DNA of 64,000 bases from Gammaproteobacteria bacterium. GTDB lineage: Bacteria > Pseudomonadota > Gammaproteobacteria > UBA4575. The stretch spans positions 704,001 through 768,000 of the forward strand of contig CBDCUI010000008.1 in NCBI GenBank assembly GCA_965222615.1. Direction: 5' to 3'. Below are positions 1 through 64,000 of this stretch, one piece after another. Numbering within the stretch: position 1 is the first letter of the stretch; each line of letters opens with the position of its first letter. A program made the translations under genes and the position numbers. Below the pieces are notes generated by a model that searched no databases, was not told the DNA's origin, and saw only the letters and a list, made by a program, of their open reading frames with translations.

Positions 1-474
1 TCATTGACCGAACGTATTGAAAGATATGGTATGCAGGATAAGTTTGCAGAGATCATGGTGCCAGTTGAAGAAGTCGTAGAAATGCGCGAAGGACAAAAAC
101 GGCGCAGTGAAAGAAAGTTTTTTCCTGGTTATGTGTTAGTAAAGATGGAAATGGATGATGACACTTGGCACCTTGTGAAAGATTGTCCAAAAGTGCTTGG
201 GTTTATTGGCGGTTCTTCAGATAAACCTGCACCGATTACTGAACAGGAAGCACAAAATATCTTGCAACGTATGCAAGAAGGTGTGGATCAACCCAAACCG
301 AAGGTGTTATTTGAACCTGGCGAAGTGGTGCGCGTGACGGATGGACCGTTTAACGATTTCAATGGTGTGGTTGAAGAAGTGAATTATGAAAAAAGTCGTA
401 TGCTGGTCGCGGTACAAATTTTTGGACGCTCGACACCAGTAGAACTCGGTTTCAGTCAGGTTGAGAAGGGTTAG
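1..474 (+). CDS. nusG: Transcription termination/antitermination factor NusG (5'-partial)
   Basis: Contains FFPGYVLV, the KOW region [11 protein letters not shown] and the C-terminal [10 protein letters not shown]. The frame is open from base 1 and the N-terminus lies outside the window. Confidence 0.98.
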
Positions 475-512
475 ATAAAAAATTATTTATTACTAAATAT
501 TACTGGGAATCA

Positions 513-647
513 AGAAGCTGTGATTTTTTTTGAGACAAGGCAAAAAATATCGAAAAAGCGCAGTGTATTGGTTACATACATGAGCATTTTGAGGTTATTT
601 TTTAACGACCTAAAAAATTAATTACGGCAGAATAAATCACAGTTTCT
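513..647 (-). repeat. Palindromic element copy 1 (MITE/RPE-like), opposite orientation to copies 2-6
   Basis: Terminal inverted repeat AGAAGCTGTGATTT (513-526) / AAATCACAGTTTCT (634-647). The reverse complement contains TGCTCA-TGTAT..ATACA-CTGCGC-TTTTTCGATATTTTTTGCCTTGTCTCA, matching copies 2-4. Confidence 0.9.
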
Positions 648-663
648 AAAAAGTGGAATAAAA

Positions 664-1095
664 ATGGCGAAGAAGGTAGAGGCATATATCAAGTTGCAAG
701 TTCCTGCATCGGATGCAAATCCAAGTCCTCCTGTGGGACCTGCTTTAGGTCAGCACGGGGTGAATATCATGGAGTTTTGTAAAGCCTTTAATGCGCAAAC
801 GCAAAACTTAGAAAAAGGTATGCCCGTACCTGTCGTGATCACTGTTTACAATGATCGCAGTTTCACTTTTATTACCAAGACGCCACCAGCATCGATTTTA
901 TTAAAAAAGGCAGCTGGCTTAAGTAAAGGCAGTGGTCGGCCGAATACAGATAAAGTGGGTAAGGTAAACCGTGCGCAGCTTGAAGAAATTGCTAAAACGA
1001 AAATGCCAGATATTACTGCTGCTGATATGGATGCTGCCGTGCGCACCATTGCCGGTAGTGCACGAAGCATGGGTATAGAAGTGGAAGGTGTGTAA
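664..1095 (+). CDS. rplK: 50S ribosomal protein L11
   Basis: [15 protein letters not shown] motif; located after nusG. Confidence 0.99.
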
Positions 1096-1111
1096 AGGGG
1101 TATTAATAAGA

Positions 1112-1804
1112 ATGTCTAAACCTGGAAAAAAATATCGTGCTGCACTTGAAAAAGTGGATAGTGAAAAAAGCTATGCACCTAGTGAGGCGTTACAGTTAAT
1201 CAAAGATTGCGCCAGTGCAAAATTTAAAGAGTCAGTGGATGTCTGTGTCAACTTAGGTGTAGATCCTAGAAAGTCAGACCAAGTGGTAAGAGGTTCAACT
1301 GTGTTACCGAATGGAATAGGTAAAACTATTCGGGTTGCGGTATTCGCAGAGGGTGATCAGGCTGAGGCAGCAAAATCGGCGGGTGCGGATTTAGTTGGTT
1401 TAGATGATTTAGCCGAACAAGTTAAAAAAGGGCAAATGGATTTTGATGTGGCAGTTGCTACACCTGATGCCATGCGTGTAGTCGGTCAGTTAGGCCAAAT
1501 TCTGGGGCCACGCGGATTAATGCCGAACCCTAAAGTGGGCACGGTCGCAGCAGATGTTGCGAGTGCAGTAAAAAATGCCAAGGCTGGTCAAGTTCGTTTT
1601 AAAACAGACAAAGGTGGATTGATTCATTGTTCAATTGGAAAAGTCGAATTTGATACACCAAAACTTGAAGAAAATTTAAAAGCATTAGTGGCAGATTTAG
1701 TAAAAGCCAAACCGGCTTCAGCTAAAGGTATTTATATAAAGAAAGTTACGGTTTCGTCTACTATGGGGGTAGGTGTTAGCGTTGACCAATCCGCTTTAGT
1801 GTAA
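1112..1804 (+). CDS. rplA: 50S ribosomal protein L1
   Basis: [15 protein letters not shown] motif. Start moved to ATG 1112. Confidence 0.98.
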
Positions 1805-1926
1805 GGAAACTCTGATTTAAACTGATACTTCGTTAAAAAATGATCTCAAAGTCGCTCATGTATAAAAACTGCACATCGCTCTTTTCGACATTTTTTGCCT
1901 TGTCTCAGATTAAATCAGAGCTTCTT
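1804..1926 (+). repeat. Palindromic element copy 2
   Basis: Terminal inverted repeat AGGAAACTCTGATTTAA / TTAAATCAGAGCTTCTT. Contains TACTTCGTT, GCTCATGTA and GCCTTGTCTCAG. Begins in the rplA stop codon. Confidence 0.9.
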
Positions 1927-1947
1927 TTAGAGAGAAGTATAAAAGAA

Positions 1948-2070
1948 TTGGGAGTTGTTTGTTCGTAAATAAACAAACAAGCGTCCAAGACCGTAGGTGA
2001 AGTTTTGTAGTCATTGTTAATAATGCATATGAAGCTTCTTAATAAGGAATCTTGGCCTACGTAGACTGTG
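1948..2070 (+). promoter_or_regulatory. L10 leader (L10(L12)4 autoregulatory RNA)
   Basis: CCAAGACCGTAGG...TTAATA...CCTACGTAGAC upstream of rplJ matches the recalled L10-leader core. Confidence 0.8.
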
Positions 2071-2224
2071 TTACCCAAATCAGGATGTTCCTGAGTTGGT
2101 TGCACTGTAAGGGAAGTGCCACTGTTGAACGGTATCTGTGTATAAATGTTTAGATACACTACGATCGACGATGGCGTGAATTTAGTAACACCTTGTGTGT
2201 AGTGATAACTCAGAGGACCCAACT

Positions 2225-2755
2225 GTGGCCTTAAGACTTGAAGAAAAACAAGCAATCGTATCTGAAGTGATGCAAGTTGCAACGGATGCGCATTCTGCAA
2301 TTGCGGCTGAGTACCGTGGACTTACTGTAAGTGAATTAACTGAACTTCGCTCTAAAGCACGTGAGCAAGGCGTCTATTTAAAAGTAGTTAAAAATACCCT
2401 GGCCAAACGCGCATTGGAAGGTACACCTTATGAGTGTATGCGAGAAGGATTGGTTGGCCCACTTATGTTGGCATTTTCGCAAGAAGATCCTGGTTCGGCT
2501 GCACGTCTGATAAAAGATTTTTCTAAAGAGAATGATCTACTTGCAGTAAAGATGATCTCTATTGGTGGCGAGCTACTAGAAGCGAGCGAACTAAAGAAAT
2601 TGTCAAGTCTGCCAACGAAAGATCAGGCAATTAGTATGTTGATGGCTGTAATGAAGGCACCGATTGAAAAGTTTGTGCGCACATTAAATGAACCGCATGC
2701 AAAATTGGTAAGAACCGTTGCTGCGGTGCGCGATCAGAAACAATCTGCTGGTTAA
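2225..2755 (+). CDS. rplJ: 50S ribosomal protein L10
   Basis: YRGLTV and VVKNTLA motifs. GTG start at 2225 with a GAGGA Shine-Dalgarno. Confidence 0.97.
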   Translation: MALRLEEKQAIVSEVMQVATDAHSAIAAEYRGLTVSELTELRSKAREQGVYLKVVKNTLAKRALEGTPYECMREGLVGPLMLAFSQEDPGSAARLIKDFSKENDLLAVKMISIGGELLEASELKKLSSLPTKDQAISMLMAVMKAPIEKFVRTLNEPHAKLVRTVAAVRDQKQSAG

Positions 2756-2800
2756 ATATAGGTTACAAGTTTGGTATTAGGTTTTATTAGGAGATAAAAA

Positions 2801-3181
2801 ATGGCTGTATCGAAAGAAGATATTTTGGAAACGATCTCAGAGATGAGTGTAATGGAAGTGGTTGATTTAATTTCTGCCATGGAAGAAAAATTTGGTGTTT
2901 CGGCGGCAGCGGCAGTTGCGGCAGCACCTGTTGCGGGTGCCGATAGTGGTGGTGAAGCTGCTGCAGAGAAAGACGAATTTGATGTGGTAATGAGTAGCTT
3001 CGGTGGTAATAAAGTAGCGGTGATTAAAGTGGTTCGTACGGTTACCGGTCTTGGCTTGAAAGAGGCAAAAGAGATGGTTGAGGGCGCACCTTCCACGGTT
3101 AAAGAAGCTGCTGCGAAAGACGAGGCTGAAGAGATCAAAAAGCAATTGGAAGAAGCAGGTGCAACGGTAGAGCTCAAGTAA
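2801..3181 (+). CDS. rplL: 50S ribosomal protein L7/L12
   Basis: [10 protein letters not shown] and TGLGLKEAK motifs. Confidence 0.99.
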
Positions 3182-3194
3182 TTGCAGCGCAATT

Positions 3195-3327
3195 CTGAAA
3201 GCTCTGATTTATTCTGATACGTCGTTAAAAAATGTCTCAAAATGCTCATTTACCAGCATGTAAACTGCGCTTTTTCGACATTTTTTGCCTCGTCTCAGTC
3301 GTTCACACTAATAAATCAAAGCTTCAG
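3195..3327 (+). repeat. Palindromic element copy 3
   Basis: Terminal inverted repeat CTGAAAGCTCTGATTTATT / AATAAATCAAAGCTTCAG. Core is TACGTCGTT-AAAAAATGTC..TGCTCA-TTTAC-6nt-GTAAA-CTGCGC..GACATTTTTT-GCCTCGTC. Confidence 0.92.
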
Positions 3328-3341
3328 GAAGCATTACCAAC

Positions 3342-3380
3342 AACTAAACATAGCATTTATGCAATGTTTAGTTACTTTTG
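3342..3380 (+). terminator. Possible attenuator/terminator hairpin between rplL and rpoB
   Basis: AACTAAACAT-A-GCA..TGC-A-ATGTTTAGTT hairpin followed by ACTTTTG. E. coli has an attenuator in this interval. Confidence 0.35.
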
Positions 3381-3409
3381 CATATGTATATTTAATGGAG
3401 TGACCATTT

Positions 3410-6400
3410 ATGGCGTATAGCTACACCGAGAAAAAACGAGTTCGCAAAGATTTTGGTAAACGGCCCGAAATCTTAGGTGTTCCATTTATGTTGCAAATTC
3501 AATTGGCGTCATATAGACGGTTTTTGCAGTCTGACAAAAATGCAGGAAATCGTGAAGATGTTGGATTGCATGGGGCGTTTAATACGATATTTCCAATCAT
3601 TAGTTATTCCGGAAATGTGGAGCTGCAGTATGTCAGTTATCGTTTAGAGCAACCTCCATTTGAAGTGAAAGAGTGTCAGCTTCGTGGCTTAACTTATCAC
3701 GCACCACTTAAAGTTTTACTGCGTTTAGTCATTTATGACAAAGATGCGCCTGCGGGATCAAAGAAAGTCAAAGATGTAAAAGAACAAGAAGTGTATATGG
3801 GTGAATTACCACTCATGACTGATACCGGTGCCTTTGTTATTAATGGTACAGAACGTGTAATTGTTTCGCAGTTACATCGTTCACCGGGTGTGTTCTTTGA
3901 TCATGATAAAGGTAAAACTCATTCGTCTGGTAAATTGCTTTATTCCGCAAGAGTAATTCCTTATCGCGGCTCTTGGTTGGACTTTGAGTTTGATCATAAA
4001 GATTGTTTGTTTGTGCGCATTGACCGGCGCAGGAAATTACCTGCAAGTATTTTGTTACGCGCACTTGGTTATTCCAGTGAAGAAATTCTTTCTATCTTTT
4101 TTGATACCAATACGGTACGCATCACCGATACTGGTTTTATTCTAGATTTGATTCCTGAGCGATTACGCGGAGAAATTTCACCTTTTGAAATTAAGGCGGG
4201 TGGAAAGTTAATTGTAGAAGCAGGCCGTCGTATCACGGTACGCCATGTACGTCAGATTGAAAAAGCTGGAATTAAAACATTTGAAGTACCAGTTGAATAT
4301 TTACTTGGCAAAGTGTTAGCTAAAGATTTAATTGACACCGATACAGGTGAATTAGTTTGTAAAGCCAATGATGAATTAACCGAAGAAAATATTGAAAAGA
4401 TTTTAGAGTCTACGGTTGAGGTTTTAGAGCTTTTGTACACCAATGACATTGATCGCGGTCCATATATGTCTTCGACCATTGCGATTGATCCCTCAAATAA
4501 TGAACTAGAAGCTCAAGTAGAAATTTATCGCATGATGCGCCCTGGCGAACCGCCAACCAAAGAGGCTGCACAAAATTTATTTCAAAACTTATTTTTCACT
4601 CCAGAGCGTTATGACTTATCACCGGTTGGGCGCATGAAATTCAACCGCCGCGTTGGCCGTGAAGATATGACAGGGTCAGGCATTCTGAGTAACGAAGATA
4701 TTCTGGATGTCATGCGTACGTTAATCGATATCCGTAATGGCAATGGTATCGTTGATGATATTGATCATCTCGGAAATCGACGTGTACGTTGTGTAGGTGA
4801 GATGGCAGAGAATGCATTTCGTGTCGGCTTGGTTCGTGTCGAACGAGCAGTGAAGGAACGATTAACGCTAGCTGAATCTGAAGGCTTGATGCCTCAAGAA
4901 ATGATTAATGCCAAACCCGTTGCCGCAGCAATAAAAGAGTTTTTTGGGTCTAGCCAACTTTCGCAATTCATGGATCAGAATAATCCGCTTTCTGAGATTA
5001 CCCATAAACGTAGAATTTCAGCGCTTGGGCCTGGCGGTTTAACCCGTGAACGTGCAGGATTTGAGGTACGCGACGTACATCCAACGCATTATGGCCGTGT
5101 ATGTCCTATTGAAACTCCTGAAGGTCCCAATATTGGCTTGATTAATTCCTTGGCAATTTTTGCGCGTACCAATGAATATGGCTTTTTAGAAACGCCCTAT
5201 CGAAAAGTAGTAGATAGCAAGGTTTCTAGTCAAATTGATTACTTATCTGCAATTGAGGAGAGTCAATTCACTATTGCACAGGCCAATGCGCGGGTTGACG
5301 ATAACGGTAAATTGCAAGATGAATTAGTTTCGGTACGTCATTTAAATGAATTTTCATTAGCGCCAGCAGAAAAAGTAGAGTACATGGATGTGTCACCAAA
5401 ACAGATTGTTTCTGTGGCGGCTTCCTTAATTCCGTTTTTGGAACATGACGATGCTAACCGTGCACTCATGGGTTCTAATATGCAACGTCAAGCTGTGCCA
5501 ACTTTACGTACTGAAAAACCATTGGTGGGTACTGGTATCGAACGTTCAGTGGCGATTGACTCAGGTGCGGCCTTGGTATCCAAGCGTGGTGGAGTTGTTG
5601 ATACTGTGGATGCAGGTCGAATTGTGGTGCGGGTAAATGATAATGAAACCGAAGCTGGTGAGCCGGGCGTGGATATTTATAATCTCACTAAATACACCCG
5701 TTCTAACCAAAATACCTGTATCAATCAGAAGCCATTAGTGCAACCAGGTGATGTGATTGCCAAAGGCGATGTGTTGGCAGATGGCCCCTCTACTGACCTT
5801 GGTGAATTGGCCTTAGGTCAAAATGTATTAGTCGCGTTTATGCCGTGGAATGGGTATAACTTTGAAGATTCCATCTTAATCTCTGAACGTGTGGTGGAAG
5901 AAGATCGGTTTACAACCATTCATATTGAAGAATTAAGTTGTATTGCGCGTGACACTAAATTAGGGGCAGAGGAGATTACTGCTGATATACCTAACGTAAG
6001 TGAAAATTTACTTGCCAAGTTAGATGACTCGGGCATTGTCTATGTGGGTGCAGAAGTTAAGCCGAGTGACATCTTAGTAGGCAAAGTTACGCCAAAAGGT
6101 GAGACACAACTTACCCCTGAAGAGAAACTGCTACGCGCCATCTTCGGTGAAAAGGCATCAGATGTAAAAGACACTTCTTTACGAGTTCCTTCCGGAATGG
6201 AAGGTACCGTTATTGATGTGCGTGTGTTCACGCGTGATGGTGTTGATAAAGACAAGCGTGCTTTACAAATTGAAGAATCGGAAATTGAACAAGTACGTAA
6301 AGATTTGAATGATCAATTGCGAATTTATGAGCAAGATATTTATGCACGTGTCGAACGATTAATTACTAATAAAGTTGCAGATGGTGGACCGGAAGGGCTA

Positions 6401-7492
6401 CAGGCCGAGTCTAAGGTTACCAAAGCCTATTTAGATAGTCTTGATCGAGAACGTTGGTTTGAAGTTCGTATGAGCAGTGAAGATGTTAATGCGCAACTGG
6501 AAAAACTTTCCAATCAGTTAAAAGAACAGCGTGAATCATTTGATCAAAAGTTACTCGAGAAGAAAGAAAAAATTACTGCTGGTGATGATCTTGCACCCGG
6601 TGTATTAAAGATGGTCAAAGTTTACTTGGCAGTAAAACGTCGTATGCAACCGGGCGACAAAATGGCAGGCCGACATGGAAATAAGGGTGTGGTCTCAATG
6701 ATCGTACCGGTTGAAGATATGCCGCATATGGAAGATGGAACCCCAGTTGACATTGTTTTAAATCCCCTGGGTGTGCCATCGCGGATGAATGTTGGTCAGG
6801 TGCTGGAAACCCATTTAGGTTGGGCTGCAAAAGGACTGGGTTTAAAGATTGATGGCATGCTTGGCCAGGATGGCAATGTTATGCGCTTGCGTGAATTCCT
6901 GGATGAGGTCTATAACAAAGATGAAGGGATATCGGTAAATCTTAAAGAGTTCAGTGACGACGAAGTTTTAGCTTTATCAAATAACTTGCGTCGTGGCGTA
7001 CCGATGGCAACTCCCGTTTTTGATGGTGCCCAGGAATCTGAAATTAAACGTATGCTTAAGTTAGCTGATTTACCTGAGGATGGACAAACTCATTTATGGG
7101 ACGGTCGCACTGGTGAAGCATTTGAGCGCAAAATCACTGTGGGATATATGCATATGTTAAAGCTCAATCATCTAGTTGATGACAAGATGCATGCACGTTC
7201 TACTGGACCTTACAGCCTGGTTACTCAACAACCGCTTGGGGGTAAGGCGCAATTCGGCGGTCAGCGCTTTGGTGAAATGGAAGTGTGGGCACTGGAAGCC
7301 TATGGTGCATCGTATACTTTGCAAGAGATGTTAACGGTCAAATCAGATGATGTTGTTGGCCGTAACAAAATGTATAAAAACATTGTTGATAGTAATCATA
7401 GTATGGATGCCGGCATGCCGGAATCCTTCAATGTTTTGATGAAAGAAATTCGCTCATTAGGACTCAATATTGACTTTGAGCAGGAGACGTAA
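3410..7492 (+). CDS. rpoB: RNA polymerase beta subunit
   Basis: 1360 aa. [27 protein letters not shown] and GGQRFGEME motifs. Confidence 0.99.
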
Positions 7493-10400
7493 TGAAAGAC
7501 TTATTAAGTTTATTAAAGAACCAGGGTCAAATTGAAGATTTTGATTCCATACGTATTGGCTTAGCTTCGCCAGATATGATTCGCTCTTGGTCGTATGGTG
7601 AAGTAAAGAAACCGGAGACGATAAATTATCGTACATTCAAACCTGAACGAGATGGTTTGTTCTGCGCAAAGATCTTTGGCCCAATTAAAGATTACGAATG
7701 CCTGTGTGGAAAATATAAACGCCTTAAACATCGTGGTGTAGTGTGTGAAAAGTGTGGAGTGGAAGTTACCTTAACTAAAGTACGTCGCGAACGCATGGGG
7801 CACATCGAACTAGCTAGTCCCGTAGCACATATTTGGTTTTTAAAATCTCTGCCTTCACGTATTGGCTTGTTGTTAGATATGACGTTACGGGATGTGGAAC
7901 GTATTCTATATTTTGAAGCCTTTGTCGTAATCGATCCTGGTATGACAGGCTTGGAACATAAACAGCTTTTGTCGGATGAAACCTTTTTAGAAGCCATTGA
8001 AGAATATGGAGATGAGTTTGATGCACGTATGGGGGCAGAAGCAATCTTTGAATTACTTAAACAAGTAAATTTAGAAGAAGAAGCGGAAAATTTACGTGAA
8101 GAGATCGCCTCGACGCGTTCTGAAGCTAAACTTAAACGTTTTTCAAAGCGCCTAAAGTTGGTTGAATATTTTACCGAGTCTGGCAATAAACCAGGTTGGA
8201 TGGTGTTAACCGTTTTACCTGTGTTACCACCTGATCTTCGCCCTCTTGTGCCATTGGATGGTGGGCGTTTTGCCACTTCTGATTTGAACGACTTATATCG
8301 TCGTGTCATTAATCGTAATAATCGTTTAAAACGATTATTAGAATTAAATGCGCCAGATATTATTGTACGTAATGAAAAGCGTATGTTGCAGGAATCTGTC
8401 GATGCGTTGCTAGATAACGGACGTCGAGGTCGTGCCATCACCGGTACTAATAAGCGTGCACTGAAATCACTTGCCGACATGATTAAGGGTAAACAAGGAC
8501 GTTTTCGCCAAAATTTGCTTGGTAAGCGTGTTGATTATTCTGGGCGTTCGGTAATTGTTGTGGGCCCAACCTTGAAACTGCATCAGTGTGGTTTGCCTAA
8601 AAAAATGGCACTTGAATTATTTAAGCCGTTTATATTCAGCAAGCTGCATATGCGCGGGATTGCACCCACCATTAAAGCTTGTAAAAAAGTTGTAGAGAAA
8701 GAAGGCCCAGAAGTTTGGGATATTCTTGAAGAAGTCATTCGTGAACACCCGGTACTATTAAATCGTGCACCTACGCTGCATCGTTTAGGGATTCAGGCAT
8801 TTGAGCCGACCTTAATTGAAGGTAAAGCAATACAATTGCATCCCCTTGTGTGTGCCGCGTTTAACGCAGATTTTGATGGTGATCAAATGGCTGTACATGT
8901 GCCATTGTCTATTGAAGCACAGCTTGAAAGTCGTGCCTTGATGATGTCTACCAACAATGTACTGTCTCCTGCAAATGGAGATCCCATTATTGTTCCTTCT
9001 CAAGACATTGTTTTAGGCCTTTATTATCTCACGCGCGAAAAAGTGAATGCCAAAGGTGAAGGCATGTGTTTTGCGGATGTTGCTGAGGCACAGCGTGCTT
9101 ATGAAAGTAATACGGTTGCTTTACATGCAAAAGTAAAAATTCGTGTGAATGATGTTGATATAAGTGAGGAAGGTGAGGTCACTGAGGTACGTCGAATTAT
9201 CGAAACCACAGTTGGCCGCGGTATTCTTTCAAAAATTTTACCCAAAGGTTTGCCGTTTTCACTGGTAAACCAATCGATGGGCAAGCGTGAAATTTCTACA
9301 TTGATCGACTCTTCTTATCGACGAGTTGGATTAAAAGATACCGTCATCTTTGCAGACAACTTAATGTATACAGGATTTAAATATGCAACGCGCGCAGGTG
9401 TTTCATTTTGTGCGGATGACATGGCTATTCCGTCAGAAAAGCAATCCATACTAAGTGAGGCAGAAAAAGAAGTGAAAGAAATTGCTTCACAGTATGCATC
9501 AGGTTTAGTAACAAAGGGTGAGCGTTATAATAAAGTTATTGATATTTGGTCACACACTAATGACCAAGTGGCAAAAGCTATGATGGATGGTTTAGGAAAA
9601 GAGGAAGTTCAAGATGCTGAAGGAAATCATGTTACGCAAGAATCCTTCAATTCAATTTATATGATGGCAGATTCGGGTGCTAGAGGTTCGGCAGCTCAAA
9701 TCAGACAACTTGCGGGTATGCGAGGTTTAATGGCCAAACCTGATGGTTCCATTATTGAAACACCGATAACGGCTAATTTCCGTGAGGGGTTGAATGTGTT
9801 GCAGTACTTTATTTCAACACATGGTGCACGAAAGGGTTTAGCGGATACTGCTTTAAAGACAGCAAATTCCGGTTATCTAACACGTCGATTAGTAGATGTT
9901 GCTCAAGACTTAGTCGTCACAGAACAAGATTGTGGTACGGATGATGGTATGCAAATGAAACCTATCATCGAAGGTGGTGATGTGGTGCAAACCCTACAAA
10001 CTCGTGTATTAGGACGTGTTACAGCTGAAGATGTATACGACGTAAAAGGAAAAAATGTTGTTATTCCTGCTGGCACTTTATTGGACGAATCTTGGGTGGA
10101 AAAATTTGAAGAAGAAGGCGTTGATGAAGTAAAAGTTCGCGCACCGATTGCTTGTAAAACGAGATATGGCGTGTGCTCAATGTGCTATGGGCGCGATTTA
10201 GCACGTGGCCATCTTGTCAATGATGGTGAAGCAGTTGGTGTAATTGCTGCACAGTCTATCGGAGAGCCTGGAACACAACTTACCATGCGCACCTTTCACA
10301 TTGGTGGTGCAGCTAGCCGTGCAGCTTCTACCAGTGACATCAGTGTAAAGTCTATAGGTACGGTTCGGATGCATAATTTGAAGCTAGTACAACATAACAA

Positions 10401-11760
10401 TGGTCATAATGTTGCCGTCTCCAGATCGGGTGAATTGAGTATTGTTGATGAACAAGGTCGTGAAAAAGAACGCTATAAAATTCCTTACGGCGCATCTATT
10501 TCGGTAAATAATGAAGATGCCGTGCATGCGGGGCAAATGGTTGCAACTTGGGATCCACATACCCACCCCATCATTACGGAGGTGGCCGGGCAAATACAGC
10601 TTGTTGATTTTGCCGATGGCGTGACAGTGGATTCTTATACAGATGAGGTAACTGGACTGAGTTCCACTATTGTATCGGATCCAAAGAGTCGCCCTGCAGC
10701 TGGAAAAGACCTGCGTCCAGCGGTGAATTTGTTAGATAAAAATGGTGAACCTCTTAAGTTTACCGGTACAGAAATTCCTGCACATTACATACTTCCACCT
10801 GGCGCAATCGTTAGTTTGTCTGATGGTGATGCAGTGGATGTTGGTGATGTGATTGCGCGGATTCCACAAGAGTCATCGAAGACACGTGATATCACGGGTG
10901 GTTTGCCACGCGTAGCAGATTTATTTGAAGCACGTAAACCTAAAGAACCCGCTGTTTTGGCAGAACAAACAGGCACAGTAAGTTTCGGTAAAGATACTAA
11001 GGGAAAGGAGCGTCTTGTTATTACAAATGAAGACGGTGAATCTACCGAAGAACTTATTCCGAAGTGGCGTCAAATAAACGTATTTGAAGGGGAGCATGTT
11101 GAAAAAGGTGAAGTTGTTGTTGATGGCGAACTTAATCCACATGACATTTTACGTTTATTGGGTATTACTGCCTTAGCAGAATACTTGATAAAGGAAATAC
11201 AAGATGTATACCGTCTTCAAGGCGTTGGCATCGATGATAAACATATTGAAGTTATTATCAGACAAATGCTGCGTAAGGCAGAAATAATTGAGGCTGGTGA
11301 TACAAACTATTTGCGTGGTGAGCAAGTAGAAAAATCTCGAGCCTTAGAGACTAATGAAAAAATGCAGGCGGACGGTAAGGAACCGGCCACTTTTGCCCCA
11401 GTATTATTGGGAATCACTAAGGCCTCGTTGGTTACAGAGTCGTTTATTTCGGCGGCTTCATTCCAGGAAACTACACGAGTGTTAACCGAAGCAGCCGTGC
11501 GAGGCTCGAAAGATTCATTGCGCGGTTTAAAAGAAAATGTCATCGTAGGTCGCTTGATACCGGCTGGAACCGGTTTGGCTTATCATGAAAAAAGACGTGA
11601 AAGCGCCATATCTGCAATGAGCACAGATGAGCAAGAACTTCCAGATCTTGAACAAGAAGTACCCCCTAGTGAGACGATGGTACAAGAGGCCTTGGCAGAA
11701 GAACTTTCCAACTCAGAGGCAAATCGTGATTCGGCTGAACAAAGCCCACCGGTTGAATAA
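7492..11760 (+). CDS. rpoC: RNA polymerase beta' subunit
   Basis: Catalytic NADFDGD and zinc-finger CLCGKYK motifs. Confidence 0.99.
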
Positions 11761-11795
11761 CGGCTTTTTGTTATTCGTTGGATTTGTGAGTTTGC

Positions 11796-11832
11796 TTGAC
11801 ACTATAGCTGCAGGTTTCTACAATTCCGCGGC
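11796..11832 (+). promoter_or_regulatory. Sigma70 promoter of the str operon
   Basis: TTGACA (11796-11801), a 17-bp spacer, TACAAT (11819-11824), then a GC-rich discriminator TCCGCGGC. Confidence 0.8.
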
Positions 11833-11893
11833 TAACTTACAGGCCGATGTTTCATCGGCCTGTTGTTTATTTTGGGTATAGAAAACATAAATT

Positions 11894-12774
<881 letters not shown>

Positions 12775-12799
12775 TTCGTTTTGATACCGGGCATTCAAC

Positions 12800-14899
12800 A
12801 TGGCGCGCAAGACTCCCATCACACGGTATCGAAATATCGGCATCATGGCGCATATTGATGCAGGTAAGACGACTACTACCGAACGAGTTCTCTTTTATAC
12901 CGGTATCTCCCACAAAATAGGTGAAGTTCATGACGGTGCAGCTGTCATGGATTGGATGGAGCAAGAGCAAGAGCGCGGTATTACGATCACCTCAGCTGCA
13001 ACCACTTGCTTTTGGAGTGGCATGGGTAATCAACATGATCAGCATCGAATCAATATTATCGATACTCCAGGTCATGTCGATTTCACCATCGAAGTTGAAC
13101 GTTCACTTCGAGTGCTAGATGGTGCTTGCGCAGTGTTTTGTGCCGTGGGTGGAGTCGAACCCCAGTCCGAAACCGTGTGGCGACAGGCAAATAAATATCA
13201 GGTTCCGCGCATGGCTTTCGTGAATAAGATGGATCGAGCTGGCGCTGATTTTTTGCGTGTTGTAGAACAAATTCGTGAAAGGCTTGGATCGCTAGCTGTA
13301 CCCATTCAGTTGCCAATTGGTGCAGAGGATGGGTTCAAAGGTGTGGTTGATTTAATCAAGATGAAGGCGATTTATTGGAATGAAGCAGATTTGGGCACTA
13401 CCTTTGCAGAAGAAGAAATTCCAGATGATATGCAAGCGGATTGTCAAAAATGGCGTGATGAGATGATAGAAGCCGCAGCTGAATCATCTGAGGAAATTAT
13501 GGAGAGTTACCTAGAAGAAGGAATCTTATCCGAGGAGGACATTCGCAAGGGGCTGCGTTACCGCACTTTAGCCAATGAAATCGTGCCGACTTTATGCGGA
13601 TCTGCCTTTAAAAACAAAGGCGTACAAGCAATGTTGGATGCGGTAATTGATTTTATGCCTTCACCTACTGATGTCCCTGCAATCCAAGGCACTTTAGATG
13701 ATAAGGGCGAAACGGTTAGTGAACGTAAGTCTTCGGATGATGAACCGTTTGCTGCATTGGCATTTAAGATTGCAACAGACCCGTATGTAGGTACGTTAAC
13801 TTTTTTCCGTGTATATTCAGGTGTGTTGAGTTCGGGAGATACGGTTTTTAATCCGGTAAAAAATAAAAAAGAACGTGTTGGTCGTATTTTGCAAATGCAC
13901 TCCAATTCTCGTGAAGAAATTAAAGAGGTGCGAGCTGGTGATATTGCGGCTGCTGTGGGTTTAAAAGATGTAACCACGGGTGAAACTTTATGCGACTTAA
14001 AACATGTGATTACTTTGGAGCGTATGGAATTCCCAGAGCCGGTAATTTCAGTCGCCGTTGAGCCTAAAACCAAATCTGATCAAGAAAAAATGGGTATTGC
14101 ATTACAGAAATTAGCACAAGAGGATCCATCTTTCCGTGTACAAACCGATGAAGAATCGGGTCAAACAATTATCTCTGGAATGGGCGAATTACATCTTGAT
14201 ATTATTGTCGACCGCATGAAACGAGAGTTTAGCGTCGAAGCCAATGTAGGCGCACCACAAGTTTCCTACCGTGAAACGATTCAGACAAAAATTGAACATG
14301 AGAGTAAATTTGTTCGTCAATCCGGTGGGCGTGGTCAATATGGGCATGTATATTTAAGGATAGAACCACAAAAACCCGGTAATGGCTTCGAGTTTGCCAA
14401 TGAAATTGTCGGTGGTGCGGTACCGCGCGAATATATACCTGCGGTAGAAAAAGGCGTTAAGGAAGCCATGGATAATGGTGTGATTGCGGGTTATCCAGTA
14501 GTAGATGTAAAAGTAACGCTTTATGATGGTTCTTATCATGATGTAGATTCGTCTGAAATGGCGTTTAAAATAGCAGGCTCTATGGGATTTCGTGATGGTG
14601 CCAAGCAAGCGGATCCTGTACTTCTAGAACCTATTATGAAAGTTGAAGTAGTAACACCTGAAGAATACATGGGTGATGTGGTAGGCGATTTAAACCGCCG
14701 TCGCGGTATGGTAGGTGGTATGGAAGATGGTCCTTCTGGAAAAATAATCCGTTCTGAAGTTCCATTAGCCGAAATGTTTGGTTATGCAACCGATTTGCGC
14801 TCGGCAACACAAGGGCGCGCAACTTATTCAATGGAATTTGATAAGTATAAACAAGTGCCTGGAAATCTTTCAGACGCAATTATTAAGAAAAGTTCATAA
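12800..14899 (+). CDS. fusA: Elongation factor G
   Basis: [14 protein letters not shown] and NKMD GTPase motifs; 699 aa. Confidence 0.99.
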
Positions 14900-14944
14900 A
14901 TCAGAGTATTGTTAATAAAGATATTTTTGAAGAGGTAAAAAAAG

Positions 14945-16135
14945 ATGTCCAAAGAGAAATTTGAGCGCACGAAGCCGCATGTCAATGTTGGGACGATCGG
15001 GCATGTAGATCATGGGAAGACGACGTTAACGGCGGCGTTGACCAAGATCATGGGAGAGGCGCACGGCGGGGAGTTTAAGGCGTATGATCAGATCGACAAT
15101 GCGCCGGAAGAGCGCGAGCGGGGCATCACGATCGCGACGGCACATGTGGAATATGAGAGTCCGAATCGCCACTATGCGCATGTGGACTGTCCCGGACATG
15201 CGGACTATGTGAAGAACATGATCACAGGCGCCGCGCAAATGGATGGGGCGATTTTAGTGGTGAGTGCCGCGGATGGGCCGATGCCGCAGACCCGCGAACA
15301 CATCCTATTAGCCCGCCAAGTAGGGGTGCCCTACATATTGGTGTACATGAACAAAGCCGATCAAGTGGATGATGCCGAGCTGCTAGAACTGGTAGAGATG
15401 GAAGTGCGCGATCTACTGTCGACCTATGAATTTCCAGGCGACGATACGCCGATCGTCACGGGCTCAGCATTAAAGGCACTAGAAGGCGACACCTCCGAGA
15501 TCGGCGTGCCCTCGATCGTCAAGTTGGTGGAAGAGATGGACAACTTTATCCCGGAACCGGAACGCGCGATCGATGGCGACTACATCATGCCAGTGGAAGA
15601 CGTGTTTTCGATCTCCGGACGCGGCACGGTGGTGACCGGACGCATCGAGCGCGGCATCATCAAAGTCGGAGATGAGATCGAGATTGTGGGGATCAAAGAC
15701 ACGACGACGACGACCTGTACGGGCGTAGAAATGTTTCGCAAACTGCTGGATCAAGGGCAGGCGGGGGACAATGTAGGAGTACTACTGCGCGGCACGAAGC
15801 GCGACGAAGTGGAGCGCGGGCAAGTGCTGTGCAAGCCAGGGAGCATTACGCCGCATACCAAATTCGAAGCGGAAGTGTATATCTTGAGCAAAGAAGAAGG
15901 GGGGCGGCATACACCGTTTTTCAATGGCTATCGACCGCAATTTTACTTTCGCACGACCGATGTGACGGGGGCGGTAGAGTTACCGAGTGGCACCGAGATG
16001 GTGATGCCGGGAGATAATGTACAGATGACGGTATCGATGATTGCGCCGATCGCGATGGAAGAAGGGCTACGCTTTGCGATCCGTGAAGGCGGACGAACGG
16101 TGGGTGCTGGAGTCGTTGCGAAAATTATTGAATGA
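14945..16135 (+). CDS. tuf: Elongation factor Tu
   Basis: GHVDHGKTT and [15 protein letters not shown] motifs; 396 aa. Confidence 0.99.
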
Positions 16136-16154
16136 AAAATAGAGAGTAATCACT

Positions 16155-16472
16155 ATGCCAGCAGCAGGACAAACCATACGTATACGCTTAAAAGCCTTCG
16201 ATCATCGACTTATAGATCGTTCTGCAAGTGAAATCGTAGAAACAGCGAAGCGTACCGGTGCAAGGGTGAGGGGACCGATCCCTTTACCTACCAAAAAAGA
16301 GCGTTTTACAGTGCTGATTTCTCCACATGTGGATAAGAATGCGCGGGATCAGTATGAGATACGTACTCATAAGCGCATAATGGATATCGTCGAGCCTACC
16401 GATAAGACCGTGGATGCCTTGATGAAATTGGATTTGGCGGCAGGCGTTGATGTTCAAATCAAATTAAATTAA
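16155..16472 (+). CDS. rpsJ: 30S ribosomal protein S10
   Basis: [14 protein letters not shown] and GPIPLPT motifs. Confidence 0.99.
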
Positions 16473-16620
16473 GAAAGCCCTGATTTATCCTGATACGCCC
16501 CTAAAAAATTTGATTATGAAAAAATGTCTTAAAATACTCATGTATCACCTATACACTCCACTTTTTCGACATTTTTGCCTCGTCTCAGTCACATATACTG
16601 ATAAAACAGAGTTTCTTTAA
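16469..16620 (+). repeat. Palindromic element copy 4
   Basis: Terminal inverted repeat TTAAGAAAGCCCTGATTTATC / GATAAAACAGAGTTTCTTTAA. Core is TACTCA-TGTAT..ATACA-CTCCAC..GACATTTTT-GCCTCGTCTCAG. Overlaps the rpsJ stop codon. Confidence 0.9.
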
Positions 16621-16710
16621 CTTACTAGAACCCCCAAAAGGGATAAAATTTCTATTTCAAAGTATGAATTAGGTGAGTAGAGCTAAAATAGTCGATTTAT
16701 GGATAATTGA

Positions 16711-16835
16711 ATGAAGAAAATGGTTTTCTAAGACTCTGATTTTTGGGATAATGCTCGGCTTTCTGCGGCCCGGCCTGGGGAGACCCATGCCGGGCCGTGA
16801 TTATCAGGCAACCTAAAAATTCCCAGTTTTTTCAT
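16711..16835 (+). promoter_or_regulatory. Long imperfect hairpin with GC-rich GAGA-tetraloop apex upstream of rplC (candidate leader)
   Basis: CGGCCCGGC-C-TGGG-GAGA-CCCA-T-GCCGGGCCG at 16766-16797. Outer pairings are GATAAT/ATTATC, GATTTTTGGG/CCTAAAAATT and ATGAAGAAAATGG/CCAGTTTTTTCAT. Confidence 0.6.
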
Positions 16836-16851
16836 CGGGCGTGTATTGAAT

Positions 16852-17610
16852 ATGTCACTAGGTTTAATTGGTACAAAAGTTGGAATGACACGTGTCTTTA
16901 ATGAGGCAGGTGTGTCTGTGCCTGTAACCGTATTACATGTTCCAGCGAATCGTGTCTCTCAAGTACGCGTACCCGAAGTAGATGGTTATCAAGCCATACA
17001 AGTTACCTATGGTGAAAAGAAACTTTCACAAATCAATAAACCTATGTCTGGTCATTTTGCAAAATCAGGTGTGCTTGCGGGCAGAGGGTTACGTGAGTTT
17101 AGACTTGAGGGAGATCAGCAAGGTGAGTTAACTGTTGGATCAGAAATTACTGCAAATTTGTTTTCGGTGGGTCAAAAAGTTTCGGTAACGGGGATTTCAA
17201 AGGGTAAGGGTTTTGCGGGGCCGGTAAAACGCCATAACTTTGGTATGCAAGACGCAACCCATGGTAATTCGCTTTCGCATCGTGCACATGGTTCTACCGG
17301 CCAATGTCAAGATCCTGGGCGTGTTTTTAAAGGTAAAAAAATGGCCGGGCAAATGGGAAATGTCAAAGTCACCACGAAAAATTTAGAAGTGGTGCAAATT
17401 GATAATGATAAAGAGTTACTACTTATCAAGGGATCCGTGCCTGGCGCACCTGGTGGTGATGTTGTTGTACGGCCGGTTAATCCTAATGAAGTAAATATGC
17501 CAACTGAAAGTGCTTCAACTGAAGAAACCGATGCAACTGAACCAGCCGCAGAAGAAGTAAAAGAAAAATCCCAAGAAAAACCTCAAGTGAAATCAGAATC
17601 TGAAGAATAG
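16852..17610 (+). CDS. rplC: 50S ribosomal protein L3
   Basis: [15 protein letters not shown] and [11 protein letters not shown] motifs. Start at ATG 16852. Confidence 0.98.
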
Positions 17611-17612
17611 AC

Positions 17613-18218
17613 ATGAAGCTAGCTATTGCCAATAAGAAAGCCTCGGTGACGGTATCGGATGAAATTTTTGCATGTGAATTTAATGAGTCTCTCGTGCATC
17701 AAATGGTAACGGCCTATCTTGCGGGGGGTCGTGCAGGTACTAAGGCGAATAAAAGTCGTAGTGACGTTAGGGGTGGTGGTGCAAAACCATGGCGCCAAAA
17801 AGGTACAGGTCGTGCACGTGCGGGAACTTCTAACAGTCCAATTTGGCGTGGTGGTGGGGTAACGTTTGCAGCTAAACCGCGCAGTTATAAACAAAAGTTA
17901 AATAAAAAAATGGTGCGCGCAGCCTATGCAAGTATGTTTTCCGAATTAGCGCGGCAAGAACGTTTACATGTTGTCGAAGACTTTACAGTGACTGAGCCAA
18001 AGACGAAACAAGCACTAGAACACCTTAAAAAATTAAATCTAACCTCTGCATTAGTGATCACTGAAGAAGCTGATAAAAATTTATACCTCTCTGTTCGTAA
18101 CTTACCTCATGTCGATGTGACTGAAATTGGCGGTTTAGATCCAGTTAGTCTGCTTAAGTATGGCGATGTTGTAGTAACCAAAGATGCATTACAAGCAATT
18201 GAGGAGTGGTTGCAATGA
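17613..18218 (+). CDS. rplD: 50S ribosomal protein L4
   Basis: [14 protein letters not shown] motif. Confidence 0.99.
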
Positions 18219-18511
18219 ATCAAGAACGCATCATGACAATATTGCTTGGTCCACATATCTCAGAAAAAACGGCGTTGAGTGCAGATACTAATAATCAGCA
18301 TGTTTTTAAAGTATTACCGAGTGCAAAAAAAAATGAAATTAAGCTAGCAGTAGAAGAATTATTTGATGTGAAAGTAGCTGCAGTGAACACAATTAATATG
18401 CAAGGTAAACGTAAACGATTTGGTATGCGCCAAGGTAAGCGTCCTGACTGGAAAAAGGCAATTGTGACATTGGAACAAGGTCACGACATCGATTTTGGTG
18501 GATTTGAGTAA
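18215..18511 (+). CDS. rplW: 50S ribosomal protein L23
   Basis: PHISEK and WKKAIVTL motifs. ATG 18215 overlaps the rplD stop. Confidence 0.97.
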
Positions 18512-18525
18512 GAAAGATTTTCGTT

Positions 18526-19353
18526 ATGACACTAGCAAAAGCAAAACCTACATCACCTGGACGTCGTTTTGTAGTTCAAGTTACGACACCCGGTTTATAT
18601 AAAGGTGGGCCTTACAAACCTTTACTGGATGATAAGAGTAAAAAAGGCGGTCGTAATAATGCTGGTTGCATTACTACACGTCATCGTGGTGGAGGTCACA
18701 AACAACGTTATCGAATTATAGACTTTAAGCGCAATAAAGATGACGTTAGTGCACAAGTAGAAAGAATTGAATATGACCCAAATCGAAGCGCCAATATTGC
18801 CTTGCTAAAGTATATAGATGGAGAGCGACGCTACATTATCGCTCCAAAGGGCTTGCGACAAGGTGACCAAGTGAGTTCTGGGATGCAAGCTTCGATTAAA
18901 GTTGGTAATGCGTTGCCATTGAGAAGTATACCGGTGGGTACCGTTGTGCACTGTATCGAAATGAAACCAGGTAAAGGTGCACAGGTTGGTAGAAGTGCAG
19001 GTGCAGCGATTCAAATTGTTGCACGCGAAGGTAACTATGCAACGTTGCGCTTGCGTTCTGGTGAAATTCGAAAAGTCTTATCGGAATGTAAAGCAACCAT
19101 AGGTGAAGTTGGAAATGCTGAACATAATCTGCGCAAGCTAGGTAAAGCTGGTGCGAAACGTTGGCGAGGAGTTCGTCCTACAGTAAGAGGTGTGGCAATG
19201 AATCCTGTGGATCATCCGCATGGTGGTGGCGAAGGCCGCACTTCTGGTGGAAGACATCCTGTATCACCTTGGGCGATGCCAACAAAAGGTTTTAAAACCA
19301 GAAAAAATCGACGTACTGATCGATTGATTGTTAGACGTAGAAACAAAAAGTAA
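18526..19353 (+). CDS. rplB: 50S ribosomal protein L2
   Basis: [17 protein letters not shown] motif. Confidence 0.99.
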
Positions 19354-19380
19354 ATAGTTATTAACTGAGATTATTAATTT

Positions 19381-19653
19381 ATGCCAAGATCGTTACGTAA
19401 AGGCCCGTTTGTTGATCATCACTTGATGAAAAAAGTTGAAACGGCGGCAGCCAAGAATGATCGCAAACCAATTAAAACATGGTCGCGGCGTTCTTTAGTG
19501 GTGCCTGATATGGTAGGTCTTACTATTGCCGTACATAATGGTCGCCAACATGTGCCTGTTTTAATAAATGAAAATATGGTTGGCCATAAACTTGGCGAAT
19601 TTGCCATTACACGAACATTTAAAGGTCATTCTGGAGATCGCAAGGCAAAATAG
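19381..19653 (+). CDS. rpsS: 30S ribosomal protein S19
   Basis: [10 protein letters not shown] and GHKLGEF motifs. Confidence 0.99.
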
Positions 19654-19655
19654 CT

Positions 19656-19988
19656 ATGGAAGTTTCTGCAAAACTTACTTTTATGAGAATCGCACCGCAG
19701 AAGGCACGTTTGGTGGCGGACCAAGTACGTGGTAAAACCGTGGAACGTGCATTAGAAATTTTATCATTCAGCCCAAAGAAGGCGTCACATATTATTAAAA
19801 AAGTATTAGAGTCGGCAATAGCTAATGCGGAGCATAATGAAGGTGCAGATATCGATGAGCTAAAGGTCTCAAAAATTTTTGTCGACGATGGCCCAACGCA
19901 CCGCAGGTTTCAAGCACGGGCAAAAGGTCGTGCCGCAAAGATATTAAAACGAACTAGTCATATAACCGTAGAGGTTAGTGATAGTTAA
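19656..19988 (+). CDS. rplV: 50S ribosomal protein L22
   Basis: SAIANAEHN and RAKGRA motifs. Confidence 0.99.
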
Positions 19989-20132
19989 GAAATATATTAG
20001 AGATTAAGAGAAAGATTTAGTAGTGATTTATATGTGCATAACCACAACATTTAAATTTTTAACCAAAGGTAATTGCTAGATATGCATACAAAACCATCAC
20101 GTCGAGCGTTATACAGGACAGGGTGCTAGATC

Positions 20133-20834
20133 ATGGGACAAAAGGTTCATCCAACTGGAATGCGATTAGGAATATCTACGGATTGGACATCCAAGTGGTA
20201 TGCGGATGGTCGTGACTATGCCGAATTCCTCAGTAGCGATCTTGAAATTCGCGATTATTTAAAGAAAAAACTTTCACAAGCATCGGTAAGTCGCATACAA
20301 ATTAATCGCCCTGCACGTGCAGCCTTTATCACAATACATACGGCACGTCCTGGAATCGTAATTGGGAAAAAAGGCGAAGACATCGAGGCATTGCGTCATG
20401 AAGTAGCAAGGCGTACGGGTCTCAGTGTGAATAACGTCAAGATCAACATTGAAGAAATTCGCAAACCGGAAATTGATGCGCAACTTGTAGCAGAAAGTAT
20501 TGCGCAGCAATTAGAGCGACGTATTATGTTTCGCCGCGCAATGAAAAGAGCGGTTAGCAATGCGATGCGTCTAGGGGCATTAGGTGTAAAAGTGAATGTT
20601 GGTGGCAGACTGAATGGTGCTGAGATTGCTCGAAGTGAGTGGTATCGGGAAGGTCGAGTACCTTTGCATACACTGCGAGCCAATATTGATTACGGTTTTG
20701 CTGAAGCGAAAACTACTTACGGGATTATTGGGATAAAAACTTGGATATATAAAGGTGACGTATTTGATTTGCACGCTAAAGATCAAGAAGATGCTATTGA
20801 ACAGCCAAAAGCACGTGCTAGTGCGAAAAATTAA
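20133..20834 (+). CDS. rpsC: 30S ribosomal protein S3
   Basis: MGQKVHP and [10 protein letters not shown] motifs. Confidence 0.99.
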
Positions 20835-20854
20835 TTAAATAAGACTTAAACCAA

Positions 20855-21268
20855 ATGTTACAACCAAAACGTACAAAATTTCGTAAACAACAGAAAGGCC
20901 GCAACCGCGGGCTTGCGTTGAACGGGAATAAAGTTAGCTTTGGTGAATATGGCCTAAAGGCGGTGTCTAGGGGCCGTATCACGGCAAGGCAAATTGAAGC
21001 TGCACGACGCGCGATGACACGTCATGTAAAACGTGGTGGAAAAATATGGATTCGTATATTTCCCGATGTGCCCGTTACTAAAAAACCATTAGAAGTAAGG
21101 CAAGGTAAAGGAAAAGGTAATGTTGAATATTGGGTAGCTAAGATTCAACCGGGAAAGATGTTATATGAGATGGAAGGTGTTGAGGAGCATGTTGCTCGTG
21201 AAGCATTCCGCTTAGCGGATGCTAAGCTTCCTCTTAAAACAGCGTTTGTTTCACGAACGGTAATGTAG
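20855..21268 (+). CDS. rplP: 50S ribosomal protein L16
   Basis: [11 protein letters not shown] and [13 protein letters not shown] motifs. Confidence 0.99.
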
Positions 21269-21278
21269 AAACGACACA

Positions 21279-21482
21279 ATGAAAGCCGAAGAATTACGCA
21301 AAAAGACAACAGAAGAGCTTGCAAAAGAGCTATTAGACTTGCGCAAAGAGCAATTTAATTTACGCATGCAGCGTGGTGTTGGGCAAGCCACTCGCGTACA
21401 TCAGTTTAAGTTAAATCGAAAAAATATTGCACGTGTAAAAACAGTCATAAATGAGAAAAAGCTAACTGAGAAAACATCTTAA
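21279..21482 (+). CDS. rpmC: 50S ribosomal protein L29
   Basis: EQFNLRMQ and IARVKTV motifs; synteny. Confidence 0.97.
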
Positions 21483-21527
21483 CTATGCAAACTACTAGTG
21501 AAAACAAAATATTTGTGGGAGTGTTGA

Positions 21528-21791
21528 ATGTCTGAAGAGCAGAAAAAGATTCGCACTCTGCAAGGAATGGTTGTTAGTGACAAGATGGATAAGACCGTGA
21601 CAGTTTTATTAGAGCGCCAAGTAAAACATCCTTTATATAAAAAGTATATTAAACGTTCTACAAAATTACATGTGCATGATGAAAATAATGAATGTTCAAT
21701 AGGTGACAAGGTTTCAATACGCGAGTGCCGTCCTTTTTCTAAAACGAAATCGTGGCAGCTTGTCGAAGTTATTGAGCGTGGTATTACGTAG
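21528..21791 (+). CDS. rpsQ: 30S ribosomal protein S17
   Basis: VVSDKMDKT and ECRPFSKTK motifs. Confidence 0.98.
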
Positions 21792-21809
21792 GTGTGATGA
21801 GGGGTAGTT

Positions 21810-22178
21810 ATGATTCAGATGCAAACTACGCTGGAAGCAGCAGACAACAGTGGTGCACGCAAAGTGCAGTGTATCAAGGTGCTTGGTGGTTCGCACCGTC
21901 GTTATGCCAGGATTGGCGACATTATTAAAGTAAGTGTTAAAGATGCTATTCCACGTGGAAAGGTAAAAAAGGGCGAGGTCTACAATGCGGTGGTAGTAAG
22001 AACTGCACAAGGTGTACGTCGACCGGATGGGTCATTAATCAGGTTTGATAGCAACGCAGCGGTGTTATTAAACCAACAATTACAACCCATTGGCACACGA
22101 ATTTTTGGGCCGGTAACACGTGAATTACGTACTGAGCGTTTTATGAAAATTATTTCATTAGCGCCAGAAGTTTTATAA
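21810..22178 (+). CDS. rplN: 50S ribosomal protein L14
   Basis: [15 protein letters not shown] and SLAPEVL motifs. Confidence 0.99.
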
Positions 22179-22202
22179 AAGTTTTGGGTTAAGTGTAGAA
22201 AA

Positions 22203-22520
22203 ATGCAACGAATTCGAACAGGTGATGATGTGATTGTAATCGCTGGCAAAGATAAAGGCCGGCGAGGCACTGTATTGAAGGTCATTGATGACGATCATTT
22301 GGTCATCGAGAATATAAACATTGCTAAAAAACATCAAAAACCGAATCCAAATATGGGAATTGCTGGTGGTATAAATGAGCAAGAAAACCCAATACATGCC
22401 TCTAATGTCATGTTGTTTAATCCGGCTACGAATAAAGGCGACAAAATTGGTTTTAAGATTTTAGAAGATAATAAAAAAGTTCGTTATTTTAAATCTAACG
22501 GCGAAGTTGTAGATGTATAG
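22203..22520 (+). CDS. rplX: 50S ribosomal protein L24
   Basis: [16 protein letters not shown] motif. Confidence 0.98.
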
Positions 22521-22525
22521 GTACA

Positions 22526-23065
22526 ATGGCTAGACTTCAAGAATATTACATGAATACAGTTCGTAACCAGCTTATGGAAAAGCTAGGTTATAAAAATATT
22601 ATGCAAGTGCCTCGTATTGAAAAAATTACCTTAAATACAGGTGTGGGTGAAGCCGTGCGTGATAAGAAAGTTATTGAAAAAGTAGTTACTGATATGGAAC
22701 AAATAGCGGGACAAAAAGCAGTAGTGACCCGAGCAAGGAAATCGATTGCGGGATTTAGTATTCGTGATGGTTTTCCGATTGGTTGTAAAGTTACTTTGCG
22801 TAAAACAAGGATGTACGAATTTTTGGATCGCTTAATCAGTATCGCAATTCCACGTGTAAGAGATTTTCGCGGTTTAAATACTAGGGCATTTGATGGACGA
22901 GGTAATTATAGCCTAGGGATTAGCGAACAGATTATTTTTCCTGAAATCGATTACGATAAAATAGATGCAATTCGTGGAATGGATATTGCGATTACAACAA
23001 CCGCAAATACAGATGAAGAAGCTAAGGCACTACTAGAAGCATTTAGTTTTCCATTTAGAAGATAA
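22526..23065 (+). CDS. rplE: 50S ribosomal protein L5
   Basis: PRVRDFRG and FDGRGNY motifs. Confidence 0.99.
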
Positions 23066-23078
23066 AGAGAGTTCAAGC

Positions 23079-23384
23079 ATGGCAAAAAATTCAATGGTGG
23101 AGCGTGAGAAAAAGCGTGCAAAAGTTGTATTACGTTATGCTAATAAACGCTCTCAACTTAAAGCCATTATTAAAAGCTCAACAACTAGTTATGAAGAAAA
23201 GCAAGAAGCTATGTTGCAACTACAGAAGCTACCCAAAAATGCTAGTCCAACTCGATTACGTAATCGCTGCAGCTTAACTGGAAGACCAAAAGGATATTAT
23301 CGAAAATTTGGATTAGGTCGTAATAAATTACGTGAAGCTGCAATGCGTGGCGATATTCCTGGTTTAGTTAAAGCAAGTTGGTAA
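23079..23384 (+). CDS. rpsN: 30S ribosomal protein S14 (long, non-zinc type)
   Basis: [10 protein letters not shown] and PGLVKASW motifs; 101 aa. Confidence 0.98.
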
Positions 23385-23408
23385 GAGTTTGTAAATTAGG
23401 ATAATGAT

Positions 23409-23804
23409 ATGAGTATGAGTGACCCAATTTCCGATATGTTAACGCGTATTCGTAATGGGCAGAGTGCCAGAAAAGTAACTGTTACTATGCCTTCGTCAAA
23501 AGTCAAAATAGCTATTGCCAATGTGCTTAAAGAAGAAGGTTTTATTGAAGACTGTGCGGTTGATGAAGACGGCCCTAAGAGCAATTTATCTGTCACGCTT
23601 AAATATTATATGGGTGAACCGGTTATCTCTAAGCTTAAAAGAGTAAGTCGGCCCGGTTTGCGTATCTATAAGAATGTAGATGATTTGCCCAAAGTAATTG
23701 GTGGAATGGGTGTTGCGATAATATCTACGTCCAATGGTGTCATGAGTGATCGTGCAGCTCGTGCTGCAGGTCATGGTGGCGAAGTTTTATGTACTGTTGA
23801 GTAA
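23409..23804 (+). CDS. rpsH: 30S ribosomal protein S8
   Basis: [12 protein letters not shown] and SRPGLRIY motifs. Confidence 0.99.
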
Positions 23805-23819
23805 GTAACGTTAATCATT

Positions 23820-24347
23820 ATGTCGCGAATTGCTAAACAAGCTATCGATATTCCATCTGGTGTGGATGTGAAGTTACAAGGGCAGCATCTTACCGTAAAA
23901 GGCCCTAATGGTGAGTTGTCTATGGATATTCACGACGATGTTAACGTTGAGTTGCAAGATAAACGATTACAAGTGGTAATGGAAAAGTCAAACAATGTTG
24001 CCATGGCTGGAACCATGCGTGCATTGATGAATAATTTAGTGACAGGTGTAAATGCTGGATTTGAACGCAAGCTAGAATTGGTTGGTGTTGGTTATCGTGC
24101 ACAATCAAAAGGTAAGACGTTGAATTTATCATTAGGGTTTTCACACCCGGTTGATTATCCAGTGCCGGAAGGAATTAAAATTGAGACACCAAGTCAGACA
24201 GAGGTCGTGATTAAAGGTGCTGATAAGCAAAAAGTTGGACAAGTTGCTGCAGAAATTCGTGCCTTTCGACCGCCTGAACCCTATAAGGGTAAGGGTGTTA
24301 AATATGCGGAAGAGAGGATCGTACGCAAAGAGGCAAAGAAAAAGTAA
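23820..24347 (+). CDS. rplF: 50S ribosomal protein L6
   Basis: [13 protein letters not shown] motif. Confidence 0.99.
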
Positions 24348-24504
24348 AGGCTATGACACATATGATCTTTTTCTCCAATACATCGTTTTCGAATTTCTCA
24401 AATGCTCATGTACTGGCGTGTACACTCCGCCCTAAAATAATGAGACTAGGGAAATTCTCAGGCCTTGTCTTGAAGAAAAATTTCTATCTGTGTAATAGCT
24501 TTAA
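24345..24504 (+). repeat. Palindromic element copy 5 (divergent stems)
   Basis: Imperfect terminal inverted repeat TAAAGGCTATGACACA / TGTGTAATAGCTTTAA. Conserved TACATCGTT, TGCTCA-TGTAC..GTACA-CTCCGC and GCCTTGTC. Starts at the rplF stop codon. Confidence 0.88.
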
Positions 24505-24526
24505 ATAATTATTTAATTTAATTGTG

Positions 24527-24880
24527 ATGAATAAATCAAATTCAAGAACACGACGGGCTTTAAAGACGCGCAAAAAAATATCTGCGTTGAAAGCCCATCG
24601 CTTGTGTGTGCATCGAACTCCAAAACACATATATGCACAAATCATTACACCAGCTGGCGGTGAAACAATTGTCAGTGCATCGTCTTTGGATACGAGTGTG
24701 CGAGATGCAGTTAATTACACTGGTAATGTGGAAGCGGCAAAAGCCGTTGGAAAAATGATTGCCGAACGCGCCAAAGATAAAGGTGTAGAAAATGTAGCCT
24801 TTGATCGCTCTGGCTTTAAATACCATGGTCGTGTTAAAGCCATGGCAGATGCTGCCCGCGAAGCAGGATTAAAGTTTTAA
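24527..24880 (+). CDS. rplR: 50S ribosomal protein L18
   Basis: [14 protein letters not shown] motif. Confidence 0.98.
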
Positions 24881-24904
24881 GTAACAATCAAGGATTATTA
24901 GTAA

Positions 24905-25411
24905 ATGGCAACGAACGAACCAGCAAGAATATCAGACGGTCTAGAAGAGAGATTGGTGGCCGTCAATCGTGTTGCAAAAGTAGTAAAAGGTGGCCGTCAA
25001 TTTGGTTTTACTGCGCTTACGGTGGTTGGTGACGGTAATGGCAAAGTGGGAGTAGGTTACGGGAAAGCGCGTGAAGTCCCTTTGGCGATACAAAAAGCAA
25101 TGGAAAAAGCACGTAAAGAATTAAAGCATGTGCCACTTATAGACGGTACTTTATATTACCCGGTGATGGGTAGACATGGTGCAGCAAAAATATTTATGCA
25201 ACCTGCCTCTGTGGGAACCGGAATTATTGCTGGTGGCGCAATGCGTGCCGTATTTGAAGTAGTTGGTGTGAAAAACGTTTTATCAAAATGCATCGGGTCT
25301 AGAAACCCGATCAATGTAGTACAAGCGACCATTAATGCATTGAGTAATATGCAATCACCCGATTTAATTGCTGCGAAACGTGGCAAGACGGTTGAAGAAA
25401 TTATGTCGTGA
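24905..25411 (+). CDS. rpsE: 30S ribosomal protein S5
   Basis: [10 protein letters not shown] and GTGIIAGG motifs. Confidence 0.99.
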
Positions 25412-25425
25412 GTGAACTTCAGAAT

Positions 25426-25608
25426 ATGAGTAAGCAATTAAAAGTGACATTAGTGAAAAGCCTAAGTGGAAGACTTGCGGCCCATAAGGCATGTGCAAGA
25501 GGCTTGGGTATTCGTCGTATTCATAATCCGGTTATGGTTGTAGATACTCCTGAAAACCGCGGCATGATTAATAAGATTAGCTATATGCTAAAAGTTGAAG
25601 ACACATAA
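25426..25608 (+). CDS. rpmD: 50S ribosomal protein L30
   Basis: LKVTLVKS and DTPENRGMI motifs. Start at ATG 25426. Confidence 0.96.
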
Positions 25609-25751
25609 AGAACTTATCTCAAAATGAATCTTTTCCATTTATACAACGTTCTCGCTTTTCTTAAATGCTCATGTACTAGCGTGTACACTGCGCTTTTCGA
25701 AAAGCTCGGGCCTCGTCTAAATGTAAAATCTCCAATTTTGAGATAAGTTCT
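25609..25751 (+). repeat. Palindromic element copy 6 (divergent stems)
   Basis: Perfect 17-bp terminal inverted repeat AGAACTTATCTCAAAAT / ATTTTGAGATAAGTTCT. Conserved TACAACGTT, TGCTCA-TGTAC..GTACA-CTGCGC and GCCTCGTC. Directly follows the rpmD stop codon. Confidence 0.92.
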
Positions 25752-25771
25752 AATAATTTATTGTTATAACT

Positions 25772-26206
25772 ATGAACTTAAATAATCTAAAACCAGCAAC
25801 AGGAAGTCGCTCAACACGACGGCGTGTAGGTCGAGGTATGGGCTCTGGATACGGTAAGACGTGTGGTCGTGGTCATAAGGGTCAGCATTCACGTAGAGGT
25901 GGATACCACAAAGTTGGTTTTGAAGGTGGGCAAATGCCATTACAGAGACGTTTGCCTAAAGTAGGTTTTCGATCTCGTAAAGCTAGTCAAACTGCTGAGC
26001 TACGTCTACATGAATTAGCCATTGTTGATGAAGATATTGTCGATATTAATGCCCTCAAAGATGCCAAGCTGGTGCCGGAAACGGTTAAAAAAGTAAAAGT
26101 AATTCAATCTGGAAAAATAGAAACAGCCGTGAAGACCAAGGGCCTATCGTTTACGCCTGGCGCCAAAAAAGCCGTTGAAGCTGCCGGAGGAACAATAGAA
26201 GACTAA
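25772..26206 (+). CDS. rplO: 50S ribosomal protein L15
   Basis: [15 protein letters not shown] motif. Confidence 0.99.
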
Positions 26207-27549
26207 TGGCTCGTTCAAGTGCTAATGCTGTAGGTTCTCTCGCTGGGCTGGGTCAGGTCACTGAGCTGCGTAAACGTCTACTATTTGTATTAGTAGCGTT
26301 AATTGTGTACCGCATTGGTACTTTCATCCCAGTACCCGGTATTGATCCGGGGGCAATGGCACGTTTTTTTGAGCAACAAAGCAGCACGATCCTTGGTATG
26401 TTTAATATGTTTTCCGGGGGTGCGCTAGAACGGTTAAGTCTTATGGCGCTTGGTATTATGCCGTATATTTCTGCGTCGATTATTATGCAGTTGATGAGCG
26501 CTGTAATACCTTCTTTAAAAGAATTGAAGAAAGAAGGTGAAGCAGGCCGTCGTAAGATTACCCAATACACACGTTACGGAACCGTCTTTCTCGCAACCTT
26601 TCAAGCAATTGGTGTTTCAATTGCATTGCAAAATCAAGGCGTTGCGCTTAGCCCAGGAATTGGATTTATCTTTACCGCTACGATCAGTCTAGTAACGGGA
26701 ACCATGTTTTTGATGTGGCTGGGAGAGCAAATTACTGAACGTGGAATTGGCAACGGCATTTCAATTATTATCTTTGCTGGAATTGTGGCCGGGTTACCTT
26801 CTGCCATTGGCGGCACATTGGACTTAGTATCTCAAGGCGCCATGGGCGAAGGTTTTGCTATGTTGTTATTTATTGTTGCCATTGCGGTTACGGCATTTGT
26901 TATTTTTGTAGAAAGGGCACAACGACGCATTACTGTTAACTATGCAAGACGTCAACAGGGTAGAAAAATGTATGCCGCTCAATCTACTCACCTACCGCTT
27001 AAGTTAAACATGTCAGGTGTGATTCCACCTATTTTTGCTTCCAGTATTATTTTATTTCCAGCTACATTATTACAATGGTCTAGTAGTTCGACAGGTAGCT
27101 TTTCTTGGTTGCAAAATATTGCGACGGCAATTTCACCTGGGCAACCCTTATATGTCATGTTGTATGCCTTGGCGATTATATTCTTTTGTTTTTTCTATAC
27201 GGCGATCGTGTTTGATTCACGCGAAACAGCGGATAACTTAAAAAAGTCAGGTGCGTTTATTCCTGGAATTCGTCCTGGTGAGCAAACTGCGCGTTATATT
27301 GATTCTGTGCTTACTCGTCTCACCGCTGTGGGGGCAATTTATATTACATTGGTTTGTTTATTACCTGAGTTTTTGATTCTAAAATTTGGGGTGCCTTTTT
27401 ATTTTGGTGGTACTTCATTATTAATCATTGTTGTGGTGGTCATGGACTTCATGTCTCAGGTACAAGCGCATTTGATGTCACATCAGTATGAAGGCTTGAT
27501 GAAAAAAGCAAATTTGAAAGGATATGGGCGCTCAGGGTCAGTGCGCTAG
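26206..27549 (+). CDS. secY: Preprotein translocase subunit SecY
   Basis: [20 protein letters not shown] and FGGTSLLI motifs. Confidence 0.99.
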
Positions 27550-27561
27550 AGGAATGTAATC

Positions 27562-27675
27562 ATGAAAGTACGAGCATCCGTTAAAAAAATATGCAGAAAT
27601 TGTAAAGTGATTCGACGTAATCGTGTCGTGCGCGTTATTTGCAAAGATCCAAGACATAAGCAGCGCCAAGGATAA
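27562..27675 (+). CDS. rpmJ: 50S ribosomal protein L36 (not in ORF track)
   Basis: Manual translation gives [37 protein letters not shown], a zinc-ribbon-type L36. Confidence 0.98.
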
Positions 27676-27710
27676 AATTAAATATGTATTCATCAATGAG
27701 GATTGTATAA

Positions 27711-28067
27711 GTGGCACGTATAGCTGGAATAAATGTACCGGTACATAAACATGCGGTGATTGCGTTGACTTCTATCTACGGAATTGGCAGATCTTCTTCG
27801 AAAAAGATATGTGAAGCTGCAGGGATTGTGCCAAGCACTAAGATTAAAGACTTGAGTGAAGAAGAAGTGGGTCGTTTACGTACTGAGGTTGGCAATTATC
27901 GTGTAGAAGGTGATTTGCGTCGCGAAATAACCGTGAATATAAAACGCCTTATGGATCTGGGTACCTACCGTGGTATTCGACATCGTCGTGGTTTGCCACT
28001 ACGGGGACAACGCACGCGTACGAATGCACGTACCCGCAAAGGTCCTCGCAGACCTATTAAACGTTAA
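27711..28067 (+). CDS. rpsM: 30S ribosomal protein S13
   Basis: [10 protein letters not shown] and [14 protein letters not shown] motifs. Confidence 0.99.
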
Positions 28068-28100
28068 GATAAAAGAGAAACTACAAAACTAGATTCAATT

Positions 28101-28490
28101 ATGGCAAAAGCAGCAACTCGAACCCGTAGAAAAGTAAAACGTACGGTTACCGATGGTGTGGCACATATCCACGCATCGTTTAACAATACCATTGTGACTA
28201 TAACCGACCGTCAGGGTAATGCCTTGTCATGGGCAACCTCAGGTGGTTCAGGATTTCGGGGTTCACGTAAAAGTACTCCTTTTGCTGCGCAAACTGCGGC
28301 AGAACGTGCGGGTCAAGCTGCTTTAGAATATGGGCTGAAAAACCTTGAGGTCAAAGTTAAGGGGCCTGGTCCAGGTCGTGAATCAGCTGTGCGTGCCTTA
28401 AATGCAGTTGGATATAAGATTACTAATATAAATGACGTTACCCCGATTCCACACAATGGTTGTCGTCCACCCAAGCGTCGAAGAGTATAG
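28101..28490 (+). CDS. rpsK: 30S ribosomal protein S11
   Basis: [14 protein letters not shown] motif. Confidence 0.99.
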
Positions 28491-28510
28491 AGGCATAAGA
28501 GGATAAAACT

Positions 28511-29131
28511 ATGGCGCGATATCTAGGACCAAAATGTAAATTAAGTCGTCGTGAAGGCACTGATCTAATGTTAAAGGGTCGAGCTCGACCGCTAGATTCA
28601 AAATGTAAGATCGATAAACAACCTGGTCAACATGGCGACAAACGAGGTCGCGCATCGAACTATGGAATGCAATTACGTGAGAAGCAAAAATTGCGACGTA
28701 TTTATGGCGTTTTAGAGCGTCAATTTAGAAATTATTATAAAAAGGCTTCACTTATTAAAGGCTCTACTGGTGAAAATCTTTTAAAATTGCTTGAGTGTAG
28801 GTTAGATAATGTAGCCTATCGAATGGGCTTTGGGGTTACTCGTGCAGAGTGTCGTCAACTTGTCAGTCATAAGGCCGTCGAGGTAAATGGTATTGTGGTG
28901 AATATTCCTTCCTATCAAGTATCACCGGATGATGTAATTTCAATACGAGAAAAATCAAAAAAACAATTACGTATTCAAGATGCCCTGAATGCTGCGGAGC
29001 AAATCGGCTTGCCAGATTGGGTAGAAGTGGATGCTAAGAAAATGCAAGGCAAATTTAAATCCGTGCCCGAACGCGGTGATTTACCACCAGATATAAATGA
29101 ATCACTAGTTGTTGAGCTATATTCTAAGTAA
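28511..29131 (+). CDS. rpsD: 30S ribosomal protein S4
   Basis: [16 protein letters not shown] and LECRLDN motifs. Confidence 0.99.
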
Positions 29132-29156
29132 TAGGTATTTGTAAAAGAGGTTATCA

Positions 29157-30146
29157 ATGGTCGCAAATGAATTACTAAAACCTAGAGTCGTTGATGTTCA
29201 GTTAGCTGACGAATGTCATGCCAAAGTTGTGCTGGAGCCACTAGAACGTGGATTTGGGCATACCCTTGGCAATGCACTGCGTCGCATACTATTGTCATCC
29301 ATTCCTGGTTATGCGGTGGTGGAAGCACAGATTGACGGTGTATTACATGAGTACACTGCAATTGAAGGTGTACAAGAAGATGTCGTCGATATTTTGCTTA
29401 ATCTAAAAGGCATTGCAGTGGTTATGCACAATAAAACTGAAGCGATGCTGACTTTATATAAACAAGGTCCGGGTGTAGCCACAGCTGGCGATATAGAAAC
29501 AGACCATGATATTGAAATCATTAATAAAGATCATGTCATTGCACATTTAACTGAACAAGGCTCATTAAACATGACGTTAAAGATTGCCAAGGGTCGTGGC
29601 TATCAGCCTGCAGCGCAACGTCGCAATGAAGACGATCGCGCGATTGGTTCATTATTGTTAGACGCAAGTTTTAGTCCAGTGCGCCGTGTGGCGTATTCAG
29701 TTGAGAGTGCACGTGTAGAACAGCGTACCGACTTAGATAAATTAATTGTTGATTTAGAAACCAATGGCACGGTAGATCCTGAAGAAACCATTCGCAAAGC
29801 CGCAGGCGTTTTGCAACAACAACTATCTGTGTTTGTAGATCTGCAAGGTGATGAACAAGTCGAGCCCGATAAGACCGAAACCGAAATCGATCCTATCTTG
29901 GTACGACCTGTAGATGACCTAGAGCTTACTGTGCGTTCAGCGAACTGTTTGAAAGCAGAAAACATTTACTACATTGGTGATTTAATTCAACGAACCGAAG
30001 TGGAATTGCTCAAAACTCCAAATTTAGGTAAAAAGTCATTAACAGAAATTAAAGATGTTTTAGGTACGCATGGTTTATCATTAGGCATGCGCTTAGAGAA
30101 TTGGCCGCCAGCTAATTTACGCGAAGATCGCAAAGTAATTATTTAA
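29157..30146 (+). CDS. rpoA: RNA polymerase alpha subunit
   Basis: [18 protein letters not shown] and [12 protein letters not shown] motifs. Confidence 0.99.
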
Positions 30147-30170
30147 TTTGAATAAATATAGAGTAAGAAA

Positions 30171-30542
30171 ATGAGACACCGCCACTCAGGACGTCAATTA
30201 AACCGCAATAGCCCTCATCGCAAGGCGATGATGAGTAATATGGCGGCGTCCTTATTTTCCCATGAAGTGATTCGCACAACCTTGCCAAAGGCAAAAGAAT
30301 TACGACGCTATGCCGAGCCATTAATTACTTTGGCAAAAGAAGATAATGTAGCCAGACGTCGTCGCGCATTTTCCAAATTACGCGATAAGGCCAGTGTAGG
30401 CAAACTATTTTCTGAACTGGGGCCGCGTTATAAGGAACGCCCAGGAGGCTATTTGCGAATACTCAAATGTGGTTTTCGTTCAGGTGACAATGCCCCTATG
30501 GCATTAGTGGAACTAGTAGATCGACCTATCGAAGAAACCTAA
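30171..30542 (+). CDS. rplQ: 50S ribosomal protein L17
   Basis: [16 protein letters not shown] and GDNAPMA motifs. Confidence 0.99.
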
Positions 30543-30563
30543 AAAAATTATTAGTAATGCATT

Positions 30564-30590
30564 AAAAGCCAGGGTTATCCTGGCTTTTTT
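30564..30590 (+). terminator. Rho-independent terminator after rplQ
   Basis: AAAAGCCAGG-GTTAT-CCTGGCTTTT followed by further Ts. Confidence 0.9.
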
Positions 30591-30631
30591 ATTTGTACAA
30601 TGCCAATTTCATTAAACTAATTAGTTTTGTA

Positions 30632-31363
30632 ATGAGGCCTATTGTTTTAGCCACAGATTATGGGTTATCAGGTTCTTATGTGGGTCAGCTTAAAGCTGCT
30701 ATTTATAAAATAGCCCCTAAAGCATTAATTATTGATCTAATTCACGACTTGCCTGCATTCAATCCCAAAGCATCGGCGTATTTGCTTGCCAGTTATTTAG
30801 AACATATTCCAGAAAATTCAATTGTAGTAGGTGTGGTGGATCCGGGTGTTGGTTCTACTCGCGAAGCTATCATTTTAGAAGGCGATGGTCTTATTTTTGT
30901 TGGACCTAATAATGGTTTATTTTCTATTGCGGCAAGAAACCTTTCTGAAGTTAAATTATCGGAAATTATTTTAAGCAAGGAGCCGGCATCAAAAACATTT
31001 CATGGTCGTGATATTTTTGCGCCTATTGCTGCACAAATAGTTGCAGAATCAAACGTCAATACTAAATCGTTCTCGATGCAAAAGTTAGTGGGCAGTGAAT
31101 GGCCAGATAATCTTTTAGAGGTGATCTACATTGATCATTATGGTAATGCGGTGACTGGGATAAATAAAAATCAAATTTCTACAAATCAAGTCATAACGGT
31201 TAATGACTATAAAATAAGTTATGCAAAAACATTTAGCTCAGTAGAAATAGGTGAATATTTTTGGTATGAAAATGCAAATGGTTTACTCGAAATTGCAGCG
31301 AGAGAACAATCAGTAGCAGAGGTATTGAATTTAAAAGTAGGAGATCAAATTGTTTCGTTTTAA
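30632..31363 (+). CDS. DUF62-family SAM hydroxide adenosyltransferase (chlorinase/fluorinase superfamily)
   Basis: TDYG, VVDPGVGS-x-R, TFHGRDIFAP and YIDHYGN motifs. Confidence 0.9.
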   Translation: MRPIVLATDYGLSGSYVGQLKAAIYKIAPKALIIDLIHDLPAFNPKASAYLLASYLEHIPENSIVVGVVDPGVGSTREAIILEGDGLIFVGPNNGLFSIAARNLSEVKLSEIILSKEPASKTFHGRDIFAPIAAQIVAESNVNTKSFSMQKLVGSEWPDNLLEVIYIDHYGNAVTGINKNQISTNQVITVNDYKISYAKTFSSVEIGEYFWYENANGLLEIAAREQSVAEVLNLKVGDQIVSF

Positions 31364-31400
31364 ATAATGTAACAACCACTCCAAATCAACATTGTTATAT

Positions 31401-31416
31401 TGTGAACGGGTTCACA
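31401..31416. promoter_or_regulatory. Candidate CRP/Vfr binding site
   Basis: TGTGA-ACGGGT-TCACA is an exact TGTGA-N6-TCACA core, about 135 bp upstream of the large secreted-protein gene. Confidence 0.6.
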
Positions 31417-31552
31417 TCAATAAATTTTATCGCAACTAGCCATTTTATAATTAAATCAATCAGTTAATTTAAATATAGAAAGAACACTCTACTGGAATAT
31501 TTGGGCTGTTCAAATACAATAAGTACATCTTAATTGGGGATTAGACAGCCAA

Positions 31553-34500
31553 ATGGCAAGGAAGCACCATTTTTTAATTAAACTCATATATATACTGTTA
31601 CTGTTCTGTATCAGTAATGTTTATGCAGTAGATACTCCTTTTTCAATTGACTTAGGTGCAGACGGGCATGACTTGGAGTTTGATAGTTCTCGTAATGTAA
31701 TATACGCAAGTGTCCCTTCTCTAAACCAAGTAGTAGTTATAGACGTTTCAACACTGCAACTACATAAAACTATCACTTTAAATGCACAACCACGGGGCTT
31801 AGATCTAAGTCTTGATGCAACGAAACTTTATATTGCTTTAAATGGAACTGGTTCAGTAGGTATTCTAGATCTCGCTACAGATGTTGTAACAGAAGTTGTA
31901 GTTAATCAATTAAACGATTTACGCACATGGGATGTAGAAGAAACTGAAGAAAATAGAATTTTTGTTTCAGCAAATCCTGGTAGTTTTGGATTGTCCTACA
32001 TAGTAGAAATTTTAGTTGATAGTTCCGGTAATTTAGTTAGTGAACAAAGAGTAGCAAATGGAAACGTAATTAGGTCGGGCCCTGTATTTGGTGTTAGTCC
32101 GGATAGTAATTTTCTATACATTGGTGATAGTGGAAATAGTTTGTTTAAGTTAGATTTGAACCAAGCTAGCTCTCCTATCGTTTTAGAAGATAGCTTCACT
32201 TTAACAGGAGTGGACAAAATTGACTTAAGCCCAGACGGTTCACGTTTACATACCACTAGAGGCGAGACTTTGCGTACAGACTTATTTGTGCATGCCAGTC
32301 GAAATCCAGAGCGTGGCTTGGTTGCTTATGGACAATCTCCTGACCAATATTTTTTGGCTGAAAGAAGTTCATTTGGATTTAATGGTATGACTAATATCAA
32401 TTACTATGATAGCCAAAAGTCTAATAAGTTAGGCTCATTTACTATTCCATGTTTAGCAGATGGGAATTCATTTGTAGATTTTTTGATTTTGTCTAATGAC
32501 AGTGTATTTCTTACTTTAAATGACAATTTAATATGTGGTGTAACGACTGACACTGTTACTAAAGATAGCGACAGCGATACGGTGCGAGATTTTGTCGATA
32601 ATTGTGAAAATATTGTTAATTCTGATCAATCTAATATTGATGGTGATGAATTTGGTGATGCTTGTGACTCTTTTCCGAACGATGCAAGTAATGGAGCGAT
32701 TAACGATCCTGATTCAAATCAGCTCATGTTTTCAGAAGCTGTTCAAGATATAATTTACGATAGTGCGCGAAATGTATTTTATGCAAGTATTCCCCTGCTA
32801 AATGAAATTGTTGTTGTTAATGCAAATACATTCCAGATTCAAAAACGAATTGTTGTGGGTTCATCTCCAAGGGGATTAAATTTAAGTATTGATAATTCAA
32901 AGTTATTAGTTGCTTTGTATGGAGCTACTGGATTTGCAATAGTAGATTTATTGGCAAATACAGTATCAGAAATAGTTGCGGAACAGTTAGGGGATTCACG
33001 AACATGGGACGTAATAGAAACAGATACAAATAGAATATTTGTTTCTGCTAGCCCAGGAAGCAATGGTTTTTCTTATATTGTAGAAGTAAAACTAGATGGC
33101 TCCGGAAATGTAATCAGCCAACAGCGTGTTGCCGATGGAAGAATTATTAGATCTGGTCCAACATTTGCTCTGAGTCCGGATGGAGATTTCCTCTACATTG
33201 GTGATGGGGATGGCTCTCTTTTAAAACTCGATCTAAATCAAGCCAATGTCCCTATAGTACTCGAGAATCCAAACATTATTGGTAATAACATCGATGAGGC
33301 TAATGATTTTGTTTTGAGTCCAGATGGTGTACGCATTCATACACCCAGGGGGCAAGTAATAAATACAGATACCTTTCTTATAGAATCACAGTTACCTGTG
33401 GGTCCAGTTACTTACAGTTTGTCAGGTGAGTATTTGTTAGTTGCAGAGTTATCAACTTTTTCTAATGAAAGTACACAAGTAAATGTATACAACAGCGGTG
33501 CTAGCCAACTAGTTGGTACTTTTATGTTTACTTGTACAGGCGATAGTAATTCATTTAGTAGTAATAATATCTTATCTATTACTGCTGATGATACGTTCGT
33601 GATTCTCAGTAATGCCCCAGTAAGTAATGGTGTTATATGTAGAACTACAAATAACATATTTGCGGATTCTGATAACGATTCAATTTTTGATATAAGTGAC
33701 AATTGCCCAAATATTGCTAATACGAATCAGTCAAATATAGATGGTGATATGTTTGGAGACATTTGTGACCCTTATCCAAATGATGCGAATAATGTTCCAA
33801 CTGCATTAGAATTATTTCCACTTGTCCCAGGTACAACTTTTAATTATTTGGTGAATTCTTCAGTTCAAGAAACTGAAACAATTTTGCCGCAGAGTTTATT
33901 TAATGGAGTACAAACTTTTGGAGTGCAGGATAATGAAGGTGATATTGAATACTATACAAACGATGTGAACGGACTGCTTGATTACGGTTCATTAGATACG
34001 GTGGATGGGTTTACTATTATTTCATCACCTCCGCTTAAGTTTTTAAATGCTCAACCTATATTGGGCCAGCAAATTAACCAATCTGGGACGTTAATTACTA
34101 ATGACCCTGTTATAGGCTCACTTTCTTATACGTACTCTTCGACTGTAATAGGGCTAGAAACAATTACAGTTCCATTAGGTACGTTTGAAGCTCTAAGAGT
34201 TGATTTCACACTTACTGCTTCAGGGATTGTATTTCTAACACAAACCAGCTCTCACTGGTATGCAAAAGATATTGGTTTAATACGTGATGAAACTACTACA
34301 GATGGTCTCCTTGAAGTTAGAGAATTAGTTTCTATCCAATCTCCACCACAAATCGTGACACCGGCGGAAGGCAGCACGTTACCGGGAAGTAGTGTGACGA
34401 TCACATGGAATGCGAATGGTGTAACTCCCCAGTTTTGGGCGGTGAATGCAGGCAGCAGTCCGGGTGCATCAAACTTAGCGGCATCAGGTGCGTTGGCGGG

Positions 34501-36967
34501 GAATGTTACGCAAACAACATTAACGAACTTACCTACGGATGGGCAGCCGATTTACATTCGATTGTATACAGGTAACAATGGAATATTCAATGTCGTTGAT
34601 GAGAATCAATACACCGCCTTTACTCCTGCACCGACTCCACAAATCGTATCACCAGCGAATGGCAGTACTTTAAGTGGTGATAGTGTAACGATTACATGGA
34701 ATGCCAATGGAGTAACCCCGCAGAACTGGGTTGTGAATGCGGGCAACAGTTCGGGGGTATCAGATTTGGCGACTTCAGGGATGTTAGCGGGCAATGCTAC
34801 ACAAGTGACATTAACCAACTTACCCACCAATGGACAAACGATATTCGTATCACTGAACACTGTTGATAATGGAATTTCCACCCTTGTCGATGAAAATCAA
34901 TATGTAGCATTTAATCCTTCTCCTGGAGTTCCACAAATCGTGACACCGGCGGAAGGCAGCACGTTACCGGGAAGTAGTGTGACGATCACATGGAATGCGA
35001 ATGGTGTAACTCCCCAGTTTTGGGCGGTGAATGCAGGCAGCAGTCCGGGTGCATCAAACTTAGCGGCATCAGGTGCGTTGGCGGGGAATGTTACGCAAAC
35101 AACATTAACGAACTTACCTACGGATGGGCAGCCGATTTACATTCGATTGTATACAGGTAACAATGGAATATTCAATGTCGTTGATGAGAATCAATACACC
35201 GCCTTTACTCCTGCACCGACTCCACAAATCGTATCACCAGCGAATGGCAGTACTTTAAGTGGTGATAGTGTAACGATTACATGGAATGCCAATGGAGTAA
35301 CCCCGCAGAACTGGGTTGTGAATGCGGGCAACAGTTCGGGGGTATCAGATTTGGCGACTTCAGGGATGTTAGCGGGCAATGCTACACAAGTGACATTAAC
35401 CAACTTACCCACCAATGGACAAACGATATTCGTATCACTGAACACTGTTGATAATGGAATTTCCACCCTTGTCGATGAAAATCAATATGTAGCATTTAAT
35501 CCTTCTCCTGGAGTTCCACAAATCGTGACACCGGCGGAAGGCAGCACGTTACCGGGAAGTAGTGTGACGATCACATGGAATGCGAATGGTGTAACTCCCC
35601 AGTTTTGGGCGGTGAATGCAGGCAGCAGTCCGGGTGCATCAAACTTAGCGGCATCAGGTGCGTTGGCGGGGAATGTTACGCAAACAACATTAACGAACTT
35701 ACCTACGGATGGGCAGCCGATTTACATTCGATTGTATACAGGTAACAATGGAATATTCAATGTCGTTGATGAGAATCAATACACCGCCTTTACTCCTGCA
35801 CCGACTCCACAAATCGTATCACCAGCGAATGGCAGTACTTTAAGTGGTGATAGTGTAACGATTACATGGAATGCCAATGGAGTAACCCCGCAGAACTGGG
35901 TTGTGAATGCGGGCAACAGTTCGGGGGTATCAGATTTGGCGACTTCAGGGATGTTAGCGGGCAATGCTACACAAGTGACATTAACCAACTTACCCACCAA
36001 TGGACAAACGATATTCGTATCACTGAACACTGTTGATAATGGAATTTCCACCCTTGTCGATGAAAATCAATATGTAGCATTTAATCCTTCTCCTGGAGTT
36101 CCACAAATCGTGACACCGGCGGAAGGCAGCACGTTACCGGGAAGTAGTGTGACGATCACATGGAATGCGAATGGTGTAACTCCCCAGTTTTGGGCGGTGA
36201 ATGCAGGCAGCAGTCCGGGTGCATCAAACTTAGCGGCATCAGGTGCGTTGGCGGGGAATGTTACGCAAACAACATTAACGAACTTACCTACGGATGGGCA
36301 GCCGATTTACATTCGATTGTATACAGGTAACAATGGAATATTCAATGTCGTTGATGAGAATCAATACACCGCCTTTACTCCTGCACCGACTCCACAAATC
36401 GTATCACCAGCGAATGGCAGTACTTTAAGTGGTGATAGTGTAACGATTACATGGAATGCCAATGGAGTAACCCCGCAGAACTGGGTTGTGAATGCGGGCA
36501 ACAGTTCGGGGGTATCAGATTTGGCGACTTCAGGGATGTTAGCGGGCAATGCTACACAAGTGACATTAACCAACTTACCCACCAATGGACAAACGATATT
36601 CGTATCACTGAACACTGTTGATAATGGAATTTCCACCCTTGTCGATGAAAATCAATATGTAGCATTTAATCCTTCTCCTGGAGTTCCACAAATCGTGACA
36701 CCGGCGGAAGGCAGCACGTTACCGGGAAGTAGTGTGACGATCACATGGAATGCGAATGGTGTAACTCCCCAGTTTTGGGCGGTGAATGCAGGCAGCAGTC
36801 CGGGTGCATCAAACTTAGCGGCATCAGGTGCGTTGGCGGGGAATGTTACGCAAACAACATTAACGAACTTACCTACGGATGGGCAGCCGATTTACATTCG
36901 ATTGTATACAGGTAACAATGGAATATTCAATGTCGTTGATGAGAATCAATATACAGCGAGTCAATAA
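31553..36967 (+). CDS. Large secreted repeat protein: 2x (beta-propeller + thrombospondin type-3 repeats), a beta-rich domain and 9 Ig/FN3-like repeats
   Basis: Signal peptide ending VYA. Two homologous YVTN-like regions. DSDxDxxxDxxDNC...DGDxFGDxCD motifs at 32564-32668 and 33665-33769. ETITVPLGTF..WYAKDIGLI domain. Alternating ~97-aa repeats at the C-terminus. Confidence 0.85.
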   Translation: MARKHHFLIKLIYILLLFCISNVYAVDTPFSIDLGADGHDLEFDSSRNVIYASVPSLNQVVVIDVSTLQLHKTITLNAQPRGLDLSLDATKLYIALNGTGSVGILDLATDVVTEVVVNQLNDLRTWDVEETEENRIFVSANPGSFGLSYIVEILVDSSGNLVSEQRVANGNVIRSGPVFGVSPDSNFLYIGDSGNSLFKLDLNQASSPIVLEDSFTLTGVDKIDLSPDGSRLHTTRGETLRTDLFVHASRNPERGLVAYGQSPDQYFLAERSSFGFNGMTNINYYDSQKSNKLGSFTIPCLADGNSFVDFLILSNDSVFLTLNDNLICGVTTDTVTKDSDSDTVRDFVDNCENIVNSDQSNIDGDEFGDACDSFPNDASNGAINDPDSNQLMFSEAVQDIIYDSARNVFYASIPLLNEIVVVNANTFQIQKRIVVGSSPRGLNLSIDNSKLLVALYGATGFAIVDLLANTVSEIVAEQLGDSRTWDVIETDTNRIFVSASPGSNGFSYIVEVKLDGSGNVISQQRVADGRIIRSGPTFALSPDGDFLYIGDGDGSLLKLDLNQANVPIVLENPNIIGNNIDEANDFVLSPDGVRIHTPRGQVINTDTFLIESQLPVGPVTYSLSGEYLLVAELSTFSNESTQVNVYNSGASQLVGTFMFTCTGDSNSFSSNNILSITADDTFVILSNAPVSNGVICRTTNNIFADSDNDSIFDISDNCPNIANTNQSNIDGDMFGDICDPYPNDANNVPTALELFPLVPGTTFNYLVNSSVQETETILPQSLFNGVQTFGVQDNEGDIEYYTNDVNGLLDYGSLDTVDGFTIISSPPLKFLNAQPILGQQINQSGTLITNDPVIGSLSYTYSSTVIGLETITVPLGTFEALRVDFTLTASGIVFLTQTSSHWYAKDIGLIRDETTTDGLLEVRELVSIQSPPQIVTPAEGSTLPGSSVTITWNANGVTPQFWAVNAGSSPGASNLAASGALAGNVTQTTLTNLPTDGQPIYIRLYTGNNGIFNVVDENQYTAFTPAPTPQIVSPANGSTLSGDSVTITWNANGVTPQNWVVNAGNSSGVSDLATSGMLAGNATQVTLTNLPTNGQTIFVSLNTVDNGISTLVDENQYVAFNPSPGVPQIVTPAEGSTLPGSSVTITWNANGVTPQFWAVNAGSSPGASNLAASGALAGNVTQTTLTNLPTDGQPIYIRLYTGNNGIFNVVDENQYTAFTPAPTPQIVSPANGSTLSGDSVTITWNANGVTPQNWVVNAGNSSGVSDLATSGMLAGNATQVTLTNLPTNGQTIFVSLNTVDNGISTLVDENQYVAFNPSPGVPQIVTPAEGSTLPGSSVTITWNANGVTPQFWAVNAGSSPGASNLAASGALAGNVTQTTLTNLPTDGQPIYIRLYTGNNGIFNVVDENQYTAFTPAPTPQIVSPANGSTLSGDSVTITWNANGVTPQNWVVNAGNSSGVSDLATSGMLAGNATQVTLTNLPTNGQTIFVSLNTVDNGISTLVDENQYVAFNPSPGVPQIVTPAEGSTLPGSSVTITWNANGVTPQFWAVNAGSSPGASNLAASGALAGNVTQTTLTNLPTDGQPIYIRLYTGNNGIFNVVDENQYTAFTPAPTPQIVSPANGSTLSGDSVTITWNANGVTPQNWVVNAGNSSGVSDLATSGMLAGNATQVTLTNLPTNGQTIFVSLNTVDNGISTLVDENQYVAFNPSPGVPQIVTPAEGSTLPGSSVTITWNANGVTPQFWAVNAGSSPGASNLAASGALAGNVTQTTLTNLPTDGQPIYIRLYTGNNGIFNVVDENQYTASQ
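34346..36951 (+). repeat. Intragenic tandem repeat, 585-bp unit, about 4.5 copies
   Basis: CCACAAATCGTGACACCGGCGGAAGG recurs at 34346, 34931, 35516, 36101 and 36686. Four identical antisense ORFs occur at 585-bp spacing. Confidence 0.97.
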
Positions 36968-37052
36968 GTTACTTTTTGATATCTAAGTTGTAATTCATAA
37001 AGAGAAGCCAAAAGGCATAACTATACTGATAATTAACTAGGTTATGTGATAA

Positions 37053-39905
37053 TTAAACGTATTCTACATCTTTTATTTTATTGAAATTTAGTATTTGTTT
37101 TAAATATTGACCGGTAAACGAGGTTTTGGATTTTGCAAGGTCTTCAGGTGTACCTGCTGCAACAACTTCGCCGCCACGATTTCCTCCTTCTGGTCCTAAA
37201 TCGATGATCCAATCAGCAGTTTTGATAATATCGAGATTGTGTTCAATTACGATGATGGTATTACCTTGATCTCTTAAATGGTGAAGTACTTTTAATAGCT
37301 GATCTACGTCATGAAAATGTAGCCCTGTTGAGGGCTCATCTAAGATATAAAGTGTTTTACCTGTACTACGTTTAGATAATTCACGAGAAAGTTTTACACG
37401 CTGGGCTTCACCGCCAGATAATGTGGTCGCACTTTGACCTAAAGTAATATAGGTCAAACCGACATCAACTAATGTCTGCAATTTGCGCTTAACGACTGGT
37501 ACAGCATCAAAGAAACGTAAAGCATCTTCAACCGTCATTTGTAATACTTCATGTATATTTTTATCTTTATAGCGAATTTCTAATGTTTCACGGTTATAGC
37601 GTTTCCCTTGACAAATATCACAAGGCACATACACGTCTGGGAGAAAGTGCATCTCTACTTTAATTACTCCATCACCTTGGCAAGCTTCACAGCGTCCACC
37701 CTTGACGTTAAAACTAAATCTACCAGGCGCGTAACCACGTGATCTAGCTTCTTGAGTATTGGAAAATAGTTCACGTATCGGGGTGAATAGACCAGTGTAA
37801 GTTGCTGGATTGGACCTTGGGGTACGCCCGATAGGACTCTGATCGATATCTATGACTTTGTCGATTTGGTCTAAGCCCTTGATTTCACTACATTCTGCAG
37901 GAAGTATGCCGGATCCGTGCAAATGTCGCATACAATGCTTATATAAGGTGTCATTAATAAGAGTAGATTTTCCCGAACCGGAAACACCGGTCACGACAGT
38001 AAATAAGCCTAAAGGTATTTCCACAGAAATATTTTTGAGATTATTACCGGAAGCCTTAACAATCTTTAAGGTTTTAGTTTTTTGAAAGGGATTACGAAAA
38101 CTAGGCACATCAATTACACGTTTGTGCGCAAGATATTGTCCGGTTAAAGAGGTAGTACTTTTCTCGATATCTGCAGGAATGCCCTGAGCAACTACTTTCC
38201 CACCATGTACACCCGCACCTGGGCCCATATCGAGCACATGGTCTGCACTACGTATTGCTTCTTCATCGTGTTCTACAACAATCACAGTATTACCCAAATC
38301 TCTAAGGTAAGTGAGTGTATTTAATAAGCGTTTATTATCTCGTTGATGCAATCCAATCGAAGGTTCATCGAGTATATACATCACGCCAACTAAACCAGAA
38401 CCAATTTGACTTGCAAGCCGAATGCGTTGTGCTTCACCGCCAGATAATGTGTCTGCACTGCGATCAAGTGTTAGATAATCTAAACCTACATTAACTAAAA
38501 ATTTAAGCCTTTCATTAATTTCATTAATTATTTTTTCACCTACAGTTGCCAGATGCCCGGGAAGTTTTAGTTTTGTAAAAAAACTTAGGGACTCTTCTGT
38601 CGGCCATGATGTCATAGTGGGTAAGTTGATATCGTTTATATATACATTGCGGGCTTCCACATTTAAACGATCACCATTACATTCTTGACAAGTTTGAGTA
38701 GTAAGATACTTGCTCAGCTCTTCGCGTACTGCACTAGACTCGGTTTCATGAAAGCGACGATCCATATTCGGGATAATGCCTTCAAAGGCATGCCAACGTT
38801 TATAAGTTTTTCCATTTTGATTCGTGTATTTAAATGGTACCTCTTCATCTTCACTGCCATACATGAGGATGTCTTGAATTTCTTCATCGAGCTCATAATA
38901 AGGAGCTTCAATATCAAATTCATAATGTTCGGCGAGCGATTGAATTAGGTTAAAGTAATAGGGATTGCGACGGTCCCAACCACGAATAGCACCACCGGCT
39001 AAACTTATTTCGTCGTTGATAACTACTAATTCGGGGTCAAAAAATTGCTCTAGACCCAAACCGTCGCATTCCTTACATGCGCCAACCGGGTTATTAAATG
39101 AAAAAAGACGAGGTTCAAGTTCGTTTAAACTATAGCCACATTTTGGGCAGGCAAACTTTGCAGAAAAAATCATTTCTGCTTCATTTGGGTTATCCATAGA
39201 TTGGACAATGGCAATGTCGTCAGCAAGTTTTAAAGCTGTTTCAAATGATTCTGTTAAACGTAACTTCAAATCTGGTTTAACTTTAAAACGATCTACGATG
39301 ACTTCTATGCTATGTTTACGACGTAGATCTAACTTTGGTGGCGAGTCCAGCTCATAGATCTCGCCATCAATACGAGCACGTAAAAAACCTTGAGACTGTA
39401 ATTTCGCTAATAGTTGTACATGTTCTCCTTTTCGATTCTGAATAACCGGTGCCAATAGCATCAATTTTTTATTGGCTTCAAGTGATAGCACTTTATCTAC
39501 CATTTGACTGATGGTTTGCGCATGTAAATCTATATGATGTGTAGGGCAACGCGGTGTACCTGCACGTGCAAATAGCAAACGTAAGTAATCGTATATTTCT
39601 GTAATGGTTCCTACTGTAGAACGTGGGTTATGTGAAGTAGCTTTTTGTTCTATTGATATGGAAGGTGATAACCCATCAATATTATCGATATCGGGTTTTT
39701 CCATGCGTGCTAGAAACTGACGCGCATATGCAGATAAAGATTCCACATAGCGACGTTGACCCTCAGCAAAAATAGTGTCAAAAGCCAGCGATGATTTACC
39801 AGAGCCAGAAAGGCCGGTTATGACAATCAACTTGTCTCTTGGAAGATCTACATTGATATTCTGTAGATTATGAGTCCGCGCACCTCGAATGCTGATTTGT
39901 TTCAT
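37053..39905 (-). CDS. uvrA: Excinuclease ABC subunit A
   Basis: GLSGSGKS and GVSGSGKS Walker A motifs, two LSGGEAQR signatures and zinc fingers; 950 aa. Confidence 0.99.
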
Positions 39906-40164
39906 CTCAATAATCGGATTAGGCCAAACCTTCTAATATACGTGTTTATCAAGCTGAGAGCCAAAACCTATAGAAAGGCTTTTATAGATTTGTATAACAG
40001 TAATTATGTTTTAAGTGCAAGCTAAAAAATGTCTTATATGTAGTTGATTTTTAAAGCTTGGCTACAAAGCATACTATGCACATAAGACTTCGTGTTTTTT
40101 GTCCCGCAAGTCCGTAAAATAGTAGCTCATGATAATTAACAATTTAAAAAGCAGGTAATTTGAG

Positions 40165-40605
40165 ATGGCGAGAGGCGTAAATAAAGTTATATTGGTGGGT
40201 AATTTAGGGCAAGATCCTGAAGTTAAATATATGCCAAGTGGACAAGCGGTATGTAATATCAGTGTTGCCACGACTGAATCTTGGAATGACAAGAATTCTG
40301 GTGAAAAAGTTGAAAAAACTGAATGGCATCGTGTGGTGTTCTTTCGCAGGTTGGCAGAAATTGCTGGAGAATATCTTCGTAAAGGCTCGCAAGTTTATAT
40401 AGAGGGGCGTTTACAAACTCGCAAATGGCAAGATCAAAGTGGTAATGATAGATATACCACTGAAATCGTTGCTAATGATATGCAGATGTTAGGCAGTAAA
40501 GGTGGTGGTACTGCGATGATGTCAGAACCCCCATCGAGCTCAGAACCAGAAGCTGTTACAGCTGGTTCGTCTTCTGATGATTTTGATGACGATATTCCAT
40601 TTTAG
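40165..40605 (+). CDS. ssb: Single-stranded DNA-binding protein
   Basis: [12 protein letters not shown] and C-terminal DFDDDIPF; divergent from uvrA. Confidence 0.99.
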
Positions 40606-40801
40606 TTATTAAATTTTTATTCTGTAGCTATTAGCCGTATAACATCCTTTGTTTGTAAGCGGCAATATTGAATTTCATTTAGCTGATGTGTTGCTATGTT
40701 GTGTTTGAACTACATAGGTTAGTTACCGTTGTATATTTTATATCTTATTTCTACCCTATAAAGACTTTATTCAAGATTGAATTTCCATAAAATAGCAACC
40801 G

Positions 40802-41899
40802 ATGTCTAGCGATAAAAAGAAAGCATTAATAACTGGTGTTACTGGTCAGGATGGCGCCTATCTAGCTGAATTTTTACTTAATAAGAATTATGAAGTTCAC
40901 GGTATTAAACGAAGAGCGTCTTCATTTAATACTAGTCGGATTGATCATCTTTACCAGGATCCGCATGAAGCAAACAGAAATTTTATTCTGCACTATGGGG
41001 ATTTAACAGATTCAACAAATTTGATTAGAATAATACAGGAAGTTCGTCCAGATGAGATCTATAATTTAGCTGCACAAAGTCATGTGGCAGTATCTTTTGA
41101 AAGCCCTGAATACACGGCGAATGCTGATGCGCTAGGGACACTCCGGCTTCTCGAAGCTATTCGTATATTAGGTTTAGAAAAACAGACTCGTTTTTATCAA
41201 GCCTCTACTAGTGAAATGTTTGGTAAAGTGCAAGAAGTTCCCCAAACAGAAAAAACTGCATTTTACCCTCGAAGCCCATACGGTGTTGCTAAAGTTTATG
41301 CATATTGGATGTGTGTGAATTATCGAGAGGCTTATGGAATATTTGCAAGTAATGGAATATTGTTCAACCATGAATCGCCTATACGCGGTGAAACGTTTGT
41401 CACTAGAAAAATAACAAGGGCTGCTGCTCGGATTAAACTCGGTCTTCAAGATAAACTATATTTAGGCAATCTCGATGCAAAAAGAGATTGGGGGCACGCA
41501 AAGGACTATATAGATGCGCAATGGAGAATACTTCAACAAGATGAACCAGATGATTTTGTAATAGCAACAGGTGAGCAACATTCTGTGCGTGAATTAGTTG
41601 AAAGTGCTTTTGAGGAAATTGGGATCGAAATTGAGTGGGAGGGTAGCGGAGTAAATGAAATAGGTAAAAATATGTCTTCGGGTAAGGAAGTTGTTGCAAT
41701 AGATCCTCATTATTTTCGACCAACAGAAGTGGATGCATTATTAGGGGATCCTTCAAAAGCTCATGAAAAACTAGGGTGGAAGGCTAGCATTTCATTTAAA
41801 GACATGGTTGCAGAAATGATTCGAGAAGACATACGAGATGCAGAAAAAGATGAGCTATGTCGAAGTCAAGGGTATCGCACCTATCAATATTTTGAGTAA
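40802..41899 (+). CDS. gmd: GDP-mannose 4,6-dehydratase
   Basis: [25 protein letters not shown] and ILFNHES motifs. Confidence 0.97.
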
Positions 41900-41908
41900 T
41901 AAAGTACT

Positions 41909-42835
41909 TTGAATAAAGATAGCAAGATATATGTAGCCGGGCATAGTGGTTTGGTTGGGTCAGCATTAGTTCGTGCATTAAATGCTAAGGCTTATACTAA
42001 TCTCATAGTGAAGACTAGAGCAGAGTTAGACTTAAGAAACCAATCTGCAGTTGAAGATTTCTTTTCTAAGGAACAGCCAGAATACGTCTTTATTGCAGCC
42101 GCTAAAGTTGGAGGGATTCTTGCAAATAATGATTATCCTGCTGATTTTATTTATGAAAATTTAATAATCGAGGCTAATTTAATACATGCGGCTTATAAAA
42201 ATAAAGTAAAAAAACTTTTGTTCTTAGGTAGTACTTGCGTATATCCAAAATTAGCTCCACAGCCAATCAAAGAAGAATCATTACTGACTGGGTCGTTAGA
42301 AGAAACAAATCAGTGGTATGCGATTGCGAAAATTTCCGGGATTAAGCTATGTGAAGCTTATTCGAGACAGTATGGATGTGATTTTATTTCGGCTATGCCA
42401 ACTAATTTATATGGACCAGGAGATAATTTTGATTTAGAGACTTCTCATGTTTTGCCCGCGCTAATTCGAAAATTTCATGAGGCAAAATTAAATGATGATT
42501 CAAGTGTGGAAATATGGGGTAGTGGAAAACCACGACGTGAATTTTTACATGTTTATGATTGTGCAGATGCCTGTTTGCATATTATGCGATGTGACACAGT
42601 AAATGATCTAACTAATATAGGGGCTGGCCATGATTTAACTATTTCGGAGTTGGCGTATCTTATAAAAAATGTAGTGGGTTATGAAGGCACTATTCACTAC
42701 AATGCTAATAAGCCTGATGGCACACCACAAAAATTAACAGATGTAAACAAAATTAAATCTACAGGTTGGCAGCCGAAAATAACTCTTGAAGAAGGGATCA
42801 AAAGTACATATCAATGGTACAAAGAAAACATTTAA
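41909..42835 (+). CDS. fcl: GDP-L-fucose synthase
   Basis: [17 protein letters not shown] and MPTNLYGP motifs; follows gmd. Confidence 0.95.
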
Positions 42836-42883
42836 TATTGAAATTATGAAAATTTATTCAAGTTCAAATTATGGATATTAATT

Positions 42884-43729
42884 GTGGCAAATAAGCCAGA
42901 ATGGTTATTAGACTATCAGAACAATCATTACTCACAAAGTGGCGAAGATGGTGTAATAAAAAAAATATTAGAAATCTTGCCTGAAACCAACAATTGGTGT
43001 GTTGAATTCGGTGCATGGGATGGGATCTATTTAAGTAATGTTAGATCTTTAATTGAAAGTTCAGGTTACTCATCGGTTTTGATCGAAGGATCGAAAAAAA
43101 AATTCAAAACCCTTAAGAAAAACTATCAAAAGTATAATAATGTATATCCACTCAATAATTATGTAGGGTTTTCAGAGGATGATAATCTTGATGTAATCTT
43201 AGCAAACACAAAAATACCCTTGGATTTTGACTTTTTATCAATAGATGTCGATGGAAATGATTATCATATTTGGAAATCAACAACTAAGTACACTCCTAAA
43301 GTCGTATGTATTGAATACAATCCCACAATACCTACAGAAGTGGATTTTGTTCAGGAACCAAATCCAAATATTAGTCAAGGCTCAAGTCTTTCAGCTTTGG
43401 TGAAATTGGGTCAATATAAAGGTTATGAGTTGATTTCGGTACTAAAGTGGAATGCATTTTTTGTTAAGAAGGAATATTTCCCGCTTTTTGAAATTTATGA
43501 TAATTCACCTGCAACGCTTAGAAAGTCATTGGATATGATCACATATCTATTCGTTGGGTTTGATGGCAAAGTATTTTTGCAAGGCAGCAAAAAATTATAT
43601 TGGCACAATATTATGTTTAGTGAAAAAGACATTAAAGTTTTGCCTAAAATACTTCAAAAAGCTCCTGTTAACTACGGTTTGATAGAAAAGATATTATTTC
43701 ATATTTATAAATTAAGACGAGGGGTTTAG
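42884..43729 (+). CDS. Putative FkbM-like methyltransferase
   Basis: YSQSGEDG, VEFGAWDG, LSIDVDGNDY and IEYN motifs. Confidence 0.7.
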   Translation: MANKPEWLLDYQNNHYSQSGEDGVIKKILEILPETNNWCVEFGAWDGIYLSNVRSLIESSGYSSVLIEGSKKKFKTLKKNYQKYNNVYPLNNYVGFSEDDNLDVILANTKIPLDFDFLSIDVDGNDYHIWKSTTKYTPKVVCIEYNPTIPTEVDFVQEPNPNISQGSSLSALVKLGQYKGYELISVLKWNAFFVKKEYFPLFEIYDNSPATLRKSLDMITYLFVGFDGKVFLQGSKKLYWHNIMFSEKDIKVLPKILQKAPVNYGLIEKILFHIYKLRRGV

Positions 43730-43833
43730 GCATTAAAAAGATTTCTTCGACGTAAAAAAAATGAATAGTCTACTTAGTCACTCGGTCGCATGTTGAAGTT
43801 ATTAAATCTAATCATAAGTTCAAATAATATATT

Positions 43834-45114
43834 TTGATCAATAAATTATTATATTTTCGGGGTGAAATATTTTGGGTTGTATTGGGCCAAGTGATAACTT
43901 TCATTGGCAGCATAGTAGCAATAAAAGTGTTATCTGTAATTATGGGAACTACTGGCTACGGTCAGCTAGCATTAGGGCTGACGATTTCAGGATTGATAAC
44001 AATGTTAGTGTTTGGTCCAATCTCTCAAGGAGTCTTACGTTTTTACTCTATATTTAATGACCAAAATAAAATTGGCGTTTACTTTTACTTATTCCGACAT
44101 AAGTCAATTTCTTCAATACTGATTTTACTTCTAGTTGCTTTATTTTTATTAATTTTCACTTATCAATATATGGGATTAGAGTGGGCATTAATAATACTCG
44201 CATCTATATTATTTGGAGTTTTAAGCGGAGTAAATGGATTATTAGTTTCGTATTTAACTGCTTTAAGAAAAAGAAAAGATGTTGCAATTTTGCAAGCAGG
44301 TGATGTCTGGTTGCGACTGTTTGCTGCATTTGTAGCTATAATACTTATCAATACGAAAGGTTATTCAGCATTATTAGGTTATTGCCTTGGAACAGTAGTA
44401 ATAACTTGGTCATTATGGACTGTTAACTGTAAACAGAAAGTAGTAAATAAGCATAGAATTGAAAACAATGAACTACTACATAGTTATGAACAAGATATAA
44501 ATAAATTTATCGGTCCTATTAGACTTTTTGCGCTTTTTGCTATTGTAAGTCAATATTCTGATCGTTGGGTAATTATGCTGCATAATGGAGAGGATTTAGT
44601 GGGCATATATGCAGTAATGTATATGATCGCAAATGCTCCTATTATGCTCATTGCTAATACGACTTCACAATTTATCGCGCCCATATTATTTGACAAAGCG
44701 GGTAGTTTAAAGGTATTCAAAAACATAAAGAGTAGCTCACAGTCAGTACAATTCACTGCATTTGCATTGACTTTAATATTTATCCCGATTGTAATAATTG
44801 CTGGTTTTTATGGAGAAGAAATTATACGTTTACTATCAAGTGAAGAATTTAGTGTGCATGGATCAATTCTTTGGGTAGTTGTAATAGGTGTAGGTTTAGC
44901 AAATATCGCACAAATTCTCATAGTAAAGGGTCTTGTATTAAATAGAACAGATATATATATAGCACCTAAAATAGTGCAAGCAGTGACATTTTTGTTGTTT
45001 GCGTATTTGTTAATTGCTAAGTATGGAGTTTTAGGTGTCGCAATCTCTCTATGTGTATCCTCAAGCGCATATCTTTTATCAGTTATACTGGTTAATCGTT
45101 ATGTTATGGATTAA
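43834..45114 (+). CDS. wzx: Wzx-like oligosaccharide flippase
   Basis: About 12 hydrophobic segments and an SDRWVI..VGIYAV pattern; glycan-cluster context. Confidence 0.75.
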   Translation: MINKLLYFRGEIFWVVLGQVITFIGSIVAIKVLSVIMGTTGYGQLALGLTISGLITMLVFGPISQGVLRFYSIFNDQNKIGVYFYLFRHKSISSILILLLVALFLLIFTYQYMGLEWALIILASILFGVLSGVNGLLVSYLTALRKRKDVAILQAGDVWLRLFAAFVAIILINTKGYSALLGYCLGTVVITWSLWTVNCKQKVVNKHRIENNELLHSYEQDINKFIGPIRLFALFAIVSQYSDRWVIMLHNGEDLVGIYAVMYMIANAPIMLIANTTSQFIAPILFDKAGSLKVFKNIKSSSQSVQFTAFALTLIFIPIVIIAGFYGEEIIRLLSSEEFSVHGSILWVVVIGVGLANIAQILIVKGLVLNRTDIYIAPKIVQAVTFLLFAYLLIAKYGVLGVAISLCVSSSAYLLSVILVNRYVMD

Positions 45115-45149
45115 TCCTAATCAAAGTAGTGTGCTTAATTTAATTACAA

Positions 45150-45905
45150 ATGAATATAAAAAAGAATAAATTTGTACAATGGATATGGCAAGTGCTCTCC
45201 CCGATTCTTCCAGTTGAGCAAATTGTAGGGGCTATAAAATTTCCTGCATACATTGTAGATATTGCCAAATATCGAGCTATTGGTGGTGAAGTAGAAGTAA
45301 AAAATTTATACCCATGCTTAAACGATAAAACTGCAACGACCTCTATTGATTGGCATTATTTTTATCAAGCACATTGGGGGTTAGAAAAAATTTATAAAAG
45401 CAAAGTATCTAAACATGTCGATATTGGTTCAGATGTAAGATTAATTGGTCTTTTATCAGTAATAACTGATGTATATTTTATTGATATCAGGCCATTTAAT
45501 CCAAAGCAAAAGCATTTTTTTTCTATAGAAAGCAGTATCTCATGTTTGCCTCTACAAACTGAATCAATTACTTCTTTGTCGTGTTTAAGTGTTGCAGAAC
45601 ATATTGGGTTGGGGAGATATGGTGATGAATTAGATATAGATGGAACAAAAAAGGCATGTAGTGAGCTAGAAAGAGTTCTTGCTAAAGGTGGGGATTTATA
45701 TTTTAGTCTTCCTATCGGCGAAGAACGAGTGTGTTTCAATGCACATAGGATCTTTAGGACATCAACGATAAAAGAATTTTTCCCTAATTTAAAATTGTTT
45801 GAACTTTCTGTTGTAAATGATAGTGGCCAGTATGCGCATAATGTAAATCCTGATGACTACAATAATCAAAGATTTACAAATGGTTTATTTCATTTTAAAA
45901 AATGA
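45150..45905 (+). CDS. DUF268-like putative methyltransferase
   Basis: HYFYQ, HVDIGS, EHIGLGRYGD and FNAHRIF motifs. Confidence 0.7.
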   Translation: MNIKKNKFVQWIWQVLSPILPVEQIVGAIKFPAYIVDIAKYRAIGGEVEVKNLYPCLNDKTATTSIDWHYFYQAHWGLEKIYKSKVSKHVDIGSDVRLIGLLSVITDVYFIDIRPFNPKQKHFFSIESSISCLPLQTESITSLSCLSVAEHIGLGRYGDELDIDGTKKACSELERVLAKGGDLYFSLPIGEERVCFNAHRIFRTSTIKEFFPNLKLFELSVVNDSGQYAHNVNPDDYNNQRFTNGLFHFKK

Positions 45906-46044
45906 CTTATTTATATAATATCTATATTAATATTTGTATAAAATATTATTTTATAAACATGTATCACATAATTTAAACATTGAAACTTACTGATTATGAT
46001 AGTGTTAAGTTCATTACTGGTTTTTAATTATAAGGTTTAAATTT

Positions 46045-46785
46045 ATGGATTCATATGAAAAAAAATACTATGAATATCAAACAAAAGCCAGAGGGTTATT
46101 GGATGAAAATGCATTACAACAATACTTTGAAAAATTATCAAAGTGGTATAAAAGACGTATTGGTCAATATTTACCAGCATCGAAAAATGCAAAATGTTTA
46201 GATGTGCCATGTGGGTATGGAAATATTCTTTATTTTTTAAAATTGAGTGGCTATAAAAATTCTAGTGGTATAGACCTTGATAATAAGCAAGTAGAATTGG
46301 CAAATTTACTTGGTTTATCAGCAACTGTAGCCGATGTTTTTGATGTCTTGCATGAAAAACATGAACACTACGACTTGATAACTTCATTTGATTTTATTGA
46401 GCATCTACAAAAAGATGATGCGTTAAAATTTTTAAAACTATGTTATGAAAGATTAAAACCAGATGGTAGATTGATTCTTCGAACTCCATGTGCAGATGGT
46501 CCATTTGGCGCACATGATGTTTGGAATGATCTCACTCACCAATGGGGCTTAACTTCAAATCTTTTAAAAGCAATTCTTGAAATGCAAGGCTTTGAAAAAG
46601 TCAATATTATTGACGAAAGACCACAGCCTACGAACGTGTTAAATATATTTAGGTGGTTAATATTTTTCCCAAGTAAATTAGTAGCAAGCGCATTTTGCTT
46701 CGGGCTTGGTATGCAACCGCCAAAGATTTGGTCAAGATCAATGATAGCTATAGCTTACAAGCCAATGGAAGTAACAAGTGCTTAA
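46045..46785 (+). CDS. Class I SAM-dependent methyltransferase
   Basis: LDVPCGYG, DFIEHL and LKPDG motifs. Confidence 0.85.
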   Translation: MDSYEKKYYEYQTKARGLLDENALQQYFEKLSKWYKRRIGQYLPASKNAKCLDVPCGYGNILYFLKLSGYKNSSGIDLDNKQVELANLLGLSATVADVFDVLHEKHEHYDLITSFDFIEHLQKDDALKFLKLCYERLKPDGRLILRTPCADGPFGAHDVWNDLTHQWGLTSNLLKAILEMQGFEKVNIIDERPQPTNVLNIFRWLIFFPSKLVASAFCFGLGMQPPKIWSRSMIAIAYKPMEVTSA

Positions 46786-47467
46786 TCATATATTTTCGTA
46801 TAATGAATTTAATAGGGATAAATTTGTTGAAAAAATATCTAAAAAAACTCAAAAGGGCTTAGATATACTCGATGTTGGGGCTGGACCATGTAAATATAAA
46901 CATTTATTTAAGCATTGCAATTATAAAGCACATGATTTTGCACAGTATAATGGAGAAGAGTTTCAATACGGAGAGTTAGATTATATTTCAGATATCAATA
47001 ATATACCTGTTGAAAATGAATCATTTGATGTAATTCTTTGTACTGAGGTCTTGGAACATGTTCCAAGACCAGATCTAGCAATTGCTGAGTTCTCAAGAAT
47101 ACTTAAACCAACGGGCTTGGTAATTTTAACAGCTCCATTGGGCTCGAGTATACATATGGCTCCGTATCACTATTATGGAGGTTTTTCGCCTTTTTGGTAC
47201 CAGTATTTCCTGTCTTTAAATAGTTTCGAAATAGAGTCAATAGAAAAGAACGGAAATTTCTTTAAGTTGTATGGCCAAGAGTCTCAACGATTTCTTGCAA
47301 AGCTGACCCCAAAAAACGCAATTGCTCGTGTGTTATTTTTTCCTTTGAAATTAGTACTTGCAGTTTGGTTTAAGGTGACCATTCCTCTCTTGTGTCATTT
47401 TTTAGATAGTATTGATAAAACAGAAGAAATTACAGCAGGATACTTTGTAGTAGCCAGGAAGCACTAA
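46778..47467 (+). CDS. Class I SAM-dependent methyltransferase
   Basis: LDVGAG, FDVILCTEVLEHV and RILKPTG motifs. Confidence 0.88.
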   Translation: MLNHIFSYNEFNRDKFVEKISKKTQKGLDILDVGAGPCKYKHLFKHCNYKAHDFAQYNGEEFQYGELDYISDINNIPVENESFDVILCTEVLEHVPRPDLAIAEFSRILKPTGLVILTAPLGSSIHMAPYHYYGGFSPFWYQYFLSLNSFEIESIEKNGNFFKLYGQESQRFLAKLTPKNAIARVLFFPLKLVLAVWFKVTIPLLCHFLDSIDKTEEITAGYFVVARKH

Positions 47468-48597
47468 TGCTCCCACAAATAAAAAATTTATTAAAAAAAA
47501 GTGAAACTTTTTCTTCAGTTAATAGTAGTTTTAAATCGTATTTAACTAAGAATAAATATAATGCACTAGTAAAACATTATAATCATTTACAACCAAAAGT
47601 TATTAATTCTAATAGAAAAAAAATAAGTAGGATAGATTATGCTGATGGCCTTAATATTTTATATCTTGGTACTGATGAGCTGCAAGACAAAAGTGGCTTA
47701 TTATCTGCGATAGAAACTCATGGAAATGTGACTTATTTTACAAGAGCCGATGGTAGTTATGGTCAAAATGATCCAGATTTTAAAAGGAAAAGAGAAAATA
47801 ATTCGAAAAGGCTAGATGAACTTTTTGCGGAATTGTGTAGTAAAAACCAAACTCCTAATATTTTAATTGCTCAAACATGGTCTAGTTATATTCAACCAGA
47901 GCTTTTGGGTGAGATAAGTGCCAAGTATGGGACTTATATAATCAATATAGGTATGGATGATAGGCATTTATGGAACATTATAAAGCCGCTTCTACCATAT
48001 ATTGATCTTGCACTTACGGCCGCACCTGAGTGTGTTTCATGGTATGAAAAAGAAGGGTGTAAAGCTATATTTTTTCCAGAAGCAAGTGATCCAGATATAT
48101 TTCACCCAATGCCTGAAGAAACTAAAACAGTCGATGTGAGTTTTGTAGGGGGTTGCTATGGCATTAGAAAAGAAATTGTAAGCGCAATTAAAGACAATGG
48201 AATAAAGATTACAGCCTATGGAAATGGTTGGGAAAATGGAAAAATAGCGATTGATGATGTGCCAAAGCTTTTTGCTCAGTCAAAAGTAATATTAGGTGTA
48301 GGGACAATAGGACATTGTCGTGACTTCTATTCCTTAAAATTACGTGATTTTGATGCGCCTATGTCAGGTAGTTTTTATTTAACGCACGATAATCCAGATT
48401 TATATAATCTGTATGAAGTTGGTTCTGAAATAGCTACTTATAATACAGTTAGTGATTGCGTGAAAAAAATTGAATACTATCTAAAAAATGAAACCGAACG
48501 AGAAAAAATTGCGGTAGCAGGATTACATAGAGCGCTAAAAGAGCACTCCTGGAAAAATAGATTCTCTCTGTTATTTGAAGAATTGTTTCCAAGCTGA
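47467..48597 (+). CDS. Glycosyltransferase, GT-B fold (CgeB-like)
   Basis: DVSFVG, LRDFDAPMSG and EREKIA..G..RALKEHSW motifs. Confidence 0.75.
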   Translation: MLPQIKNLLKKSETFSSVNSSFKSYLTKNKYNALVKHYNHLQPKVINSNRKKISRIDYADGLNILYLGTDELQDKSGLLSAIETHGNVTYFTRADGSYGQNDPDFKRKRENNSKRLDELFAELCSKNQTPNILIAQTWSSYIQPELLGEISAKYGTYIINIGMDDRHLWNIIKPLLPYIDLALTAAPECVSWYEKEGCKAIFFPEASDPDIFHPMPEETKTVDVSFVGGCYGIRKEIVSAIKDNGIKITAYGNGWENGKIAIDDVPKLFAQSKVILGVGTIGHCRDFYSLKLRDFDAPMSGSFYLTHDNPDLYNLYEVGSEIATYNTVSDCVKKIEYYLKNETEREKIAVAGLHRALKEHSWKNRFSLLFEELFPS

Positions 48598-48598
48598 T

Positions 48599-49609
48599 AT
48601 GACTCCAAATTTAATCAATTATTTATGTGATCCGACAGATTATACAGAGCTAAGGTTGCACAATGCTGAGTATGATGATGAGGGACAAATACTTGGTGGT
48701 TATTTAGTTTCATCCTCAGGAAATAAATATTCGATACAGAATGGTATTCCTCGATTTGTCAATAATGAATCCCTGAAAAAAACAGTTAAGTCATTTGGTG
48801 ATGAGTGGAATGTCTTTAATTTTGATATGCATAAACTAAATTGGTTGGAGCATACTGTAAAAAACACATTTGGATCTACTGATGCTTTCAAAGATAAAAT
48901 AGTGATAGATGCTGGAGCAGGGAGTGGAATGCAAAGTAGATGGATTTTTGAATCAGGAGCAAGATATGTAATTGCCTTGGAATTGTCTCATTCAGTAGAC
49001 CAGGTGATGAAAAGTAATTTGAAAGGTTTACTTAAAAATGTCGACATTGTGCAATGTTCAATTGATATGCCACCAATTAAATTAGGAAGTATTGATGGGA
49101 TTGTTTACTGCCATAATGTAATTCAACATACTCCATCAGTATCAAAGACAGCTAAAGCACTTTGGCGGCTAGTAAGTGATGATGGTGAATTAGTTTTTAA
49201 TTGTTATCCAAGAAATGATGAAGGAACATTTAGAAAGTATCGATTACTATTAAATAATAAACTGCGCAGCTTCATGAAGCATAGGACATTTAATTTTATA
49301 CAAAATTATGCGCGCCTGATGTCTATTTTACGGTTTATACCAATTATAGGTGTCGTCTTAGAGAAATCCAACATTATGTTTCGTGGCAATGTTCCCAAAG
49401 GACCTGACTATATTAAGCGTGCCTACTTGTCGGGTGTGCTTAATACGTTTGATTGGTTTGGTTCACATGAATATCAACATTATACAAGCAATGATGAGCT
49501 TGTAGATTTAATAAATAATTTACAACCTAATAAAGAAAAAGTGTTAAATACAAAAGAGTACTTTTCTAGGCCTCAACCGATTGGGATAGCACTTCGCTTG
49601 TTTAAATAG
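48599..49609 (+). CDS. SAM-dependent methyltransferase with Trm112-like N-terminal domain
   Basis: N-terminal LCDP..L..YSIQNGIPRF, then IDAGAGSG and VIQHTP. ATG at 48599. Confidence 0.75.
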   Translation: MTPNLINYLCDPTDYTELRLHNAEYDDEGQILGGYLVSSSGNKYSIQNGIPRFVNNESLKKTVKSFGDEWNVFNFDMHKLNWLEHTVKNTFGSTDAFKDKIVIDAGAGSGMQSRWIFESGARYVIALELSHSVDQVMKSNLKGLLKNVDIVQCSIDMPPIKLGSIDGIVYCHNVIQHTPSVSKTAKALWRLVSDDGELVFNCYPRNDEGTFRKYRLLLNNKLRSFMKHRTFNFIQNYARLMSILRFIPIIGVVLEKSNIMFRGNVPKGPDYIKRAYLSGVLNTFDWFGSHEYQHYTSNDELVDLINNLQPNKEKVLNTKEYFSRPQPIGIALRLFK

Positions 49610-49620
49610 AAAATTTGCTC

Positions 49621-50604
49621 ATGCCTAAGTTAACAATTTTGATGTCTGTATTCAATGGAAGTGAATATGTAGCCGAATCAATAAGTAGTGTGCTACAAAA
49701 TTATAATGAGGGTTATGAATTCATAATAGTTAATGATGGTTCCACGGATAATACATCAAATATTTTAAGTAAATTTCAAAGTAAAATTAAAAATTTACAT
49801 ATAATCAATAAGAAAAATACGGGGCTTGCGCATTCCTTAAACGTGGGTATTCGGGCTTCTAAAGGAGATTATCTTGCAAGAATCGATGCAGATGATATTT
49901 GCTACCCTGAAAGATTTTCAAAACAAATAAAATTTTTAGATGAAAATCCTGAAATATCCTTAGTAGGAAGTAATGCGACCTTAATTGATAGCTCTTCTAG
50001 AATAATTGAAAAATTGACTTTAGGAAAGCTTTATCATAAAGAATGTGTAACACGTCTGGAGGAATTGGATAAATTTTTCCCGCATTCTTCATGGATGATG
50101 CGTAGAGAATGTCATGAAATATTGCATGGATACGATGAGTTTTATAAAAAAGCTCAAGACTATGATTTCTTATATAGACTAGTAGAGAAAAAATTTATCC
50201 ATTGTATGCCTGAATATCTAGTCGGAATTAGAAAAGATAACAGTAGTATGACTTTTAGTAATGACTGTTTGCAATATAAATATGTTCTTAATGCTTATAT
50301 TAGACATGCTTTGCGAAGAGGGTATATTAAACAAAACTTGATTGAGAATGAAAAAGAAAATATACAAGAAATAATTGAAAAATGGTTTGAAAAGGAAAAT
50401 ATTAGAAATAAAGTATTAGCCAATCAACACTTAATGTTGGCAAAATATATGATAAAAACGAGATCTTTTTTTCAATTAATCAGGCATATTAAATTAGCAT
50501 TCCAAGAATACCCATCGTTACTGTTCAATTTCAAAGAAGTCAAAAATATTAGAAGAAACCCAGGCACTCTAGTGAAAAAACTTTTACATGTATACCAACA
50601 ATAA
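49621..50604 (+). CDS. Family 2 glycosyltransferase
   Basis: IVNDGSTD, ARIDADD and AQDYD motifs. Confidence 0.9.
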   Translation: MPKLTILMSVFNGSEYVAESISSVLQNYNEGYEFIIVNDGSTDNTSNILSKFQSKIKNLHIINKKNTGLAHSLNVGIRASKGDYLARIDADDICYPERFSKQIKFLDENPEISLVGSNATLIDSSSRIIEKLTLGKLYHKECVTRLEELDKFFPHSSWMMRRECHEILHGYDEFYKKAQDYDFLYRLVEKKFIHCMPEYLVGIRKDNSSMTFSNDCLQYKYVLNAYIRHALRRGYIKQNLIENEKENIQEIIEKWFEKENIRNKVLANQHLMLAKYMIKTRSFFQLIRHIKLAFQEYPSLLFNFKEVKNIRRNPGTLVKKLLHVYQQ

Positions 50605-50663
50605 TGTTTTAAATTTATTTATGTATTAAAGTGTAAAATTAGTGTTTAGATCAGGTAGTAGGC

Positions 50664-52556
50664 ATGTGTGGAATAGTAGGCTTAATTAGATTTGATGGGG
50701 AAAATATTTGCCATGCAAATTTAAATAAGGCAACTAATGCTCTTAAAAAAAGAGGTCCAGATTATCAAGATATTTGGATAGATAAAAATGTTGGCTTGGG
50801 TCATACAAGGCTGTCAATAATTGATTTATCCGAATCGGCAAATCAACCAATGCATTCTGGTGATGGTAAAAAAACATTAATATTTAATGGTGAAATATAT
50901 AATTTTCAAAGACTTAAAAATGAGCTTGCAGATTCTCAATATCCGTGGAGAACTGAAAGTGACTCAGAAGTTATTTTAGCTGCTTATGAAAAGTGGGGCG
51001 TGGATTGTCTTGAAAAATTTCATGGTATGTTTTCATTTGCTATTTGGGATGCAGTTGAAAATAAATTACTTATAGCTAGAGATAGAATGGGTGTAAAACC
51101 CTTATATTATGCATATAAAAATGGAGTGTTTGTTTTTGCATCTCGTCCTAGGGCAATTTTCTTAGCGAATCCTACTCTTTCAAAATCTATTGATAACCAA
51201 GCACTTAGGCTGTTTTTAGAGGTAGGCTATGCATCTGCACCTCTGTCTATGTTTGCGGATGTTAAAAAATTACCCGCAGCTAATTACATGCTTCTTGAGA
51301 ATGAAAAACTGACGATTAATAGGTATTGGGATTACCGGAATATACCAGTAGAAGAAAGTTGGATACATAGGAAAGAAGAAGACCTGCTTGATGAGTTAGA
51401 TGAGGTTGTGACAAACAGTGTAAAGATGAGATTAATAAGCGATGTGCCGATTGGAACATTTTTGTCTGGGGGTATAGATAGTAGTTTAGTAAGTGCTATT
51501 AGTTCAAAGTTGTTAGATGAACAACTTGAGACTTTCACAATAGGATTCAAGGAAAAAGCCTACGATGAAAGTAAATATGCACAGAGTGTAGCAAACTATC
51601 TAGGGACCAATCATAGATGTGAAACTATGGGTATTAATGAGCTATTAAATCTTATGCCAAATTTTACACAAGAATATGATGAACCATTTTTTGATATTTC
51701 TGCATTTCCAACAATGGCAGTGTCACGGCTTACAAGGAACAATGTAACAGTTTCATTAAGTGGAGACGGTGGTGATGAACTATTCGGTGGTTATTCTTAT
51801 TACAATATGATTGGTAACCTTCAATATTTGTATAAGCTACCTGAAAATATAAAAAACATATTATCTAAATTGATTGGTATATACCCTCATCGTAGTGCAT
51901 TACTATTATCTTCAGTACTTAAAAAAGAAAACTCAATAGAAGCATTTGCATTTACGAAAAGTATTGCAAAAGATTTTAAGGACATTCTTGATAAAGACGT
52001 AATACATGAAACAAAATCTATTTCAGATTATTTTATTGAAACAGCCAAAGTCATTCCAAATACTGTTTCAATAGAGGAGCAATGCATGAGGATAGATGCA
52101 TTTCATACCTTACCTGAACTTTATTTGCAGAAGGTAGATGTTGCTAGTATGGGATATTCTTTGGAATCACGAGAACCACTATTGGACCATTTAGTGGTTG
52201 AATGGGCTATGAAATTACCTACACCCTGGAAAATTAGGGCAAATACGAATAAATATTTATTGAGGAAATTAGCATATCGCTATATACCAGAAAATATATT
52301 AAATAGACCAAAACAAGGATTTGGAGTGCCAATAGATCAATGGTTACAAGGCCCATTAAAAAAATGGGCCAAAAGCTTATTGAATAATCCAACAATATAT
52401 TCTGAATTGCCTATAAATAAGGAAGCCGTAAAAAAGTTATTTGATCTTCTTCAGTCTGGTGAAAAGCATGTATATCCACAACTTTGGGCGGTCTTAGCCC
52501 TTTTGAATTATTTCTGCAATCAGAATGGAATTGAGTATAAGGCTCAAGGTCATTAA
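50664..52556 (+). CDS. asnB: Asparagine synthase-like glutamine amidotransferase (glycan amidation, WbpS-like)
   Basis: MCGI N-terminus; RGPD, LSGGIDSS and SGDGGDELFGGY motifs. Confidence 0.9.
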   Translation: MCGIVGLIRFDGENICHANLNKATNALKKRGPDYQDIWIDKNVGLGHTRLSIIDLSESANQPMHSGDGKKTLIFNGEIYNFQRLKNELADSQYPWRTESDSEVILAAYEKWGVDCLEKFHGMFSFAIWDAVENKLLIARDRMGVKPLYYAYKNGVFVFASRPRAIFLANPTLSKSIDNQALRLFLEVGYASAPLSMFADVKKLPAANYMLLENEKLTINRYWDYRNIPVEESWIHRKEEDLLDELDEVVTNSVKMRLISDVPIGTFLSGGIDSSLVSAISSKLLDEQLETFTIGFKEKAYDESKYAQSVANYLGTNHRCETMGINELLNLMPNFTQEYDEPFFDISAFPTMAVSRLTRNNVTVSLSGDGGDELFGGYSYYNMIGNLQYLYKLPENIKNILSKLIGIYPHRSALLLSSVLKKENSIEAFAFTKSIAKDFKDILDKDVIHETKSISDYFIETAKVIPNTVSIEEQCMRIDAFHTLPELYLQKVDVASMGYSLESREPLLDHLVVEWAMKLPTPWKIRANTNKYLLRKLAYRYIPENILNRPKQGFGVPIDQWLQGPLKKWAKSLLNNPTIYSELPINKEAVKKLFDLLQSGEKHVYPQLWAVLALLNYFCNQNGIEYKAQGH

Positions 52557-52592
52557 TTTGTATCAATAATATTGAATAGCCATGATTACCTT

Positions 52593-53516
52593 ATGAGCAA
52601 TGTTGCAGTTATAGGTGGAAGTGGTTTTATTGGTAAGCATTTATTAGAACTACTCACTAAAAAAGGAATAACAATCAGAGCACTAAGTCACTCAGATACA
52701 AGCAAAGCATATTTTGATGCAAATAGAATTGACTACTTTCAAGGTGATATTTACAACACTGGTTCGTTGAGGCAGCTATGCAAAGATGTAGCTGTTTTGG
52801 TAATTTTAACTCATTTAGATAATTTGCCAAGTAACAATTTAATCAAAAATATTGTACAAATTTGTGTGAAAGGAGGTGTGAAAAGAATAATCTATTGCAG
52901 TAGTGCTGTAATAGTTGGTGATGTTAAAGAAGATGTAATTACAGAGTCAACAATTTGTAATCCTGTTAATAGTTATGAAAAACACAAACTAATTGTTGAA
53001 AGATTACTAACTGAAGAATGTAAAAATAAAATTCAGCTAGCGATATTAAGACCAACGGCAGTTTTTGGAAAGGGCGGTAAAAACTTAATAAAACTTGCTA
53101 ATTCTATTTTGTATGGTAATAAAATAGTTAATTATATTAAATCGTCTATGAACCAAGACAGGAAGATGCACTTAGTTTATATCAGAAATGTCACAGAGGC
53201 ACTATATTTTTTAATAATTTCAAAAGAAAACTTTAGTAGCGAAATATTCATAATTTCAGATGATGACTGTATGTCAAACAACTATAGAGACGTTGAGCTG
53301 CTTTTAACAAAACATTTACTTGGTGTGGATAAGTTAGTACCTAGAATACTAATCCCAAAAATTGTGCTTAAATTAATTTTATTTATTAAATATAAAAGAT
53401 CAGTAAACACTAAAAGGATATATAGCAGTAAAAAAATAGAAAGTCGTGGTTATGAAAAACCAGTAGATTTTCTATTTGGGCTCAAAGCTTTTTCGGATTG
53501 GTATAAACATAAATAG
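52593..53516 (+). CDS. NAD-dependent epimerase/dehydratase
   Basis: GGSGFIG and YEKHK (YxxxK) motifs. Start uncertain (52572 or 52593). Confidence 0.8.
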   Translation: MSNVAVIGGSGFIGKHLLELLTKKGITIRALSHSDTSKAYFDANRIDYFQGDIYNTGSLRQLCKDVAVLVILTHLDNLPSNNLIKNIVQICVKGGVKRIIYCSSAVIVGDVKEDVITESTICNPVNSYEKHKLIVERLLTEECKNKIQLAILRPTAVFGKGGKNLIKLANSILYGNKIVNYIKSSMNQDRKMHLVYIRNVTEALYFLIISKENFSSEIFIISDDDCMSNNYRDVELLLTKHLLGVDKLVPRILIPKIVLKLILFIKYKRSVNTKRIYSSKKIESRGYEKPVDFLFGLKAFSDWYKHK

Positions 53517-53534
53517 AATATTTGGTGTAAACCA

Positions 53535-54674
53535 TTGTTAAAAGTTTTAAACGTAAATTTGTCTATAGATGTAAAAAGTGGCGGGGGTACTGCAGAACGT
53601 ACTTTTCAATTAACTAGGTCATTATCAAAAATAGGTGTCAAGTGTAAATTATTAGCACTTGATTTTGATTATTCAAAAGACAGGCTTGATAAGATAGAAA
53701 ATGTGGAACTTATAACTCTTCCATGTATAAATAGAAGATTTTATATCCCCATTCCCTTAATAAATAAAGTAAAAAATTTAGTAAATGATGTAGATATTAT
53801 TCATATGATTGGCCACTGGACATTATTAAATGTGCTAGTTTATTTAATGGCTAAGCATTATCATAAGCCTTATGTGTTATGTCCTGCCGGTGCACTATCA
53901 TATTTAGGACGTTCTAAAAGATTAAAAGCTATTTATAATTTGGTTGTGGGTCATCGTATTATCCAAAATTCTGCTGCTTGTATTGCAATTACACAAGACG
54001 AAATCTCTGATATTAGTAAATATGGTGTTGACAAATCGAAAATTATTCACTTTCCTAATGGTATAAATGAAAATGAATTCAAGGAAACTAGCGTAATAGA
54101 TTTTCGTCTAAAGTTTGGGTTAGCACCAACTAAAATAATATTGTTTGTTGGTAGATTAAATTTCATAAAAGGGGTCGATTTATTATTTAATGCATTTTGC
54201 AATATTTGTGATCAGATACCAGATTATCAACTTGTAATTGCTGGTCCTGATGAAGGGTTGAAAAAAAATTTAGAGAAAAAAATCTACCAGTACGATTTAG
54301 CTGATCGTATTAAATTAATTGGTTTTTTAAATGCTAAATATAAGGGTAGTGCTTATCAATCTTCAAGTTTATTAGTCATACCATCTCGCAGTGAAGCAAT
54401 GTCTATTGTTGTTCTTGAGGCCGGTATAAATGGAAAGGCAGTATTGATTACAGATAGATGTGGTTTTGATGAGATAAGGCAGGTAAATGGAGGTGAAGTT
54501 GTTGAAGCAAGTGTTACCGGGATTGAAAAGGGACTGTTAAACATATTATCTGATAACAGCAAGCTAAGTACTATGGGGGCAAATTTAAGAAGCTATGTTA
54601 AGCAAAATTATCTATGGGAAAATATTGCTCAAGACCATCTTGATCTTTTTAAAAAAATCGTTCAATTAGATTAA
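53535..54674 (+). CDS. Family 4 glycosyltransferase
   Basis: LFVGRL..KG and PSRSEAMSIVVLEA (EX7E) motifs. Confidence 0.88.
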   Translation: MLKVLNVNLSIDVKSGGGTAERTFQLTRSLSKIGVKCKLLALDFDYSKDRLDKIENVELITLPCINRRFYIPIPLINKVKNLVNDVDIIHMIGHWTLLNVLVYLMAKHYHKPYVLCPAGALSYLGRSKRLKAIYNLVVGHRIIQNSAACIAITQDEISDISKYGVDKSKIIHFPNGINENEFKETSVIDFRLKFGLAPTKIILFVGRLNFIKGVDLLFNAFCNICDQIPDYQLVIAGPDEGLKKNLEKKIYQYDLADRIKLIGFLNAKYKGSAYQSSSLLVIPSRSEAMSIVVLEAGINGKAVLITDRCGFDEIRQVNGGEVVEASVTGIEKGLLNILSDNSKLSTMGANLRSYVKQNYLWENIAQDHLDLFKKIVQLD

Positions 54675-54683
54675 AATTAAATC

Positions 54684-57131
54684 ATGAATTTCTTTTTCCC
54701 AATGGCATTTGGGCTCAATTTTTTTGCCATAACGGGTCTTATGGTTTACTTAAGTCTTATTGGTAAAAGTGAGCTAGCAGCTGATATGGCTATAGTTCAG
54801 GCATCTACAACTGCATTGTTTTATGCTTTTTCTGGTAATGCGCGGAGTCTAATACTGAATGATAAATCGTCAATATCAATTGACGATATTCTTGCTATCA
54901 GATGTACGCTAATTTTGCCACTAAGTATTATTTCTGTATTTCTTAGTATTTATATTTCAGGTGTAAGCTGGTTTTTTGCAATATTACTTATATTAAGAAG
55001 AGGGGGTGAATGGTTAAATGAAATATATTTAAGTAAAAATGAAATTGATAAGAAATATAATCATGCAAAAAACTATTTTTTAATACAGTGTATAACGCTT
55101 TTATTAGTTTTTATATCAATAAATGTAAATAATAATTATTTTTATCTCGCATTATTATTATGGTCAGTAACACCACTATTGAATACAGCTAACTATTTAA
55201 TTAAGAAAGTAAATCTTAGGTTATTCAACTATATTAATTCTTCAAAACTCTTACCCCACTTAGGCTCTACAGCAGTAATTGGAATCGGAGTATACGTTTT
55301 TCGTTTGGTTATCCTATCATTAGTAGAAAAACCAGTTGCAGGAGATCTGTTTGCAGCTTTTGCAATTGGGGGAATCATTGCATCTATTTTTGTGCAAGCT
55401 GTTGGTCCAAGTATAGTTGTGCAAGATAGATCTATAGCAAGATCTTCAGTGCATAATTACTTTCACTTATTAAATATTGGTTTGGTTATTTTAGGGATTC
55501 TTTTTATAAGCTTATCTTGGAACAACTATGATGCACTATTGTTAATAGGTAAAAAAGGATTTTATATTGCTGCAATAGGATTCTCGCTAATTGGCGGTAC
55601 ATTAATGACGTATGCACAACATGCAAGAATAAAAATTCTGCAACAGTATAAAAATTTAGATGTATATGGGCCTGATGTGTTAATAAATATTATTTTTATA
55701 ACATCAGTACCATTCGCTTACTATATTTTCGGTAAAAATATTTTACCTACTCTATTTCTGTTTTCAGCGATTATTAATTATATATTCTATTTTAGTTACT
55801 CATTTGCAATTAAAGAAAAGACAGAAAGCATTGAAACTATAATTCCGCTCTCTTACATTAAATATATAATATTTTCATTGATACTAATCCCAATATTTAT
55901 TCATATAAGTTCATGTATAGACAGCTGGTGTATTTTCAAAGAAAAGTTTCCTTACTATGATACTAAAGGGGTATTATTAAATCTGCCTATACCAGTATCT
56001 ATATTAGCATGCATGACTGGTTTAATTTTGTTTAATAATTATAAGAAGTCAAGGTTAACTATGACAGTTATTCTAATGTTTTTTGTATTATTAGTTATAT
56101 CAGTAGTAGTTAGCACTAATGGAGATCTGGGACTTCAGCAATCTAAAATGATATTAATGATGCAATTCATCATTCCTGCGCTAGCCTTAATCTTAGGACA
56201 GCTAATATATAAAAATGTTATTGATTTGAAATTAATGTCAAAAGCCTTCTTTTATATCATTTTAATATTAGTCCCAACTCAACTTGTAGTAACTTGGTTG
56301 GGGGGAAATCTGGTACTTATCCCTTATTTATATTTTTTCAGCTTTTATCAACATCTGCAGTACGGGCCTGTAGTTATAGTCACAGCATATATAATAATAT
56401 TGTTTGTTCTCAGCAGCGATCAAAAATATAAATATATACTTTTTCTGTTAATGCCATTGGTTGGAGTTTATACAGTTGCGTCCGTGTCTAGGTTAGCTAT
56501 TGCGTTCTTTTTATTATGTATCATCATATTTGCATGGCTTGAACGTAGTAGGAACGCAAATAAATTATTACTAGTTAGTATAGTTGTTACATTAATTTCG
56601 ATGAGTGGCTATTTTCCACTTGCATTAAAACATTCATACCTATATCAAGATAAATTATTTGGAGAGCATTATCAAGATAAACTATTTGGAGAACATTCGA
56701 GCCAGATATACTCTCAAAGCCGTTCATTTTACTGGGAGTATTACTTAAGTAAAATACAAGAAAATAAAACAATATTATTATTTGGTGATAAAGAAAGACC
56801 AGATAGGAGTATTTATCCGAGTGCACATAATTATTATCTTGATTTAGTATATAATTTTGGGGTCTTTTCGCTTGTTCCTATACTTTGGCTGATCATTTAC
56901 ACCATAAAAAATATAATTAAATCTAGGCGAAAAATATTTGCGTCTATACCGATTATCGGTATTACCCTGACAACAACATTTCTAATTATAGTAGATAACT
57001 TTTTCAAAGTGGGACTTAGGCAGCCTTATCCAGGTATTTTTTCGTTTTTTCTTTGGGGTCTTTTATTAGGAATTTTATTAAGCTTGCAAGATGAAAGGCA
57101 AAATTATGACAGCACATCATTAGCTACATGA
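54684..57131 (+). CDS. Large polytopic membrane protein: Wzx-like N-terminal half plus O-antigen polymerase/ligase-like C-terminal half
   Basis: 815 aa with roughly 20 or more hydrophobic segments. C-terminal SAHNYYLDLVYNFG resembles the Wzy_C/WaaL HNxYL motif. Confidence 0.55.
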   Translation: MNFFFPMAFGLNFFAITGLMVYLSLIGKSELAADMAIVQASTTALFYAFSGNARSLILNDKSSISIDDILAIRCTLILPLSIISVFLSIYISGVSWFFAILLILRRGGEWLNEIYLSKNEIDKKYNHAKNYFLIQCITLLLVFISINVNNNYFYLALLLWSVTPLLNTANYLIKKVNLRLFNYINSSKLLPHLGSTAVIGIGVYVFRLVILSLVEKPVAGDLFAAFAIGGIIASIFVQAVGPSIVVQDRSIARSSVHNYFHLLNIGLVILGILFISLSWNNYDALLLIGKKGFYIAAIGFSLIGGTLMTYAQHARIKILQQYKNLDVYGPDVLINIIFITSVPFAYYIFGKNILPTLFLFSAIINYIFYFSYSFAIKEKTESIETIIPLSYIKYIIFSLILIPIFIHISSCIDSWCIFKEKFPYYDTKGVLLNLPIPVSILACMTGLILFNNYKKSRLTMTVILMFFVLLVISVVVSTNGDLGLQQSKMILMMQFIIPALALILGQLIYKNVIDLKLMSKAFFYIILILVPTQLVVTWLGGNLVLIPYLYFFSFYQHLQYGPVVIVTAYIIILFVLSSDQKYKYILFLLMPLVGVYTVASVSRLAIAFFLLCIIIFAWLERSRNANKLLLVSIVVTLISMSGYFPLALKHSYLYQDKLFGEHYQDKLFGEHSSQIYSQSRSFYWEYYLSKIQENKTILLFGDKERPDRSIYPSAHNYYLDLVYNFGVFSLVPILWLIIYTIKNIIKSRRKIFASIPIIGITLTTTFLIIVDNFFKVGLRQPYPGIFSFFLWGLLLGILLSLQDERQNYDSTSLAT
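56643..56696 (+). repeat. In-frame 27-bp tandem duplication (YQDKLFGEH x2)
   Basis: TATCAAGATAAATTATTTGGAGAGCAT / TATCAAGATAAACTATTTGGAGAACAT. Confidence 0.95.
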
Positions 57132-57146
57132 GGTTCGGATAAAAAA

Positions 57147-58370
57147 TTGAAAGTACTGGTTGTATCTCAATACTTTTGGCCGGAAAGTTTTCGCATTAAT
57201 GATTTAGTAAAAGATCTGCAGTCTAGGGGGCATGAAATAACAATTTTCACTGGGCTGCCTAACTACCCGGGTGGCACAATATTTTCAGGGTACTGTAAAT
57301 TTTGTTGGCAAACCGAAGATTATAAAGGCATAGAAGTAAAGCGCGTACCTTTGATTCCACGTGGGAAAGGTAGCTCTATGCGTTTGGCTTTGAATTATTT
57401 TTCATTTGCTTTGTTTTCTTGTTTATCTGCTCCCTTTAGTTTGAGAAAAAACTATGATGTGATTTTTGTTTATGAACCATCTCCCATAACAGTTGGGCTT
57501 CCAGCAGTTGTTCTTAAGAAAATTAAAAAAATACCAGTCATATTTTGGGTGCAAGACTTATGGCCTGAAAGTCTTTCCGCAACAGGTGCAGTAAAGTCAA
57601 CTTTTCTAATAAAAATGGTCAACCATCTGGTACATTATATCTACCATGCATGTGATCTTATTTTAGTTCAGTCAAAAGCATTTATTCCTTCTATTATGAA
57701 TTTTGGAGTAGATAAAAACTGTATTCATTATTTTCCTAACAGTGCAGAAAAACTGTATAGACCGATTAATGGCGACGATATGGAATTTATTGATGATTTA
57801 CCAGATGGTTTCCGTGTTATTTTTGCAGGTAATATTGGTTCTGCCCAATCTATAGAAACTGTTCTTGAGGCAGCTGTGATTTTAAAAAGTAAGTCGTCTA
57901 TTCACTGGGTCATAATTGGTGATGGTCGTAAAAAGAAATGGCTGGAAGATGAGATAGTTAAACAGCAATTAGTGTCTACTGTACATCTTTTTGGGCAAAA
58001 ACCGTTGGAAGATATGCCGAAATATTTTGCTGTTGCAGATGTACTTTTGGCAACTCTCAAACAGGACCCTATTTTTGCACTGACAATTCCAAGTAAAATT
58101 CAATCTTACTTAGCTTGTGGTAAAGCTGTTGTTGCTGCAATCGATGGCGAGACTGCGTCTGTAATTAAGGATTCAGGTGGAGGGGTTTCAGTGCCAGCCG
58201 AAAACGCAGAGAAATTAGCTGCAGCGGTACTTGATTTATATAGTATGTCTAAGGAAGAAAGAATAGAAATGGGAGATCGTGGTCGACAATATTTTGAAGA
58301 GCACTTTGAAAGTGATAAATTGGTGAACCAACTTGAAAACTGGATGATCAATTTAACTCAAGCCATATAA
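57147..58370 (+). CDS. Family 4 glycosyltransferase, WbuB-like
   Basis: SQYFWPE, PNYP, VQDLWPES and PSKIQSYLACGK motifs. Confidence 0.85.
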   Translation: MKVLVVSQYFWPESFRINDLVKDLQSRGHEITIFTGLPNYPGGTIFSGYCKFCWQTEDYKGIEVKRVPLIPRGKGSSMRLALNYFSFALFSCLSAPFSLRKNYDVIFVYEPSPITVGLPAVVLKKIKKIPVIFWVQDLWPESLSATGAVKSTFLIKMVNHLVHYIYHACDLILVQSKAFIPSIMNFGVDKNCIHYFPNSAEKLYRPINGDDMEFIDDLPDGFRVIFAGNIGSAQSIETVLEAAVILKSKSSIHWVIIGDGRKKKWLEDEIVKQQLVSTVHLFGQKPLEDMPKYFAVADVLLATLKQDPIFALTIPSKIQSYLACGKAVVAAIDGETASVIKDSGGGVSVPAENAEKLAAAVLDLYSMSKEERIEMGDRGRQYFEEHFESDKLVNQLENWMINLTQAI

Positions 58371-58372
58371 AT

Positions 58373-59239
58373 ATGAGGATTTTAATATTCGGTGGGGATG
58401 GTATGCTCGGCCATCAGCTACTAAAATCGTATGACCAGCGATACGAAGTAGTTGTTACTCTTCATAATGATCCAAGTAAATATGAACCTTATAAAATCTT
58501 TGATTCGAACAATTCATTATATAAAGTCGAAGCATCTAATTATGATCAAGTCAAAAGGATATTCAGCAGTCTTAAACCAGATGTAGTGATTAATTGCATA
58601 GGTATCGTAAAACAAAGAAAGGATTCAACAGATGCAATTAAGAGTATAAGGGTTAATGCTTTGTTGCCACACCAACTATCATTATTATGTGCTGAAAATA
58701 ATGCAAGATTGATACAAATTAGTACAGATTGTGTTTTTTCTGGAGCTAAAGGCGACTATATGGAATCTGACATTCCTGATGCGACAGATATTTATGGTAG
58801 ATCAAAGTTGCTAGGTGAGGTAATTACAGAAAATTCGATAACTTTGCGAACATCGATTATTGGGTTAGAACTATCTCGAAAACAAGGTTTAATCGAATGG
58901 TTTCTTGCTCAAAGTGGTACAATAAAAGGTTACAGTAAAGCGATCTTTACTGGATTCACGACCTCAGAGCTAGCCTCTATAATTGAATTATTGATAACGC
59001 AACACACAGATCTCTCAGGCCTATGGCATGTAGCATCAAGCCCAATTAGTAAGTATCAATTATTGAGTGATTTAGCAATGAAATTGGGCAGACAAGACAT
59101 TGAAATTATAGAAGATAAGGAATTTCAATGCGATCGAAGCCTAAACGGAACAAGATTTAGAGAGGCTACAGGCTACATTCTCCTATCTTGGGATAAAATG
59201 CTTGATAAACTAGTCGGACAAATAACCAATCGTGAATAG
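58373..59239 (+). CDS. RmlD-like NDP-4-keto-6-deoxyhexose reductase (QnlA/WbvR-like)
   Basis: GGDGMLG, ISTDCVFSG and YGRSK motifs. Confidence 0.85.
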   Translation: MRILIFGGDGMLGHQLLKSYDQRYEVVVTLHNDPSKYEPYKIFDSNNSLYKVEASNYDQVKRIFSSLKPDVVINCIGIVKQRKDSTDAIKSIRVNALLPHQLSLLCAENNARLIQISTDCVFSGAKGDYMESDIPDATDIYGRSKLLGEVITENSITLRTSIIGLELSRKQGLIEWFLAQSGTIKGYSKAIFTGFTTSELASIIELLITQHTDLSGLWHVASSPISKYQLLSDLAMKLGRQDIEIIEDKEFQCDRSLNGTRFREATGYILLSWDKMLDKLVGQITNRE

Positions 59240-59248
59240 TTTGAAATA

Positions 59249-60313
59249 ATGTATCTTCAAGATAAAAAAATATTAGTTACGGGCGGCACCGGATCTTTAG
59301 GTAAGACACTTGTACGTAGATTACTTGCAGGTGATAAAGGAACGCCAAAAAAAGTTATTGTTTTGTCACGTGATGAGGCGAAGCAGCACAATATGCGTAT
59401 GGAATATATGCATAAAACTGTTACAACAGATGAAGTAATTTATAATAATTTTAAACAGATTTTAGAGTTCCGAATTGGCGATGTGCGAGACTATCATGAT
59501 GTATGTACCGCATTAAAAAATGTAGATATTGTGGTTAATGCTGCTGCTCTAAAGCAGGTGCCGACATGCGAATATTTTCCAGGCCAAGCAGTGCAGACAA
59601 ATTGTATGGGTGTGCAAAATATTGTTAACGCAATAGTAGAAAATCAATACCCGGTTGAAACCGTTTTAGGTGTTAGTACGGATAAGGCATGTAAGCCTGT
59701 TAATGTAATGGGTATGACAAAGGCTATACAAGAAAGAATTTTTATTTCGGCAAATGTTATTGCACCAGAAACAAGATTCGTCTGTGTTAGGTATGGAAAT
59801 GTCCTTGCCTCACGTGGATCTGTAATTCCATTATTTCGTGATCAAATCCAAAATGAGGGTCCTGTAACAATAACAAATCCAAATATGACTAGATTTCTTT
59901 TGAGCCTAAATCAGGCAGTGGATTTGATTTTTGCCGCTTTACAAGAGGCTAATGCCGGCGAAACATATATACCTCGTGTACCTTCGGCAACAGTGCAAAA
60001 CATCGCACATGCACTTATTGGCAAAAAAGATATTTCGATTAATGTTGTTGGCGAACGTCCAGGTGAAAAATTGCATGAAATACTTGTTTCAGAGGAAGAA
60101 TGTCGTCATACGATCCTTAGAGGTGATTATTACGTAATTTTACCTATGTTACCTGAGCTGTGTGAATTAGAAAAAACAGTAGGCGTACTTAATAAAGAGT
60201 ATAGCTCAGGTGATGAAGTTGTATCATTAGAAGAAACAATCAAGCTTTTGAAGTCTCATAGCCTATTGATAGATCAGTCAAATTTAACGGAATCACAAGA
60301 ACTTTTAGTTTAG
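59249..60313 (+). CDS. UDP-GlcNAc 4,6-dehydratase/epimerase (FnlA/WbjB-like)
   Basis: TGGTGSLG, SRDEAKQ, AAALKQVP, STDKA and RYGNVLASRGSV motifs. Confidence 0.88.
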   Translation: MYLQDKKILVTGGTGSLGKTLVRRLLAGDKGTPKKVIVLSRDEAKQHNMRMEYMHKTVTTDEVIYNNFKQILEFRIGDVRDYHDVCTALKNVDIVVNAAALKQVPTCEYFPGQAVQTNCMGVQNIVNAIVENQYPVETVLGVSTDKACKPVNVMGMTKAIQERIFISANVIAPETRFVCVRYGNVLASRGSVIPLFRDQIQNEGPVTITNPNMTRFLLSLNQAVDLIFAALQEANAGETYIPRVPSATVQNIAHALIGKKDISINVVGERPGEKLHEILVSEEECRHTILRGDYYVILPMLPELCELEKTVGVLNKEYSSGDEVVSLEETIKLLKSHSLLIDQSNLTESQELLV

Positions 60314-60326
60314 ACCAAGTTTAAAA

Positions 60327-61457
60327 ATGTTAAAAGTTGCGACTATTGTAGGGACACGTCCCGAGTTTATAAAACTCTGTCGCGTTATCGCAGAATTAGA
60401 TAACCAATTTAATCATGTGCTTATTCATACCGGTCAAAATTATAACTATGAATTAAACCAAGTATTTTTTGATGAACTTGAAATATCTAAACCAAAGCAT
60501 TTTTTAGATGTTGCTGAAAGTTCTTCTTCTGAAACTATAGGCAACGTAATTATTAATGCGCACAAAGTTCTACTGACTGAAAAACCGGATGCAGTTCTTA
60601 TTTATGGTGATACCAACTCTTGTTTATCTGCGATTGCTGCAAAGAGATTACGAATACCTGTATTTCATATGGAGGCGGGAAATCGTTGCTTCGATGAGCG
60701 AGTTCCAGAAGAAATCAATAGACGTATTATTGACCATATCAGTGATATCAATATGCCATTGACTGAACATGCACGAAGATATTTGATTCAAGAAGGCATA
60801 AATCCAGAAATGATTATCAAAACTGGTTCTACCATGAAAGAGGTGCTTGACCACTATTCTGATAAAATTTCTAAATCGAATATTCTTAGTGAATTAAATC
60901 TTTCAAAAAATAAGTATATTTTAGTGAGTGCGCATCGAGAAGAGAATGTTGATGTTGTGGATCGATTAAAGAATTTAATGAATTCATTAGAGAATTTAGT
61001 TAATAAATACAATGTTCCTATCTTATTCTCTACTCATCCAAGAACAAAAAAACGTCTCGAAGAGATGAACCTGGATATAAATGGGCCGAATATAAAATTA
61101 ATGAAGGCCTTTGGGTTTTTAGATTATGTTCAACTTCAAAAAAATGCATTTTGTATAATTTCAGATAGTGGGACTATTACAGAGGAAGCATCTATTCTAA
61201 ACTTGCCTGCTATTACAATACGACAAGCTCATGAACGTCCGGAGGGTATGGATCAGGGTGTTTTAGTGATGAGTGATATTTCAAGCAAGCAGATAAATGA
61301 AGCTGTCGATATGGTTATCTCACAATATCATTCTGGGACACATACTAATAAAGTTGTAGCTGATTATGATGAAGGAAAAGTTTCTGAAAAAGTAGCTCGA
61401 ATTATTCTCAGCTATACGGATTATGTCAATCGAACGGTATGGTATCAGCCGACTTAA
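60327..61457 (+). CDS. UDP-hexosamine 2-epimerase (FnlC/WbjD/QnlB-like)
   Basis: GTRPE, HTGQNY, HMEAGNRCFD and SDSGTITEE motifs. Confidence 0.9.
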   Translation: MLKVATIVGTRPEFIKLCRVIAELDNQFNHVLIHTGQNYNYELNQVFFDELEISKPKHFLDVAESSSSETIGNVIINAHKVLLTEKPDAVLIYGDTNSCLSAIAAKRLRIPVFHMEAGNRCFDERVPEEINRRIIDHISDINMPLTEHARRYLIQEGINPEMIIKTGSTMKEVLDHYSDKISKSNILSELNLSKNKYILVSAHREENVDVVDRLKNLMNSLENLVNKYNVPILFSTHPRTKKRLEEMNLDINGPNIKLMKAFGFLDYVQLQKNAFCIISDSGTITEEASILNLPAITIRQAHERPEGMDQGVLVMSDISSKQINEAVDMVISQYHSGTHTNKVVADYDEGKVSEKVARIILSYTDYVNRTVWYQPT

Positions 61458-62425
61458 GTGGTAAAACATGCTTGGTAACAGGGGCATCAGGGTTTATAGG
61501 GTCATATCTATGCGATGAGTTAATGAAGCGAGGTGTAATAGTCAAGGCTTTATTGCATACGAATACAAATGGAAATTGGAATGCAAGTTACACATGTAAA
61601 TTAGGTCAGCAGCTAATTCCTGAGCAGGCGTTGCAAGATGTAGATGTTATTTTTCATCTCGCAGGTAGAGCTCATTCACTAATTGATAGTAGTAATGAAA
61701 ACCAACTATATTATCAAACCAATGTGGAAGGAACGCGCTCATTGCTTGAAGCTGCACGAAACTCAAATATAAATAAGTTTATTTTTTTCAGTAGTGTTAA
61801 ATCAATGGGAGAAGAAAGTAATATTCAGTTAAATGAAACCACTGAGCCAAAGCCAGTTACGGTATATGGAAAAAGTAAACTTGAGGCTGAACAGTTGGTA
61901 CTTAATAGTGAGTATGTTTCATCGCCGACAGTGTTAAGGTTGACAATGGTATATGGAAATACAAATAAAGGTAATTTGCCAAAAATGATAAAAGCGATCT
62001 CAAAAAACTGGTTTCCACCTTTTCCCAAGATTGATAACAAACGCTCAATGATTCATGTTAATGATGTTGTACAAGCTGCACTTCGAGCGGCATCAAGCGA
62101 TAAAAGTATAGGGCAGGTTTATATATTGTGTGATGGTATTGATTATTCTACGCGAAAACTGTATGAAAATATTCGTGAATCTATGGGAAAGAAAGTTCCT
62201 AGATGGGGTGTTCCTTTATCAAGTTTATCCTTTATCGCAAAAATTGGAGACATGCTTAAAATTATAATAGGTCGACGTATTTTATTTGATTCAGACAACT
62301 TACAAAAGCTAATTGGAAATTCTTATTACAGTTCTGAAAAAATAAAGAATGAGCTAGGTTTTACTCCTCAATATAATTTGTATAGCGTGATGCCAGATAT
62401 TATTGCTAGCTTGAATACGGAATGA
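61439..62425 (+). CDS. NAD-dependent epimerase/reductase (WbpK/WbpV-like)
   Basis: TGASGFIG, HLAGRAH, SSVK and YGKSK motifs. Confidence 0.8.
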   Translation: MVSADLSGKTCLVTGASGFIGSYLCDELMKRGVIVKALLHTNTNGNWNASYTCKLGQQLIPEQALQDVDVIFHLAGRAHSLIDSSNENQLYYQTNVEGTRSLLEAARNSNINKFIFFSSVKSMGEESNIQLNETTEPKPVTVYGKSKLEAEQLVLNSEYVSSPTVLRLTMVYGNTNKGNLPKMIKAISKNWFPPFPKIDNKRSMIHVNDVVQAALRAASSDKSIGQVYILCDGIDYSTRKLYENIRESMGKKVPRWGVPLSSLSFIAKIGDMLKIIIGRRILFDSDNLQKLIGNSYYSSEKIKNELGFTPQYNLYSVMPDIIASLNTE

Positions 62426-63450
62426 TTGCACTGTTGATAACAATTGGCGTAGTCATTTTAACTTGGCTCCTTTGTCTCTTAATTTCTAATCCTTCTTCCA
62501 GATTATATGTATTAGATAATCCAACCCATCGTTCATTACATGATGTTCCAAAGCCGAAAACGGGAGGGTTAGCAATTTTTACCGTTATATTGATTTCGTG
62601 GTTGATAATTACATTTACGCGTGATACGGAAAAATTTTTTTATTATTTAATAATAGGTATGATCTTGTTAGCAATAATTTCATATTTAGATGATCGAATT
62701 TCAATTCCACAGATATGGAGATTGATTGCTCATTTTATTGCGGCTGTCCTGTTGATAGTTGGTGGGCTAGAGCTATCAGCCAATGAGTTTTCAGTAATTG
62801 AATCAGCTGAGGGCAGTCTTTTATTGCATATAATAACTATTTTTACGATTGTATGGATGATCAATCTTTTCAATTTTATGGATGGAATGGATGGGTTGGC
62901 CGGTGGGATGTGCGTTATCGGCTTTAGCTGTTTAAGTTGGTTAGGATGGGCTGCTGGAAATAATCTATACATGACTACTGCACTTATTGTTGCAGCAGCT
63001 AACTTAGGTTTTTTGCTACGTAATTTCCCCCCAGCAAAAATATTTATGGGTGATGTAGGATCTATTACAATGGGTTATTTGGTAGCATTCTTTTCATTAT
63101 GGGGAATACATTCTAAAATATTTCAATGGTGGGTTCCTATATTACTATTTTCCCCATTTATCGTGGATGCTACGGCTACGCTAATCAGGCGTTTTTTGCG
63201 TGGTGAAAAAGTTTGGGAGGCACATAAATCTCATTATTATCAAAGGCTTGTTCAGCATGGTTGGGGGCATAGGAAAACTGCTATATTTGAATATATCTTA
63301 ATGTTTGCAGCAGCATGTTCTGTGATATTTTTACAAGCTGAAAGTCATACAAATTGGGTGGCACACTTCTCATTATTATGGATTCTCACTTACATCCTTA
63401 TTATATGGTTGATTAGTCGTTTAGGGACTAATACAGGTCATCGTCAATGA
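62422..63450 (+). CDS. Initiating undecaprenyl-phosphate HexNAc-1-phosphate transferase (WbpL/WecA/MraY family)
   Basis: RSLH..P..GG, LDD, NFMDGMDG and IFMGDVGS motifs. Confidence 0.9.
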   Translation: MIALLITIGVVILTWLLCLLISNPSSRLYVLDNPTHRSLHDVPKPKTGGLAIFTVILISWLIITFTRDTEKFFYYLIIGMILLAIISYLDDRISIPQIWRLIAHFIAAVLLIVGGLELSANEFSVIESAEGSLLLHIITIFTIVWMINLFNFMDGMDGLAGGMCVIGFSCLSWLGWAAGNNLYMTTALIVAAANLGFLLRNFPPAKIFMGDVGSITMGYLVAFFSLWGIHSKIFQWWVPILLFSPFIVDATATLIRRFLRGEKVWEAHKSHYYQRLVQHGWGHRKTAIFEYILMFAAACSVIFLQAESHTNWVAHFSLLWILTYILIIWLISRLGTNTGHRQ

Positions 63451-64000
63451 AATACTTCTCTTTTTTAATCAATCGCTGGTTTGCATTGTTGCACGATATT
63501 TTATGGATACCAGTTGCGTTAATACTGGCTTATTGGGTGAGATTCAATTTAGGAGCTATCCCTGATTACTATTGGCAAGGAATTTATCATCTATTGGTTG
63601 CAGCCTTAATTATTCAAACTGCTAGTTACTGGTATTTTGGTTTATATCGCGGCATTTGGAGATTTGCATCGATACCTGATATTTTGCAAATTACAAAAGC
63701 AGTGATCTTAGGAGTAAGCATTTCCGTACTAAGTGTTTTTTTAATATATAGATTACAAGCGACTCCTCGTTCGATATTAGTTTTATATCCGTTATTTTTG
63801 TTTCTTGGTTTGAGTGGACCACGATTATGTTATCGATGGTTTAAAGACCAACATTTATATCTAAAACAACCTCAGGGTAAACGTACTTTAATAGTGGGTG
63901 CAGGCCAAGCTGGCGAGATGTTAGTTCGTGATATGTTAAGAACAAATGAATATTTACCTATTGGATTCTTGGATGATTCGACTGAAAAAATTGGACGGGA
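63447..64000 (+). CDS. WbpM/CapD-like membrane-bound nucleotide-sugar dehydratase (3'-partial, not in ORF track)
   Basis: Manual translation gives MKYFSFLINRWFALLHD..AYWVRF..GLYRGIWRFAS..PRS..LIVGAGQAGEMLVRD..GFLDD. The frame is open to the window end. Confidence 0.85.
   Translation, partial: MKYFSFLINRWFALLHDILWIPVALILAYWVRFNLGAIPDYYWQGIYHLLVAALIIQTASYWYFGLYRGIWRFASIPDILQITKAVILGVSISVLSVFLIYRLQATPRSILVLYPLFLFLGLSGPRLCYRWFKDQHLYLKQPQGKRTLIVGAGQAGEMLVRDMLRTNEYLPIGFLDDSTEKIGR

Follow-up and report, generated by a model that had tools for sequence, protein, structure and literature searches.

Palindromic elements between the ribosomal-protein genes

The window, by which we mean the whole 64,000-nt stretch of DNA that was analysed, carries ribosomal-protein operons in which gaps between genes are occupied by six related elements of 123–160 nt:

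513..647, minus strand: copy c1, nusG / rplK (L11) gap; core about 531–622
1804..1926, plus strand: copy c2, rplA (L1) / rplJ (L10) gap; core about 1816–1907
3195..3327, plus strand: copy c3, rplL (L7/L12) / rpoB gap; core 3208–3297
16469..16620, plus strand: copy c4, rpsJ (S10) / rplC (L3) gap; core about 16484–16587
24345..24504, plus strand: copy c5, rplF (L6) / rplR (L18) gap; core about 24376–24472
25609..25751, plus strand: copy c6, rpmD (L30) / rplO (L15) gap; core about 25639–25721

Among the neighbouring genes, those for NusG, L11, L1, L10, L7/L12, S10, L3, L6, L18 and L30 were confirmed by Pfam, and L15/rplO and rpoB were named by ORF size and order. Copy c1 lies in the opposite orientation to c2–c6. 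Several copies meet the stop codon of the preceding gene: the left end of c2, TAAGGAAAC, includes that of rplA, and the left end of c4, TAAGAAAGC, that of rpsJ; c5 starts at the rplF stop; and c6 is flanked by TAA on each side, the left TAA being the stop codon of rpmD. The left arm of c4 contains an extra insert of about 16 nt, while c5 has divergent arms and an apical insert of about 20 nt, and is only 68% identical to its nearest paralogue. The arms of c6 are of a second type (AGAACTTATCTCAAAAT...), shared with two other copies in the genome and found also in other taxa.

A preliminary description had reported six related elements at these positions, each folding into one long hairpin around a shared core, and had found no copy in the 38 kb after rplO and no transposase in the window; the elements, their folding and the absence of further copies are borne out. 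A repeat search of the window links the six copies through direct-repeat families and inverted-repeat pairs. Each copy folds as a single end-to-end hairpin with a minimum free energy between −22.8 and −47.7 kcal/mol. Compared with 200 dinucleotide shuffles per copy, z ranges from −2.86 to −8.48, and the number of shuffles folding as well was 0/200 for five copies and 4/200 for c4 (folded as 16470–16619). All six contain the core, TGCTCA-stem-loop-stem-CT(G/C)CGC. When the copies were made into an nhmmer profile, it matched the window at exactly these six places and nowhere in 25752–64000; the best match in the window to the covariance model R1 is c3. The window has no match to PF01609, PF13358 or PF01797, the three transposase families scanned, and the copies have no ORF in common, a single ORF that begins in c3 extending beyond the element. 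The expectation that rplF-rplR and rpmD-rplO normally lie close together also proved right, the corresponding spacers in relatives being 7–27 nt (L6-L18) and 8–26 nt (L30-L15).

A genome-wide repeat family

Searching the genome with nhmmer gave 161 matches at E ≤ 1, of which 126 have E < 1e-5 and 97 are near full length; the elements measure 105–227 nt. All 126 lie outside called genes (2877 genes called), at 96 tandem, 22 convergent and 7 divergent junctions and one contig edge, to be compared with 2136 tandem, 366 convergent and 366 divergent junctions genome-wide, so that occupancy is 6.0% for convergent, 4.5% for tandem and 1.9% for divergent junctions. The dsr operon too contains intercistronic copies. 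Terminal inverted repeats are present, with the consensus TAAGGAAGCTCTGATTTATT ... AATAAATCAGAGCTTCCTTA. The genome has no match to PF01609 or PF13358, and pairs of solo arms enclose ordinary genes (dsr and housekeeping genes) and no autonomous insertion sequence.

The search for empty orthologous sites that the preliminary description had proposed gave a uniform answer. The sites of c1, c2 and c3 are empty in G001, G002, G006 and G007, and those of c4, c5 and c6 in the same four relatives and in G022, which was scored only where its contig reaches; G001 belongs to the same genus. This shows the six window sites to be lineage-specific insertions. The count of some 126 copies, the orthologous sites that lack the element and the failure to find a cognate transposase agree with the earlier view of a non-autonomous, structured, mobile element, which stands. 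As far as the window is concerned this is a deflationary outcome: its elements are not a regulatory device specific to the ribosomal operons, but part of a genome-wide repeat.

Four of the five copies in G001 are at orthologous sites in G000, and one faces an empty G000 site. Orthologous copies are 85%, 73% and 85% identical and show compensatory changes in their arms, against a paralogue mean of 66%, which hints at selection after insertion rather than at a pure passenger.

Insertion at stop codons, and orientation

A gene stop codon lies no more than 1 nt from the GGAAG...CTTCC body in 35 of the 97 near-full copies, and coincides exactly in 27. The three nucleotides at the two ends of these 97 copies are inverted in 24, direct in 2 and neither in 71: the termini of the main subfamily in this genome, TAA...TTA, are inverted and not direct, and in this genome a target duplication is apparent only around c6 (TAA...TAA). 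Chromobacterium fluminis (G176) served as an independent genome. Of 45 HMM matches there, 33 had both ends located, and every one of these is 139–141 nt long with TNA at its left flank; 22 have a perfect 3-bp direct duplication and 23 adjoin the stop codon of an ORF that is 60 codons or longer. Outer arms and target duplication vary between lineages.

Copies in the present genome are oriented relative to transcription in a ratio of 66:30. Where a copy abuts a stop codon it does so by its left end in 32 cases (23 leading, 9 lagging) and by its right end in 4 (2 and 2). Such a bias is unexplained by a model of symmetric DDE-type insertion, and it counts against the explanation that we otherwise regard as best. 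A rough test covering 93 copies in other taxa revealed no orientation bias (left 16–17, right 14–16).

A covarying core and its distribution

The part of the element that is strongly conserved is a core of about 89 nt, in which compensatory changes are seen in 18 of 21 pairs. Paired cells amount to 93.3%, against 77.5% in shuffles (0/500 reach the observed value) and 31–53% when slid. The boxes GATACGGCGTT, TGCTCA, ACTSCGC and GCCTTGTCTC are constant while the helices covary, and 57 of 60 sequences retain a U-G pair. Across taxa the arms vary more than the core, the reverse of a typical MITE, whose ends are conserved more than its core.

The covariance-model search that had been suggested at the outset was productive: R1 matches 72 of the 151 families sampled in the class, about half (a tally that, like that for PF01797 below, includes the two unpublished genomes G063 and G141), and 46 of 151 genomes of the phylum, 34 of them outside the class. 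Carriers include Pseudomonas, Chromobacterium, Vogesella, Halomonas, Endozoicomonas and Thiohalomonadaceae, among others. The comparison with Rfam, also suggested, identified no described family: Rfam 15 has no match over the window at the gathering score, none on the elements at E ≤ 5 and none at E ≤ 1 on copies from eight other loci, and no paper matching the family was found in the literature searched. Neither source records this single covarying core hairpin, which about half of the families sampled in the class carry.

Relationship to Correia repeats

The closest parallel is with the Correia elements (CREE/NEMIS) of Neisseria, which like the present family are small, palindromic, non-coding, intergenic and of high copy number, with no known transposase. 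The asymmetric boxes TACGGCGTT and GCCTTGTC and the apical GTAC...GTAC stem can be aligned between the two. R1, although built without any Correia sequence, finds 18 sites in G283 and another 3 in G371, at E about 2e-8, and the matched elements are 107 nt long and flanked by the published Correia terminal motif. In an alignment of eight sequences the invariant columns are TAC..CGTT, GTA(C) and GCCT.GTC. These 18 and 3 matches were found among 150 scored candidates, in genomes that hold hundreds of Correia termini; among 401 genomes of another order, the Correia 13-mer reaches a high copy number in G283, G371 and G230 alone, and R1 has no match in G230. There are differences too: the outer 26-nt Correia repeat, TATAGTGGATTAA..., is absent from the ends of all six window copies, and the classic 156-nt Correia form differs in its centre from the family described here.

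From these sequence comparisons, the core appears to join the Neisseria Correia elements with repeats in Pseudomonas, Chromobacteriaceae, sulfur oxidisers and others. Correia elements have been studied for decades as genus-specific. In the literature (PMC2649163 and a review), they are described as being co-transcribed, binding IHF, creating promoters and being either cut or protected by RNase III. A simple promoter scan of the six window copies detected only one weak minus-strand site, in c3.

Interpretation

Taken together, the results make it likely that the six elements are copies of a non-autonomous MITE family with a core hairpin of about 89 nt, distributed across Proteobacteria and including the Neisseria Correia elements. 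Copies would be moved in trans by DDE-type transposases, probably by different enzymes for each arm type, that cut at TA or TNA; this genome yielded no transposase with matching ends. An insertion into a TAA, TAG or TGA stop codon would survive since the duplication restores the stop, and for this reason packed operons with TAA gene ends, such as those for ribosomal proteins, may collect copies. Being sited between co-transcribed genes, the elements would be transcribed as long imperfect RNA hairpins and, by analogy with Correia and ERIC, would be likely substrates of RNase III or stabilisers of 3′ ends. The six insertions in the window would then be tolerated passengers with mild effects at most, rather than a dedicated regulator of ribosomal proteins.

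A different view, which we hold to be doubtful, is that the core is selected cargo, a structured RNA or single-stranded DNA module carried on interchangeable transposon ends, maintained by purifying selection once inserted and acting at many operons besides the ribosomal ones. It might serve the host or the element itself, for instance as a site of nuclease processing or a hairpin bound by protein. The conservation of the core beyond the arms across taxa speaks for this view, as do the four boxes and the U-G pair held fixed while the helices covary, the variety of arm types and duplications (TNA in Chromobacterium, TAA...TTA here), the orthologous retention of G001 copies, and an orientation bias that tracks gene direction. 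However, palindromes that have no function can still be held complementary by repair of extruded hairpins, relatives do without the element at all six window sites, and copies from other taxa showed no bias in the rough test. Stated in its strongest form, which we put forward only tentatively, the core, its apical AATGCTCAYGTAC-loop-GTACRCTSCGC hairpin most of all, would be a phylum-wide mobile structured nucleic-acid module under selection, delivered to the 3′ ends of genes by varied transposon ends with TA or TNA targets, those of Correia repeats among them. If so, it would be a cis-acting element of RNA or DNA that spreads horizontally and has gone unrecognised, serving for example in processing, in stability or as a protein-binding site, and not inert MITE filler. 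The reading offered in the preliminary description, in which the hairpin is domesticated, is enriched in highly transcribed operons and tunes the processing or stoichiometry of ribosomal-protein mRNAs, fares less well and is in our judgement improbable. It is true that the cluster, with 6 of its 38 junctions filled, exceeds the genome-wide occupancy of 4.3% (pointwise binomial p 0.005), that its copies lie inside operons and must be co-transcribed, and that the dsr operon has intercistronic copies too. Yet four or five relatives lack the insertion at each of the six sites, 78% of permutations yield at least one run of 38 junctions in which six or more are occupied (scan P 0.78), and a denser cluster, 9/38, exists elsewhere in the genome. 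The excess in CAI, used as a proxy for expression, is slight (p 0.03–0.09), and flanking genes elsewhere are a mixture that includes those for TatD, a peptidase, Cas6, a TonB receptor and an SNF symporter. The enrichment in highly expressed operons is weak.

Two further readings were weighed. One, very unlikely on present evidence, is of a REPIN-like population moved as single-stranded hairpins by a RAYT/Y1 (HUH) enzyme, inserting 3′ of TAR in one orientation. REPIN-RAYT systems resemble the present family as high-copy, long hairpin-forming doublets that are vertically inherited over long periods; here too the whole element is a hairpin, and left ends abut stop codons far more often than right ends. 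The genome has one single-copy Y1 gene, and PF01797 is found in 57 of 72 R1-positive genomes against 45 of 79 others (Fisher p 0.005). Set against this, the Y1 gene (C8:549505-549831) adjoins an IS30-like gene and its 3.3-kb locus contains no element; 15 of the 72 R1-positive genomes have no PF01797 match, nine of them with at least ten R1 matches; the clean 3-bp direct duplications in Chromobacterium are not made by HUH transposition; and in REPINs it is the ends that are conserved, where here it is the centre. Still less can be said for the hairpins being intrinsic terminators or attenuators between genes. The preference of copies for gene 3′ ends and the A- and T-runs in the inner stem would fit, but a consensus scan found a terminator-like site in none of the six copies, the stems are AT-rich, and a strong stop between L6 and L18 or L30 and L15 would be deleterious; we consider this reading the most improbable of all. 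To return to the MITE family that we favour, its core is conserved beyond its ends, its targets include stop codons and its orientation follows the gene, so that whether it is selfish, self-repairing or functional, how it moves and what it does to polycistronic mRNAs become testable in tractable organisms.

Comparison with other dispersed repeats

MITEPsy1 of Pseudomonas syringae is, according to the published account (PMC3189936), an IS5-derived, experimentally mobile element about 100 nt long, whose target is CTAG or YTAA; like the present family, it is a small MITE found on Pseudomonas plasmids. The two differ at their ends: the published terminal repeats of MITEPsy1 are missing from all loci of the family and from the genome copies, and a copy of the family on a plasmid of the P. 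syringae group has ends unlike those of MITEPsy1. ERIC/IRU sequences share with the family an imperfect palindrome (of about 127 nt), an intergenic location and transcribed positions, and a review records that ERIC copies at 3′ ends in Yersinia change mRNA decay. No sequence relationship with ERIC was seen: the enterobacterial copy L072 of the present family gave no hit against 20,395 E. coli records (distant mode). The likeness of the core to RPE cores that the preliminary description raised gained no support; the resemblance for which there is evidence is that to the Neisseria Correia elements. The palindromic elements of Rickettsia (RPE) are also dispersed repeats, known for in-frame insertion within genes; compared by location only, they differ from the present family, whose 126 copies all lie outside called genes.

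Copies in the ribosomal-protein gene cluster

The six elements named in the preliminary description are present in the window sequence, and their neighbours are identified by Pfam matches in the adjoining ORFs, except for rpoB and rplO, named from ORF size and gene order:

513-647 (c1), in reverse orientation to c2-c6, between the genes for NusG and L11
1804-1926 (c2), between the genes for L1 and L10
3195-3327 (c3), between the gene for L7-L12 and a 1360-aa ORF (rpoB)
16469-16620 (c4), between the genes for S10 and L3
24345-24504 (c5), between the genes for L6 and L18
25609-25751 (c6), between the gene for L30 and rplO

Alignment of the six copies showed that their shared core is real and that the copy at 513-647 runs opposite to the other five; repeat detection in the window joined the copies through families of direct and inverted repeats. 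As had been described, each copy forms a single hairpin over its full length (minimum free energy -22.8 to -47.7 kcal/mol; z -2.86 to -8.48 against dinucleotide shuffles), and the last 38 kb of the window carry no copy, a profile search of the window returning exactly six matches. In 101 copies, whatever their context, the strand opposite to that of c2-c6 has the more stable fold, by about 8 kcal/mol; the comparison singles out no RNA strand as selected. Scans of the six copies for promoters and terminators gave nothing systematic. Two sets of DNA contigs aligned to positions 300-17000 showed nothing but breaks at the repeats and are uninformative.

Some 270 nt of non-coding sequence (1927-2194) separate c2 from the called start of rplJ and are presumably the L10 leader; Rfam gave only sub-threshold chance matches there, to the S15 and S4 leaders. 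From c4 to the longest-ORF start of rplC there are about 225 nt (16621-16845), but the Pfam L3 match starts at residue 103 of this ORF, so that the real start probably lies downstream and the spacer is longer. Elsewhere in the window, an 1804-aa ORF (31553-36967, + strand) contains nine tandem repeats with periods alternating between 291 and 294 nt, alternate units matching the reference at 100% and 70% identity.

A genome-wide intergenic family

The window corresponds to positions 704001-768000 of contig C8 in a genome (G000) of 3.10 Mb, 39% G+C and nine contigs, whose dsr gene set, as we read the ORFs, marks the organism as a sulfur oxidiser. A profile built from the six copies gave 161 matches in this genome at E<=1, 126 at E<1e-5, and 97 of near full length. 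Against ORF-based gene calls made for this analysis (2877 genes, 87% coding), all 126 copies lie outside called genes: 96 between tandem, 22 between convergent and 7 between divergent genes, with one at a contig edge. The corresponding genome-wide junctions number 2136, 366 and 366, so the copies prefer the 3' ends of genes and shun divergent promoter regions.

With about 126 copies across the genome and neighbours as varied as DnaK, AhpC, DsrC, TIM, SecG, TatD, aminopeptidase N, Cas6, a TonB receptor and an SNF symporter, the family is not specific to ribosomal operons. Enrichment in the ribosomal cluster holds when this cluster is taken by itself (6 of 38 junctions, versus 122 of 2820, or 4.3%; binomial p 0.005), but it is not exceptional in a scan: of 2783 windows of 38 junctions, 54 have at least six occupied, as happens somewhere in 78% of permutations, and the densest stretch, C8:190112-228528, which includes dsr genes, has 9 of 38. 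As to the proposed enrichment in highly expressed operons, a codon-adaptation proxy for flanking genes is only slightly raised (p 0.03-0.09), and the codon bias of the genome is weak.

By our reading of the ORFs, the dsr operon segment at C8:190000-196000 (locus L001) runs from the end of dsrL through J, O, P, N and R, with copies between cistrons at 193606-193724 and 195161-195280; this is a second essential operon that tolerates the element. Two copies stand head to tail, 1 nt apart, at C8:91186-91316 and 91318-91467, and a single junction in another genome (G669, locus L265) holds two; the ends of existing copies may serve as insertion sites.

Insertion at stop codons

The preliminary description had pointed to empty orthologous sites as a check, and these exist: an element-sized segment is absent at all six positions from the same-genus genome G001 and from the relatives G002, G006 and G007, with the flanking genes aligning, and is likewise missing in G022 at the window sites as far as its contig reaches. 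The L30-L15 spacer measures 8-26 nt in relatives and the L6-L18 spacer 27 nt in G001; in the window, the elements at these two sites begin at or directly after the stop codon and leave a spacer like that of the relatives. The six window elements are thus insertions. Even so, the family is an old one. Mean identity between paralogues is 66% (median to the nearest neighbour 85%), and each of the six copies shares 68-87% identity with its closest paralogue. Four of five copies in G001 occupy orthologous sites in G000, the fifth not; between orthologous copies, which are up to 85% identical, arm positions have altered on both sides together.

The consensus is 135 nt long, with inverted ends of roughly 20 nt, TAAGGAAGCTCTGATTTATT. 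The stop codon of a called gene ends no more than 1 nt from the GGAAG...CTTCC body in 35 of the 97 near-full copies, 27 of them with an exact fit. Stops at the left end are TAA in 18 cases, TAG in 10 and TGA in 4 (genome-wide 1695, 621 and 561). The stop-abutting end is the left one in 32 cases versus the right in 4 (two-sided binomial, about 2e-6 by our arithmetic). Relative to transcription the overall orientation ratio is 66:30, and relative to the leading strand it is 81:44; in the stop-abutting subset, the only one in which transcription and replication are separable, the left-end excess persists on lagging-strand genes (9 versus 2), and the bias therefore tracks the gene rather than replication.

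In the main subfamily of G000 the terminal trinucleotides are inverted (TAA...TTA), not direct, so no target duplication is demonstrated in this genome; c6 has TAA on both sides. The pattern is clear in an independent genome, that of Chromobacterium fluminis (G176), where 40 loci gave 45 HMM matches, 33 of them with both ends located. All 33 copies are 139-141 nt long with TNA as left flank, and 22 show a perfect 3-bp direct duplication. In 23 an end meets the stop of an ORF of 60 codons or more, the left end alone in 15, the right alone in 7 and both in 1. Among IS families, one IS5 subgroup typically makes a 3-bp TNA duplication, and IS630/Tc1-like elements and Correia a TA duplication. The stop codon is the realised target. 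For orientation in other taxa, counts were 16-17 left versus 14-16 right (n=93), with RNAfold-based ends that overshoot.

A conserved core with variable arms

The outer arms vary by lineage across hosts, the arm type of c6 recurring in other taxa, and a core of about 89 nt is preserved across hosts with differing arms. In an alignment of 60 sequences, compensatory double changes occur at 18 of the 21 predicted pairs, and 93.3% of cells are paired, versus 77.5% in shuffles (none of 500 reaching 93.3%) and 31-53% with slid partners. Near-invariant boxes are GATACGGCGTT, TGCTCA, ACTSCGC and GCCTTGTCTC.

A 69-nt, G+C-richer insert occurs in 16 of the 97 near-full G000 copies, at a single position on the 3' side of the core (for example at C8:311937-312134 and C9:562016-562231); no window copy has it. 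BLAST found it 19 times, always within or beside element copies. These inserts are 88-100% identical and their host elements average 79%, which suggests a nested module that is younger or more constrained. Some Pseudomonas copies (for example at loci L016, L027, L069 and L077) have their own G+C-rich inserts of 13-15 nt, at two different positions in the core, and these parallel the 69-nt insert of G000.

Distribution and relation to Correia elements

A scan of 185,579 species genomes for the exact pattern returned at least 120 stretches, a few of them chance matches. Hosts among the matches listed include many Pseudomonas, together with Chromobacterium, Vogesella, Pseudogulbenkiania, Halomonas, Endozoicomonas, Marinobacterium, Porticoccus, Thiohalomonadaceae and Candidatus Thiodiazotropha. 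R1, a covariance model built on the core, matched 72 of 151 genomes of the class (one per family), a tally that counts the unpublished genomes G063 and G141, and 46 of 151 in a phylum sample, 34 being labelled as outside the class; copies from three of these genomes keep the apical AATGCTCAYGTAC...GTACRCTCCGC hairpin. Chromobacterium has at least 150 copies, Vogesella 35 and Pseudogulbenkiania 27. Fifteen plasmid records match (Pseudomonas, Halomonas, Candidatus Fukatsuia), with no annotation under the match, and none of 12 exact pattern matches in viral contigs was upheld by the core HMM.

The Correia terminal motif has been published with end variants ...GGTACGG and ...AGGACAA (PMC5039591). 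Among 401 genomes of the order that includes Chromobacterium, this motif forms inverted pairs in three: G283 (288+288), G371 (166+167) and G230 (11+10). R1, which does not contain it, matches 18 places in G283 and 3 in G371 (E about 2e-8), and none in G230. One match begins 9 nt past a listed Correia motif, and the R1-matched elements, when read out, are 107 nt long with Correia ends. By alignment, TAC..CGTT, GTAC...GTA and GCCT.GTC are common to window, Pseudomonas, Chromobacterium and Correia-flanked elements, and the two Correia end variants mirror the two asymmetric boxes of the family. The defining outer Correia repeat is absent here, and we place the family beside Correia in a wider superfamily rather than inside it.

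On whether the element is already catalogued, which the preliminary description had raised, a gathering-threshold Rfam search of the window gave no match, and E-value searches of positions 400-3500 and of eight loci from other taxa gave only chance matches outside the elements. Judged by its published ends (PMC3189936), which are absent, the family is not MITEPsy1; ERIC and E. coli gave no match, and the MITEs of Thiomargarita, as described in the literature, are unrelated elements. Three core motif strings and the term 'Correia-like' did not occur in the literature searched, and searches for Correia with Chromobacterium returned surname matches only.

Proposed mobilisation and possible function

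This palindromic repeat family is intergenic, polymorphic and of high copy number; it lies at stop codons, and its core covaries. Its copies were probably moved in trans by putative DDE transposases cutting at TA or TNA. Insertions that reuse the stop codon would be harmless and persist, so that gene-dense operons with TAA stops would gather copies. By analogy with Correia and ERIC elements as reviewed in the literature, the copies are probably co-transcribed and would form hairpins with tens of base pairs, which RNase III might cut or protect or which might stabilise the 3' ends upstream of them.

As regards the source of transposase, no enzyme of the IS types named above was found, PF01609 and PF13358 having no match in this genome, and a search for an autonomous partner gave 24 solo arm matches and two candidate pairs, which enclose dsr and housekeeping genes and no transposase. 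A REPIN-RAYT system is not evident, the single Y1 gene (one PF01797 match in the genome) having no adjoining copy. Carriage of PF01797 is positively associated with that of R1 in the class sample (57 of 72 versus 45 of 79; Fisher p 0.005), but it is missing in 15 of the 72 R1-positive genomes, nine of which have at least ten matches. A purely selfish model, for its part, leaves unexplained why the core is more conserved than the ends, why orthologous copies have been kept with compensatory changes at up to 85% identity, and why orientation is tied to the gene. That the core is selected cargo we consider rather unlikely.

The one PF01797 match lies in a locus (L145, C8:548432-550158) with a 328-aa ORF bounded by 25-nt inverted repeats, IS30-like on our reading of its sequence; a 230-aa Y1/RAYT-like gene, the source of that match, follows directly, and two small ORFs resembling a toxin-antitoxin pair lie downstream.

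Follow-up and report, generated by a model that had tools for sequence, protein, structure and literature searches.

Reviews class ERIC and the Correia elements among the MITEs, and describe the hairpins in their transcripts as being processed by RNase E or RNase III. In the reviewed accounts ERIC is a MITE with terminal inverted repeats, target duplication and TA at the termini, and it is co-transcribed, with an effect of RNase E that depends on its orientation (PMC2229807, PMC3184786). For QMITE2 of Coxiella burnetii, matches of 83-100 nt are reported in other proteobacteria (PMC5896051). The cores of MITEs from different bacteria are said in reviews to show no similarity, and in a 2024 census at 95% identity no bacterial MITE cluster spanned phyla.

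In the window, which is the whole stretch of 64,000 nucleotides analysed here, an imperfect palindrome of 130-150 nt is found twice within 24345-25751 (24348-24500 and 25609-25751), an interval that covers only copies 5 and 6 of the six copies present. All six are flanked by co-directional ribosomal or nusG genes, and they are listed below together with the two genes whose stop codons adjoin copies 5 and 6.

511-646, minus strand: copy 1, in the NusG/L11 spacer; the sole antisense copy of the window
1805-1925, plus strand: copy 2, directly 3' of the L1 stop codon (1802-1804); apical part degenerate
3198-3327, plus strand: copy 3, 16 nt 3' of the L7/L12 stop codon and upstream of a 1360-aa ORF
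16473-16617, plus strand: copy 4, directly 3' of the S10 stop codon (16470-16472)
23820-24347, plus strand: ribosomal protein L6 gene, its TAA stop adjoining copy 5
24348-24500, plus strand: copy 5, a full element in the L6/L18 spacer; nhmmer match 24349-24493
25408-25608, plus strand: ribosomal protein L30 gene, its TAA stop adjoining copy 6
25609-25751, plus strand: copy 6, a full element in the L30/L15 spacer; covariance-model (CM) core 25637-25723

The first bases of copies 5 and 6 lie directly 3' of the stop codons of L6 (24345-24347) and L30 (25606-25608), respectively. Copy 6 has perfect terminal inverted repeats of 17 bp (25609-25625 and 25735-25751), and a match to it of 143-146 nt, with 80-82% identity, is found elsewhere in the genomes G001 and G005. 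An outer inverted repeat is also present in copy 5, whose CM core spans 24374-24475 and which is made longer by an extra insertion in the 3' arm. Copy 4 is decayed and has an extra insertion in the 5' arm, and copy 3 is a clean example of the dominant terminal-repeat type.

The outermost part of the foldback is a terminal inverted repeat that is specific to the lineage. Inside it lie, in this order, the conserved basal module (..TAC-NN-CGTT opposite GCCT-Y-GTC..), a stem of 10-11 bp that covaries freely, and the apical module, also conserved, in which AAA-TGCTCA-TKTAC and GTAMA-CTSCGC-TTT enclose a loop. All the motifs quoted in the first-pass annotation were found in the window copies: the apical stems TGTAT/ATACA (copies 1 and 4), TTTAC/GTAAA (copy 3) and TGTAC/GTACA (copies 5 and 6), the middle stems AAAAAATGTC/GACATTTTTT, GAATTTC/GAAATTC and GCTTTTC/GAAAAGC, and the conserved segments TAC-N-W-CGTT opposite GCCT-Y-GTC and TGCTCA opposite CT-S-CGC. 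The pattern that they form is far above chance expectation, with four matches to TGCTCA-N8-30-CTSCGC in the window versus 0.17 expected and five to CGTT-N40-70-GCCTYGTC versus 0.19 expected, one of these five (28177) being a chance match within a gene. The three types of terminal repeat, previously described as unrelated, do have different sequences, yet they are built on a common frame. Genome-wide, six copies carry a 68-nt insert at a fixed internal site.

Covariation at three levels (genome, family and several phyla) supports selection for the fold atop conserved asymmetric segments, as proposed earlier. Over 27 diverse copies of the genome 86.7% of the cells were paired versus 71.1% in shuffles, none of 500 of which reached 86.7%, and pairing in slid controls was only 28-48%. 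Likewise, pairs changed on both sides amounted to 22 of 32 in the genome, 25 of 32 over 27 related genomes and 29 of 32 across phyla. RNAalifold gave no structure for either strand when applied to the profile-HMM alignment, because indels misplace the stems in such an alignment, and was replaced by a hand-drawn structure and Infernal. The segments first regarded as unpaired are conserved, but they are not wholly unpaired, since some of their bases are paired and covary: TGCTCA contributes its G, which is paired with the final C of CGC (GC 52, CG 16 and AU 9 across phyla), and TAC its AC, which is paired with the GT of GTC. In the same way, the view that the stems vary while the loops stay fixed stands for the lower and middle stems but not for the apical stem, which is conserved like the loops. 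Consequently, the loops exceed the paired columns overall, though only slightly (1.25 versus 1.14 bits and 1.19 versus 1.05 bits). In alignment A4 the loci were chosen by the exact apical motif, and apical conservation there is therefore by construction. A T.G (U.G) pair on the sense strand is nearly invariant, being present in 26/27, 27/28 and 54/76 sequences of the genome, family and cross-phylum alignments, respectively. At the conserved asymmetric segments the difference between the left and right arms is a fixed one, and it is here that contact with a mobilising or host factor is likeliest.

That the copies are insertions is evident from the empty sites in relatives and from short TA-centred flank repeats. 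The genome, of 3.10 Mb, contains 129-148 nhmmer matches and 130 CM matches (a strict anchor regex recovered only 25 of 148 copies), dispersed singly and forming no cassette arrays, and the L6/L18 and L30/L15 spacers are without the element, at about 7-50 nt, in all five related complete genomes examined. Ends of the GGAAGCTCTGATTTAT type occur in at least 31 copies. In 17 of the 31 copies with both GGAAG-type ends, at least three of the four flank bases are identical, versus 4/31 in a shifted control; imperfect flanks are common in this genome, identity extending over 4 nt in only 4/31 and TA being found on both sides in 10/31. Four copies of Chlorobium have identical 4-nt flanks (TAAT, GTAT and, twice, TTAT), Salinicola flanks are CTAG/CTAA-like, and the copies in both taxa bear other terminal repeats. 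Insertion prefers gene 3' ends and in many cases falls precisely on a TAA or TAG stop codon, and the sense orientation is the commoner one. In fact, 32 of 111 complete element ends facing a gene 3' end sit 0-2 nt after the stop, versus 0 of 117 facing a gene start within the same distance, and four of the six window copies begin directly after a TAA; the gene maps behind the stop distances and the orientations given below are crude, script-made ORF calls.

The repeats are thus short, non-coding and present in many copies, with terminal inverted repeats, flank duplication and empty sites, as in MITEs, and most probably they are copies of a non-autonomous DNA transposon of this class, of the same kind as ERIC/IRU and the Correia elements. 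The first-pass annotation had set them apart from classical MITEs, on the ground that these conserve the sequence of the terminal repeat, a contrast that fails in view of the terminal inverted repeats, the flank duplications, the empty sites and the likeness to ERIC and Correia.

Part of the evidence would also suit an element that is primarily a functional structured RNA, whether a small RNA, a self-cleaving motif, a hairpin that regulates in cis or a signal for processing or stability. Mobility would then be secondary, and the conserved internal loops would, in the transcript, adopt a tertiary fold or serve as a protein site. The strong covariation, the conserved loop nucleotides and the near-invariant sense-strand U.G pair are in accordance with such a role, as is the bias to gene 3' ends and to the sense orientation. 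At co-directional sites of this genome, 71 copies are sense versus 33 antisense (p = 2.5e-4), and 30 sites are convergent versus 8 divergent; among the matches listed, 78 loci of other taxa include 24 co-directional sites in sense versus 4 in antisense and 14 convergent versus 1 divergent, the remaining 35 overlapping crude ORFs or sitting at locus edges. The strand that carries TGCTCA is the sense strand in 5/6 window copies, at 71/104 co-directional sites genome-wide and at 24/28 such sites in other taxa, which gives no support to the earlier suggestion of an active strand antisense to the mRNA. Short single copies between co-directional genes, in Vibrionaceae-type loci and in one guaB/guaA spacer, point in the same direction as a structured RNA, and so do the orientation-dependent effects of RNase E that reviews report for ERIC. 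Nevertheless, a primary function as RNA seems improbable to us. Wobble pairs other than the fixed T.G favour neither strand (GT 21-23 versus AC 35-38 in the genome and the family, 73 versus 89 across phyla), a tally that agrees with the mixed evidence from G-U and A-C mismatches noted at the outset, and the fold z-scores are alike on both strands. In Rfam 15 there were no matches at gathering score in the window, and the element remained unmatched even at E<=1 in seven loci with copies. Among 80 listed loci no neighbour gene recurs beyond GMP synthase/IMP dehydrogenase and histidine kinases, copy number varies from 1 to about 130 between relatives, and the terminal repeats and flank duplications show transposition.

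With respect to replication, the strand of the model lies on the leading strand in 99 copies versus 47 (p = 2e-5), a bias that amounts to 26 versus 11 in convergent or divergent spacers. Together with the conserved asymmetric bulges of the hairpin and the presence of one Y1_Tnp gene in the genome, this bias might reflect a hairpin of single-stranded DNA moved by an HUH (Y1) enzyme that reads the bulges and loops, in the manner of REP/RAYT and of the palindromes derived from IS200/IS605. We regard such mobilisation as very unlikely, as flank duplications are not expected of HUH transposition and the element is about 130 nt long, not 20-40 nt, and is without a GTAG or CGTC head. Moreover, the HUH partner proposed earlier finds no support, as the sole Y1 gene of the genome has neither an adjoining element nor inverted repeats, and there is no co-occurrence: Y1_Tnp is found in 8 of 56 genomes of the family, equally in element-positive (4/27) and element-negative (4/29) ones.

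The search for other mobilisers gave similar results. No match to PF01609 or PF13358 and no kb-scale element with the same ends were found in this genome, and the 41 BLAST matches in Salinicola included no kb-scale split copy. Only 2 of the 25 resident IS110, IS481-like, IS30-like and IS3 genes have a copy within 1.5 kb. A 1481-bp candidate for an autonomous partner was rejected, since its single 455-aa ORF, which from its sequence we take to resemble cobyrinic acid a,c-diamide synthase, is unlike a transposase. The genome contains 11 genes for IS110-family transposases, in two groups, the layout with two internal loops is superficially like that of bridge RNAs, and attC sites also keep structure over sequence, so that the copies could be viewed as recombination or guide structures of another mobile system, either IS110-family targets or bridge/seek RNAs or attC-like sites. 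This is, in our opinion, the least credible of the alternatives. Within 1.5 kb of the 11 IS110 genes there is no copy, so that the IS110 partner suggested by the first-pass annotation is not supported; the loops are conserved across phyla and not matched to each element's own ends, the copies are single and dispersed instead of forming cassette arrays, and the flank duplications indicate a different chemistry. According to reviews, the Correia elements likewise have no known autonomous relative or cognate transposase (PMC2649163).

If the copies are MITEs, a cut-and-paste transposase acting in trans would make a staggered cut of 2-4 bp at TA-containing targets. As the element does not encode such an enzyme and none was found in the genome, the copies here are probably old. 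A transposase acting on double-stranded DNA gives no reason for a middle stem that drifts and yet stays complementary, which argues that the fold is selected beyond terminal-repeat recognition. We may hypothesize that selection acts on master copies to maintain the foldback, either because the hairpin, as single-stranded DNA or as transcript, would be needed for spread, or because only well-folded copies would be tolerated inside operons.

The distribution of the element extends well beyond this genome. With a covariance model built from this single genome (R1), the 88-nt core was found in 69 of 150 sampled other families of Gammaproteobacteria, or in 68 of 149 when the unpublished genome G099 is left aside, and the same core occurs in Chlorobium and relatives, in gut Bacteroidota and, in divergent form, in ERIC and Correia. 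A pattern scan of genome contigs returned at least 120 stretches and at least 80 loci, figures which show presence and not distribution. In published texts, one of six 11-mers of the element was present in 115 papers, of which the 20 listed were unrelated titles such as primer-bearing papers, and a search for 'Correia' with 8-mers returned nothing useful; within the literature searched, a structured core shared across phyla appears undescribed. It is conceivable, although we hold it only tentatively, that the core is one ancient module, common to ERIC, to Correia and to numerous MITE lineages without a name (from Pseudomonadota, Bacteroidota/Chlorobia and Bdellovibrionota at the least), kept as a hairpin recognition structure for a conserved factor. 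The hairpin might then be recognised as single-stranded DNA or as transcript, and the putative factor might either mobilise ERIC and Correia or be a nuclease or an RNA-binding protein of the host. Should this tentative reading be true, few structured non-coding elements of bacteria that are still uncatalogued would be as widespread as the core, and its spread would depend on structure and not on the sequence of the terminal repeats. ERIC and Correia have been used for decades in typing and in the study of gene regulation, and if the shared core holds, comparative genomics can ask which gene tracks the recent activity of the element. For annotation, an element located inside core operons, directly after stop codons, could pass for a terminator or a small RNA.

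Among known systems, QMITE2 is similar by description only, as its MITE-like hairpins lie at gene 3' ends, and it differs in the features described for it, namely a GTAG REP, direct repeats of 7-11 nt and IS1111 insertions (PMC5896051), none of which was seen in the element here. REP/BIME with RAYT and the palindromes derived from IS200/IS605 share with it dispersed intergenic hairpins, conserved mismatches and a replication-strand bias, but the element is much longer, has terminal repeats and flank duplications and is without an associated Y1 gene.

The Correia elements (CREE/NEMIS) of Neisseria and the element here are both MITEs with a TA target, and CREE are described as 69-156 nt long (PMC2649163). 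In CREE copies, found via the repeat patterns of PMC2649163, ..TAC-GG-CGTT-G.. and ..C-GCCTTGTC.. lie just within the repeat, and ..TACGGCGTTG.. and ..CGCCTTGTC.. occur both in CREE copies and in family copies such as L044 and L112. The bases of the basal module are the same, including the T/C mismatch and the AC/GT pairs, and in the 106-nt form of CREE a ..CTGC segment comes after an apex of GTAC-loop-GTAC. The match of Correia to the model is weak (13 bits, E 0.011), with about 19 shared bases. Differences include the 26-nt Correia repeat, which is unrelated to the terminal repeats here and the start of which was absent in all 308 loci compared, the core of the long CREE, which is unlike the core here and is said to hold an IHF site, and the middle helix of the family, which is not evident in CREE.

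ERIC/IRU/RU-1 (MITEEc1) and the element here are both imperfect palindromes of about 127-145 nt located in intergenic spacers, and their motifs follow one another in the same order and at the same spacing (..GCGTT.., ..CTCA.., TCA-YTTAC, loop, GTAAR-CTCC, ..GCCTTG..). The longer variants of ERIC carry an insert at a fixed internal site, as do the six copies of this genome that have the 68-nt insert. Terminal inverted repeats with TA at the termini, which reviews describe for ERIC, are common to both. On the other hand, a CCCC/GGGG helix in ERIC corresponds here to AAA(A)/TTT(T) plus GC/GC, the terminal repeats of the two are unrelated, and ERIC is enterobacterial according to reviews, while the family described here occurs in an unrelated gammaproteobacterium of 39% G+C and in other phyla. 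The variant of the apical motif present in family members L082, L083 and L086 matched 11 sites of E. coli K-12 versus none in the control, and these 11 sites are palindromes of the 127-bp type. With R1, only two of the 11 ERIC copies were matched at E<0.01, and a scan of the whole chromosome gave only one match; R2, the cross-phylum model, matched all 11 ERIC copies tested in E. coli K-12 over their full length, with scores of 17-37 bits and E-values between 1.6e-8 and 0.021. At the level of sequence and predicted fold, these matches support kinship with ERIC at the level of a superfamily, and not identity with ERIC in the strict sense.

The stretch at 24345-25751 of the window takes in two intergenic spacers of a ribosomal protein operon, the genes of which were assigned with Pfam.

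Ribosomal protein genes around the two spacers
23820-24347, L6 gene
24524-24880, L18 gene
between L18 and L30, S5 gene
25408-25608, L30 gene
25772-26206, L15 gene

The L6-L18 spacer holds one imperfect palindrome and the L30-L15 spacer one more; the two agree to 82% over 66 nt, and in the second the 17-bp terminal arms are perfect. With a search profile made from the copies themselves, six copies of this 130-150 nt foldback element were located in the window.

Element copies from the profile search of the window
511-646, minus strand, element copy
1805-1925, plus strand, element copy
3198-3327, plus strand, element copy
16473-16617, plus strand, element copy
24348-24500, plus strand, element copy
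25609-25751, plus strand, element copy

Throughout the source genome (3.10 Mb, 39% G+C) the profile gave 129 matches at E<=1e-3, which one iteration raised to 148, and a covariance model gave 130. Six long copies (200-212 nt; matches starting at C8:853644, C9:914115, C8:699443, C9:885693, C8:469487 and C8:773037) share one 68-nt insert at a fixed internal site after CGC-TTT, which looks either like another small element that has this one as its target or like an ancestral form of greater length. Tandem pairs, their members no more than about 120-150 nt apart, are found at C9:477025-477284 and C8:91156-91492, and a tandem arrangement also occurs in a Bacteroidaceae MAG (L172). Two other features of this genome were recorded: ORFs on the small contigs C1 and C2 have counterparts of 80% or greater identity at C8:773-785 kb and C8:247-249 kb, and the two contigs may be these regions assembled twice or in an alternative version; moreover, an 1804-aa ORF lies on the plus strand at 31553-36967 of the window, just downstream of the ribosomal and alpha operon region.

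The first-pass annotation held that the stems exchange sequence while two unpaired internal loops stay conserved, and all the stems and segments that it quoted are present. In a structure of 32 pairs, written from an alignment of 27 diverse source-genome copies, standard pairs occupy 86.7% of the cells against 71.1% after shuffling (none of 500 shuffles equalled the observed value), and 22 of the 32 pairs change on both sides; pairing falls to 28-48% with slid partners, a control somewhat flattering to the structure because this was drawn from the same sequences. The best copies from 27 other family genomes, one per genome, provide independent support for the covariation, with 86.2% of cells paired and 25 of 32 pairs changing on both sides, in an alignment that was fitted to the model and hence also leans toward the structure. 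The freely swapping stems are the lower one and the middle one of 10-11 bp. The apical stem, on the other hand, hardly varies, and parts of the supposedly unpaired loops pair and covary, namely G of TGCTCA with the final C of the opposite CGC, and AC in TAC with GT in GTC. Consequently, over all columns the loops are only slightly more conserved than paired positions (1.25 versus 1.14 bits in the source genome, 1.19 versus 1.05 bits in the family). One T.G pair beside an invariant G-C is almost fixed (26/27 in the source genome, 27/28 in the family). The structured repeat is genuine, and few cases of covariation could be clearer.

The element is also a mobile insertion. Both ribosomal spacers are free of it in five related complete genomes, where they measure about 7-50 nt. 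The dominant type carries GGAAGCTCTGATTTAT-like inverted repeats at its ends, and most copies have TTAA, CTAA or CTAG as flanks. Among 31 copies with both ends intact, at least three of four flanking bases are identical in 17, against 4 in a shifted control; the flanks are identical over 4 nt in only 4, and TA stands on both sides in 10. In Chlorobium ferrooxidans, copies that look younger have clean duplications of 4 nt (TAAT, GTAT and, twice, TTAT), and those in Salinicola are flanked by CTAG or CTAA. According to gene maps made of crude ORF calls by script, 32 of 111 complete element ends that face the 3' end of a gene are situated 0-2 nt past its stop codon, and none of 117 ends facing gene starts is that close. 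In the window, four of the six copies start at the base right after TAA (L1, S10, L6 and L30 genes). The location at gene ends follows from a TA-containing target, since stop codons supply TA in an otherwise coding-dense genome; the element has colonised even the ribosomal protein operons of its host by inserting at stop codons.

Regarding the strand, the proposal that the active one may be antisense to the mRNA gained no support. The TGCTCA strand at co-directional sites of the source genome is sense in 71 cases and antisense in 33 (p = 2.5e-4); 30 copies have convergent neighbours and 8 divergent ones. This strand is also on the leading strand in 99 copies versus 47. The biases are confounded with each other, and each seems to have a share. 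Among 78 loci of other taxa, 24 are sense versus 4 antisense and 14 convergent versus 1 divergent, the remainder overlapping crude ORFs (25) or lying at locus edges (10). The earlier view that G-U and A-C mismatches give mixed evidence stands: with the fixed T.G set aside, wobbles favour neither strand (GT 21-23 versus AC 35-38 in source genome and family, 73 versus 89 across phyla). The reverse strand of single copies folds 7-15 kcal/mol better, as do its shuffles, and z-scores are similar. The fold is clearly under selection, and the evidence points to no particular molecule, RNA or DNA.

As for a mobilising partner, the source genome yielded no match to PF01609 (IS4/IS5) or PF13358 (IS630-type), and neither there nor in Salinicola was a kb-scale element with the same ends found. 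Co-occurrence with HUH genes, put forward earlier as a check, is not supported, Y1_Tnp being present in 8 of 56 family genomes, 4 of 27 with the element and 4 of 29 without; the single Y1_Tnp gene of the source genome is adjoined by neither an element copy nor inverted repeats. This gene (230 aa; C8:548432-550154, L259 428-2154) sits directly downstream of an IS30-like transposase gene, one of three such genes. Multi-copy transposase genes comprise two IS110 groups (6 and 5 copies), IS481-like, IS30-like and IS3 genes, and only 2 of these 25 have an element copy within 1.5 kb, none of them IS110. The 11 IS110-family genes are clustered in few regions rather than dispersed (C7:788-822 kb, C9:253-260 kb).

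Within the family, matches at E<=1e-5 occur in 27 of 56 genomes and 7 of 11 genera, with 1 to 30 per genome among the matches listed. An exact apical pattern, scanned over a collection of species genomes, returned at least 80 loci, among the matches listed in Pseudomonas, Salinicola, Halomonas, Methylophaga, Acinetobacter, Nitrosomonadales, Chlorobium, Alistipes and other Bacteroidota, Bdellovibrionaceae and some MAGs labelled Bacillota or Vampirovibrionales, such labels being possibly contaminated. On these loci the covariance model found 84 sites, nearly all full length and 37 at 45 bits or more. In the cross-phylum alignment, where the apical motif is conserved by construction and the basal module and stems are not, 29 of the 32 pairs vary at both partners. 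Whole-genome scans gave 53 copies in Salinicola tamaricis, 38 in Pseudomonas yangonensis, 52 in Chlorobium ferrooxidans, 13 in a Bacteroidaceae MAG and 2 in Acinetobacter corruptisaponis. Independently of the pattern, matches at E<=1e-6 were obtained in 69 of 150 other families of the class, one genome each (68 of 149 without the unpublished genome G099), and matches in 20 of 120 other genomes of the Chlorobium phylum. The spacer between the IMP dehydrogenase and GMP synthase genes holds the element in both an Aliivibrio MAG (L150 4053-4117) and an Alistipes MAG (L100 7023-7105), and Photobacterium and other loci have short 65-nt forms, devoid of the middle helix, in spacers of co-directional genes.

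Some family members (L082, L083, L086) carry the apical variant TCACTTAC..GTAAGCTCC, which matches E. coli K-12 exactly at 11 sites, against none with the reversed control. These are familiar palindromes of the 127-bp type, which we take to be ERIC from its central sequence and from properties given in reviews; one inspected stretch of such sites bears no repeat feature in the RefSeq record. The sites show the same motif order as the element (..GCGTT.., ..CTCA.., TCA-CTTAC, loop, GTAAG-CTCC, ..GCCTTG..). The model from the source genome alone (R1) matched 2 of the 11 sites at E<0.01, and the cross-phylum model (R2) matched all 11 at full length with 17-37 bits. A single E. coli K-12 copy between ucpA and cysP (NC_000913.3 2543676-2543755; L296 1496-1584) outscores every ERIC copy against the cross-phylum core (45.9 bits with R2, 34.4 with R1), and the inspected stretch of the record has no repeat feature there. 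In 21 viral-contig loci, fetched with the repeat patterns of PMC2649163, Correia (CREE) copies have, immediately internal to the terminal repeat, ..TAC-GG-CGTT-G.. and ..C-GCCTTGTC.., as in the basal module of the element. The 69-nt CREE form aligns to the first 15 and last 15 positions of the model, a short match (E 0.011) that we regard as a lead.

The element is a MITE of the ERIC/Correia kind and not a new kind of thing. According to Delihas (2008, PMC2229807), ERIC is a MITE with TIRs as the sole DNA motif found, target duplication and terminal TA, is co-transcribed, and has an RNase E effect in Yersinia that depends on orientation. Delihas (2011, PMC3184786) places ERIC under Enterobacteriaceae and reports no similarity among the cores of MITEs from Neisseria, E. 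coli and Anabaena. Nadal-Molero et al. (2024, PMC11602168) found MITE clusters at 95% identity to be specific to a genus, with no bacterial mixed-phylum cluster, and assigned MITEEc1 to IS630; QMITE2, as described by Wachter et al. (2018, PMC5896051), differs in its features from the element. No account of a cross-phylum core came up in the openly readable literature text searched on ERIC-like MITEs and core motifs, and an earlier description is possible. Beyond what is known, the present results are evidence for one folded core common to families and phyla, which ties ERIC, and probably also Correia, to many unnamed lineages.
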